The position numbers and the translations under genes were made by a program. From contig NC_068988.1 of assembly GCF_001194135.2 (NCBI RefSeq), forward strand, positions 13,390,581-13,454,580: DNA of 64,000 nucleotides, in the 5' to 3' direction. The notes under the pieces are model-generated. The model was not told the DNA's origin. It did no database searches and was given only the letters and a program-made list of their open reading frames with translations. The stretch comes from Octopus bimaculoides (taxonomy: Eukaryota). Shown in pieces: positions 1 through 64,000 of the stretch. Each line of letters opens with the position of its first letter. Position 1 is the stretch's first letter.

Positions 1-205
1 TATATAAGGATCTGGTGACGAATTTGATGTTAATTAACAATAATATAAAACAATCAAGAAGAATGATACAAAGAAAATGTAATAAATATATAATTTAATT
101 ATTTTTTTGTTTAGATCTTTAAAACAAGCTGGTTTACTGTGCGATAAACCTAAATATCTTAACAAAGACACGAAATGGCAAACGACACGGGTCAAATCAA
201 CTTAC

Positions 206-351
206 TCTGATGGGTACATGCGAACTTCCTCGATCCTTCCAAGAAAGGAAAACAAGGTTTTCATTTGTTCTTTAATTGCTCCAGGTGCTACATTTGTAAC
301 TTGAATGACTTTTGTATTGAGTTTACAATCAGCAACCGCTGTACCAGCCAT
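206..351 (-). CDS. SREK1: First coding exon of an SR-related splicing factor (SREK1/SRSF11/SRp54 family, RRM1 N-terminus); gene continues beyond the left edge
   Basis: ATG at 351-349 reads MAGTAVADCKLNTKVIQVTNVAPGAIKEQMKTLFSFLGRIEEVRMYPS, then a GA|GTAAGT donor at 205. VIQVTN..EQMxTLFSFLGxIEExRxYP is the N-terminal RRM signature I recall for SREK1/SRSF11/Srp54. Choosing SREK1 over SRSF11 rests partly on synteny. Confidence 0.88.
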
Positions 352-386
352 GGTTGTGCACAAAATTTGTGCAAACGGATTGCCGG

Positions 387-430
387 CAAAATGGTGATTG
401 TTTATAGGCGGAAGTGACGTCACCGGAAAT
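387..430 (-). promoter_or_regulatory. SREK1 core promoter: overlapping ETS-CRE motif, second ETS-like site, TATA-like and YY1-like elements
   Basis: GCGGAAGTGACGTCAC at 408-423 and CCGGAAAT at 423-430. TATAAA on the minus strand at 406-401. AAAATGG at 388-394. All lie 35-80 nt upstream of the ATG. Confidence 0.7.
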
Positions 431-999
431 TACAGCGTTTAATATATTTCCTCAGCATATGTTCAACTTCTGCATAATTTAAAATGTGGTTCGAATAACC
501 AGCTAACTTTTTACTTAACATTCTTAAATTACTAAAACTAAATCCTTTATTCTTAAAATTAAAAGTAATAAAAGGTGGCTTTAGATTTCACTGACAACTA
601 GAATTGTTATTTTAAAAATAATTTATTCGGCGCCATTCTTTTTATTTTAGTTAAATTTGTAAGCTGGTTGTGATAGTTTTAAAATATATGTTCCATTTGT
701 TAACTCGATGAAAATTAAAGTGAAATACTGAAAAGTATCGATCTTAAAATTTTCCAATATCATCGAATTACTTGTCAATAATCCATCCTATCTTGCTCTT
801 CTTATTTATTTCTATCATTGACACCAGAACTCAAATTTTGGCGGAGGATGCAGTCGATTTAATCTATCCTAGTTGTTGACTGGTACGTTTTAAAAAAATC
901 TTTTCTCTTTTATTAAGTTTTTTTTTCTTATTTATTGATTTATGGCAAAAATGAATGTCATTCCTATAATTAATATATATACATCAATATCACTTTGAC

Positions 1000-1502
1000 T
1001 TTGACTATTGCTCTCAGCTATGGTCACCAACCAGTGTCAAATTAATCTCAGAACTTGAGGCAATCCAACGAAGCTACACGAAGAAGATAGCCTCTATGCA
1101 GCATATAAGCTATTGGGAAAGACTCAACAGATTAAGACTCTATTCCTTAGAGCGTAGACGAGAAAGATATGCCATAATATACACCTGGAAGAACCTCGAA
1201 GATATTGTCCAAAATTTTGACATCGAAAGTTACACAAATAAAAGAACTGGACGCCATTGCATAGTGCCAAGGACTCCAAATTTGCCATCAAGATGTAGGA
1301 CAAGATACTGCAATAGCCTGGGCTTCAAAGGTCCACAGCTCTTCAATATCCTCCCGAAGGACCTGAGAGACCTGCATGCGGTGGATGTAGGTGTCTTCAA
1401 GACAAGGCTGGACCTCTTCCTGTCAGGTGTCCCAGATGAACCAACTTCACGGCAGGAGGCGCAGATGAGAGCAGCTGCATCAAACTCTCTCATGCACCAA
1501 AT
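1000..1502 (+). mobile_element. 5'-truncated CR1/L2-group LINE, RT C-terminal fragment (runs into N gap)
   Basis: Open frame DYCSQLWSPTSVKLISELEAIQR...YWERLNRLRLYSLERRRER...FNILPKDLR...FKTRLDLFL, typical of the CR1-type ORF2 C-terminus. Confidence 0.85.
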
Positions 1503-2699
1503 NNNNNNNNNNNNNNNNNNNNNNNNNNNNNNNNNNNNNNNNNNNNNNNNNNNNNNNNNNNNNNNNNNNNNNNNNNNNNNNNNNNNNNNNNNNNNNNNNN
1601 NNNNNNNNNNNNNNNNNNNNNNNNNNNNNNNNNNNNNNNNNNNNNNNNNNNNNNNNNNNNNNNNNNNNNNNNNNNNNNNNNNNNNNNNNNNNNNNNNNNN
1701 NNNNNNNNNNNNNNNNNNNNNNNNNNNNNNNNNNNNNNNNNNNNNNNNNNNNNNNNNNNNNNNNNNNNNNNNNNNNNNNNNNNNNNNNNNNNNNNNNNNN
1801 NNNNNNNNNNNNNNNNNNNNNNNNNNNNNNNNNNNNNNNNNNNNNNNNNNNNNNNNNNNNNNNNNNNNNNNNNNNNNNNNNNNTTTGATATTGACAAATC
1901 AAAAAGCAGAAAAATAAAAAGTTGAGATTGGCTTTTTCAAAGAGATTTTAGTGTGTGAAGAGGGAAAGATTTGGTTCAATTAGAATTTGCTTCAGTTCAG
2001 TGACACTTGTTTCCTCCACGTACTTCAATATCGGAATAGGAAGAAAGGTATTATACAATATTGAACTGGTTATGTTCTAATTTTATATCTGCTAGTTGGT
2101 ATTTAATAAAATTGAACTGTGTAGGGATAGTTTAATGAACTGAGTATACTCTTACATTATTTTCGTGCTATTCTCCAAGGTGAGGGAAAATCTGAGATAT
2201 TGGCGACTAATAATACCGATTGTTTTGACTAAGTACAAAATTATGCTTGTAGGGGATAAAAGATAGTATGCCGAATGAATTTAGTAAAACATCTAGTCTA
2301 GCTTACTATTATCTGCAGCAGATCTTTAACTCAAATCGCTGATCAATCTTCTGTGATTAAATAAATATCCATCTGTGGATCACCAAAACTTGTAGCGTAA
2401 GATGGCTGTAGATGCAACCAACATCGTTGTCTTTCCTGATCAGCTTACCTTATGTTTTCATCTTTCTCCTAATCTATCCATTGACCGTGTTCAATAATCC
2501 CCTTGGTGGATCCCCTATATCTCTTTTACTGGAATTTTTTTCCATACATTACAATATTCTCTAAAAGTGAAATGTTATGATGTCGTGTTGCATCATCAAA
2601 TTATTCTATTTTTCGTATTTTAACAATTAACGAAAGAGTTTCGGGATTCTCGGTATTCTCAACAATTTATTTCCTAACATTTTCCTTACTTCAATGTTC

Positions 2700-3270
2700 G
2701 GATCTTTTTTAAAACGGGGGCCACATTTTTCATTAATGTTTTACGTAGTGTTTTTGGTACGGAAAGACTTTCAAACTTCGTATACTTATCTATTTTGTGT
2801 TATAGAACAGAAAAATATTTTTGTATTCGAATTTATTTCATGTAAAAAATTGTCTTATTTCGATAATTTCAACCAATCACTGACAAGTATTCAGTTGTTT
2901 ATATTTACTCCTTTGGCTGATTAAGCCATAGCTTCGTTTTATTTGCTTTTTTCATTTTCTTTTTTTTCTTCGTTTTATTTGCTTTTTTCTTTTTAAATTT
3001 GCTGTTTTACCCTAACCCTATCACCGATAGAATTGTTTCAGAATCGTTTGTTTATGTAGTCGGCACTTAATGTATATCGGCTGAATGGACGTCAGTGATT
3101 GGTTGAAATTACAGAAATACGACAACTTTAACATGGAATAACTTATGGATTTCTTTTTTTTTTAAGAAGACTAAGAGAAAAAGATGTTTTATATGACACA
3201 TTCTACCAGTGTTCCAAGTTTCAAAGTGTTTCGTTAATGAAAAATGTGGCCCCCGTTTTAAAAAAGATCC
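2700..3270. mobile_element. Non-autonomous DNA transposon with perfect 37-bp TIRs and 8-bp TSD
   Basis: TIR GGATCTTTTTTAAAACGGGGGCCACATTTTTCATTAA at 2700-2736, exact reverse complement at 3234-3270. CAATGTTC is duplicated at 2692-2699 and 3271-3278. Confidence 0.92.
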
Positions 3271-4170
3271 CAATGTTCAACATATGAAATGGAAAATATC
3301 ATTCTACATTACCTTTCAAAAATCATGAACTTTCCTTACGTTCAGCATCTAACGCCCGTGATACGTTCAGCAACCAACGTCCCTAATTCGCACTCATATA
3401 ATGCATTTGGATAATTTTAAAAGTATAAGTTAGTTAGAGAAGGTACAGCGCCCTTTATGTTCCTGGACCCTCTTTGTCAAATGAGATAAATGCAGTTGAT
3501 AATCAGTTTGAAATTATGTAATGGAGAAATCCCCAACAGCACACACTACAACGGAACAGTTTAACACGATACTTTTAACCCACGAGATAAAAATCAAGTG
3601 GTTTTGTTGTCACCCTCTTCGCCATCTCAAATGAGTACAAAACATTTTAAAACTGCTCCCACCACCACTATTTTTTCCCCTTTTTCTTTTTTTTCTTTTT
3701 TTGCTTTCTTTCACGATCAATGGCATACTTATGTGCATGTACAAGAACATTACTTTCACAGAAGTTAGTTAAGATGAAAGTCCACGTGTGAATGACGTAG
3801 AATTGTAAGTTAGAAGTACAGAAAACTGTACTGGTAGGAGGAAGAGAAAGGGAATAAAGTTTATGAAAGAAATGCTGGAAGTGAGCGCAATTAATCAGTA
3901 ATTGGCTAAGTCAGAGAGGTTGCTCTTTTGGAAGGGGTGCTATTAGGACACACTGTAACATGTTCCACTAGCTTTGAATAGATCCTTGGAGATTTTGGTG
4001 AAGATAGAAACTTACCATGGAACGTGCTTTTGCGGGGAGAGTTAAGGTATTCGCTTTTGACACTGCAATAAATTAACGATGAATGCCAAAATAGATTGAG
4101 ACCATTTAAGTATCATGGTAGATTTTAGTTGTCTTTTCCCGAAGCATAGGAGTACTTGAATTCAGCACTA

Positions 4171-4372
4171 TCTTATATATAAATGGCAATTTCTGTCTGT
4201 CTGTTACCATTATAGTTCCTAAACCAGCGAACCAATATTCACGAAACTTTGCATACACGTTACACTAACAATAATAGGCTAATTGGATTTCAATAAAAAT
4301 TTATAATGTCCCCCCCCCCACTGGGGTTGAGCGAATTATATGATAAAATAAGAAGGTTGCAAAAACTATTAG
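4171..4372 (+). mobile_element. Possible short Helitron-like element
   Basis: Starts A|TCTTATATATAAA followed by (TGTC)n. There is a C/G-rich subterminal hairpin candidate. The end is TTAG|T rather than canonical CTAG|T. Confidence 0.3.
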
Positions 4373-4989
4373 TCGGAGGGAAACGCAGTAGCAGAGTGAA
4401 GGTGACTTATATCAGGGAAGGTGAGAACAGCGTTATGTAAGCTACAAATATTGAGTAGCAATGGGACGTCCGCGTTAATACAGCTGTCATATACATGCGA
4501 CGCTACATACTTTCGTAAATACATAGATACAACACACAGAGAGAAAGGTGGGTGTGAGGAATACATAGCATTAAAGAGAGAGGCGATAGGTGACTTTTCT
4601 GATATCCATCGTAAAGAAACACTCACACACAGACACACACAGTACATACATACATGTCTACTAAACACCATTTAAAACTCAGATTACCTGTGTATACGTT
4701 TGTAAATGTGTGTGTATGTGTAAGAGAGAGAGAGAGAGAGGTCCTATAACTGTCTGTCTGTCTACTTTTGTAGGGTCTTCCCTGTTGCTATCACATATTG
4801 TGAGATTTTAGAATTACGTTAAAATTTCCAAATTTGGTATATTGAAATAATTTTCCACGTTAAATCCAATTTTGTTATTTAGTTGTTCCAGAAAAATTGC
4901 AGAAAAATGTTACTGAGGTTTAAAGTTTACCTAATCGGAAAACTTCCGAAGTTTTAATGAATAAAGTCATGTGAAACGATCAAATAGAC

Positions 4990-5617
4990 ATGTGTGTTTA
5001 TATATATATATATATATGGTGTGTGTATGTGTATGCATATATATATTTGTTGTCTGTATGTGTGTGTGTGTGTGTGTACAGTGTGAAATGTGTGTCAGTG
5101 TGGTTTTGACCCAGTAGTGGTCAGGTGACATTGTTAGGGTGGAGTGGTTGGTGGCGGTGGTGGTGGTGGTGGGATTGACAGTGTTGTTGCTGCTGTTGTT
5201 GATGAGGGTGAAGTCGTCGGGGACGAAGGGTGGGGGTGTGTGGGGGATCGAGTACGGAGGAGGTGACAGTCTTCTATTGTTAAACTCAACAACCAGACGA
5301 TCTCCTCCTCCCCCAACTACCATCATTTTCCTCTTCTTCCTTTCTTCTTCTTCTTCTTCTTCTTCTTCCTCCTCCTTTCTTCTCCTTCATCTTCTTCATC
5401 TCAGAGAGGATATATCCCCATAATAAGTATTACAGCTCCTTTACCCTAATTAGGCATTTCTCTGGCCTCTTGTTCTCGAGGTCAATGTACTCTTCTGTGT
5501 CTTCTACTACTACTTCNNNNNNNNNNNNNNNNNNNNNNNNNNNNNNNNNNNNNNNNNNNNNNNNNNNNNNNNNNNNNNNNNNNNNNNNNNNNNNNNNNNN
5601 NNNNNNNNNNNNNNNNN

Positions 5618-5672
<55 letters not shown>
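4990..5672. repeat. Microsatellite/low-complexity cluster: (TA)n, (TG)n, (GGT)n, (TCT)n, (CT)n around an N gap
   Basis: Read directly from the sequence. Confidence 0.85.
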
Positions 5673-5673
<1 letters not shown>

Positions 5674-5876
5674 AGGAAAAAAATCCCCAACAAGTTTTTT
5701 TTTGTGAAAAATTGCACAAATCTGCCCTGATCAAGAGACCTATCTGTCGGGGAAGGCATGGTCTGACATAGAATAAGCAGAAATTTATATAAGACATTCT
5801 ATTGTAAAAATTGCCTGGCAACGACGGGCTATTCAGCTCATTCCAGCAGCATAGGGTACCGAATACCTATTCGTGG

Positions 5877-6000
5877 CACTAGCGTAGCTAGAGGGGACAG
5901 TCCACCCCACCACTTTTGGGTCTGCTGTAAGCAATATGTATTTGGGGGACGGAAAACTGATGGGCCGCCCCAAGCGGCACACACTCTAACTACGCTAGTG
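5877..6000. mobile_element. 124-bp hAT-like MITE
   Basis: TIR CACTAGCGTAGCTAGAG / CTCTAACTACGCTAGTG (16/17 match). 8-bp TSD ATTCGTGG at 5869-5876 and 6001-6008. Confidence 0.88.
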
Positions 6001-7349
6001 ATTCGTGGTATCTTTCTACTGTAACACTCATCGCACATTATTGTAATTTTTGCTATTTTACCCAGTATAACATGTAATGTAATAAAATTAACGCAACGCT
6101 CTTATTTAACACAGAAGTTTTTAGTTTTGCAAAACTTTTTACTTTTATCATGAGGTCGCCCGAGAAACCTTCTTGACCCTTCCAAGAACATTTTTCATTG
6201 TTGTTTATCCCAAGACATCTCTGATCTGGCAGACTTATGAAGAAATACATTACAGCTACAACCATGCTATTTTTTTTTTTTTGTTTCAGAGACCGTCTGT
6301 ATGTTTCTTTTTATAAAGACGGTAGGAGTGATTCGCAGTAAATGAGATTGCTATTTCAAGTACACCGAGCGTCCATATACAGGCTTCCTATCTTGCTCGA
6401 AACATATTTGTCTCTAGCGATAAGGTTCCAACTGGGAACTAAAACCATTCAATATTTCCATGGTGACTATGCATGTTGATTATTTTGTTTTGCGCTCGTC
6501 TAATTCTAAACCACACAGAATTGTTTCGCTTTTCGCTTAACAGCTAACAATTTCGCGTTTTTTACACTTTCTTTTCTTTTCCGCTTTCGCTTGACGTGCA
6601 CTTCTCATAGCCACAGAGCCCTCTTTGCGTTCGACCTGCTAGAAATAACAGCCAACTATCCGCTAACGAATGGTATTAAAAGATCTAATCAATTTAACTT
6701 TGTCTTTTCTTACAAATATATTTATAAGAAACTAGAAACAAGTATTTTATTGAAATACCTTTTTAACATTTGTAAACAAGATTGAAATAAGCAAATTTTG
6801 TTGTGTCTAGGGAGAGTCATTATGCCAATATTAATAATACACGCACGGGTTTAATTCCACTTCTTTATCATCTGAGGGCGACTAAATCCCATCGTGCCCC
6901 TTGTTACCGATCTGGTGCGTGAATGGAGGTTGCACAATACTAGGTAACCGCGAGGAGTAGAGGCCATTGTAATTGTAGAACAGAGAGAGGAGACAACATA
7001 TCAGTGAACCAGAGGTTGGAGCATGCAATAATAATGCTCTTGCAATAAAACTTTGAAACAAATGAAGGCAATGTTATAGCAAATAAAATTTTTAAAAAAT
7101 GGAAGAAATATTGTTTGTATACAGAAAGAAGTTGTGCTTGTCCATCACTAACTAGGCTCATATCTGTAATTTGTAGCAAATCAAAGCACTTGTAGGCATC
7201 AGTAATTTATAACTTCCGATCATATAAATGTTTAAATTTTTATTTCGATCATTCTTCTAAATGTTAATTAGTTGTTTCTGCAATTTATTTGTTTCCATCT
7301 TATAAATACTTGAAAAAATAGAAAAAAAAATGAATCGCTCGACTTTTTC

Positions 7350-7810
7350 TAGCGTTCTAACCTTCCTTAGTGAGCACCAGATCTACAGGAGACCTATTCT
7401 ATTACTCACCAGCGGGCTCTCGCCTTTGAGAGATTTAGTGAAAGTTTCACCAAATCTCTCCAACTGGCATGCGAAAATAGTCAAAACTCCTTGTAATTGG
7501 GATCCACCTGCATATAGTCCCTTGGATTAGTGAGTTCCTGTTATTTTACTACTGTGGCATGTGCTAATGGAACTTCTCTCTCTGACCGACAACCCTTTCA
7601 GCTTTGGTGTTGTGTGTCCTGGAGTTCGGTTTTGATTCACGACACTCTTCCTCCTATATATCAACAACCTACTTGTAGTCACAACACCCACACCTAAACG
7701 AATGATATTCTACTTCATTCCTCTCTAGTCTCCGACAACCAAATGTCATCCACAGACACCTCGCGAAATCTGCGCTGACTCTCAACGGGGACCTCGAACA
7801 CATCTTTTAA
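7350..7810 (+). mobile_element. Decayed LINE reverse transcriptase fragment
   Basis: Broken frames include QIYRR...SGLSPLRDL and a degenerate GVPQGSVLGPTLFLLYINDL-like motif (..TLFLLYINNL at about 7640-7670). Confidence 0.6.
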
Positions 7811-9239
7811 TGATGGGGGAAGGGTCTTTTTTTTTTTTTTTAAGATAATAGGGTATGATTCGGGGTAGATTTATCTGTTTTTTTCCAGCAAGTCGGACAA
7901 TCGCATATACTGTGATTGTGTTTTTCTGTTTTCAAACTGGTACCCAAGTGTGAAAAGTGGACTTGTTTTGGTGAAAAGCGACACGCTCCAAAATCGAAAC
8001 TGTACTATCGCCTATTTTTCTGTAAATTGATTGATTGATTTAATGACTACTGATACTTGTAATATCAACTCGAAAATGAGTAAAAAGCAGAAGTTAACTC
8101 CTCCGGTGGGTACTGATCATGATACAATACTGAATTCGGTCCGATAAGTACTAACCTTCAAAATATATGTAGCATAATGTATCTACAGACTTATTTACAC
8201 CAGGGGCCCTACTATTTCAAAATACAAATATATCTCGTTTGAAATAAATTTGGAAAATTTTAAAGTGTTCTTTGAGTCTAAATAATTCTTAGTTGTGATA
8301 TTGTAGTCCTTGAAGTTCTGGTCGATAGGGCCTAAAACCAAGTCTCCTAATGAGACTGTCTTGACTTTTCTTTTTGGTGTTTTGTAGCAGTAAAGTATCT
8401 AAGATTACATTATCAGGTGTACCGTGTTTTAAGACGTTAGGTAGAATTTGAGAGAAAACTGGCTGATATTTCTAGCATGTCGCACAATGTTGAGACCTTC
8501 ATGTTATGCGGATCATTGGGTTATCCTTTCTTTTATTTTTATAGCTTATTCGGAGGAGAAAGGGTAATGCCCATGTTTTTCAGGACTTCAAAAACAATAG
8601 CACAGACTTGGTTTATAAACTTACAACAGAGGGTGAACTCTCTTAGTTTAATACTACAAGGTGGTAGTATTAAACTGGGTAACGATTAAATCGACTACTT
8701 AAATCATGCACGGTCATTTCGACGGGCCTTCTGTACAGTTTCCATCGCCCGAATTTCAACCACAAAGCTTCGGTCGATTTGAGGCTATGGTAAAAGACAC
8801 ATGCCAAAAATACCGCGAAGACCGATTGAACCTGAAACTATTGCGCCTCACCCTTCAAAATGAGACGGGTGTAATAAAAAAACATTTCCCGCGCCTTTTA
8901 AATCAAAATCCCAACTATTTATACGTGATTAATTGTTCTTTATGTTTACTAATGATAATTATATATGCATCTACACCCATAAATATATATTAGTGAAGTG
9001 AGACGGAGTTCATTGCCTGAGACTACCTCATTCAATAAGATTCTAAGTGGATACTCTCCACCAGATGGCGTTCCACTTATAACTCTAAAAGTGGCGGTTT
9101 ACGGTACCACGCGTCATAGTTAATTAGCAAATTCTTTAAGCCTGTTTTTAGTAAGTATTAACCAATTTTTATTTTATTTAATCGGTTGTAAATATAGATT
9201 TGTTTAAATTCATTTTTAATGTTTAATAATCTCGAGGCA

Positions 9240-9324
9240 GAAACTACGTCAGAGGAAGTCGTAAAAAAGAATTTTTCGAATTGCTTTGTGGCGCTCTGCT
9301 GGCATAGGACTGTAGCTTGTAAGT
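9240..9324 (+). promoter_or_regulatory. Putative SGT promoter and short non-coding first exon with donor at 9319
   Basis: ACGTCA (9246-9251) and GGAAGT (9254-9259), CpG-rich context, CTT|GTAAGT donor at 9319. The first coding exon (acceptor 10590) has only 15 nt before the ATG, so an upstream exon is required. Confidence 0.55.
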
Positions 9325-9528
9325 TGTGAGTCGATTTTTTATTTATTTTATGGACCTTCTTCAACATAACTTTAAGGGGATCTTCATATTTCTGTTGTAT
9401 AATGTTTATATTGAGTATTTTTCGAAAAATATTTCATATTGAGATATTTTAACTATATAACTTTTCTCGTAAGTTTATTGATAGCAGCTGTAGTTCCAAA
9501 TCCTGTTACATCAGTGAATATTTATATA

Positions 9529-9572
<44 letters not shown>

Positions 9573-9917
9573 GATGTATATATGTTCGTGTTGTATACTG
9601 NNNNNNNNNNNNNNNNNNNNNNNNNNNNNNNNNNNNNNNNNNNNNNNNNNNNNNNNNNNNNNNNNNNNNNNNNNNNNNNNNNNNNNNNNNNNNNNNNNNN
9701 NNNNNNNNNNNNNNNNNNNNNNNNNNNNNNNNNNNNNNNNNNNNNNNNNNNNNNNNNNNNNTGTTATAAATATATCCTTGCAAGCTTGGAGTTTCTTACG
9801 CTTATTTAATAAGATGTCGATATTATGACGGGGTGTGTGTAGTTTATTTCCTCTTTATCAAAGAACGACACCATTTCAAGATTACTCCAGTTTTCTCGTG
9901 TTAACAAAGATTGTATA

Positions 9918-9959
<42 letters not shown>

Positions 9960-10605
9960 CGTCTTAGCCTAACTTTGTAATCCTGTTAACTTTCTGATGA
10001 TGGAAATATGAAAATATATAAACAGTTATGTTAACAATGTTATCATTACTATTTATATTTTCTCAGTATGACTAGGTGTTTAGCCAGCTAGTCTAATATT
10101 ATGTATGTATTTATATTTATGTCTTGAGTTTCGTCTGTTGAGACATTTTTTCAGAACTGCAGTAATGTGATCGGAAAGAAGTAACTGATACCTTCAACTT
10201 TAATGGTTAGTTACCATCCTTAAAAAAATAAGAAAAGAAGAAAAATACCCTAAGTTTTATTTTAGTAGTTACTAATGTAACATGAGAAAAGCCTTCTTAG
10301 TTTCATGTTGAATTATGCCTCCCAAAATGCAGAACGCTCTGCCAATAAATATTAGGAAACTTCAGTCCGTATCGGACTTTTGCATAGAAAACCAAACTTT
10401 TCTATTTACGAAGCCCAAATTAATTAAATTTCCCCCACACTATGTTGTGTGATCAATATACTCAGATCGAATTCCTAGACTAGGTGACAGCTGCATACTC
10501 TAAGTGTTTTTTTGTTTTTCTTCCTCGTCCAGTTTGGAATTATTTTTCTTAATTTATAATGATTAATTTTATTTTTTTATTTATTTCTAGTTACTTTTGA
10601 ATAAA

Positions 10606-10994
10606 ATGGCTGATGTCTCGAAGCTTGTATATTCCATTCTGAAATTTCTTGGTGATCAAAAAACCTCAGGAAACTTAAGTGATGATGCTGTGGAAAGCCT
10701 GGAAGGTAAGTGTATCTTCTATTTATAATTCTTTCACGTCTTGAAATTAACTACTGGAGTTCGGTTTACATCTAATCTGGTTTCTTTCTTTCTTTGTTTT
10801 TTGTCTAGTTTCAGTCGTTGAATGAAAAAAGATCTGATAATTTTAATGGTAAATTTTGATGCCGTCTTTGCATACAACAGTATTTAAATTATTTTTATCT
10901 TGGAAACTATTTCAAACGAATTTTTCTTTACAAAAATTGGGCAGGAATTTTTTTAGACAATATACTACAAGTCCCTAATCTAGACAATTTAAAG

Positions 10995-11025
<31 letters not shown>

Positions 11026-11822
11026 GTATGGACATTGATATGACTTCAGACTTACATTAATTCTAACAGTTTACATATAACAATCAAGTAGCTTTATAAT
11101 TAATTTTAGTTCTGTAATTGTGGGTGTTATATATTTCTTCCAAGAGTAAATGTTTAAGAGGGTGCATGCTTTGTAAAAAGGTTCTCGTTTTTGTTTAATA
11201 GAATATCATAAGAACTCATGTAATTGAAAAAAAGCAAAAGGAAAAGACTTTTATAATGTAATTATATATATATTTAAAAAGAGCTTTAATTATCAGATGT
11301 TTGGTGAGTGGAGGTGTGTTTGCAAAGTTTTTAATGGGACACATTAGGAGAAAAATAAGCCAGTGAAAAACAAATATATTTGGGGTTCCTAAAGATTGTT
11401 TGCAGTTGAGCAAAAGAAGGGGCAACCAAAGAAATTGTTAAGCTAGAATATTTTTGAAGATGAAAGCTGCAAGATCACCTGTGTATATGATCTCAACACA
11501 GAGTAGATGTTTGATGTAGTTGCATATAACAGATGCATTTTCTTTTTTATTTTCTCTACCAGATAGATACTATATTAACACAGTGTGCACCAGCTGGTGC
11601 TGCCTATTGTCAGCAATCCCACTTTCTTTAGCTTAGTTTTATTTTTGCTTTTCTGTGCATTTGGTGAGTCAGTAAATTGAAACAGTAGTAAGAGGTGTTG
11701 GACTATATATTTAGTCAATAAATTCTCAAGTGGATTGTCTGGAGAAATGTTTTAGGGTACAATAAAATATCAGATGCAAAATTTCAATTAGTACCAGTTA
11801 AGTCAGTAGTTTTGCTTTCTAG

Positions 11823-11856
<34 letters not shown>

Positions 11857-12083
11857 NNNNNNNNNNNNNNNNNNNNNNNNNNNNNNNNNNNNNNNNNNNN
11901 NNNNNNNNNNNNNNNNNNNNNNNNNNNNNNNNNNNNNNNNNNNNNNNNNNNNNNNNNNNNNNNNNNNNNNNNNNNNNNNNNNNNNNNNNNNNNNNNNNNN
12001 NNNNNNNNNNNNNNNNNNNNNNNNNNNNNNNNNNNNNNNNNNNNNNNNNNNNNNNNNCAAATATTTGCTGATCCCTTAATTAT

Positions 12084-12122
<39 letters not shown>

Positions 12123-15100
12123 GTGTGTGTGTGTGCTTCAGTTTTATTGACATAGATGTTATTAGTGCATATTATAATCTGGATGGTAAGCCCCTAACAA
12201 ATTGAGTTGACAACTCTGATATGGTTCTTGTTTCACATCTTTTTAATATATAAACCTCAGTCTTCATTAATTTATTTGCCCTTGTTATCTCAATGGCGCT
12301 GATACCTGTTGAGGGATATCTTGGATTACAAAAGGCCAAGTAGTTAATTTTAGCTTACCAGAACAAACAATTAAAAAAAAAGAAGTTTTTAAGCAGTTCT
12401 GACTTGATATATGCATCAAATTTATAGCTAATTTTATTCCATTACAAAGTTTGAGTACAAAGGTGGCTTTGTTCTACAAAGACCAGTGTTTTATTTGCTG
12501 CCATTTTGCTTGTTATACACTGTTAGTTGAAGCGACGACCCAGTTTTGATTTCTTGCTTTATTCCATTTCATTTCATTTATCAATCTTGTGTAATGTTCA
12601 TGCCTTCAAGAAAGGCATGAACATCACATAGTCTTCTCTAAATTTTAAGGTCTGTGTTTATGTCAGTGGCCATTATTTAAACAATGTGCTTTTAAAAATA
12701 ATTTGTATGAGTGCTTCATGATTTCTTTATTTCTTATTCTTTTTAATACGAAATTCTCTGTGTAATTTAGATTAGATCTAGTTTTGTTTGTATTTACTTC
12801 TTGGTCAGCATTGGTTCTTCCTCACCCCATTCATGTTAACAAGATTATGAGTTCATTGTTTTAAAACAATCAAAAACCTGACTCTTGATAGAATGATTTT
12901 ATGCTCTGACTTCTTGGTTGATGTTTGATAAAATTTTTGTAGCTTTAGGTCAGCCTTGATTGAGGTCTTCCATGTTTGATGGCATTCTGACTGTTATTGA
13001 TCATTCTGTTATTTTCTTAGGAATAGTATATTTAGGGCTATGTAATGTAATGTTTTTCTATTGGGTTGAAAATAGATTTAGCTGGTTATTTTTTTTTTTT
13101 GCCTCCTTGTGTTCCTTTCACCTGTTCATCTTCAATTCAACCATATTCTCTCCATTAACAGCAGATCATCTACATTCAGTAACTCCCATTGTAGACCCTC
13201 CTTTATGCTTTGAGCTAGTGTTTCCATCACAACTAGAAGTAGTGGGGTTTATATTATTGATCCCTAAAGCATGCCAACATTCTATTTCTGTCTCCTAAAA
13301 AAATTACTAGCTTTCTACCATAATTTGAAACCATATTCCTCCATTCTTACCTCTCTCAATGTCTACTCTGTGCTTATGCTTTGTAAAAGATGTTCATATT
13401 TGTTCTATTTTAAAATTTATTTCTATGTTGATGATTAATTTTTGATAAATATATTAACAATTCTAATTTTTGAAATAATTAACATGATTTATATTGTTAC
13501 CTTGTTTTGAATAGAATTCTTTCACTCTGTAAGCAATAACAGCATATTAATGAGCATGATAATGAGAGAATAAATATTAAGGTTAACTGTTACATAGTTT
13601 CTTTATAGTTTGTCTGTGTATAAGAGTATGCACACACACACACACACACTCGTACACACACTCTCGTGCGCATGCACACTGACACACACAGAGCATAGCT
13701 GAATGGTGAAGAATTTGCTGTGAAGTCATTAAGTCTCAAGTTTGATTCTACTGTTTGAGCATGTGTCAACATCATTTTTCATCATTATTTAATGTCTGTT
13801 TTCCTTGCTGGCATGGCTTGGATGGTTTGACAGGATCTGGCAGGCTTCAGGGCTGTGGTGAGCTCCAATGTCATCTTTGGCATGGTTTCTATGGCCTGAT
13901 ACCCTTCCTAATTCCAATCAGTCCATAGTGTGTATTGAGTGCATTTTTTTCTGGTATTAATGAGGTTATCAAGTAACTTGCAAGAGAGGAAAAGAACATG
14001 AAAAAGATCCTTCCACCAAATGGTAAGGGTGGGGGAGGTTATTTCACATGTTGAAAGGTTAATGTATGATAGAGGGATATGCATAAGTGTCTTGCTATAG
14101 GGGAGATACATGTTTTGTTTTAGTATTTTTATCAATTTAATTTAATTTAATTTTGTCTTGTTAGTGGCTATTCAGTGCCTGGAATCAGCCTATGGAATAA
14201 ATACCAACGAACCTGAAAGTGCATCCAAATATTATGTGGACAAAAATCTTTTAGATATTTTCAATTCTCATACAAGTTCTGAGGTGAGTTAAATGAACTA
14301 TTCTAAATATTATTATTATGTGTGTATTAAATGTTTTTAAAAATTATTAAATTTACTTTTATTTATATTGTTGGGAGTCAGTGGGATAGTTATGAAAACT
14401 TGTGACAGTTTGGTTATTCATGCAGTTATGTATAGGTGTTTATCCTTGGTATTAAGTTATTTGCTTCCAAAGAAGCAAACTGAAGCAAGAGATCTCCCTT
14501 GATTAAAATACAAAATAACAAGGTTTGAATTTTTGACCTGTGGCTCAAATGTCTTGAGCTTCAATCATTTAGCTGGTTTATTTATAATTATATAATTACA
14601 TCTGATTTGTCATGTTCACTTTTTAAGTTATGCAACTTTGTAATTACTGGACTAGAATATGAATTGGTTAGGTCAGGTGTGTGGGCATGTGCCATTGCTG
14701 CATTCACCAATTGTTTGTATATTCTCTGGTCTTCTTGGGCGACCTGGTCCTCATATCTGCAAGATACTGCCCCATCTGCTGTGATCATGTGACCAGCTGG
14801 ATCCTTAGTGAACAGAAGATAAGTAGGGTTTAACTCTGAGAATTGAGCAATATGGTCAAACAGGCTGAGCTGGCACTCCCAAATCATACAAGTAACAGGA
14901 TGCATCCCAGTTTCTGAGTAGTTGTTGGATACAAGATCTGACCAATGATAACCCATAACCCTGTGAAGCGTCCTAGTGCCAGAGGAGTTCAGTTGGCTCC
15001 TAAGTGCCCCAGACAGTGTCCAAATCTCGCAATTATAGAACAGAACAGGAAGGACCAGAGAGCTAAAGACACGAACCTTTGTCCTCCTGCTTAGATATTG

Positions 15101-18100
15101 GCAGCACCAGACACCCTTGTCCACAACTACACCAGCTCGTCCAAGTCTTTTTAGGACTTCAGACTCACAGCTGCTATGAATCTCACTGCTGAGATAAATG
15201 AAATGGTCAACAACTTTGACGTTCTCACCTGCAACAGTCCTCCAAGAAGCCAACAAAAGACTGGATCTTAGTCTTGATTCAAGAGACTCTTGGGCCAAGT
15301 GGTTCTGCTTTCTCACTCAGTGAAAGAAGAGCAATCCTTGAGACATCCAGAGACTTGGCAAGAATAACTGCTTCATCAGCAAAATTTACGCATGCAGAAT
15401 ACATGGAAAACGGGTATGACAACATAGAAAAAAAATTAATACATAGGTAGTTTTTATTTTTAATTTCCAGGAAACTACCACTGAAGGTAGATATTAGTTC
15501 TTTATTTCTAAAAATGTCAAAACTGCTATTTTCAGTGTCAGAATATCAAGGAAATGTTTTTGTAATCAATCTTAATATTCATTTATAACATCAAGGGGCA
15601 GAATCAAATTTAAACAAGGGCATGCAAAAGTATGCATGAATCATCATCTTTCCATGTTTAGTCTACTATTCTTGCATGGGATGGATGGCTTATCTAAGGC
15701 TGAGTTATCTGGAGTTATTACCCTTCTAGACAGGACAGAGACCACATCTTACTTGCATATCCATATTTGGTATGGTTTCTACTGCTGGATGCCTTTTCTA
15801 ACCTGAACCACTTTACATTGTGCATTTTATTGTAGTACCTGCATTAGAAAAGTTGTTTTGTTATTGGCAAGACTGAAGTCCTCTTTACTCCGTTGTTGTT
15901 CATTTGCCAACCACCTTAGAGTTTTCTGGCTGCATTTTATTATGGCACCTGCACTAAGGAGGTTGCCTTGTCTCACACAAAACTAAAGTCCTCTCTGCTC
16001 TACAATGTCTTGTTCAAGGTCGTATGGTCGAGAGAGAGTGAATGGAGGAGATAGTAGTAGTAAAGAGAGTAAAATAAGAGAATCGGTGTGATTGGAATGA
16101 GTAATGGAAGAGAGACAGTGATACAGTTACATGTTGTTTGTTGGTACAAATTGAACAGAACGACAGCATGAGAGGCATAATAGGGGAAAGACCCAATAGG
16201 AAAGAAACAGTGACAGGAAAGGGTGGAATGGATGCGAACAATAAGTGATAGAGGAGAGTGATGGGTAGCAGTAATATGATAGGGGAGAACAATGGTTAGC
16301 AATAAAGGAGGATGAGGGGATTGAATATTGAGTCTGCAAGAGGCCCTCATATAAATAAGTTCATTCATTAGTCCTGATTTTGGTTTGTATGCAGAGATAA
16401 GTATCACAGTCATGTTCATGACTAGTTTAAACTTAATTATTCCATCTCACACACTCTGATTACCTCAGTTTATCTGCTCATTTCTCTTACACTACCCACT
16501 ACATTGCTGTCACCCACTCAGAAAAATCTATATTAAAACTATTTAAACAGGGGCATGTGTGGTAAGAAGCTTGCTTCCCAACCACATGGTTCCAGGTTCA
16601 GTCCTGCTGTGTGGCATCTTGGGCAAGTGTCTGCTACTATAGCCTTGGGTTGACCAAAGCCTTGTGAGTGGGTTTGGTAAACAGAAACTGAAAGAAGCCC
16701 ATTGTATATATTTGTGTGTGTGTGTTTGACCCCTCACCATCACTTGACAACCAATGTTGGTGTGTTTACGGTCCTGTAACTTAGCAGTTCGGCAAAAAGA
16801 GGCCGATTGAATTAGTCTAGGGGTCGATTTCTTCGACTAAAAGGCGGTGCTCCAGCATGGCCGCAGTCAAATGACTGAAACAAGTGAAAGAATAGAAGTA
16901 AAGAATATTAAAATGTATTTTAAAAATAGCTGTGACTGACAAACTGTGGCAAGGAATCGAATTTAAACTTTAATGAAAGTAATATAATGGATTTGAAAGA
17001 AAATATGATAGCTCTCTTGTTTCACACGTATTATGTCTCTACATAGCTGTTAAGGACTAAACTGCAAACTATGACATGCAGAGTTTAATCATATAGTGCT
17101 GTATGACAGACAAGCAAGGTGGACTTGGTCAGTGGTGTACATCTTCAGGATAGTGTTTGGATCTAATGTGGCTACAGATGCTGCTGTCTAGTGGAAGAGA
17201 CAGTGGTTTTTGGATGGTGTTGCTGTAGTGTTTTGTAGATGTGTTTGTGCATTTAGTGTGGCAAGGACCAAGGGTTAGTATCAAATTGAGCTCCTTGCAT
17301 ATCCAGGTGGTCTTTTGTAAAGCTTGTTTCTGGGTGGGTGTGGTCTGTATACAACTTGTGACAATGTAAAGTGTGCTGTTTTGTGTTCTTTGTTATTGTG
17401 GAGAGATTGGGAGACTGTGCAGAACTGATTCAGTCTTAGATGATCTCTAATGCATTGTTTGTTCACTAAGATATTATTTCTGTTGGCTAAGTGTCCAACA
17501 TGTATGTGTGCTCTAAGTCTGTATGCCATTTTCTTTTATTTACTGTCTCTTCAGTATGTACTATGAATGTTGTAGTCATGTTGAATTAGCATTTTTGTCT
17601 TCTCTGTGTATGTGTGTATGTTTTATGGTATGTTTGTTTCTGAGTGTGATAGTGGATTGTATTTCTTGTTCTCTATGTAGCATTACTGGTTAGAAGGAAG
17701 ACTGGATTTAGTAGATGCTATTTTATATTGGAACTAGATGTCTAGGTGATTGTTGTAGGGTTGGTGTATCAATGACTCAAATGAATTAGTCTTTGGTTGG
17801 TGTTTTCAGAATGACAAACATTTTGTCATCGATTAATGAACTTGGCCTAATGTAAAAATAATGAATCAATAATTCATATCTATGTAACAAATCAAATATT
17901 TGTTTGAAGCTGACAATTCACTCTACTACAAGTTTTTTTCCCCACTCCTTTGCATTAATTCAGGCACCTGATTGAACATGTGAAAACTCAGAGTAGCACT
18001 GGAGTGGATCATCTACATTCATTGAGTACTTTCTCCTCTTTGTACACCCAAGTGTGTGTGTGTGTGTGTGTGTATTGTCATTGTTTAACGTCCGTCTTCC

Positions 18101-21100
18101 ATGCTAGCATGGGTGGGATGGTACCACAAGAGCCGGCCAGGCTTCTGTGACTGTTTTGGCAGGATTTTTACAGCTGGATACCCTTCCTAACACCAACTAC
18201 TCAGAGTGGGCTTTGTGCTTTTTATGTGGCACAAGCACAGGCGAGGTCAGTTTTGGCAAGGTTTTTACAGCTGGATGCCCTTCTGAACACCAACCATTTT
18301 ACAGTGTAGAATGGGTGCTTTTAAGTGGCACCTGCACTAACAAGGTCACCAAGTACTTCCAAGACAAGAAAAAAAACTTAAGAGGGGAGGAGGTGATGAT
18401 GAAAAGGTTATAGTGAGAGAGATACAGGTGACTTGCTGTAGAGGAAGTACAAGGTTACCTGGCCGGAGAAAGATCAGGAATGAAGACAGAAACAGGTGTG
18501 CTACTGCAAAGGTAGTACATGGTTGCCTAACCTGAGGGAAGTGCAGGATAAGGAGAGAGAGTGGGAGATAGCAGGTTAGAGATGGTGGCAAAATGCCAGG
18601 CATACTCACAAGGAACAGGGATCAGAATATAAATGAGATGGTTGAGTAAAGGAAGAGAGAGATATAGATGATGGTAAGTGCCAGGGCATACCCTTGAGGT
18701 TCAAATGCCATAATATAAGTGACAGGATATTACGAAGGGAGTGTGATTAGAGTGCGAGTAAGTGGCGAAAGACCTGGGTATATATATAGTTCAAGGTGGG
18801 GATACTGGATAGCAATGATACAGAGGAACGGGTATGAGGACAGGATTGGGGGTGAGAGCTAGGTATAGTGAATGAAGGAGGAAATGTGCGAAAGAGAAGA
18901 GATGTAGATTAGTTTGTTGGGGTAGGGTGAGGGAAAAGTTTTCTTATGTGTGGGTGGAACACCCAGGTCAGGGACTAGCAGATAACAATAATAGTGAGAC
19001 AGGGCATGTGGGTAGAATGCACAGGTTAGGGGCAAGCAGAGAGCAATGATACAGTGGCACAGGGCCAAGAGGACAGGATCGGGGAGTGGGAGGCAATAAT
19101 AGTACATGAAGTGGAAATGTGAAGAGAAGAGACGTAGTTTGGTTTGTTGTGGTAGTGTGGGTGGGACACAGAGTTTCTAGAACTCAGTTTTGCTGATGTG
19201 GGCAGGTCTTTTCAGGAATTTCATATCGCCGGACATCTCAGTCCATTGTCATTTCGTCCATGAGGCCCAACTCCCTGAGACTAGTCCTTACCACCTCATC
19301 CCTTGTCTTGGGTTCCCCCCTTCCACAGGTACCATCCACTTAGAGTGATCAACACTTCTTTATGCAGCTGTCTTCATTCATACGCATCACTTGTCCAAAC
19401 CAACGTAGTCTTCTCTCTTGCATGCTATATTTGATTCCTCTTATGCCCAACTATATATATATATATATATATATCATCATCATCATCATCATCGTTTAAC
19501 GTCCGCTTTCCATGCTAGCATGGGTTGGACGATTTGACTGAGGACTGGNNNNNNNNNNGGCAAATCTTTCCTTATCTGCTTCCCCTCTGGCTAAATAAAC
19601 CTGTCGCCTAGCCTCCCTTCTGGCACATATATATATATGTATATATATGTATATATATATATATATATATGTATATATTTGAAACTAATAGTTGAATATA
19701 ATTTTCTTGCAGAAAACTGATAATTTTGCTGCAAATACCTTGCATGAGCCAACTCCTGAAGACAGAGTTGAAGCTGAAAAGCTTAAAAATAAAGGTTTGG
19801 AGATATATATTTTTAATGATTAAATAATTTAAGATGTCAAATAGCATTGTATGAAACACATTTGTTTTGTAAATTGAATGTGGTTGTAACATTGAATGTG
19901 TCTGTTTTCATAGACATTTCATCTTTCAGTGTAAATTTTAAAGATGTTTAATCTATTAGCATGTAAAATGAAAGAGTGTATGTATTGTACAGATACATGC
20001 ATGGACACTTTAGATTTGAAATTTCATACTTATTTTGAAAATATTCTATAGGAAGTTATCAGTACAGTTATGTCTCATGATAAAGCTAATTCCACTATGG
20101 AATTATTGAGGAATTATTTTGCCATTTTCTGGTATCACTAAAGAATATATTGTTTTATTTTAGATAATGTTGTTCCAATTCAAACTTGAAATATGCAATC
20201 ATTTTCTGTCTCAAAAGAAATAGTTCTTTTTTATATAATTTACAGGAAATGACTTCATGAAAGCAGAGAAATTCTCCGAAGCACTAGAATGTTACACAAA
20301 GGCCATAAAGTTGGACAACAAAAATGCTGTTTACTATTGTAACAGGTAACTAAATTGTTTCTTTTTTTGTGTAATTCTTTTAAAGAATGCACTTATTTAT
20401 CCTAGAATCCGTTGTTGGTTTCAATTAGTGTCTTCTCATTTGAGTATTAATTTTGTAATTACTTTTTTTTATTTTGATATAGCTGGTTTTATTTTTTTAT
20501 TCTGTCCTTTCCTATTCTTGACATTAGGAACACTAAAGAAAAGCTTTTAGATTTTACATATTATTAACTGAATAATAAAATAAGAAAAGTCTTAGTGTAA
20601 AGATGTGATAAATTATTGCACAAATGGCTTTTCTAGAAGTTATCAAAGGGCAAAGCTTTATCTGGGGATAATAGTTATAAAGAGGATTACTATTTGTAAA
20701 TTTCACAACGAGAGATATTCAGCAACAGTACTTTGGAGCAAAGATTGTCTGCCAACACATGGCAGTCCTGGTTTACAGCAACATTTGTCCTAAACCAGGA
20801 CTGCAATGTTGTGTTGGTAGGCAGTCTTTGCTCCAGTTATAGAGAGGTACTGGATTTGGATACCTCAATTATTATTTTTTTTTGGTTTTGTTGACCAAAG
20901 GTGTCTAGGATTTAGTCTCTTTGTGCAGTGCCTTAGGCAAGTGTCCTCAATAGCCTAGAACTGACCAAAGCTACGTAAGTGGATTTGGTAGATGGAAACT
21001 GAAAGAAGCCTGTCATGTATGCGTGTGTATACCTTTGTCTTGATATCATATTATGGTTGTCAATGAGCATCGGTGTTTTTGAGGTTTTTCAAGAAAGACC

Positions 21101-24100
21101 TGTCTAGCTATGGGAAAATATCCCTTGCTTGGAAACAGGTAAGAGTTGGTGGCAAAAGGCATGTGGCTGTAGTAAATTTGCCTGGACAAATTCCATCCAA
21201 TCCATGTAAGCATAGAAAAGTGGACATTAAATGTTATTTACTGCCCAGCGATACTATCATGCAACCACTGAACCAGGAAATTATCAAGAGTTTCAAATGT
21301 TAATCATCATCATCATCATCGTTTAACGTCCGCTTTCCATGCTAGCATGGGTTGGACGATTTGACTGAGGACTGGTGCAACCGGATGGCTACACCAGGCT
21401 CCAATCTAATTTGGCAGAGTTTCTACAGCTGGATGCCCTTCCTAACGCCAACCACTCAGAGAGTGTAGTGGGTGCTTTTACGTGTCACCCGCACGAAAAC
21501 GGCCACGCTCGAAATGGTGTCTTTTATGTGCCACCCGCACAAGAGCCAGTCCAGGGGCACTGGCAACGATCTCGCTCGAAAACCCTACAAGGCCAGTCAG
21601 GCGGTACNNNNNNNNNNNNNNNNNNNNNNNNNNNNNNNNNNNNNNNNNNNNNNNNNNNNNNNNNNNNNNNNNNNNNNNNNNNNNNNNNNNNNNNNNNNNN
21701 NNNNNNNNNNNNNNNNNNNNNNNNNNNNNNNNNNNNNNNNNNNNNNNNNNNNNNNNNNNNNNNNNNNNNNNNNNNNNNNNNNNNNNNNNNNNNNNNNNNN
21801 NNNNNNNNNNNNNNNNNNNNNNNNNNNNNNNNNNNNNNNNNNNNNNNNNNNNNNNNNNNNNNNNNNNNNNNNNNNNNNNNNNNNNNNNNNNNNNNNNNNN
21901 NNNNNNNNNNNNNNNNNNNNNNNNNNNNNNNNNNNNNNNNNNNNNNNNNNNNNNNNNNNNNNNNNNNNNNNNNNNNNNNNNNNNNNNNNNNNNNNNNNNN
22001 NNNNNNNNNNNNNNNNNNNNNNNNNNNNNNNNNNNNNNNNNNNNNNNNNNNNNNNNNNNNNNNNNNNNNNNNNNNNNNNNNNNNNNNNNNNNNNNNNNNN
22101 NNNNNNNNNNNNNNNNNNNNNNNNNNNNNNNNNNNNNNNNNNNNNNNNNNNNNNNATTGCTGCACCTCTTATGTGTCCATAGCTTGCACCGGGTACATCT
22201 TATAGAGTTACTACCTACTCCTTTACTGCATACTGAGCAGGGCCATCTACCTGAAGGGGTTTGTGTTTTATCTACCTTCCTACTTATTTAGGATTTTGGT
22301 TTTTGCTAGGTTGACTCTAAGGCCCTTCAATTCTAGTCCTTGCTTCCACACCTTAAACTTCTCTAGTTCTGATAGTGACTGCGCAATTAGTGCAAGGTCA
22401 TCAGCATAGAGGAACTCCCAGGGGCAACCTGTCTTGAATTCCTCTGTGATCGCCTGGAGGACTATGATAAATAGGAGGGGGCTGAGGACGGAACCTTGGT
22501 GGACCCCTACCTCTACCCGGAAAACACAATCAGCAGTAAAGAATCTATCCCTGACTCTCAACACCAAATTAAGGATGTGATTTTTTGCATCTGCTATTTG
22601 CATGGACTTTTGAAAGCATGATGCAAATTTAACTTGTTTTCATGTTTGTTAATTTAATTTCTCTTGATTTTGATTTTCTTTTAATGGTAGGCAGGGCATT
22701 ATCATTGACAGAAAACAAGCATAAACATACCAACACCGGTTGTCAAGCAATGTGTAGGGACAAACACACATATACGCAATGGGCTTCTTTTAGTTTCTGT
22801 CTACTAAATCCACTCACAAGGCTTTGGTCAGTCTGAGGCTAGAGTAGAAAACACTTACCCAAGGTGCCATGCAGTGAGACTGAACCTGGAACCATGTGGT
22901 TGGGAAACAAGCTTATCACATAGCCATGCCTGTACCTATTATTTTTTTTTTGAAAATATTCATTTTAACTTTGATTATTTTAAGTATTCCTTATTGTGCA
23001 ATTATTTCTAGTATATGTGTAAAATTTAGGTTTTATTTGGTTTTATTTTGAAATTACTTTTTTTTTTAAATTTTAAAATGTTTTTTCTAAATTGTTTACT
23101 ATACATTTAATAGCTTTTTATTTAGGAAATTTATGACAACTACTTCCNNNNNNNNNNNNNNNNNNNNNNNNNNNNNNNNNNNNNNNNNNNNNNNNNNNNN
23201 NNNNNNNNNNNNNNNNNNNNNNNNNNNNNNNNNNNNNNNNNNNNNNNNNNNNNNNNNNNNNNNNNNNNNNNNNNNNNNNNNNNNNNNNNNNNNNNNNNNN
23301 NNNNNNNNNNNNNNNNNNNNNNNNNNNNNNNNNNNNNNNNNNNNNNNNNNNNNNNNNNNNNNNNNNNNNNNNNNNNNNNNNNNNNNNNNNNNNNNNNNNN
23401 NNNNNNNNNNNNNNNNNNNNNNNNNNNNNNNNNNNNNNNNNNNNNNNNNNNNNNNNNNNNNNNNNNNNNNNNNNNNNNNNNNNNNNNNNNNNNNNNNNNN
23501 NNNNNNNNNNNNNNNNNNNNNNNNNNNNNNNNNNNNNNNNNNNNNNNNNNNNNNNNNNNNNNNNNNNNNNNNNNNNNNNTTCTGTGTTATTGCTGTATGT
23601 TTTACACCTGTTGCTTATTGTAAAGGTGATTGATTAATTGGAAGATTCTTAAATTTTACTTGTAGATTGGTATGATCAAAATCTTTATGCTCTTAAAGTT
23701 GTCCTGTTATGGCACTAAGGAAACTTGTTTCAGATGAGAAAAAAAAAAAAAAACACTATCTTTTACAACAATGTCTGGTCACCAGCTGTTGCAATAGATT
23801 GAGAATAGGTTTGGTCATTTTCATATTTTAAACTGTTTATTATTTTCTTATCCTTTTACTTGTTTCAGTCATTTGACTGCGGCCATGCTGGAGCACTGCC
23901 TTGAGGGTTTTTAGTTGAATAGATTGACCTCCCCAGGACTTATTCTTTTAAAGCCTGGTATTTATTCTATCAGTCTCTTTTGCTGAACCGCTAAGTTTTA
24001 AGGGATATAGACACACCAACACTGGCTGTCAAGCAGTGGTGGGGTGCACACATGAGTTTCTTTCAGTTTCTGTCAACCAAATCTACTCAAGTCTTTGGTT

Positions 24101-27100
24101 GGCCCAAGGCTTTAGTAGAAGACACTTGCCCAAGGTGTCATGTGATGGGAACCAGGCTTCTTACCACACAGTCACGTCTGCAGCTGTTGTTTACAATTGG
24201 AAACAATTGCATAAGTTTCCCCATTGTTGACTCCACACTCCATTTTACAGTTGATGTGACAGATGCATAGTTAGACTACTTAATGAGAAAGAAAATATTT
24301 ATTGAAAAAATAACAATTTGTTAAAAATTACTCTTGTTTCAAATCAAACTACCCATTAATGTATGATAACCAGAAGCTGTCAATTTATAGTTTGATTTGT
24401 GGCTTCTTCATTAAATATCTTTCACTAATTCTGTTCTAAATAAGTGTATTTAATAATACGTGTATGAATGTATATAAAAAGATTTTTTCTTTTTTCTTTT
24501 TTGTTATCCATGTTAAAATTCATTTTAACATTTAGTGAGACAAGCAGAGGACTCTCATTGTTAATTTGCATATATTTATTTCTCAGTGAGAAAAATAATT
24601 CACAACTGTTTTGTTCAGTATAATCTACTGTTACTCATTATGCTATTTCTGATGTCATAAGACATGTTCGTGATTAACAACATGTTTAAGCATTTTTATT
24701 GGAAAGCTAGAATTTGGAAGCACATCATTAATTACTGCAAATAACTTTTCCATCATTACAATGTCATGTATAATCAATCAATCCTGTTTTTTAATTCCAG
24801 AGCTGCAGCCTACAGTAAATTAACTAAACATACATCAGCTATCCAAGACTGTAACAGTGCATTGGCCATTGATCCTAGCTACAGCAAGGCATATGGTCGG
24901 ATGGGGTGAGTGATCTTGTAGATACAGGGACAACACTGACTTTCTAGGCACTGATGATCTAGAATCTCTTGTGATCCACACTGATTTATGAGCAGGAACA
25001 TTAAATTCCTGTGATGCTAGTCTAGTTTACTGGGTGGTTCCATTTCACTGTACCTCATAAAATAAATTTATATAATTTATACACATGTACAGGTACCTGT
25101 ATTTTATTTAATTAAATTTAATATCTGTTTAATTTTGAGGAGAGCACCTCAGGCTTCGAAAAATCAGTAATCTGGGAAGGCTTTGAAACCAAAAGTTCCT
25201 GAAAATCAATGTTGTACCTGTAGTAATTTTTATCAACTCTATTGAATAGACCAGTTTCATTGTTAGATAATTTGAGACTATCTTGTTGCTTGTATTTTTG
25301 ATGTTGAATCATTTTCTAATAGTGTTAATGAATTGATCTATTTTTTTTAGAATGGCTTACCTTGAGCTTGAGAACAATGAACAATCTCACGAATGCTACA
25401 GAAAAGCTTTGGAGTTGGATCCAAACAATCAGAGCTACAAGAATAATTTAGAGATGGTTGAGCAGAGACTTCGGGAACAAGCTATGGGGGTGAGTTGACA
25501 AATACTACAAATGGTTAATCTACAAATTTAACCCTATTGATACCAACCTGCCTCATTCTATGATACAAACTTGTTTTGAAATGATCTGAATTAAAACCTC
25601 CCTTCAAAATTTCATGTTCCAAATACCAGCTTAATGACGAGTTATTTACTAAATTCTTAACTATTTTCAAAATTAATTGAAACAAAGGCAGCAAATTTCA
25701 ACAGAAATATAACAAAAGGGTTAAAGATTTGCCAGTTTTTTGGCTTTTCTAGATGCAAAGTTTTCATTTTTTTTTTTTTTAATGTTTTGCATTAAATGTT
25801 CTAAATTGACCACAGTACAGTTCTCCGATTCACCAGTACCTGCCAAACTGTCCAACTCATCATGCCAGCATACCTGGCCAGCTCTTGTGAAACCATTCCA
25901 CCTATGTTAGCATGGAAGGCGGACGTTAAACGATGATGAATATGTTACAAGATGAAAGACTCAACACAGACATTGTTTTGATACTGCATATTTTGACGGA
26001 CAATTTTCAAGGTTTCACAAAACAAATTTAGAGAAATAACAGGTGTAATAGAATGGTAGAATAAGCAGACAGACATCATTATCATTTAATGTCAACTTTT
26101 CCAGACTAGCATGGGTCAGATGGAATTTGTTGTGGCAGATTTTTTTATGGCTGGATGCCCTTCCATACTATGTGCATTTCCAGGATTATGATACTGATGA
26201 GAGATCCAATTCATTGAAACATACAGAATATGAATATCAAGTTCCTTCAACTCTAAACCTGAAGTTAATAAGGAAAAAATACTTTGTGTTTAAATGTTTT
26301 TCAGCAATCATTCGATAGTAGTACGCTGGTTGTCAACTGGCTGTCAGCTGGTCAACATGTCTTTGTTTACATCAATTCGGCAATTTCCGTAAAGAAAGAG
26401 GGAAAGGGTGTTAGTCAGCGCCAGCAGGTAGCAGAAAGTAAGAGGGAAAGGGTGTTAATCAGCGACAGCAGGTAGCATCCCGACTGACTGAGCGTCGACG
26501 TTCGTGCGCGCGCGAGTTCTCTCTTCGGTTCGAGGTGCTTCGCGTGCAGGCGTTCGTAACAGTATTTCACAGAAATAAGAGAAATGGTTATAAAAAAAAC
26601 TATAAATACCAATCGGTTTTAGTTACTCATTTTATACTGTGCGTTCATTATAAGAAATTTGTTTGTAATTTCGACCACTTTCATTTTCTACAAACCTTTA
26701 AAAAATAAACATAAAGACTTTAAATAAACATACTCTTTACTCTTTTACTGTTTTACTTGTTTCATTCATTTGACTGCGGCCATGCTGGAGCACCACCTTT
26801 AGTTGAGATCGGTCTTTTTTGCCGAACCGCTAAGTTACGGGGACGTAAACACACCACCATCGGTTGTCAGGCGATGTTGGGGGGGAAAACACACACACAT
26901 ACATATATATGACGGGCTTCTTTCAGTTTCCCTGCATACACCTCTCTAGAGAGCGAGAGATAAGTGACATGTGTTTTTAAGAGTGTGAAAGAGAGAGAGA
27001 AAGCGAGAGATAACTGGCATGTGTTTTTAAGAGAGTGTGAAAGTGAGAGAGAGAAAGCGAGTGATAAGTGACATGTGTTCTTAAGAGAGGGGGAAGGTTA

Positions 27101-30100
27101 GGGTTAGGAGTGTCTGCTACCTGCTGTCGCTGACTAACACCCTTTCCCTCTTACTTTCTACTACCTGCTGGCGCTGACTAATGCCCTTTCCCTCTTTCTT
27201 TACGGAAATTGCCGAATTGATGTAAATAAAGACATGTTGACCAGCTGACAGCCAGTTGACAACCAGCATACTACTATCGAATGATCGCCTGTTTTTCTGT
27301 CGTATAAATTGGTTTTCAATTTCGTTTTTCTTCCCCTTAAAACAAAATTCATTCTCATTTCAGGCTGGATTAGCTTCTGGTGCTGCTGGACAAAAAGGCT
27401 TTGATTTGTCAAGTATAGTTAACAATCCAGCACTTATGAACATGGTCAGTTGATGTAATGTTTTTTCTTATATGAAAATGTCAAATATTAAGACCTAGGC
27501 ACAGGTGCGGCTGTATGGTTAAGAATTTTGTTTCACAAGCGCATAGTTTTAGGTTCAATCTCTTGTGTCACTTTGGCAAGTGTCTTCTACTATAGTGTCC
27601 GGTTGATCAATATTGTGTGAGTGAAATATGGTAACTAGCAACAGTGTGAAAGCCCTTTGTGTGTGTGTGTATGCATGCACATGTATCTGTGTTTGTTCTA
27701 GTACTGCTTGGGATGCTGTGGCATTTATGTTTCCTCATAAAAATTTTTTAAATCTTGGTATAAAGTGTTAGGAAGGGCTCAGACCATAGTCAACTACCTC
27801 GAGAACTCTCATTGAGCCCAGTCTAGCATGGGAACAAAAAGCAAATATAGAAATTAAATGATTGCATGAATAGCTCTCTTGTTATTTTGTATGGAATTAA
27901 TCTGTTTATTTCTTTTGTTTTCCTTCAGTTAAACTCCAATGCTTTGTGATAGTTTTTCATATTCTGTTGATTACATTAATCACTTAGACGATGTTGACTA
28001 TGCAAACCTGACATTTATTATAAATCTTGCCTTTATATATAAAGGCACAGGTTTGAATGTGTGGTAAAGAAGTTTGCTTTTCAACCACATAGTTTTGGGT
28101 TCAGTCTTACTGTATGGCACTGTAGGCAATATTGCTCTTGGCTCACCAAAGCCTTGTGAGTATATTTGGTAGACAGAAACTGAAAAAAGCCCATTGTGTG
28201 TATGTTTGTGTTTCCTTGTCTTGACATTGTGAGGTTGTTGTAAATGAATATCATTCATTTCCAGTATTCTGTGAAAACATGTCTGGCCTTGAGGAAATAT
28301 TACTTTGCTTGGAAATGGCTAAGGGTTTGACAACAAGAATGGCATCTGGCTGTAGAAATTCTGCTTCTATAAACTTCAGCTGACGCATGTAAGCCCAGAA
28401 AGATGGATGTTGACATGATAATGTTGGTAAAGACCCTCCCTTTGGCTATGAATGACCATGGGATTGCACCATGAAAGTTCACCTTTGCACAAGTCTGGTC
28501 AAGGTTGTATATGGAAGACCAGCAGTTGCCCATGCATGCCAGCCTCCCCTCTCCATGCCACTGATGTTATTCAAGGAAAAGGCAAAGGCCGATACATTTT
28601 GGCACCATTGATGTCACAACTCATTTTTTCAGCTGAGTAATCTGGAGCAATGCAAAATAAAGTCTTGCTCAAGGACACAACACACACCCAATTCCAGGAA
28701 CCGAATTCAAGCCTGACACTCTAACCACTGAACCACATATAATTAATCAGCATTATGGTTTTGAATTAATTCACAAGCAAAATTAAACAGCACTATGAAA
28801 TTATTAGTGTTTAAAGGGTAAATAGTTATATATCATCTGATTGTAATCACAAAAACAGCAAAATAATGATTGGTACTGAGAAGTAAAAAAACAGCAGCTA
28901 ATAGTAAAGATAATGTAGAACAAAAAATGAAATGACATGAAGTATTAAATAACTTTGTTGAAAGTTTTTGCTGTTATGTCCAAATCAAAAAATCTACTGT
29001 TTTGATAAAAGGTTTAACTAATATAAATGGGAGAGTACATTTTGATTCTGATATTAGAAACTGAAAAACAAACAAGTCAATGATCTTTTGACGGTTTTTA
29101 ATTTTGTATTCCTGGGAATATGAGACTGATATATATATATATATGTATGTATATATATATATATATATTTTTTTTTTTCTCCATGCAAATATATGTATAA
29201 ATATTTGCATAATCTTAGCAAATCTTGGTATTTATTGGTCAAGCAAGTTGACTAAACTGTTTATTAAATTAAGCTTTTATTTGTGTTGTTGCTGTGGTTA
29301 GCTCCTGTCAGCCCTGATGGAGTAATCCTATGATCAAAGATGTTCCATCCGTAACTGTCCTATCTCTTTATATATCCAGGACTACATTGTCTTGTGTGTT
29401 CATTCGTTGTTTATTACAATTTAATTTTGTTCTTTTCATTCTGTTGCAGGCTGCTAACCTTATGTCAAATCCTCAAATGCAGTCCATGTAAGTTCTTTTC
29501 TATATATACAATTTAATTATTTAGATTTACAACAAAACTACTTTTTTGTAACAAAAATTAAATATACCCATTTTTAGATTAATACTAACTTGCCTGCACT
29601 TCTTTCCCTCTGGTTTTTATGGTATAAATTTGTTTTTAAGTGGAAAATAATTTAAATCCTTCCATCCTGTAAGAACCTTCTATGTTCCACATCTGTGCTT
29701 CATGATTAAAAATTCAGTTACTTTAAAAAAAATTCTTTCTAAGTTTTTATCATACAAAAAATTATGTGCAGGCATTGCTATAGTTAAGTATGGTTCATAA
29801 CCATGTGGTTTTTGATTGGCTCACATAGTGTGGCATCTTGGGCAAGTGTCTTCTATAACATCAGATTGAAGCAACTTAGGACCTTACTAAGGACACATGC
29901 TGTCCAATCCAGGAATCAAACCCACAGCCTTATGATCATGTGAACAACTCTTAAATGTTAAATCATGTAACTTCATGTAGTATTTTTGGCCAGAATAAAA
30001 GCCCAAGCCTTCTTGAAGTTGTATCCTGTATAGCCCATTATTTCCAAGTTATTAATTGAATTGGTGGTGTTATGAAGTATAGTAGTGTCATTTATAAGAA

Positions 30101-33100
30101 GTGGAATTGTAGTGAGATTCTTTACTTCTTGGAGGAAACAAATGTTGCCTAGTTTCTTACATGGTTTCTTAGTGAAGGAGATCCTGATACTGTGGAGAAG
30201 CAGAAACCTCTTAAATCTTTTAGTGGACAGTATTTGACATGTAAAAAAAAAAAGCAACAAAAAACATGTGGATAATTGTCATTAACAAGTGAATAGAAGT
30301 GAACAATGTAGGAAGGAAGTTATGGCACATATAAATAAAGTGCAGACTTGTGTAAAGAATGTCTATTCAATATAGTGTAGTAAGGAGAAGCAGTCATAAT
30401 AAAGGGGAAAAGATAATGGGTCTGATAATTTGATAATTGGTCAGACATGTGGAGATAGACACAAATGAAATATTTGAATTTGCAGATTTTATTCATTTGG
30501 TCAGTCCTGTCTCAAAATTATTGCTATTTCTGGCTGTAGCCACTTTGTCCTTATGTTATGGGGTACACTGTCTTAGGATTTAATGGTTCCCATTCTAAAG
30601 ATGATTGGATCATTTGGTGATGTGAAATGTATTGTAACTGGTTTGTCTTTCACGTTTGATAGATCTTTATTGAATATCTTATAATAGAATATTTTTCTTA
30701 TATCTAGGATGTCCAATCTTATGTCCTCAGCAGCTGGTGAAGGAAGCAATGGAGGCCTTACCTCTTTATTACAAGCGTTAGTATTTTTATTTGTATTTCC
30801 TATTTACAAAGTAGTCAACTGATATTCACTGCATCCAACTTTGTCCCCATCTCTAATCATCTGTCAACTATTTTTACTTCGGTCCACTTAGCTTCTCACT
30901 TGCCGTTTCTATTCCTCTATCCCTATTCTGTCTTTCATACTCACCTTGCACCTGGACCTCGCATCTCTCTTTTTCCAGATGAGAAAGTCATTAACTCACC
31001 ACTTTAGCAAGACACCTACTTCTGTCTCTCTATCATACTTTCATATCCTTCAATACTATATCCTACTTAGTTGAAGGTGTCTTGTCTTACACTGGTGAGG
31101 TCACCAGGTACATTTATGTGCTATGGAAATGAAAAGGCCCCAGTACACACTGAAGTGGCCAGCTTTAGGTAAGGTATCCAACTGTAGAAACCATGCCAAA
31201 GCAAACATTGGAGCTTGGCACAATCCTCTGGCTTGTCAGTTTATGTTGAACTGTCCAACCCATGCCAGAATGGTGGGGGAAAAGTCATTGAATGATGATG
31301 TGCCTTGGCATACTTATTCTGGCTCTCTGCACTCTGAATTTAAATCCTGTTGAGGTCAACTTTGCCTTTTGTTCTTCCAGGGTCAATAAAGCCTTAGTCC
31401 AGGGTGTTGTATTACCAGACAACATTACATCTAACAACTCTTATCCGTTTCAGCTCTGTGTTATGATGGTACTGGTGCCAGTTTGTATCAGCCCTTGCCA
31501 TTCCCTTGGGTAATACAGGTGGCAGACTGAGAGGAGGCTTGTACGTATGGGAAAACTGCAAGTCTTCCACTGAAATAAGAAGCCTATGCTTACATCTTGC
31601 AAAGCAACTTTACAGTTGCAATTCCATGGTCTCCTGAGATATAGAGGCTCCAATAGATTTACAATAGATTGGTTAAAAAGAAAAGGAAGCCTTAAATAAT
31701 CTCTTGCTTGATATATTATTTATGACACTAATTTTAGCCAGCCAGACCAGTTTTGTACCTGGAAAACATGGTAGTGGGTGCTGGGATTAAAAAGACAATT
31801 AGAAAACAGAAATCAGTTACTGTAATTGGAACAAGTACGTTAATTCATCTTTTGGGAGATAAATGAAATAAATAGCTTTAACAATCTTTGGTTAGTATTC
31901 ACATTCACTGTCTATTTTAAATTTTGATTATATTACTATAATCACACTCAAACAAATGTGTTTGCATGTGTGTGTGTGTGTATAAAATGTGCCAGATATA
32001 TTATAAATAGATGTTTACGGCTATGTAATTATATTTTCTTTTTTTTTTTATTGCCTAACCAATTGTTTTTCAAGTTTATCCATCTATTTAAACTGTAGTC
32101 ATTTTTCTGTGTGTGTGTGTGTAATTGACAGGATTTCAATGTATGAGAAGTATGGATGTCAGTATTTGGAGTCCATTGACAATAAAGCTTTTGTCATGTT
32201 TTATTATCATTCCCCTGCCAATGCTTGTTAATTTCAATCACTTTGTGTGTGTGTATATACATAAATTCCAAATGACAAATTTAGAAGCAACACAGCTATG
32301 TTTAATATTCCATGTTTAAAAAACAAAAAAAGTTTGCTATTTACTAAAATGAATGCAAAAGGTTATGTTTTACAATGTATTAAGCTATATTTAATACTTC
32401 GGTTGGGGTCCAGTGTTTCTGCTGGAGAAAGTAGTAATTTGCTGGAAGCATTTATGAACATTTAAGTCTGTTATTGATATTAATGAATGAATGACCATAG
32501 ACTCTTTATGGTGTCTATAGAAAATACCTTTTAGTGCATCATCTTTAAACTGATCTTTTTCCATTGGACTCTTTCTTTCAGAGGACAACAGCTTGCCACA
32601 CAGATGCAGCAACAGAATCCAGACTTAGTTGCACAGCTCCGCAGACAAGCTAACATTTTGAATGGAGAACAACAGACTAACTCTGGTTTGTGTTTCATTC
32701 ATATAAATTCCTTTGTAAATGATTAAAAATGTGATTTAGAAAAAAGAATAAAAAATCGGAATTTATCAGATGTAATAATCAAGGGAGACAACTGCATTTG
32801 AATTAAGATTTATAACTAGTTGGAAGGGACACAAGTATTTTAATTTTACTCTTTTACTTATTTCAGTCATTTGAATATGGCTATGTTGGAGTACCGCCTT
32901 TAGTCGAGCAAATCGTCCCCAGGACTTATTCTTTGTAAGCCTAGTACTTATTTTATCGGTCTTTTTTGCCGAACCGTTAAGTTACGGGGACGTAAACACA
33001 CCAGCATCGGTTGTCAAGCGATGTTGAGGGGGACAAACATATACACACACACATATATATATATACGACGGGCTTCTTTCGGTTTCCGTCGACCAAATCC

Positions 33101-33548
33101 ACTCACAAGGCTTTGGTCGGCCTGAGGCTATGGTAGAAGACGCTTGCCCAAGGTGCCATCCAGTGGGACTGAACCCGGAATCATGTGGTTGGTAAGCAAG
33201 CTACTTACCACACAGCCACTCCTATTTTAATTTGATAGCATATAAACCGCCCCCTATCCCCCCCAAGAAATCTCGAACAATCGTTCTAGGTCCTGTATGC
33301 GAAGTTTGACTTCTCATAACTTTTAATGCACTAAAAAAAGGTCTTTCCCAGATATTTGTTGCTGAAATTGGGGTGCTTGTAATATGCTTGTCTTTTATGC
33401 CATCAAGTATTGCTGTGTGGAAACTTTCTAGTTTTTAAATATGACTTTAAATTTAGACTTATTGATATGAAAGTATTAACAAAGATTGAATTGATCTGGA
33501 TATTTTTTTTTTCCTTTTATTGCAGAAGAAACTGATAACAAAGAGTGA
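10606..33548 (+). CDS. SGT (SGTA/SGTB): Small glutamine-rich TPR-containing protein (SGTA/SGTB co-chaperone ortholog), complete, 11 coding exons, 319 aa
   Basis: Exons 10606-10705, 14165-14283, 19713-19794, 20246-20345, 24801-24905, 25351-25489, 27364-27444, 29450-29487, 30708-30776, 32582-32685, 33526-33548. All introns are GT-AG with matching phases and the exons total 960 nt. The protein has the dimerisation domain ([18 protein letters not shown]), three TPRs ([13 protein letters not shown]; [14 protein letters not shown]; [13 protein letters not shown]; [11 protein letters not shown]) and the Q/M-rich C-terminus ([19 protein letters not shown]; [21 protein letters not shown]). Confidence 0.96.
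14588..15340 (-). mobile_element. RTE-clade LINE RT C-terminal remnant in an SGT intron
   Basis: ORF includes [10 protein letters not shown]...KRLGRA...[25 protein letters not shown]...QLSLFDHIA, a typical RTE ORF tail. Confidence 0.8.
16549..16895 (+). mobile_element. tRNA-derived SINE with CORE-like central segment, near full length
   Basis: A-box-like TGTGTGGTAAG, B-box-like GGTTCAGTCC, CORE-like CTTGGGCAAGTG, a (TG)n linker and the family 3' tail. Other copies lie at about 8715-8860(-), 20840-21240(+), 22700-22935(-), 23850-24175(-), 26744-26935(-), 27495-27700(+), 28045-28420(+), 36985-37320(-), 39400-39830(-), 44140-44290(+), 44395-44540(-), 51020-51750(+), 55670-55830(+). Confidence 0.85.
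17150..19170 (-). mobile_element. Highly decayed retroelement remnants, possibly Penelope-like, interrupted by an RTE 3' end
   Basis: Purine-skewed, stop-ridden frames with only faint RT/GIY-YIG-like words. Similar tracts occur at about 15980-16340, 56680-57500 and 58600-58990. The family assignment is tentative. Confidence 0.3.
19196..19548 (-). mobile_element. RTE LINE C-terminal fragment plus a separate RTE 3'-end copy
   Basis: Minus frame [15 protein letters not shown]...GRGEPKT. 19474-19548 is the reverse complement of the ...GGACGTTAAACGATGATGATG 3' end. Confidence 0.7.
21304..22603 (-). mobile_element. 5'-truncated RTE LINE (RT core plus 3' UTR) split by an N gap
   Basis: 22280-22603 encodes [18 protein letters not shown]...[10 protein letters not shown]...[10 protein letters not shown] (RT YADD motif). 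21304-21607 is the (GAT)n-tailed 3' end. Joining the two parts across the gap is inferred. Confidence 0.8.
25532..25720. mobile_element. TTAA-flanked piggyBac-like MITE
   Basis: TTAA|CCC...GGG|TTAA termini. A related copy is at 44770-44978 and a partial one near 35606-35705. Confidence 0.7.
26303..27289. mobile_element. 987-bp non-autonomous DNA transposon with 175-bp TIRs and 8-bp TSD, carrying a nested SINE fragment
   Basis: Arms 26303-26477 and 27115-27289 are reverse complements with about 8 transitions. TGTTTTTC is duplicated at 26295-26302 and 27290-27297. An internal ~45-bp tandem repeat lies at about 26950-27090. Confidence 0.9.
32846..33223 (-). mobile_element. Young full-length tRNA/CORE-type SINE in the last SGT intron
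   Basis: Complete head (AGGAGTGGCTGTGTGGTAAGTAG...GGGTTCAGTCCC), core, (TA)n/(TG)n linker and tail, with CpGs retained. Confidence 0.9.
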
Positions 33549-33705
33549 CATTCCAAGTGTAAAGAACACTGATGCTATGATGGTGTGTTGTCCATGTAAG
33601 ACTGGATGTGCACTGTTCAAATTGGCTACTACAAACCAAGCAGAAAGCCTATATATATGTATTTATATATATATATATAGCATTATAATAGAGGGACTTA
33701 TAACG

Positions 33706-33743
33706 AATAAATCTTTATATAAATAGGACTTATAATGAATAAA
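33706..33743 (+). terminator. Candidate proximal SGT poly(A) signals (two AATAAA in a 32-bp-period duplication)
   Basis: AATAAA at 33706-33711 and 33738-33743, about 160-190 nt after the stop codon. Confidence 0.5.
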
Positions 33744-34522
33744 TCTTTATAAAGAAGTAATGGCCAAATCTGTACAGAATTTTGTAGCAAATATTTCCTG
33801 TATTTCCATAGGAATGTTGTTATTCTATGCAATATCTCTATTGGTTGTACCTACAATGTACCATTGTCGTAATATCAACAGTATGACTGATCATATGCTA
33901 GACATTCATCAATCAAAAGAATTATAACTAACAAGCAAAAACTAGCTGGTGTGGAAGTGCAATGTGTTTTCTTTTTTCCTCTACAGTAATTTGGCTGTGA
34001 CCAAGCTGCAATTTGTAAGAAATTTTAGCTGGCCCCTTTAATTTTTTTTTCGTTATTCTAGCCATTTGCTGTAAGTCCTTTCAATATCCTTCCCATCTAC
34101 TTTTGATGTTTCATGTCAGTCATTGCACAAATTCACATTAGCATATGAACTTTTCCTCATCAAAACAGGATCCATCTGCTTTTTTTAGATAACATTGCTG
34201 CCTCCATCCACTTCATGATGTGATAAACTTTATATTTTATTCTTCCTAGACCTATTCTCTGTAGACATATCAGCCAAAGAACGGTTTTTGTCACCATCAT
34301 GAATGTGGCTGTTTGTAGACCTGCTCTCTGTAGATGTACCAGCCTGAGAAAGGTCTTAGCTAATCTTTCATCAGTTTTGAAAAGTATTTTGTTTATATTT
34401 ACTGCCCTCTCCCTTCACTACTCACACATACACACATAAATCCAAGCATTTTTAGTGAATTTAAAAAAAAAAAAAAAAACCCCACAAAACTGAAGTTCTT
34501 GGCATTTCTTTGTTGAAATTTC

Positions 34523-34536
34523 TTTATTATAATAAA
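34523..34536. terminator. Palindromic bidirectional poly(A) signal TTTATTATAATAAA between convergent SGT and TRAPPC13
   Basis: AATAAA on both strands, 96 nt past the TRAPPC13 stop. A GU/U-rich tract follows on the minus strand (reverse complement of 34463-34490). Confidence 0.6.
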
Positions 34537-34631
34537 TAACACAGATGTAATGAATCTAATTAAATTGTTTTATTTCAATAGTGCTACAATTTATTGGAGC
34601 AGAAATATTTAAATAATTTTCATTATGACCG

Positions 34632-37600
34632 TCATTCACAAACAAACACTTGAGCAATTTCATCATGTTCATATGTGCGCTTGAGGAAATTGTCAGTCAG
34701 TCGAAGGCCAGAAATTGTCTAAAAGCAAAATGAAGAAAACATCATTATTAGAGAAGTAATTGTATGTCAGCATATACTAATTACAATAATTGGAATATTA
34801 ACACACCTGTAGACCAGGAGATGTCGCTATGACAGTAAGCGGAAGGTCTAAGCTGTTGTTTTGTGGTAATTTTCCTAGCTGTTTACCAGACACTCCACAC
34901 CAAAGAACTCCAGGTGAGTTATGGTTTTGTAAAATTAGAGCAAGATCCACTGTGCGTTCACTGAAACAAAGATAAGATTGTGTAAAATAGCTGTGTGAAG
35001 TGGGTTAGAAAGTTTGCTTTTTATTTATCTCTAGTAATTGAGGAAAAAAAAATTAGTGTAAGGGTAATTACACAAGAATTTTATACAAAATATTGACCGA
35101 AGGTACATAACTCTGCCTAACCCATTTTGCATGATTTAGCGCCGAGTTTTATTACAACTTCATGGCTGATGTACTAGTTAAAGAAACAAGTTTAAAACTA
35201 CCCAGAAGAGTAGTATGAAAAGTAAATGTGGCTTTAATTAGACTGGGTAGGTGAACTTACCAGCAATTTGTTATTCGGAATGTTATAGTAAAAGTAGTTT
35301 CGATTGATACAGTATCCGGAATGGATTCCACAGTTAAACGGATATCTCCATAACCAGGAGCCTGAAATGAATTCGTACAAATCTCAGTTATAACAGACAA
35401 AGTAAAATCTTTATAGTTAAGTCTATCATTCACATTAATAATTATCTGACAAAATATTTTTTATTTAATCTTGTTGCTTTATATTTGATTTTTAATACCT
35501 ACCTTGATTCAATTATCAACTTCCAAATAGGTCAGAAATCAAACATGATGTGACCTTGTATTAATATTAAATTATTGCAAATACAATTCAAGTAAAAATA
35601 AAATTAAACCTTTTGATACCAACCTAATCTGAAACCTTCCATTAAAATTATATACTAAATGCAAGCATTGCTAAAGGCAGTGTATTTCAACAAATATGGT
35701 GGAGTTAATGGAAAAGCAGCTGTAAGGTTCCCTATTAACTTGAGGCTCTAAGTAGGAATGAAATATGAGAACAATGCTACTGTTAGTGTGTTTTTACGTT
35801 TGTGTGACAAGATCCTGAATTTTATAGACTGCAGTCAAGGAAGCTAATAACATTCTCTGTCTAAAACAGCATTTTACACTGGTCTTTGAAAGTGCAGAGC
35901 AATTATCGTAAATGTAAACATCATATCACTGTTTCACTTGGTGAGAAGCAAAACATGGAATGTCAACAGTAATGTGCATATGTACACACACGCACATATA
36001 TACATACAATAGGCTTCCATGCAGTTTCCATCTAATTCCACTTGAAGCATTGGTTGATGATGATACTGTATAGCAGGACTGGACCCTAAACCATGTGGTT
36101 GCAAAGCAAACGTCCTAACCATCATCCTCCCTGCTTGCTTTTTCTTATTTACAGTAAAGATACTTTATAAATTACTGAAGCTATATTTCGTAACAACAGT
36201 AGAACACAGACTTCAAAGCAATTTTATAACTTCGTCTAAAACACTGAACTGTGAGGGACAAGAATCTTAGAATAGTTTTATCATTTGAAACATGTTGCAA
36301 TTTACCTCCATCAAATCCTAAAGCAATGACCTGATATATTCTACAAATAAAGATTCAACATACCACTCTTTGCAGCTGACTGGTCTGTAGTCGGCCTCTC
36401 TCACCCATATTTGTGCGCCAGGTGATGTCCAGTTTGCCAATGTTAGTTACACCCTTTAAAACCTTACTTTCAAGATAGGCTTCTGGTTTCGGAGTTAAGC
36501 AGTACAAATATTGTCTAGTATCAAGGGAATTGAGGTAGTTGACTTTACCAAACACTGGATAAACCCTGAGAAATAAAAAGATACAAAAACAAGTTTAATA
36601 AGAGATTCAGTGGTTTTCGAAGCATGGAGTATTATTATTATTAATGTCAATTCCCCATAGCTGGAAAATGACATTTACGAGGGGTGTATGAGAAGTCTTG
36701 AGCCTCAAAAAAACAAAACATGTTACAAGACTTCTGAAGAAGGTACAAGACTTCAAGGCTCAAAACTTTTCATACAGCCCTCGTATTGTTCAGGGTGGTT
36801 GATAGATACTGATCAAAGTGTCAATCAAATACTTTATATTTCAATCTACATCTCTTGAAAATATACTGACTTAATAAATGTTACTTGAAACATGAGAATT
36901 TTCTGTCTACCAATTCCATTCAGGGCAGGGCTATAGCAGAAGCTCAAGATACTGCTTGGGAAGAGACCTGCCTACACCTACATATCTTTTATTAGTTTCA
37001 GTCATTAGACTGTGGCCATGAAGAATTTTTAGTCGAACGAATTGACACCAAAACTTTTTTTTCTTATAAAGCCTAGTACTTATGCTATTGGTCTCTTGCT
37101 GAACTACTAAGTTGCAGAGACATAAACACATCGACACCGGTTGTGAAATGGTGATGGGGGGGAAAAAATCACACACAATGGGCTTCTTCCAGTCACAAGG
37201 CTATGGTTGGCCTGGGGCAAGTAGAAGCTGCTTGCCAAAGGTGCTATGCAGTGGGACTAAACTCCGAACCATGTGGCTGGGAAGCAAACTTCTTACCACT
37301 CAGTCATGCCTCTGCCTATGTTGGGTTATCAAATAAACTTGATTTGTTTCTTTCCGATTTGACGCTCCATCATCATTATATGTCTGAAGAGGTACAATTT
37401 ATGCAAATTTCAAAAATGATAAAATTTGTAGATAGAAATATTTTTGGTGTTAATTCAAATAACATTGGAAAACATTAAAATAAAAAAAAACAAAGAAAAA
37501 AAACGAACAAGTTTATCTGACAAGTCAAATATAATAACTGAATGAAAGAATTAATCTCATGGATTAAAGCAGTGCTGGCAAGGTAGTTAGAGACAGGATA

Positions 37601-40600
37601 ATTAGAAAAGCTACATATCTGTTAGAGTGGTAGAATGACTACAGATTATATGTTAGTAGAAGCTAGCAGCTCTTAACTAGGATTATCAACTTCAGAGTCT
37701 TGATGACAATAACTGTGCAATCACCAAGTAGGAATTAACAAAGCCATACAATGAAAGAAACTGCATGATAAACAGCAGTTAAGTTAGTGTTAACACATTT
37801 GCCACTGGGAGCATTATAAAAAATAATTATGAGATGACAAAAATTACTCAAGAGATAAATTTGCTTTAATTTGGCAAGTATGGGAGAATGCATATTTCAG
37901 TATTATCCTGGCCTCATCAGCAAAGAATAAGCTTCCATATTCCATATTTTGTACATTATTTACTTAAATATTATTGCTTTACTACTTCAGTAAGAATGGT
38001 AAAGTTCATGCTTTAATAATCAGGTCACAATAATTCCAAAATATGTCCAGAGTTGTCCCTCATTTGTTATTTAAAGCATTATTACTTTTGGTGTCAGTAC
38101 ACAATTATTTCAAATTAGTTATTTAAAAATGCTCCCAGCATTAAACATGTTAATACTAACTTAACCTAATAATAAAGATCTTGACTATCAAATGGTATTT
38201 AGAGAATCTCAACAGCCATTTTGTTATGGTACAAAACCAAAGTGGGGAAAAAAATGAATTTAGGAGAGTGTTCATCATTACGAAGCTGTTTTTGGAATAT
38301 AAATTAGCATGAATTTTTAATGTAAGGTTTTAATTTAGATCTTAAAATAGTAAGGCAGCCTCAGGTATGTTGGTATTAAATGAGTTTAAAGGGGACACAA
38401 CTACCAGGTCTTCATCAACAGCACCAAGAAGCAGCCATCCACTAAATTCTAATCACAAGATATTGCTCAAACTGAAGTTTTGACAGAAGACATTTGTCCG
38501 AAGTTCAATATAGTGAGATCGAACCCAGAACCTTTTGATAGTGAAGTAAACTTTGTAAACCACATAGCCACACCTGCTTCCATTATCTATCTATATAACA
38601 AAGCCAAAACCTGCATCTTCAATGCCAGAAATTACTTCATATCTGAGCAGCTGCTGACTCTATAGAATGCACAAGTGCAGCCAACGCTAGAGTGCTGTCT
38701 CATGCCTGGGAAGGAACAGCTGCTACATGCATAAACATTGTAGATAACACAAAAAGGAAAAAAATGCCACCCAACTGAATGACAGGCATTCATTCGCATA
38801 TTACAACCACTTGCACACCAAAGCACTCAAAACACCCCCCACTGTCTCTTCTTCATCTATCATTACTACAATGGTTTCTCCAATTTTCTGAACTAGCTGG
38901 CTGTGTGCATCAGCACCACTGAAGCTCACTCTGTTTTTCAACCATTTCTTCTTTTTGTCATTTGTAACTGTGTCTCTCCACAAAACCTTGCACACATTTT
39001 CTAATGGGCATCAGTCTAACTTCAACCATACCAGTGTGACATGGCATAGAAAAGTTATGACTACTCTCTTTACTTCTATGAACAAAAATGCAATATACCA
39101 AAACCCACATTCACATATACTATATATATATACACATGATGGGGTGTCTAAAATTTCCTGGCTTTGAGTAAAAGAAAATACAAGAGGATCAGTTAATTAT
39201 GATTTTATTCAACATATTCCTCTTTCAGATTCACACACATATTGCAGCAATCCTTCAGTTTTCTAAGCCCTGTAAAAAAAACTAGGATGGTTGGGCCTCC
39301 AACAAGGTTTTTTTGTGATACCTTTAAAGCCAAGAACTTTTCAGTACCTCCTCGTATATATATATCTCACAGCAGCAGCAGTGTTTTAATGTCCTCTTTT
39401 CTATGCTTGCATGAGTTGGATAGTAGTTTCTGAAATGGATTTTCTTTGGTTGGATGCTCTTCCTGTGACCAACTCTCACCTGTTTCCAAGTAAGGTTATA
39501 TTTCCCATGACCAGACATGATTTGATGGAAGATTGAAAATGAATATTCCCCCAATTGCATGAGAGTGACACCTATTTACAACATCGCATAATGTCAAGGC
39601 AAGGAGACAGTAGTGTGCGTGAGCACACACACACACATATATATTCACATACATATATACATATATATATATACTACAGGCTTCTTTCAGTTTCCATCCA
39701 CTAAATCTACTCACAAGGCTTTGATTGACTTGAGGTTATAGTAGAAGACATTTGCCCAAGATGCCACACATTGGGTCTAAAGCCATAACTATGTGGTTGG
39801 GAAGCAAACGTCTTAACACAGCCATAGATAGACAGACAGATAGACAAATAGTAGTGGGGGTGGGTGCGCTGAAAGTGTAGCTGCTAGAATAAGAATAGCC
39901 TGGGCAAAGTTTAGAGAGCTCTTACCCCTGCTGGCGACAAAGGGACTCTCACTCAGAGTAAAAGGCAGACTGTATGACGCATGCGTACGAACAGCCATGC
40001 TACANNNNNNNNNNNNNNNNNNNNNNNNNNNNNNNNNNNNNNNNNNNNNNNNNNNNNNNNNNNNNNNNNNNNNNNNNNNNNNNNNNNNNNNNNNNNNNNN
40101 NNNNNNNNNNNNNNNNNNNNNNNNNNNNNNNNNNNNNNNNNNNNNNNNNNNNNNNNNNNNNNNNNNNNNNNNNNNNNNNNNNNNNNNNNNNNNNNNNNNN
40201 NNNNNNNNNNNNNNNNNNNNNNNNNNNNNNNNNNNNNNNNNNNNNNNNNNNNNNNNNNNNNNNNNNNNNNNNNNNNNNNNNNNNNNNNNNNNNNNNNNNN
40301 NNNNNNNNNNNNNNNNNNNNNNNNNNNNNNNNNNNNNNNNNNNNNNNNNNNNNNNNNNNNNNNNNNNNNNNNNNNNNNNNNNNNNNNNNNNNNNNNNNNN
40401 NNNNNNNNNNNNNNNNNNNNNNNNNNNNNNNNNNNNNNNNNNNNNNNNNNNNNNNNNNNNNNNNNNNNNNNNNNNNNNNNNNNNNNNNNNNNNNNNNNNN
40501 NNNNNNNNNNNNNNNNNNNNNNNNNNNNNNNNNNNNNNNNNNNNNNNNNNNNNNNNNNNNNNNNNNNNNNNNNNNNNNNNNNNNNNNNNNNNNNNNNNNN

Positions 40601-40779
40601 NNNNNNNNNNNNNNNNNNNNNNNNNNNNNNNNNNNNNNNNNNNNNNNNNNNNNNNTGTAGAAACTCTGCCAAATTAGACTGGAGCCTGGTGTTGCCATCC
40701 GGTTTCACCAGTCCTCAGTCAAATCGTCCAACCCATGCTAGCATGGAAAGCGGACGTTAAACGATGATGATGATGATGA

Positions 40780-40821
<42 letters not shown>

Positions 40822-43800
40822 GACTATGGAAGCATTACTAATAGCAGAATACAAGCCTAAATCAAACACACAGATACATTAAATGTAAAAAATATATAAT
40901 TTCATGAAATCTACAAGGATTTATCATTATATACTTTGAAATCCAGAGTTGAGGGTTTTATCAGTTTTAAAATTACTCCCAAGACTCTCTGTGCCTTACT
41001 GCATTAACCAGGAAACTTGAAGCCAGTCGAAGCGCATAACTTACATATCTGAAACAAAAAAAGAAGCTACAAGAGGCATTATTTGTGGTCTACTTACTTA
41101 TCATCCTCATCTATGTCATTCATTTTGGTGACTGAATAAGAAACTGATGGCTCTAAACTGACATGGTCCATGAATATTGGACCTGGGGTAATATTCTGGA
41201 TCTGTGCTTCTAAGTAAACTTCATCTGACTGTAAAAAAAAAAAAAAAAAAGACAAATACAAAAAAAAATTATTTGAATAAGATTTTGATTAGATAACAAA
41301 TAAAAACATAAAGGAAAAGACAATATTGACAGTAAAGATAAAGAATGTAAAATGAGAATTTCATTTTAATTATCTGTTTAATTATCTGTTTAGAGAGCTG
41401 GCAGAATCGTTAGCACACCGGCTGAAATGCTTAGTGGTATTTCACTGCTGTTATGTTCTGAGTTCAAATTCTGCCGAGGTTGGCTATGCCTTTCATCCTT
41501 TTGGGGTCTATTAAATAAGTACCAGTTATGCACCAGGGTCGATGTAATTGACTTAATCCCGTTTTCTGTCCTTGTTTGTCCCCTCTATGTTTAGTCCCCT
41601 GTAGGCAATAAAGAACTAAGAGAGAATTTCTGCAGAAAACTGTCTTCTTAAAATTTAAAGGATTTTCAACAGATCACTTGTGGTGTGTGCATGTAAAATA
41701 ATAGAAACAATATTATTGTTTGCCATTCTAATTTAGCAAAGTATAAATTTTTACAAAAATAATTTCAACAGACATACAGTGTGAATATAGATTGATTTGA
41801 TTTATGTGTGTTCCTCCTATCAACCAGATCAAATGTTCAAACAGATCAATGCTACCTTCACAATAGTAAGGTTTGATTTTCATTTAATATTATAATCACT
41901 GTCCATGTGCTTCTGTGTAATTAGCAATAGTAAAATTATTACTTTATAGCACATTTTTTATTGGTCAGTGCCAACATTCACACACTAGGGAGTGTTGCAC
42001 AGCTGGAGTGAGCAGAAGGTAAAATAATTAATGAACTTAACTATCCAACATTTTTTCTCTCCAGACTCCACAGCTAACTCTAAAGAACTGCCAGTAGCCA
42101 ATGGCTTTGTGTTGTAAGATAATCCAGTTACTAACATATAGAAATATATAGTAAACAATTGTAAACATTATCCTTAATATTCTTTCCTTATCTAGCAGCA
42201 AAATGGGAGAGTTACAGATTTATTATATCTTGTTTCACTTTCAATTAAACAACAGGTGATATAATGAAGAGTTACAATGGCCAATGTTCTGGTTATTTTT
42301 GTGAAAAGTCATGGTTCATTTGCTTGATTGTTTTTTTATTTGTTGTTTGAGAATGGAAAGCTTCATTAAAGATAATTTTTCTTTATTCATAGAGTGAAAT
42401 AACATGGGTAAAAACCAGTTGTGTATTATTGTTCAGTCTGAATAACACTCCAGCCAAACTGCAGCACTGTGTTCCGAATAAGGCCCTGATAATTCACCTG
42501 CCTCTAATATCTGACAATATCACAAAAAAAAAGAAAATAAATGAGAGAGAGGAGAGAGATTTTGTTGATGGATTTCAGCAAATGGTTAGATGGTTCACAG
42601 TGATTGGATGAAGATATAGGGCAGGGGGAACTTCAATATAAACACTCAGCTAAGGTTTGCTCCACTTCCTGATAGAAACTGTATTGATCCGATATAACCA
42701 TTTCTGATATGCTAACACTCATATTTTATGGCTATGCACTAGGTTGGGCTTCTTTCAGAGTGGAGGCATTAAAAAATAGGAAGGAAAAGACGAAAATGTA
42801 AAAAACCCATCAAAACAAATTAAAGCAACAGCAACAAAAAAACAAAGAAAAAAAGCACCATTGTTTATATGAAAGTGAAACAAGATATAATAAATCTGTA
42901 ACTCTCCCATTTTGCTGCTAGATAAGGAAAGAATATTAAGGATAATGTTTACAATTGTTTACTATATATTTCTATATGTTAGTAACTGGATTATCTTACA
43001 ACACAAAGCCATTGGCTACTGGCAGTTCTTTAGAGTTAGCTGTGGAGTCTGGAGAGAAAAAATGTTGGATAGTTAAATTCATTAATTATTTTACCTTCTG
43101 CTCACTCCAGCTGTGCAACACTCCTTAGTGTGTGAATGTTGGCACTGACAGAAACAAAAAATTACAAAAATATAGAAGGAAGAACTGAAACTATTATTAT
43201 TATTATTGTTGTTGTTGTTGTAATGAGAATGAAGTTGATGATGACAGGCATGTGTGATATATTTTCTGATTATATATATATATATATTTTCAAGTAAATG
43301 GAATCTGTTTTCCCTCTTAGATTGAATAACCATCCCTTATGAAGTCATTGCTCTTGGTAAATGTCATAAAAGTGTTAAGATTTTATAGCCTGTATAGATT
43401 ATAGGAGTTATTATAACTTGCTATTACTTTTTCTTTTCTTCAGAATCTATGATAGTTATGTTTAAAGCAGAGAGAAAATGCAGTAAAAAAAAATGACTTT
43501 AACACCTGGAGCACGTACAAGATGTAATTATGTATAAATAACTAGAATGGGACCTAACATTGTTTACTGGAAAGTGCGAAAAAGGGGAACTTATATGTGT
43601 GTGTTTGTGTGTGCGTGTGTATGTTATCTCCTACAGAGACATGACAGGCAGACACATATTCTTTGAGAGATACAAGAAATCTAAATTAGTGAAGGCATAT
43701 GTTCCAAGAGATCAACATTAGTGTATACAAAAGAAGTATGGAAAGAGGTGTTGATTTCAATAAAAATAATAGTTGATGGAGCAGAAGAGGAGCAGGGTAG

Positions 43801-46800
43801 AGGTGGGGATGAGTTTCAAGCAAATGAGAGACAATCACACTTTTGATTACAATCCAAAACTGATGTTGCCGCCAACCATACACTCACTATTTTTACATTA
43901 GGAAAAACTGCACATAAAAGTCCTTTAACACCTTTGTAGTTAACTGTTTCCTATGCCATCAAATATTTACTCTTTCAAGGCCCTAGTAATACTATGTATC
44001 ATTATTAAAACTATATGAAACTTTTATCGCAAGACTGCAACTTTAAAAGTGCACACTAATTCTACCTTTATTCATTTAGCAGAATTCAATTCTGCAGATG
44101 TCTGAACAAGCCCTAGATTTAGTTCGATATTTTATTAGTCAAATCTGGTTTAAAAACGTTCCTTCCCAACCATATAGTTTCAAATTCAGTCTCATTGCAT
44201 GTGGTGCCTTTGGCAAGTGTCTTTTACTATAGTTCTGGGTCAACAAAAACCTTGTGAGTGGATTTGGTAGATGGAAAATGAAAGAAACTTGTGTCCCTTT
44301 TGTCTTGACATTATATGTACTCTCAGAATAACACAAAGGAATAGAAGAACATTTAATCAAAACTTGGTAATGGCTTTAAATGGTAATTCCACACACACAC
44401 ATACACCACAGGCATCTTCAGGGTTTCTATCAACCAATTTTATTCACAAGTTATCAGTTAACCTGAAGTTATAGTAGAAGACACTTGCCCAAGGTGCCAT
44501 GCAGTATGACAGAGCTCCAAACCACATCACTCCGTAACCATATAACCATGCCAGAACCAAATAATAGTTAGAAAGAGCCAACAAGAAGTAATCGTTCCAA
44601 TGAATGTGTTTTATTTTCTTGAAATTTTATACTTGAATCAGAACAATTTGTTTGAAAACAAGAACACAACTTATCACAAGATATGTTAATCAAGGCTTCC
44701 TTTTCTGATTCTGGTGTCATGTAGATATTTTGAATTTATTTAAAAGATATAGAGTTGAAACACCATTAACCCTCTTGATATCAAATGCCTGAGATCACTC
44801 CTGGTTCTATAACACTTTTCCTGTTCTAAATTAAAATCTTCCATCAAAATTTCCAGTTAATTTATGTTGCAAACATCAGCTTAATAAGAACAAAGCTATT
44901 TTACTGACTTCTTCATTATTTTCAGAATTAGTTGAAACAAATCTATTGTATTTCAATAGAAATATGATAACAAAAAGGTTAATATATGTAATCATTATTG
45001 AAGACAGACCTGTTGTGTTTGTGGTAATTTATCCAGGTTTCAAATTTACAAAAATTGATATTAAGATATTATCGTAAACAGAAAAAAAAAAAAAAAATTA
45101 TAGTTCAAAGTCACAAATAAAAATATCAAAACCTTTTCAATATCAGATATCAGATATTCCATTCCATTTGATAAAAATGAATAGATCCAAGCTTATTAAC
45201 AACAAAGTGAATAAAGGTATTCTAAAAATTATTCTAAGTAAAGCTATGTAAGCAGATAAATAAACAAACAAAAATTTACAGTATTTTCAAGAGAACTAGA
45301 ATACAAATAATCTAGTTTTAACTGAGTCTTGATTATTTTTTGTTTAATGAAACAATGTCTTCTCGAGAAAATGCATCTTGTGAAACATTGAATTAAGCAA
45401 AAGACTTTCAAATTAAATAACTATGAAGCAGTTCTGGAAATATACTTTTCTCCTTGATGCATGTAACTATTATTTGAGAAACGAGGTTTGTGGGATAGCA
45501 TGGATTGTTAGTATATTTGCTATTGATCTTGGTGAAAGGCAATGTTGATGTTGAGTGAGGCAAAAACGAATGATGTGCAATGTTAGAACTGCCACGGTTG
45601 AAGTAGGAACATCATTTGAGAAACAATCCATCAACGATATTAAGATGGAAAAATGAACAAAGAACAAAGGTCTAATTGAACATTGTGTTCAGAAAACTCT
45701 AGATAATGGAGATTCTGTTTTTGTTTTCTTTACAACACATTTAAGAATAAATTGAAAAACAAAAACAAACGAGTAAAAAAAATAAATAAATAAAAGATTC
45801 TTTCGAATGACTTTAATCTTTATTGAGTTAGATATTACATTATTATCAATTCTACATTGTATTGAAGCCATTTAATCAATCAAATGAAACTCAAAGTAAA
45901 GGTGGTGGCAAAGATGATGATGATGATGACGATGATGACGACAACACTGATGATGATGACAACAACGAGGATGATGATGGTGGTGGTGGTGGTGGTGGTG
46001 GTAACGCTACAGCTGCCACAACCACTGCCAACACCACACCACCGCTATTATCATTAGCATTATTGTTTTTATGTCCTCAAAAGTAATAATAATTATGTTT
46101 TATTATTTGTAAATTAGTAATTAAAACATTCTAATATTCCAAGGAATTTTCAAATAATTCTATGTTAGTTTGCACAGTTTTATCTATTTGATATAGCAAT
46201 CTGTGAGCTGCAGCATCACAGGTTACTGGTTTCCAATGAGTCAATAACTGGTGTATGGCATTCTTAACAACGAGAGTAACAAAGAAAATCTGTGTCTCAG
46301 CAAAAAAAGAAACATTGCTTGGCTGTTGACTAATTTGTTGGGTTACTAGTCCCTAAGATTACAATGTTTAACCCTTTAGCATTTAAACTGGCCATATCCT
46401 GCCCAAATACTCCACCTGTTTTTATGTTCAAACCATCCAGATTTTGCCTCTCACACTTACCTTACAATGTCATTCTAAGAATAAAACAATTTCATCATCG
46501 AAATCTCAAAGCTATGAGATAACATAAATAATTCAAAACAATGTGAATAAATAAGCAGAAGATTTGACACAGAAATCTGAATGCTAAAGGGTTAAATTGA
46601 TCCAAAACATTTTGGTCTACCTTTTATTTAACTGTTTGACATTCAAATTACTCTGCCAAATGTAATGTTTATTTTTTTCACATTGTTTTGAATTAATCAT
46701 ATACCATCTCATAGCTTCCAGATTTTGATGATGTGATTGTTTATTTTTAGAATGACATTGTAGGGAAGGTGTGAGAGGCCAGATCTTTCTGATTTGAACA

Positions 46801-49616
46801 TGAAACAAGTAGTAAATTTGGGTCAGATATGGTCAGTTTAAGTGCTAAAAGGTTAAGGCACATTAAATAAGTTATGCGGTCTACCATATGGAAATCGGAA
46901 CTATTCACACTAAACTACCTGCATCAGTTGTTAGCTGCCGGGCCATTGCATCCTTTAAAACCTCCATGCTTCCTGAAATTCGCCAACACTACATCTGAAA
47001 TCCTCACCTCCATATGCATGCACACATGTATATCATGGCTCTTACACTGTTCGCTTTCCTGACTTTTGAACATAATTCTATGTACTGTACATACACCTTT
47101 GATGAGTTGTAGTGCATCTGAACACTATACACAATAATTTCATCATTATTATTATTATTATTATTATTATTTCAAGTTAGAAGTTTTTGTAAGTAAAAAA
47201 AGGAAGGATCCAACAAGAAAACATTTATTTTAGACTATGCATGTATGGAGAGAGAAAGGTGAGCGTGTGTGTGTGTGTGTGTGTGTGCGTGTATACACGT
47301 ACATATATACATACAACACATGTATATGTTCTGAATTCAAGTTATTCCACTATGTGCACTTTGGGTACACACCTTCTACTAGAGGTTTTGGGAGTAAAAT
47401 TGGGTTGGTGGAAACCATATGGAAATCTACAAGATGACTATTTATAATTCAAAGGTTTGGCTTTGTCATAGACTGATTCTACCTACAGGTTACGTTAAAT
47501 AGTCTAAGTGTTTATGGAATAGCCAGCCACTAATATTGTAATACAACTGATGAGGAGTTTTATTGTTCAAACAACTGCAATACTTATTGTTGAGATTACT
47601 GAGAGGGCCATTTACTTGTGCATTCACATGCATGTTTCCACATGTGAAGCAACATAATAAGAAAACTGAATAAGATTGAATTGGAATATACTGTTCAGAA
47701 ATCCGATATTTAATCAATTAAGCTATGTTAAGATTCCTGATATGGAGAACTTTACCAATGCATGATAACAAGCAGATTTGAATACACAAGTGAAAAATTA
47801 TACTCCTTTTATCTTTATCCCCGATCCTGTAATATTAATGGAATGTTGCTAATTATCCCAGATCACACAGGAAGCATTCATAATACCAGTGTAAAAGAGC
47901 AGATGCTATACTTTAATTTGCCATGGCAAGATTAGGTTTGCAGCCATTTCCTCAATGGAAACCAGGCTATAATATGTAAAAGTCTGACATTTTTATATAC
48001 AGCCTCCAAGTATAATTATAGACATGCCAATATTGATTTCAGTGATATGTTTTGGTTACAATTAAGAAAATATTATTCTAATGTAGACTACACAGCAGGC
48101 CCTGTTGACCGTATAATTTCAATTAATGATAATAATTGCTGAGAAAATATAGGTATAGGATCTAGTTAATGGTTGTAGGATTAAATTACTAGATGGATAA
48201 GAAAAAAAAAAAATCTCCAAGAAACAAAACAAACAAAAAAACCTAACAAACAATAATCCCAAATGATATCAATAAAAAACTAGATCCTCAACTTTATTTG
48301 TTAACCACACAAGTCTAATGGTTATTGACCCAATGTTATGTAAATCAAGTAGTTGTGGCATAGTTCACAGAACTGGTCAGCCTGGACAACTGACTACAGA
48401 TTAAACGTATAATGTGAATTGACCATAGCAATTACTAATAAATAGTTAATTAGCTTACTTCAAATTGATTACTTATTGAACAACATTAAGGCCATCATTG
48501 ATTTATGTACTTCGATAGAGTTATTTCCAATAGCCTTACTTAAATGCTTTCTAAATTCTCAACTCTTAAGTCTAAGTTGTAAAGAAACAAATTGATTACC
48601 TATAATAACATTAAAAATACAATAACAAACAAGCCAAAAAAGTCAATCCTTCCACGTGGCTGGCATTTCATTGCAGTTTCTGTATTATTTAGTGGACAAA
48701 AGATGAATCTTCCTCTGTATAAAACATTAGCCCATTGTACATAATCTCATCAGAATAAAGTGAGTGTGTTACAACTAGAGGCAATTTAATGCTTGATTGG
48801 TTATATTCTAGAAGAAAGAGTATAACAACCTAAAAGAAATCTAATGCTTGATGTATTGTAGGTAACCTCGCTAGAATAAAATATACTGCAACCTAGAGAG
48901 AAGTGATCTATTGTAGGTAAGAATTTCTCTACAATAAAGTGTATTACAGCCTAGAAGCAATTTAACACTTGATCCATTATAGGTAACATTGCCAGAATAA
49001 AGATTGCTACAAACTAGAGGCAATTTAATGCCTGACACGAAATCACAAATGAGCTGGCAGTCCATTCCTTTAACAACTTAGTTATTTCACCTGTAATTCA
49101 AAAACAATGAAATTAAGAACCAACCATTCAAAAATTTCTTCTATAGTAACTCTGGAAGATAAATAAAATACATGGGGGTTTCTCTAGAAGAAAGAAGCAA
49201 TCTGAATTGGCAAGACAAAATATGAGTTAATCACCAGTCAAACATAAGAACAGCTGCTGAAAGTTATCGATCTCTTCCTGTCCTAATTATAAAACTGTGT
49301 GGGTTCTAAAACAGACTCTGAAACACACAATTCTCTTCGAAGCATCTTAATGTCTTCACTGAAAAATTTTCAAATATAACCAAATTGGATGGATATCTTA
49401 AAAAGAATAAAAACCTAAAAATGTTGCTTAGAGTTTGATCATGTGTGTTTTAAGTATCCTTTGATAATCTTTTTTTTTTTAACAAAATACTACTTAATAA
49501 TCAGGATGGTATATGTGTGTGTGTGTGTGTGTATGTAAAGTAAAATTTGTTAAATAATAGTTTCAAAGTAATACATCTCAGAGTTGAATTATGGAAAATG
49601 TATAATTCATCTAACT

Positions 49617-49648
<32 letters not shown>

Positions 49649-49876
49649 CAAATGGTTAAGAAGTTCACTTTGCAGTCATATGGTCCTGGGTCCAATCCAT
49701 TTGCATGGCATTTTGAGTAGATGCCACTTTTTCTAGTGTTGGGTAGACCCATACCTTGTAAATAAAATTGGAGTGACAGAAACTGGATAGAAGACCATTG
49801 TGTAGAGTGCAACTCTAATTTAAAAGGTATAGCCATGTCAGATTTTATGTCATGCTTTTTACACCTAATAATTATG

Positions 49877-49919
<43 letters not shown>

Positions 49920-52900
49920 ACTACCTTTTAGCCGCTATTGTTCCCAGGTCTATGCTGACTGGAAGTAGTAGCACCTGTCAGGGCTCCCACTACAGGTTAA
50001 CTAGCATATATGATAATAATCCATCTGAGTGCAGGGATGCAGATATACCTTTGGTTAGTGACAGAAAGCACAGTAAAACCGATGGGAGTGAGGGAACCCC
50101 AGCTATGACAACAGATAAGAGAGGGACACTCTGATGTAAAATCGCATGACTACTGGTCATCTTGATTCAGCCTGTCACTAGATACTAACCACAGAGGCTC
50201 AGAGAGTGGTATGCGTGTTGTGCAAGTGTTTGTCACTATAATCCAGTGATGTACAGATGGTTCTTTATGGTGACCTCATTTGTCATTTCATCCACTGAAA
50301 GTCCAATGTCAATAGAAAGGTAGTGATGTGTGCAGGCCTAATCAGTTGGAAGCATACATATAAGTTACAGCTTTCATCTGTCACTTATGCTTTAAACAAT
50401 ACATATCTACAGCAGGACTGAATAGTCATCTGAGAGGTCATGGATGGGAAGCCAGAAATGCCATTGGCAATGAGAAAGCATAAAGAGATAACAATCATCA
50501 GTGAAGGTGGAGCAACCACCATATAAATATATCATCATCATTTTAGCATCCACTTTTCCATGCTTTCATGGGTCAGACAAAATTTCTCAAGAGAAAATTT
50601 TGTATGGTTGGATGACTTATTTGACATGAGAGGGAAAGAAGTCCATTACTGATGATTGAGAAGATATTAAGTAAAAGTGTGTTTACTGATTTTAAATCTG
50701 ATAATGATGATTTTTATTAGCTATAAGTGTTCCCATGATCCTCTGTAGCCTGCTACAAAGAGCACAAACATTCTGCTGATGAGACTGATCAAAGTCTTGA
50801 AATTTTTATGGGTTAATAGATTTAGAAATGCTATTGTTCTAAACTAAACATTAAGGACTAATAAGGAAATATGAAAACTCTTAATAATAAAAAAAGATTA
50901 AAATTGAATAGAGTTGTGGCTCTAATATAACAGGTTTAAAAGAAAATCTGTTCATTATTTTTACTCTCACAGTTGTGTGTGTGTGTGTGTGTGTGTGTGT
51001 ACATATATAATAGGAGCAGGCATGGCTGTGTGGTAAGAAGTTTGCTTCTCAGCTACATGGTTTTGGGTTCAGTCCCACTGCATGGCACCTTGGGCAAGTG
51101 TTTTCTACTATAGCCTTGAGCTGACCAAAGGTTTGTGAGTGGATATGGTATATGGAAACTGAAAGAAGCCCATCAGGTATATATATATATATATNNNNNN
51201 NNNNNNNNNNNNNNNNNNNNNNNNNNNNNNNNNNNNNNNNNNNNNNNNNNNNNNNNNNNNNNNNNNNNNNNNNNNNNNNNNNNNNNNNNNNNNNNNNNNN
51301 NNNNNNNNNNNNNNNNNNNNNNNNNNNNNNNNNNNNNNNNNNNTATATATATATATATTAGCCTGCTAACCTAGCCAGCAGGGTGGTGTCATTTGAAGGT
51401 TAAAACAATGCAAAAACGCATTGTGACCAACGATGTGTAACAACATCTGGCAGCCTGGTTGGTCATGTGATATCTATCTATCTATATATGAATGTATGTG
51501 TGCATGGGCATGTGTAATACTCTCTCCTTGAATTGACATCATGTGATAGTTGTCATGCAAGCAGTGACTTTTGCTTCCAATCTTCCATGAAAATGTGTCT
51601 GGCCATGAAGAAATGTTACCTTACTTGGAAGCAAGTGAATGTTGGTGACAGGAAGGGCATCCAGCCATAGAAAGACTGCATCAGCAAATTCTGTCTGACC
51701 CATGCAAGCATGGGAAAGTGGGTGTTGAAATGATGATGACAATGATGATGATACATGTGCATACACACCAACACATATACATATATATCTTTCACTTGTT
51801 TCAGTCATTAAGTTGGAACAAGTAATAGTAACCATTCAAGAGAGTGCCGGAATACTGCCTTGAACATCTTTACTTCTTTTCTTATTCATAATAAATCCAG
51901 TACCTACTTTTTAAAAAGTCTGGTACTTAATTTAGCAATATATATTTATCACACTGCTAAATTACAGGACATAAGCAGACAGCAATAAACACATACAAAC
52001 ATAGACACAGGCACACATACCTATGTGGTCAAGCCACTCAAAGTCATAAATCTGAATGTTAGCGCATTTAATTTATAACTGAATCCAACAAGATCTTTGC
52101 ATTTTGCCTGAAGAATCCTTGGTAGTAAACATCACAGTTTTAGGTTTGTTAGGAACAGCACAAGTAGTTCCAAACAAGCCTATGAGTAGCTAATCTATGT
52201 ACTGGGACTCACAGTTAGGGATTAAATATATAAATTTTATTTTGAGAGAGAGAGAGAGAGAGAGAGATGTCTAAGTTAAGAATTAAATAAACAAGATCTC
52301 CAAAATTGTCTGAAAAGAGATTCTCTCTCCTCTGATGACATATTTCCCTGCCAAGGGGCNNNNNNNNNNCCCCCCCCCCCCTCCCTTCCCCAACACACAC
52401 ATGTATCAGACTCTTTAGTTCATGATGATTTTAGTTTACAAACACATATTGCAAAAGTCATGTGCAACAACTGAGCAATGAAATGTAAATTCAAAGATAA
52501 AGCTTTATAACATAAACATTAACATCCTGTCTGTTCTTTTCATAAAGCAAATTATAATTACTATAAATTGTGATAACTAGTTTTTACAAAAAATTTTAAG
52601 TGTTATGGTTTTTAAGTATTATTTTCATGTTAAATACATTAATCCATGTTAATTAAATTCAGTCTCTTATGAAAAATTTGCTTCCTTTGAAATTCTTTTC
52701 TAATTCATAACAAATGAATGGCACTGATAGCATTTCCTTTTCTCTGTGTAATCCATTCAATAAATGATGGTCTTTTTTTAACCTCATATTAAACCAATAT
52801 CACTACATAATGAGAAAAGTTCCTAAAATTATTTTAAAATTAACACAGCATTTATTATATGTGATCTATTTATAGCCAGTTGGCCATCTGACTTGATTTT

Positions 52901-55824
52901 GGTGATTATTAAACAAAAGATGACAAACTGAACATTTAAGTATGAGACGGATGAAATTCTTTGAAATTTAGACAACCCTGGTTTTGCGGGGAGAAAAGCG
53001 ATAATTGTAGTGTTAATAGGTTTTCTAGAATTATATTCTAAGTAAATGATGTATTATCAGACTCAGTAATTTGTAAGTTTATTATTTAATTTAAAATTAC
53101 TTCAAGCTATAGCTAGGTTCATTTTGGATAGAATGTGATTTTTTTTTGCTTTTACACAATATTTTAAGATTGATGTTTAAAGCAAAAATGTTAGACAAGA
53201 GTCCTTGTTGTTGATGTGTGAGTTAGTGTTTGATGTCACTGTTATCTGTGATGTGCTTTGGTCACTGCTAATGCTCTTGACACTGTTAATTATTTTTACC
53301 TACTCGTATTCTCTTTGTTTCAAGATATAGAGTAAATGCAAATAGCAAGACAGATTTCTATTTCTATTTTCTACATCAGGTCTTGTTTTAGTTTGCTTTG
53401 CATTTTAACGTTTCTGCTGCCATTGCACCCTCTCCTATCTCCTATAGCCACCAATATAAAAGTACATGACTTAGGTCACTAAGTACTCTCTATACACTTA
53501 CACACTTGTTCCTTTTACATACCAATTGTGGCCTTTCTGCCATCATAGTACTCTCGCTTTAGCAGAGATGGCATTGGTTTGTGAGCCCCTTTAGAATAGT
53601 CCTTTTAAGGACTTAACTCTCTAGGATTGTTGCCACAAGAAAACACACCTAGTGCAATCTGTAAAGCTGTTGGCAATAGGAAAGGTATTCATCCATAGAA
53701 ACTAAACCAAATGGTACATTTGACCACTAATCTATGAGAGCAATGACTCCCAATCAGAAATGACTTGAACTGTGATGGCCCATCTAACCTATGCTAGCAT
53801 GGGAAATGGACATAAATTGATGATGATGAGACAAAAGAAAGATTTCTACAGAATGAAATGAAAGATTGACTGTAATATAATTGATTACTTTGAACAAATT
53901 GGATAGGGGCACTGCTAACCAAAAGAAATAAAAGTCTTTTCAAGGTTTTATAATTATAACATGTCAAATATTTTAATTTTAGATTTCAGTATCAATGAAA
54001 AATCGAATAAGAAATATAGGCCAGTTCCCCACCATTTACATCTACAACTTTACTGTAATTAAGTTAATACTAATAATAATGAACATTGAAATAATTAAAA
54101 ATATTGCAAAATTCAAAATGGAAATGAAAAAAAGTCCATATTTTTCCTTCCATTTTCTTTCTTTCTCTCATTTTTTTTTCCAATTAAAAAATATATTTAG
54201 ACATTCAACTCCATTATTTAATAGCAGTAGTTTAAATATGAAAAGTTATTTTTAGACCAAAGTATGAGACCATGACAAGAATTAAAAGATCAATGTTTTA
54301 CTGGCCGTTTTACCCCATTTGAAATCATTCCCCTCTACTCTTTCTAATGTGTTTATTGTCTCATGACAGTTATGCATAATAAAACAAATTCAGTTAAGTT
54401 TAATTTTCTCTGATCCTCATTTAGCATAAATCTATTTTTAGAAACTAATAACTTTTATCTTTATAATTTGCTCTCTCTTTCACCACTTAAAACTATATGC
54501 TTCATTGCACACTATTTCCCCACCTTCAGCACATGGACATCAGATTAAACTGTTCTTTCTGTGTAAGTACAGAAGGGAAAAAAGAAAATTCCATTTAAAC
54601 CAAGATTAATAATGTGCATCTAAAGCCAAGCATTAAAAAAACATGTAAAAAGTGTCAATTAGTGACCAGGTTTGGCTGTTGGCCAATGGAAAGGAATCCA
54701 ACACATAACAACCACCACCACCACCACCACCACCACTGCATCTGGTTGTCATTAAGTATTTATTGCTGCTTCCCCCTGGACATAACATTACTTCTGAGAT
54801 TATGCTTCAGTGTGGTGGCAATCTGTTGTTGATTATCTTTTTGAAAATAAATACTATCAATTAGCACAGAGAGAGAGAGAGGCTGTTAACATTAATTGAT
54901 TCATCAATGTTTGTTTTATACTAATGGAGCTTTAATATTTATGTATTTTATATTGCATTTTGTGAACAATAGTATCATTGGTCAAGTTTATGAGGGGCCA
55001 ATCATTGGTTCATGACATTTTCAATAGCAAGAGTGACAAGGAAGTTATCTGAGCAACTTGTGCAGAATAAATACCACAATATTATTTTTTGTTTGAAAGC
55101 AGCAGTTTATCAGATTTCTCACCAATGTCCACACCCTTTGCTGCTGTATATTGTTTAAATATATACATATTCATGCACACACACACAGCACATTCACATA
55201 TACAGTAGGATTCCATACAGTTTACAAGTTGCTCAGATAACTTCCTTGTCACTCTTGCTATTGAAAATGTCATGAATCAGTGATTGGCCTCTCATAAACT
55301 TAACCAACGATACTATTGCTCACAAAAAATGCAATATAAAATACATAAATATTAAAGCACCGTTAGTATAAAACAAACAATGATGAATCAATTCTATATA
55401 GTTTACATATATAACATTCCACTCTCATATTAGTTGGACAGTAAGAGGCTATTGTAGAAGACACATGCCCATAGTGTAATACAGTGAGATTGAATATGGA
55501 ACAACAATAAAGTGAATTTGGTAGATAAAATCTGCCTGAAGTTATGTATGTGTCCATCCATGCCTGTTTTTATGTTTAACACTGGTCAAAAAAAGGAAAT
55601 GCTGATGTTATTTATGCTGTGTCCCTTTACATCTTATAAACTAGTGGATTGATAAAATAAGTACTGGGCTATAGGCATGGCTGTGAGGTTAAAAGTTTGC
55701 TCCCAAACCACATGGTTTCAAGTTCAGTCACACTGTATGACACCTTGGGTAGGTGTCTTCTACTACGGCCCCAGGACAATCAAAGCTTTGTGAGTGGATT
55801 CAGTAGATGAAAACTGAAAGATGC

Positions 55825-55866
<42 letters not shown>

Positions 55867-58800
55867 AAAATGAAAAATAATAATAAGACAGAATGCTAAA
55901 CTGGACGCGTATTTTAATAAAGATTTCTAACCGGCTTTCATTGCAGAGCAAATTTTCAAGAAGAGGGAAAATGAAAATGTTTTTTACAAAGAAGTACAAA
56001 ATGAATAAAATAATATATAAAAAAATAAATATACCAATACATTATATTGTCTTTGAGCTTTTGAAGTTCAATGGTAATTCATGTATATAATGGTTGGAAA
56101 AATAAGGATGCATGAGAATTGAGAGTTGTGTTAGGTTTAGAAAAAGGGTTAAAAGTTTGTGTTAAGCAGGAAGTATGGTGTCAAAACAGGAAGTGTGTGT
56201 AAGAGGAGACAAATGTTTTTAGTTGGAGTTATGAACTCTTTTTCAACAGGAAGAAAGATGTAAAATCAAAGAAACAAGATAAATTCACAGTATGCTTGAG
56301 AGAGAGAGAAAGAGAGAGAGGTGGGGAATTAATGCAGTTAATCATTTTAATAGTTTGAAGTAAGTAATTAGAATATATAAAGAGGCAAATCAAATAAGAT
56401 ATTGGTGTATTGATTTTTCAGACAATTGAACAGAAATAGTAAATTACAATTATGCTCAGAAGATACAGTTTCATTAAATTTATCCACATAGTGATTATGG
56501 GCAACAAGATTTTCTAAAACAACAACCTATGTATCAACATGAATTTCCTCTTGTAGGAAAGGAAATAATATAAATGGCTAAAGATGTACATTTGATAAAA
56601 AAAAGACTGGGAGCAAGGGATAACAAAAAANNNNNNNNNNGGGGGGGGGGGGCAAAAAAAAACATTTGAAGAAATTGTTTTTTTTCTGCCCTGAGGAAGA
56701 AGGGCAGCAACAAATAGAATACGTATGCTCTGCAAAACATGAACAGGGAGTGTATTCCATATGGTTGTGGTTTTGGTGAAGAAGGATTAGAAAAAGCATT
56801 TAGAGAAGGTCTCTGGTCTGAGAATAACTTATACATATCCAGGTAAGAGGTGAGTGACAAGGAAGACAGAATCTATGCAAGCACAGAAATTAGCTTTTGG
56901 AATGAAGTTAGAACTCTCTGGACAGCAGAGATTGATTGAAGACAGGGATTAAGAAATTTGTATCATGGAGAGGAATAGGATATATGATCTGCATTTGAGT
57001 AAGAGATGTTGAGTGCGATCTAAGTTGGAACAAAATCCATGGATAATTGGCGAAGAGGAGGGAGATTGTCCAAAGGGTTTATTTATTTATTTATTTTCAT
57101 TTTGGGGACAAGTAGACGGTGAAAGTGTATTAATTTCTTCCTCTGTTTCCCTGCTACAAGTCTCAGAGGTTATTCAAAAAGAAATGGTGAAGGGCTCTGT
57201 ATTCCATACCATGACTCAGAACAAAAAAAAACAACAAAAAAACCCCACAACAGAATAAGAAGGGGATAATTAAAAGAAAAAGATAGGTATATCAAAGTGT
57301 CAAAAGAAACATGGGATGTTTCAAGAAGCAGATGAGATTGTAGGAGTAGTAATTGTAGAAGAGACATAGGAAAAGTCCTAGATGTCAGTGGAGTAGTGGT
57401 TAGGGTAGATTGGTAAGTGAAGGTTGCTTATCTGTCAATGGGTCTTTATTTTGGATGCGGAAGGTAATAGTGGAAAGTGGTGGTGTTGGTGATGATGAAG
57501 AAATTGTATTTTTAATACTAAATTACAATGAAATAGAATAAATTATAAATATAATTTCACTGTATTTAAGAGCCCAGGGATTCATTTATCTCAATCATAT
57601 CATTTTCTTGTATGAATGATTCTAACTTTATTTTATCTCTTTCAGGGAATTTATGAAAAATATATACAGCAAATAAGATGCAACAAATTTGATTAAATCC
57701 CGAAACACATATGGCTGCCTCAAAGCATTTGATGTTCTGTATGGTGATAACCTTACTGCAAATTATTGAATGGAAATAGCGTTCATAGCTGTTAATAAAT
57801 GTGTAATTGAATGCAGCCACAAATACTAATTAAAGACTACAGACACTTATCCTTGCAATATCTGTAGATATTCCAGCATAATATTTCAATAGGTTAGCAG
57901 AGCACTCTTTACTGAATATTAAAACAAGATAGATTAAAAAAAAAAACCCATGTAGATATCATGCATAAATGTGAGATATAAGAGAGAAAGATAAATAAAA
58001 TTAGAGGCAGAGATTTCAAAAATGATAGTGAAAATATTTTTTGTTTTGGTAGGGAAGAATGAAATTAGTGAAGTGTGGAAAGCAAAAGCTATTGTAGTAA
58101 CAGAAGAGATAATATGTAAAAATTGTTGGTTAGAGTTTGCATTTCTTTAGATACTGTCTAGTTATCAAGGAGTTTGAACAGTGTCATAACAGTAGTCTAT
58201 AGTTAGGTGTATCTATATTTTGTAAAGAAAGTATGTTCAGTGATGAAGTTCTTTATCTCTAAAGAGTGAAGAATTGTTCTCTATATGAAATGATGTTATT
58301 TTCGTTGTACTATTTTCTGTACTGAGTAGTGAATAAATGTCAACATATTTCCTATGTTTATACAATTATAAGTTTTCAGACTATTAAGTTCATCATTAGG
58401 GACGACATATCTAATATTCACATCTACTACTACTATAACAAAAACATATCAATCCTTTGAACTCCACTGTTGCTCTTCTAATATAATGTAGTTCTATCAT
58501 GCATGGCATAAAAAGTTCTTTCACAGTTGGAGGCACATCATTCCACCTGGTTTAATATCACCATCTAACCCATGGTTGCCTTTACTGGAGATCCAGCCTA
58601 ATTCTAGAAAAAAAAGGGAAACCCTCTGGACAATTTTTCCTCCTCTAGTTATTCCATGGATTTTGTTTCAACTCAAATCTCACTTATTTCTTTGTTACAT
58701 GCAAACTCACATCCTATTACTCTCCAAGGCACAGATCTTTCAACTCCATCACTGCTGTCCTGACAAGAATTTCTATTAGATTCCATTCTCCCCGCCATTC

Positions 58801-60660
58801 AACTGGTTATCAACAATAATAGCTTCTAGCCACTCTGACCCAAAGCCTCCCTCCCACAATCCCCAAAATACATCTGTTCTTTCTATTGCTCTCCTAACTC
58901 CTTAAACTACCAGCTTCTCTTCAACTATGTCTCCTCAGTTGAGGTCATATATCTCAATCCCTCACCAAAGCCAGTGACTTCAGTGTTCATTAGTGGCTCT
59001 CTCACTTAATTCACATTGATGTGAAGAAGCAGATAAGAAGATTCGCCAAAGTTATTTGGATGCATTTAGTAAGTGACAGAACTGAATGGGAAAATAAAAC
59101 ATTACAAATCTTTTAAGATTCCAAAGGAGAGATTAGAAAACATTCCCTGAATTTATTTCACATGAGAGATGCCATAAAAGGAAACAGATGATACAGAAGA
59201 AAACACTTACTTCAGCATTATAAAATTTTGTCTTAACATCAAGGGGTTTCAAGACCTGTAAAAAAAAAACATTTAGAGAGTCAAAGCTAAAATCAATACC
59301 TCAATCACATGGATGATATTAAAAAAAAGTAAATAAAAATTGAAGAGAAGTAGAGGTTAAAATATTTTCATATTTATTTTTAATTCTATTGAAAAAATAA
59401 TATCATCCTGGAGGAGCTTTCTACTTTCACTATAGTTGGTAATGTCTTAAGAAAAGGTAGAAATCTCATGACTTATTTTTCTTCCTAAAATTCTGATGAA
59501 TCTTATTTCTTTTTTGACATTTAAATGTCTTTGATTCGTATTTCTTCAAATCTACCTTGTCACACAAACAACACAGAAACTCCACTCATTGAAGCAGCCT
59601 AGCATGAATTCTGCCTGAGTGACTAAGATATCTACTAACACAATAATAAATTAATAATAATAAAACAATAACAAAAACAATGCACTGTTTAATGAAAAAA
59701 ACTGATAAGATAGTGGAAAAAGTACTCTATTATTAAGATATTTTCTGAATGAATTGGAACCTTAGTTTTGAAACTAAGTATTTTATTGTTTTTATATGGG
59801 ATGTGTTCAAAGTTATGTTAGCACCTTAAAATTTATAAAAGATTTTATCAGAAGATTTTACCAAATTCTTAAACTGCCTATTTTTCATTTTGTTTTCTCT
59901 ATATCAGTGGTAAAAGTCTATAAAAAAGAATCTGATTTTTCCAAAATAATAAATGATGTTCTTCACATAAGGCCCCACTGCACAAAACTGATTTGTATTG
60001 TTCACCATTTTCACTTACTGACATAGCATTACATTGAAGGTAACTGCCTAGCAACTCATTTAATAAACACAGGTAATATTATATCAGATGGTTGCATACA
60101 AGCCATTGTGCTAATATACTTTAACATTTAAGACTGCAAAAAGTATGTAAACAATTTGATATTGTCACATGAAAGGGAATAGACTTTCCATAATCATAAC
60201 ACATATCTGAGTACTTTTGCTTATCACTTGACATCTCAGATTTCAATTTCATTTAATAGACTGTATCTAACATACAAAAAAATGTGCTTTCTTTTACTTG
60301 ACAATATTGGCAATTGTTTGCCAGTGTTTTTCATAAAGAGTTAATAAACTATATCAAATTCCACTGTGTTGTTTGTATGAAATGTCTTCATAATAACAAT
60401 GTTTGACAATATCAAATGGTTTTACCTACATTTTCATCATAAACTGGAGATCTATATTTATACGATTGCCCTATTTATTACACGAGATGTCTTAAAAACA
60501 ATGAGTGCTTACAAGAATATGAAAAACATGTGATATTTTTATGACCTAGCTAATCAGAAAAGATTAGCTTTACTTATAAAAACTCACCTGAAATTTGAAG
60601 AACTTGCGGAAAGCCATTTTATCACCAGATTCCGTGACATAACTAACTGCACACACCAGA
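34632..60660 (-). CDS. TRAPPC13: Trafficking protein particle complex subunit 13, last 7 coding exons (263 aa); 5' exons lie beyond the right edge
   Basis: Exons 60660-60588 ([24 protein letters not shown]), 59255-59211 ([15 protein letters not shown]), 41228-41098 ([14 protein letters not shown]...), 36565-36364 (..[34 protein letters not shown]), 35361-35261 ([13 protein letters not shown]), 34960-34807 ([22 protein letters not shown]), 34718-34632 ([28 protein letters not shown]). All introns are GT-AG with matching phases, and the motifs match TRAPPC13 as I recall it. Confidence 0.95.
36676..36785. mobile_element. 110-bp Tc1/mariner-type MITE (TA-flanked)
   Basis: TA+CGAGGGGTGTATGAGAAGTCTTGAGCCT versus the reverse complement of the right end, TA+CGAGGGCTGTATGAAAAGTTTTGAGCCT (27/30). 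Confidence 0.85.
39135..39356. mobile_element. Older mariner-type MITE
   Basis: Right TIR (reverse complement) TACGAGGAGGTACTGAAAAGTTCTTGGCTTT; the left copy is degenerate (about 20/29 match). Confidence 0.6.
39875..40783 (+). mobile_element. 5'-truncated RTE LINE spanning an N gap
   Basis: [42 protein letters not shown] before the gap. After the gap is the RTE 3' end with (GAT)n tail, nearly identical to 21304-21430. Confidence 0.8.
41392..41620 (+). mobile_element. tRNA-derived SINE with Meta-domain-like core
   Basis: GCTGGCAGAATCGTTAG...GAGTTCAAATTC head, then GCCGAGGTTGGCTATGCCTTTCATCCTTTTGGGGTC...AATAAGTACCAG. Confidence 0.7.
41964..43149. repeat. Near-perfect 280-bp inverted repeat with 626-nt spacer
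   Basis: Arms 41964-42243 and 42870-43149; I found two mismatches by eye, both transitions. Confidence 0.92.
46372..46852. mobile_element. Two adjacent TTAA-flanked piggyBac-like MITEs in opposite orientation
   Basis: Copy A 46372-46591 has TTAA|CCCTTTAGCATT...AATGCTAAAGGG|TTAA. Copy B 46632-46852 is a diverged reverse-complement copy, also TTAA-flanked. Confidence 0.85.
46870..47170 (+). mobile_element. CR1-like LINE 3' end with (ATT)n tail
   Basis: Frame ..[27 protein letters not shown] resembles the CR1 ORF2 end, followed by a 3' UTR and (ATT)n. Confidence 0.6.
48751..49035. repeat. Degenerate ~60-bp minisatellite, about 5 units
   Basis: Recurring AGAATAAA...CAACTAGAGGCAATTTAATGCTTGAT...TAGGTAA units. 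Confidence 0.7.
49920..50520 (+). mobile_element. Decayed RTE/RTEX-like LINE 3' region
   Basis: Broken frame ending [19 protein letters not shown] (C2H2-like tail). Confidence 0.5.
54894..55393. repeat. ~170-bp inverted repeat with ~160-nt spacer
   Basis: Arms 54894-55061 and 55224-55393, roughly 93-95% identical, differences mostly transitions. No TSD seen. Confidence 0.88.
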
Positions 60661-62757
60661 CTGTAACCAAAAATAGATAATGTTGTTTTGAGTGTGAAAT
60701 GAATATTATTTATTAACAAAACATTTATAAGATACAAATATGAAGAAACTAAAACTCCAAGATAAAATGAAGACCAAATTTCCCATTCATTTCATGAGAC
60801 ATCATTTCACAGTTGGTACACTTTATAAGAAGGACTATGTTAATTTTAAATACATTTGTATTTTGCTAATGTGTTTGGCTTTATTTCTTGTTGAACATTT
60901 TTTCTCTACATTAGAAGCATGCTATCTCTATGGAATATGATGGGTAGATTGCTGATCCTAAGTCATGGGCTCACATTCTGCTTGATTACTCAGTTTATTT
61001 CAATCTATATACCTGCTAATACACTCCATTCCATGGCAGGGTGACTAATATTAGGAAAGCATCCACATGTTAATACCAGCCTCAGTAAGTCATACAAGTA
61101 TTTGAATATAAATAGTTCAGAAATTTAGTAAATCAGGTATAACAATAATATTTAAAAATGAGTTTATAAAGTACTTTGTTAATTAGGAATTTTGTAGTAA
61201 AAAGAAGCAGGTGTAAAAGAGACTATATTTTATAGCCCTCATATGTATTTTTCAATAAGGACTTAACAGCCATAAAGTGCAGGCATTATGCATCCCAGGA
61301 AAGGCAGAAAGAAAAAAAAAGAATAAAAAAGAGCACCTATGTTTTGACTTTATGAGATCTAACTACAGTTAAAGAAAAATCCCCAAGAAATAATTATTTT
61401 AGGAATATAGCATAAATAATCCAACGACCCAATAAGCTAGTAATAATAAAAAAAGAAAAAGCTAAAATTAAAAAAAGTAAAAAAAAACAATAACCCAACA
61501 ACACAAGACAAGAAAAAATGAAAAGAAAAAAGTAATATAATAAAAGGAGAAAATATAAAAGAGCAAGTATTTTTTTGTGTCTGGCAACTACTGTCTCAGA
61601 AGAATCTGAGAATGAGTTATTAATAATACATGGAAAAAATATATTAATGTTTATTATTATTAATGTTAATCATCGTCATTGTCATCACCATTATTATTAT
61701 AGTAAATTAAGAAAATATTGTGTTGTTGTTTAGTTGTATGTCAGCCCTGATGAAGCAGACTTGTGTCATGTAGGTAGTTGGTCAAGCAACAAAATGTGAT
61801 CCAGAAACTCAATGTTCCAGATAAGCCGTGAATAGTATGGGTTTAATTAAGGCCCATACTGTATATTAACATAACAACAGTTAATAGTATAGGGTATAGC
61901 ATTACAGTCTAGATATGTTGCACTCTCTCCACTGCCTGCTCTATATCTCCTGCTGTTGTTTAACCATATTAGGTCATCTCTAATTAAGCAGGCTTAAGAT
62001 CAAAAATGTTCTGGCTGAGACTGTCCATCCACACTGCCCAATGTGGATGGTTAGTCTTTTTTTTAAGACAGCAGATTGCACATTAACAGAGTTTTGGCTG
62101 CTATTTCTAACAGGTTGAGTAACCATGTAAAATTATTTCTGTTGGCCAAATATGGTGCCTATGCATATGTGTATCCATTTACTTTCTTTAGTATATCCTG
62201 AACATGTGCTCTTACATGTTGTACAAGTATTTGTATGTAATTCCTAGTATTTTTGTATTTTTGTCTTGTGGGTGTTGAGTGTGATGGTTGGTTGTATATA
62301 ATGTTCTCTAGTGTTGCAAGCAAGAAAGGAAATGATAGGTTTGGCAAGTCTGTTGTTTTGAAGTTCAGTTTCTAGGTGATTGACATAGAATTAGAGTAGT
62401 TTGGAGTAGTTTTGCGTTTGTCTGAACAATGGTCTAAGGATGATACTGTAATTTTATCTGCTTTTGAGGATGTGTGGATGTTTTGAGCAGGTCATGTGGG
62501 TCAAAGGTTAAAAAGAAAATGAGTGAAAGAACAAATCATTGTGGTACTCCACTCAAAGAATAAAAAATTCTAGTTGTTTTGTTGTACTTTCAAAACAATG
62601 TATCAATCACCATCTGGTGCAGTTTGCTCATGACTACAGTACTGTATTTTGGTAAACTTTGACTTCCATTCTAATAAATCACCTCACACCATGTCAGTAT
62701 TTTATCTACATAAATTAACAGGTGGACCAATGACTGATGAGGTGTGATGATTTAGAT

Positions 62758-63015
62758 CAGTGGTTCTCAATCCAGAGTTCACATGACCCTTGGGGGTCCG
62801 TATAAGGTTTTGTTATTAAAGTTTATGTGCAATAAATTGGTTACATTTCTACAATGTACAAAATATTTTAACAATTTAAAAAAATATAATTCCTAATAAT
62901 ATTTAATTATAAAAATATAATAGGATTTTTTAAAACATTGAATGGGTATGAAGGTCCAGTAGAGTAAAATAGGAATCAAATGGGTCCATAGGTAAAAAAA
63001 TGGTCGAGAAACACC
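62758..63015. mobile_element. hAT (Charlie-type) MITE, decayed right end
   Basis: CAGTGGTTCTCAA 5' terminus preceded by ATTTAGAT (resembles the NTCTAGAN target consensus); degenerate GAGAAACAC near 63007-63015. Confidence 0.5.
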
Positions 63016-63029
63016 AATCTGTATCTAGT

Positions 63030-64000
63030 AGGTTTGGTGATTTGTTACAAAATGGACAATGAGGAATTTGGAAGAGCTGTAAGTCTGTGTGAAATTTGTT
63101 TCAAATAGGGAAAAAAAATTTATGAAGGACTTTTCTAATGTTGCAGTTAGCATATGAAGGGGACAATTGAACTGTGTACAATGTCACAAGTGATAACAGA
63201 ATTTCTAATTGGGAAGAACATCTACTGAAAACAATCCCAAATTCGGACAACTTGTGAAGAAAACAGGTGGTGATCAAATTGTGAAGGTGTTTACTATGAT
63301 CTGTAAAAATTATCATCTGACTATCCATGATATTTCTGAAAAAAGTACATGTTTGTATAATTTTATGCTACAAGATTTTAGAAGAAAATTTAGAGATGCA
63401 TCATATAACTATAAAAGTCTGCTGAGAGGTGAACAAAAAGAGAATTCAGCCAGTCAGAAGTTGATTGATCATTAGAATGCTGATGAAAACATTCTGAATG
63501 TGATATAACTGGTGATGAATCAAGGGGTGATGACTACAGTGTTGAACAGAAAGTTGGTTGATGAAGTGAGGAGTTGGATAATAAGACAAATAAAATATAA
63601 AAAAGAGGGCACTGAGTTGCTCAAATGAGAAAGTGATGTTGATCATCATTTTTGATCAGAGGGGTGTAATTCACATGAGTTTGTTCCATAAGGTCAAATG
63701 AACAGTAATGAGTTTTATTAGGCTGTCCTGAGACATTTGAAAGAAGCAGTGTAAAAGAGAGGCCTAAAGCATGGGCAGACAAACCTTGAATGCTGCAGCA
63801 CTACAATACAACTCATGCACCACTCCTTGTTTGTGACATTTTGGTAAAGTACAAGACAACTCTCAGTTCACTCCCAGTTGCCCTACACTCTGGATTTGGT
63901 CTCTGTGAACCTTTTTGTTTCATGAGTTTGAATTTTTTCCCCAAATGGTTACTAATTTCAAACAATAGAAGAGATCAAAGAAAATTTACTATTAGAACTG
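63030..64000 (+). pseudogene. Decayed mariner (DDD) transposase, runs off the right edge
   Basis: Frameshifted motifs occur in the correct order: ITGDES (63505-63522), KVMLIIIFDQRGVIH (from 63630), PYTLDL (YSPDL-like, 63881), FQTIEEIKEN. Confidence 0.8.

Follow-up and report, generated by a model that had tools for sequence, protein, structure and literature searches.

The 64,000-nucleotide stretch of Octopus bimaculoides DNA analysed here (the window) carries three directly adjacent, non-paralogous genes. From left to right, these are an apparent pro-orthologue of SRSF11 and SREK1 on the minus strand (SREK1-like), a gene for the small glutamine-rich TPR co-chaperone SGT on the plus strand and TRAPPC13 on the minus strand, such that the first two genes stand head to head and the last two tail to tail. 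SGT is complete, and the other two members are present as fragments. This arrangement is real in Octopus, and the gene models bear out the order and strands given in a preliminary description of the locus. Neither spacer contains a Pfam-bearing ORF, and nothing similar to NLN or ERBIN, which were also said to be missing between SREK1-like and SGT, appears in the ORF list or Pfam scans. Neither an Rfam scan nor a tRNA scan of the window gave a match.

The SGT coding sequence (10606 to 33548) can be reconstructed exactly from 11 exons, located at 10606-10705, 14165-14283, 19713-19794, 20246-20345, 24801-24905, 25351-25489, 27364-27444, 29450-29487, 30708-30776, 32582-32685 and 33526-33548, with GT-AG introns throughout and a stop codon at 33546-33548. 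Its 319 encoded residues show 100% identity to amino acids 7-325 of the O. bimaculoides protein XP_014784137 (P0121). Hallmarks of the SGT family are an N-terminal SGTA dimerisation domain, three TPRs and a Gln/Met-rich C-terminus. The octopus protein matches the Pfam models SGTA_dimer (3.8e-16) and TPR_1 (1.4e-25), as well as TPR_2 and TPR_11, and its homologues carry the names SGTA or SGTB, all of which points to a member of the SGT (SGTA/SGTB) co-chaperone family.

On the opposite strand, the final seven coding exons of TRAPPC13 (amino acids 139-401) span positions 34632 to 60660. Joining the exons at 60660-60588, 59255-59211, 41228-41098, 36565-36364, 35361-35261, 34960-34807 and 34718-34632 yields a reconstruction with no mismatches to an Octopus sinensis protein (P0001); in a sequence search, the O. 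sinensis protein was 97% identical. The stop codon occupies 34632-34634. Matches to TRAPPC13_M (2.4e-54) and TRAPPC13_C (3e-40) are those expected of this predicted TRAPPIII subunit, and the N domain is represented in the window by its final 25 residues alone. Amino acids 1-138 have no tblastn or peptide match anywhere in the window; the corresponding exons lie beyond the right edge, past an intron that fills positions 60661 to 64000. Because the 5′ end of the gene is out of reach, a TRIM23-TRAPPC13 pair would not be visible in the window.

At the left edge, coding exon 1 of an SRSF11/SREK1-family splicing-factor gene (206 to 351, minus strand) encodes the start of the first RRM, with its ATG at 351-349, its final base at 206 and a GTAAGT donor at 205-200; the rest of the gene runs off the window. 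All 48 codons agree with amino acids 1-48 of XP_014784128 (P0242), recorded as ‘serine/arginine-rich splicing factor 11 isoform X5 [Octopus bimaculoides]’. This full-length protein was recovered by an exhaustive representative search, and a homologue search with the 49-residue exon-1 peptide returned a single match, a 49-residue Logan fragment. In an NJ tree with hand-entered human reference sequences, one of which matches a database protein at 99% identity, the SREK1 and SRSF11 groups of vertebrates are sisters (97% bootstrap) and nested inside the deuterostomes (98%), and the octopus protein groups with those of molluscs. The same protein has both the second RRM that is kept by SREK1 and the C-terminal DYDEEE...MDMSD tail that is kept by SRSF11. 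Since SREK1 and SRSF11 form one clade within deuterostomes, the octopus gene is, as judged from its sequence, a single pre-duplication relative that is co-orthologous to both. We rejected a strict SREK1 orthologue, which would have clustered with vertebrate SREK1 and left SRSF11 outside. The preliminary description thus named the family correctly, but its proposed test of SREK1 versus SRSF11 identity is ill-posed because the octopus gene predates that duplication.

The start codons of SREK1-like and SGT are separated by 10,254 bp (352 to 10605). Within this spacer lie an ORF resembling a retroelement, along with microsatellites and three N gaps; a Pfam scan of its ten longest clean ORFs gave no matches. 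Its CpG observed/expected ratio is 0.77, compared with 0.19-0.28 for the gene bodies. A TATA-like box and a palindromic ETS-CRE-ETS motif (TTCCGGTGACGTCACTTCCG) at 392 to 432 on the minus strand might constitute the core promoter of the SREK1-like gene. Upstream of SGT, a conserved non-coding block of 425 bp (9058 to 9482, plus strand) aligns with Argonauta (L001 8556-8991) at 71% identity over 449 bp, and the flanks do not align. This block is probably the SGT promoter with a first exon that is non-coding and terminates at a GTAAGT donor, which would place the two putative promoters about 8.7 kb apart. Our readings of promoters and UTRs are based on motifs, conservation and CpG content. Although the two octopus genes are divergent, the distance between their ATGs greatly exceeds the spacing of less than about 1 kb between starts that is expected of a bidirectional-promoter pair, and we rejected that classification for octopus. 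The scallop Pecten, with 1,514 bp from ATG to ATG, may still have suitable spacing. Among the octopus, chiton and scallop spacers, the shared promoter motifs are generic ETS-type motifs alone, with no alignable element.

The tail-to-tail spacer is very different in size, with 1,083 bp between the stops of SGT and TRAPPC13 (33549 to 34631), in agreement with the roughly 1.08 kb originally described. The corresponding distance is 973 bp in Argonauta, 5,353 bp in the chiton Liolophura and 5,796 bp in the acorn worm Ptychodera. Octopus and Argonauta both exhibit the convergent orientation and close 3′ ends expected of a convergent overlapping (3′-3′ natural antisense) transcript pair. The octopus and Argonauta spacers align end to end, whereas the introns do not; matches between the two genomes comprise exons, repeats, this 3′ spacer and the one promoter-proximal block, and no conserved elements were found in introns. 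The spacer has a CpG observed/expected ratio of 0.19, a depletion like that of the gene bodies, and carries AATAAA motifs on the plus strand (33706 and 33738) and on the minus strand (34595, 34574 and 34528). It probably consists mostly of the 3′ UTRs of SGT and TRAPPC13, and its poly(A) motifs are compatible with both overlapping and non-overlapping transcript ends.

The window contains 11 N gaps, all of which are intronic or intergenic, and no exon has been lost to them. Four lie in SGT introns (11857-12057, 19549-19558, 21608-22155 and 23148-23579), four in TRAPPC13 introns (40005-40655, 51195-51343, 52360-52369 and 56631-56640) and three in the head-to-head spacer (1503-1883, 5517-5617 and 9601-9761). 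Collinear Argonauta alignments with similar spacing span the gap at 9601-9761. No alignment spans those at 1503-1883 and 5517-5617, and these joins are backed indirectly by the adjacency of the same genes in chiton and scallop and by the location of SREK1-like and SGT on one O. bimaculoides chromosome of 97.8 Mb.

Gene order in other animals indicates how old this neighbourhood is. The chiton carries the full trio in the orientations seen in octopus, Argonauta and the hemichordate Ptychodera have the convergent SGT/TRAPPC13 pair, and Pecten has the divergent SREK1-like/SGT pair. Wherever a pair occurs, its relative orientation is unchanged according to tblastn coordinates (L001, L005, L006 and L007), and the chiton and Ptychodera spacers hold no intervening ORF of note. 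However, the SGT/TRAPPC13 adjacency is missing from Lottia, where TRAPPC13 is an intronless retrocopy, and from the oyster Crassostrea and amphioxus, and the 10 kb around SGT did not include TRAPPC13 in the priapulid Priapulus or in Pecten. The two genes share a 3.6 Mb scaffold in cuttlefish, and they occupy the same chromosome without being adjacent in Pomacea (locus tags about 200 apart), Haliotis, Mya, Gigantopelta and oysters. SGT and TRAPPC13 have consecutive RefSeq accessions in Ptychodera, O. bimaculoides and the independent O. sinensis assembly, and in Littorina the accessions of SGT and SREK1-like are near-consecutive, with TRAPPC13 27 numbers off. This is soft support, since the chiton accessions are 408 apart even though the genes are adjacent, making accession spacing an unreliable proxy.

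For human 5q12.3, we take the order to be TRIM23-TRAPPC13-SGTB-NLN-ERBIN-SREK1, with SGTB and TRAPPC13 convergent and SREK1 divergent from SGTB. NLN and ERBIN would presumably separate SGTB from SREK1, with NLN as the head-to-head partner of SGTB, and both SRSF11 (1p31) and SGTA (19p13.3) are assumed to reside elsewhere. At the left end of its trio, octopus has a co-orthologue of both SREK1 and SRSF11, and the human interval presumably has SREK1. SGTB and TRAPPC13 are neighbours in human as SGT and TRAPPC13 are in octopus (PMC11061283, PMC10725422). Specifically, SGTB, TRAPPC13 and TRIM23 share a 204 kb interval in human (PMC11061283), and in buffalo all three are found inside a +/-20 kb region around a single SNP (PMC10725422). 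Mammals thus have these genes a few tens of kb from each other, which also places TRIM23 near TRAPPC13 (PMC10725422, PMC11061283). A head-to-head TRIM23-TRAPPC13 pair is present in amphioxus and absent in oyster and Lottia, and represents a second old adjacency of TRAPPC13, like that with SGT.

Adjacency of SGT and TRAPPC13 is thus seen in gene-order data from Mollusca (Octopus, Argonauta and chiton) and Hemichordata, with Vertebrata added through papers, and that of SREK1-like and SGT within Mollusca alone. The trio is no younger than the last ancestor that chitons share with cephalopods, and the convergent pair dates to the protostome-deuterostome ancestor. Therefore, the bilaterian age suggested for the whole linkage holds for SGT/TRAPPC13, while the full trio can be traced to the chiton-cephalopod ancestor. 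Survival of the linkage in coleoids, as had been proposed, is evident from the convergent pair in Octopus and Argonauta. Given that order and orientation are common to the chiton, that the pair is found in the acorn worm and that the genes are neighbours in mammals, the neighbourhood was inherited from early animals.

What has kept these genes together is a separate question. We consider it somewhat probable that this is an inherited housekeeping neighbourhood that is weakly, and in a lineage-dependent manner, constrained by short spacers filled with functional DNA. The trio would persist because both spacers are short now or were so ancestrally. On the head-to-head side, there was probably an ancestral shared or closely abutting promoter region, still 1.5 kb long in scallop and stretched by repeats to about 10 kb in octopus, and on the tail-to-tail side in octopods the space would be occupied by 3′ UTR sequence. 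Breakpoints should seldom fall within such spacers, which offer only a small target, and those that did would do harm by severing a promoter or UTR; the gene pairs would therefore decay slowly. Counting against this proposal are the 5.3-5.8 kb between stops in chiton and Ptychodera and the roughly 10 kb head-to-head distance in octopus. Moreover, the linkage has been lost in several lineages, and so there is no indispensable shared element and selection cannot be strong. The linkage is thus ancestral, yet lineages can do without it.

A less probable, though still credible, explanation is that the linkage was inherited without any selective constraint, and is a chance survivor of neutral decay among genes that present small breakpoint targets on one ancestral chromosome. 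The patchy distribution is in keeping with such a history, as about half of the sampled lineages lack the SGT/TRAPPC13 adjacency and the genes usually stay on the same chromosome even where they are not adjacent. Hundreds of such pairs exist (PMC3514665), and the octopus head-to-head spacer has tolerated repeat insertions of about 9 kb. However, purely neutral survival does not readily accommodate an inter-stop spacer that, unlike the introns, has remained similar in Octopus and Argonauta, an orientation that is identical in all positive lineages, or the retention of two adjacent pairs, rather than one, by both chiton and octopus.

We regard as unlikely the possibility that SGT and TRAPPC13 are held together by a shared 3′-end element or by overlapping convergent transcripts that make their expression interdependent. 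The octopod spacer is conserved over its entire 1.08 kb and shows a CpG depletion resembling that of transcribed DNA, distal AATAAA/ATTAAA motifs would allow each transcript to extend into the 3′ UTR of its partner, and the 3′ ends of human TRAPPC13 and SGTB are presumed to abut or overlap. Against this, each strand also has proximal poly(A) motifs, use of which would keep the transcripts from overlapping, and several healthy lineages have had the pair split, in Lottia through replacement of TRAPPC13 by a retrocopy. Furthermore, the large distances between stops in chiton and Ptychodera mean that a shared 3′-end signal cannot be general, and a universal one is unlikely. An even bolder version, to which we assign a slightly smaller chance, holds that the two genes have formed a functional convergent unit for more than 500 million years, with 3′ UTRs that overlap or share termination or poly(A) signals and so permit mutual tuning. 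If true, a cytosolic triage factor for tail-anchored proteins would be coupled to a TRAPPIII subunit for trafficking and autophagy, and the pair would be among the oldest convergent (3′-3′) regulatory gene pairs known. The preliminary description had favoured a shared 3′-end signal or a regulatory block, and given the lost linkages, the constraint that it inferred is weak. We rejected a genomic regulatory block because the trio, whose members are all of housekeeping types, includes no developmental gene and no conserved intronic elements were found between Octopus and Argonauta.

That molluscs and deuterostomes brought the same neighbours together independently seems very improbable. A shared ancestral chromosome for all three genes raises the chance of accidental adjacency, and a post hoc observation from a single window invites selection bias, but the same convergent pair occurs in four separate lineages, and if each ancestral chromosome carried a few hundred orthologues, the probability of repeated chance adjacency of one given pair is about 1e-6 or less (a rough figure that is not genome-wide). 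Least credible of all, and rejected, is the mis-join at an N gap that the preliminary description had raised: two gaps on the SREK1-like side of SGT are unbridged, but the interval from stop to stop is gap-free, the exons are collinear and the SGT coding sequence complete across intragenic gaps, most gaps fall within microsatellites or homopolymers, and the same adjacencies recur in Argonauta, O. sinensis, chiton and scallop.

Although the trio reveals no new mechanism and no new kind of element, it is an easily checked example in which a divergent housekeeping pair is linked to a convergent one, and it has survived the coleoid reshuffle. Its patchy loss, including the Lottia retrocopy, offers a small natural experiment on selection versus slow decay of neighbourhoods. 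A literature search for the trio gene names with synteny or microsynteny gave no match, nor did the supplements searched, including those of Schmidbaur et al. 2022 (PMC9023564). That study reported 275 retained metazoan microsyntenic blocks in Euprymna, and the trio resembles these as an ancestral block surviving coleoid genome reorganisation; the metazoan blocks differ in being enriched for signalling and developmental functions (PMC9023564), whereas the trio consists of housekeeping genes.

The closest precedent is provided by the 595 conserved ancestral pairs (CAMPs) of Irimia et al. 2012, such as HSPE1-HSPD1, which are defined by adjacency common to at least four major metazoan lineages and are enriched for 5′-5′ orientation and short spacers (PMC3514665). 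As in the trio, unrelated neighbours are kept adjacent across phyla, and the 5′-5′ SREK1-like/SGT pair fits the main class of divergent housekeeping genes with a short spacer (PMC3514665). In contrast, SGT/TRAPPC13 is 3′-3′, a minority orientation among CAMPs and one for which full conservation of orientation is uncommon (15-25%; PMC3514665), and it is absent from Lottia and amphioxus, two key slow-evolving genomes in that analysis. Such conservation is already well documented, and the trio is one more case of this known class of conserved metazoan microsynteny.

Searching the window (34.5% G+C, CpG observed/expected 0.34, 11 N gaps; eukaryotic sequence) by tblastn, first with probe proteins and then with database proteins, yielded gene models for all three genes where the preliminary description had placed them. 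SGT is complete at 10606-33548 (+): exact spliced reconstruction gives 11 coding exons, all GT-AG, and a 319-residue product identical to residues 7-325 of O. bimaculoides XP_014784137, with Pfam matches to the SGTA dimerisation domain and TPRs. TRAPPC13 is partial, with seven exons (60660-34632, -) encoding residues 139-401 without a mismatch to the Octopus sinensis protein; residues 1-138 were not found in a search across the window, and the 5′ part of the gene therefore lies beyond base 64000. The left gene, an SRSF11/SREK1-family splicing-factor gene (SREK1-like), is represented by coding exon 1 only, which runs from an ATG at 351-349 to a last base at 206 and a GTAAGT donor. Its 48 codons encode exactly the N-terminal residues of XP_014784128, a protein that carries the name 'serine/arginine-rich splicing factor 11 isoform X5 [O. 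bimaculoides]'. A 49-residue 'protein' from Logan contigs (P0241) has 88% identity to this exon and the same ...RMYPSE-stop ending; it is an intron read-through call from genomic contigs of another cephalopod and shows the GTAAGT donor to be conserved. The SREK1-like and SGT start codons are 10,254 bp apart, and 1,083 bp lie between the SGT stop codon (33546-33548) and that of TRAPPC13 (34632-34634), in agreement with the distance of about 1.08 kb originally claimed.

The full left-gene protein, 619 residues long, contains two RRMs as well as RS-rich regions and ends in a DYDEEEKGY...MDMDMSD tail. Compared with human reference sequences, one of which is 99% identical to a database protein, it scores higher against SREK1 (290 bits) than against SRSF11 (162 bits). 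The higher SREK1 score arises because the second RRM was kept in SREK1; SRSF11, for its part, has retained the C-terminal tail seen in octopus. A neighbour-joining tree pairs vertebrate SREK1 with SRSF11 as its sister group (97% bootstrap) inside the deuterostomes (98%) and places the octopus protein among other molluscs; database names of invertebrate members vary between 'SRSF11-like' and 'SREK1-like'. The octopus gene is therefore the sole counterpart of the two human genes, in its pre-duplication state. The choice between SREK1 and SRSF11 does not apply to such a gene, and nor does the objection that it might prove to be the SRSF11 orthologue.

Gene-order look-ups, which covered coding ranges plus up to 10 kb on either side, placed SGT and TRAPPC13 in convergent orientation in three other animals, with their coding ranges 973 bp apart in Argonauta, 5,353 bp in the chiton Liolophura and 5,796 bp in the hemichordate Ptychodera flava. 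Strands in these loci were verified by tblastn, and no notable ORFs were found between the two genes. SREK1-like and SGT are divergent in the chiton (3,554 bp; its upstream RRM gene was recognised from a tblastn match to the octopus protein) and in the scallop Pecten maximus (1,514 bp), and the chiton carries the whole trio in the order and orientations of octopus. Softer support comes from consecutive TRAPPC13 and SGT accessions in the independent O. sinensis assembly, a 3.6 Mb cuttlefish scaffold holding both genes, and near-consecutive trio accessions in Littorina. In human, TRAPPC13 and SGTB are probably convergent, and NLN, ERBIN and SREK1 probably follow beyond SGTB. What is documented for mammals is proximity: human chr5:65.50-65.71 Mb contains CENPK, PPWD1, TRIM23, TRAPPC13, SHLD3 and SGTB (PMC11061283), and a single buffalo SNP has SGTB, TRAPPC13 and TRIM23 all inside its +/-20 kb surroundings (PMC10725422).

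Other lineages depart from this arrangement. SGT does not adjoin TRAPPC13 in Lottia gigantea, where the neighbours are SRP68 and a p25-alpha gene. The Lottia TRAPPC13 is one unbroken 1,224 bp ORF (10001-11224 of the fetched locus L002), against many introns in other animals, and looks like a retrocopy in place of the parental gene, a replacement that would account for the lost linkage. The adjacency was likewise not found within flanks of up to 10 kb in Priapulus or Crassostrea angulata; in the latter, TRAPPC13 spans 44 kb and one of its introns houses an SBF (sodium/bile-acid cotransporter family) gene on the opposite strand (L004 19508-27378). In Branchiostoma belcheri, TRAPPC13 is followed by two LRR genes rather than SGT, and a RING/B-box/Arf gene of the TRIM23 type is head-to-head with it (L003 1-25934). 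The head-to-head pairing, presumably also found at human 5q12.3, gives TRAPPC13 a second old adjacency. TRAPPC13 was not found 3′ of SGT within the fetched Pecten flank, in which a satellite of short tandem units extends for >3 kb from 6.7 kb downstream of SGT to the flank end (L007 22881-26181); the gene could lie just past it. In Ptychodera a ClpP protease gene is head-to-head with SGT (L006 1-7489), in the position of the SREK1-like gene; human CLPP and SGTA both map to 19p13.3, consistent with a possible old linkage at chromosome scale. Lineages that lack the adjacency usually still have the genes on one chromosome (Pomacea, Haliotis, Mya, Gigantopelta and oysters).

Misassembly and coincidence could each mimic an ancient linkage. 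Eight of the 11 N gaps lie in SGT and TRAPPC13 introns, across which the exons keep their order and no SGT coding sequence is missing, and the inter-stop region is gap-free. The gaps are mostly bordered by microsatellites or homopolymers, the usual reason for gaps in short-read assemblies. The remaining three are in the head-to-head spacer. Collinear Argonauta alignments span the gap at 9601-9761 at a similar distance (1,088 bp in octopus, 972 bp in Argonauta), and no alignment bridges those at 1503-1883 and 5517-5617. The join across these two is supported indirectly: both flanking genes are on one 97.8 Mb O. bimaculoides chromosome, the RefSeq accessions of the trio form a single run (XP_014784128, ...132-135, ...137/140), and chiton and scallop share the adjacency. 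As for coincidence, free shuffling of an ancestral chromosome with a few hundred orthologues gives p <1% that a given pair is adjacent in one lineage. SGT and TRAPPC13 lie together in one relative orientation in cephalopods, chiton, hemichordate and probably mammals, so recurrent coincidence has a probability of roughly 1e-6 or less, a rough argument rather than a genome-wide test. The parsimonious reading is that SGT/TRAPPC13 was inherited from the protostome-deuterostome ancestor and the trio from the mollusc ancestor at least. The suggestion of ancient, inherited linkage is therefore upheld by the chiton trio and by the convergent pair in Argonauta, chiton and Ptychodera.

Between Octopus and Argonauta the introns are unalignable; alignment is confined to the exons, a handful of dispersed repeats and two stretches of non-coding DNA. 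The tail-to-tail region aligns wholly (33502-34973; a single 1,506 bp match, 74%), with conserved blocks all along it that take in each gene's poly(A) motifs. The second stretch, a 425 bp block that precedes the SGT start by 1.1-1.5 kb, has ACGTCA/GGAAGT-type motifs and then GTAAGT, and can be read as a putative SGT promoter and non-coding first exon. The SREK1-like promoter region (392-432) combines a TATA-like box, ~45 bp upstream of the start codon, with the palindromic ETS-CRE-ETS motif TTCCGGTGACGTCACTTCCG (405-430). The two putative octopus promoters are thus separate, ~8.7 kb apart; those of scallop are within 1.5 kb. CpG observed/expected changes sharply along the window: the head-to-head spacer, about 10 kb long, has a value of 0.77, the SGT gene body 0.28, and the inter-stop spacer and the TRAPPC13 gene body 0.19 each. 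The low values suggest that the inter-stop DNA is part of a transcribed, historically methylated block, as in gene-body-methylating invertebrates, in which case it would be mostly 3′ UTR; the pattern fits continuous germline gene-body methylation over both units.

Retroelement remnants occur at 1096-1502 (+), 14588-15316 (-) and 22280-22603 (-). The last is an ORF with a reverse-transcriptase Pfam match; the remnants also include an ORF with a weak DUF6451 match and a LINE-tail-like ORF truncated by an N gap. Two families of short dispersed repeats (18074-18200, 19473-19541 and 21303-21455; also 22777-22873, 24052-24136, 33070-33162 and 39679-39760) are multicopy in the Argonauta locus too (e.g. 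L001 2485-2581) and may be SINE-like elements common to octopods.

Why the linkage persists is a separate matter. A strong constraint is not borne out, because SGT/TRAPPC13 adjacency is missing in about half of the sampled lineages and the octopus head-to-head spacer has taken up ~9 kb of repeats. A universal shared 3′-end signal fares no better, since the 3′ ends are >5 kb apart in chiton and acorn worm. The constraint is weak, and purely neutral survival of a small breakpoint target is a serious rival. The linkage probably persists because both spacers were short and functionally dense, such that breaks there would be rare and damaging; a putative functional convergent-transcript unit in octopods and mammals is possible.

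A genomic regulatory block was rejected, there being neither a developmental gene nor conserved intronic elements. Conserved metazoan microsynteny is a class already known, with 595 conserved ancestral pairs (PMC3514665) and 275 blocks kept in the squid Euprymna (PMC9023564), and the trio is an additional member; the block is not named in the literature or supplementary lists searched, although unlabelled lists may include it. The octopus SREK1-like/SGT pair no longer has the <1 kb spacing of a bidirectional promoter. The proposed short, dense spacers match the conserved pairs that Irimia et al. (PMC3514665) describe under 'coregulation/short spacer'.
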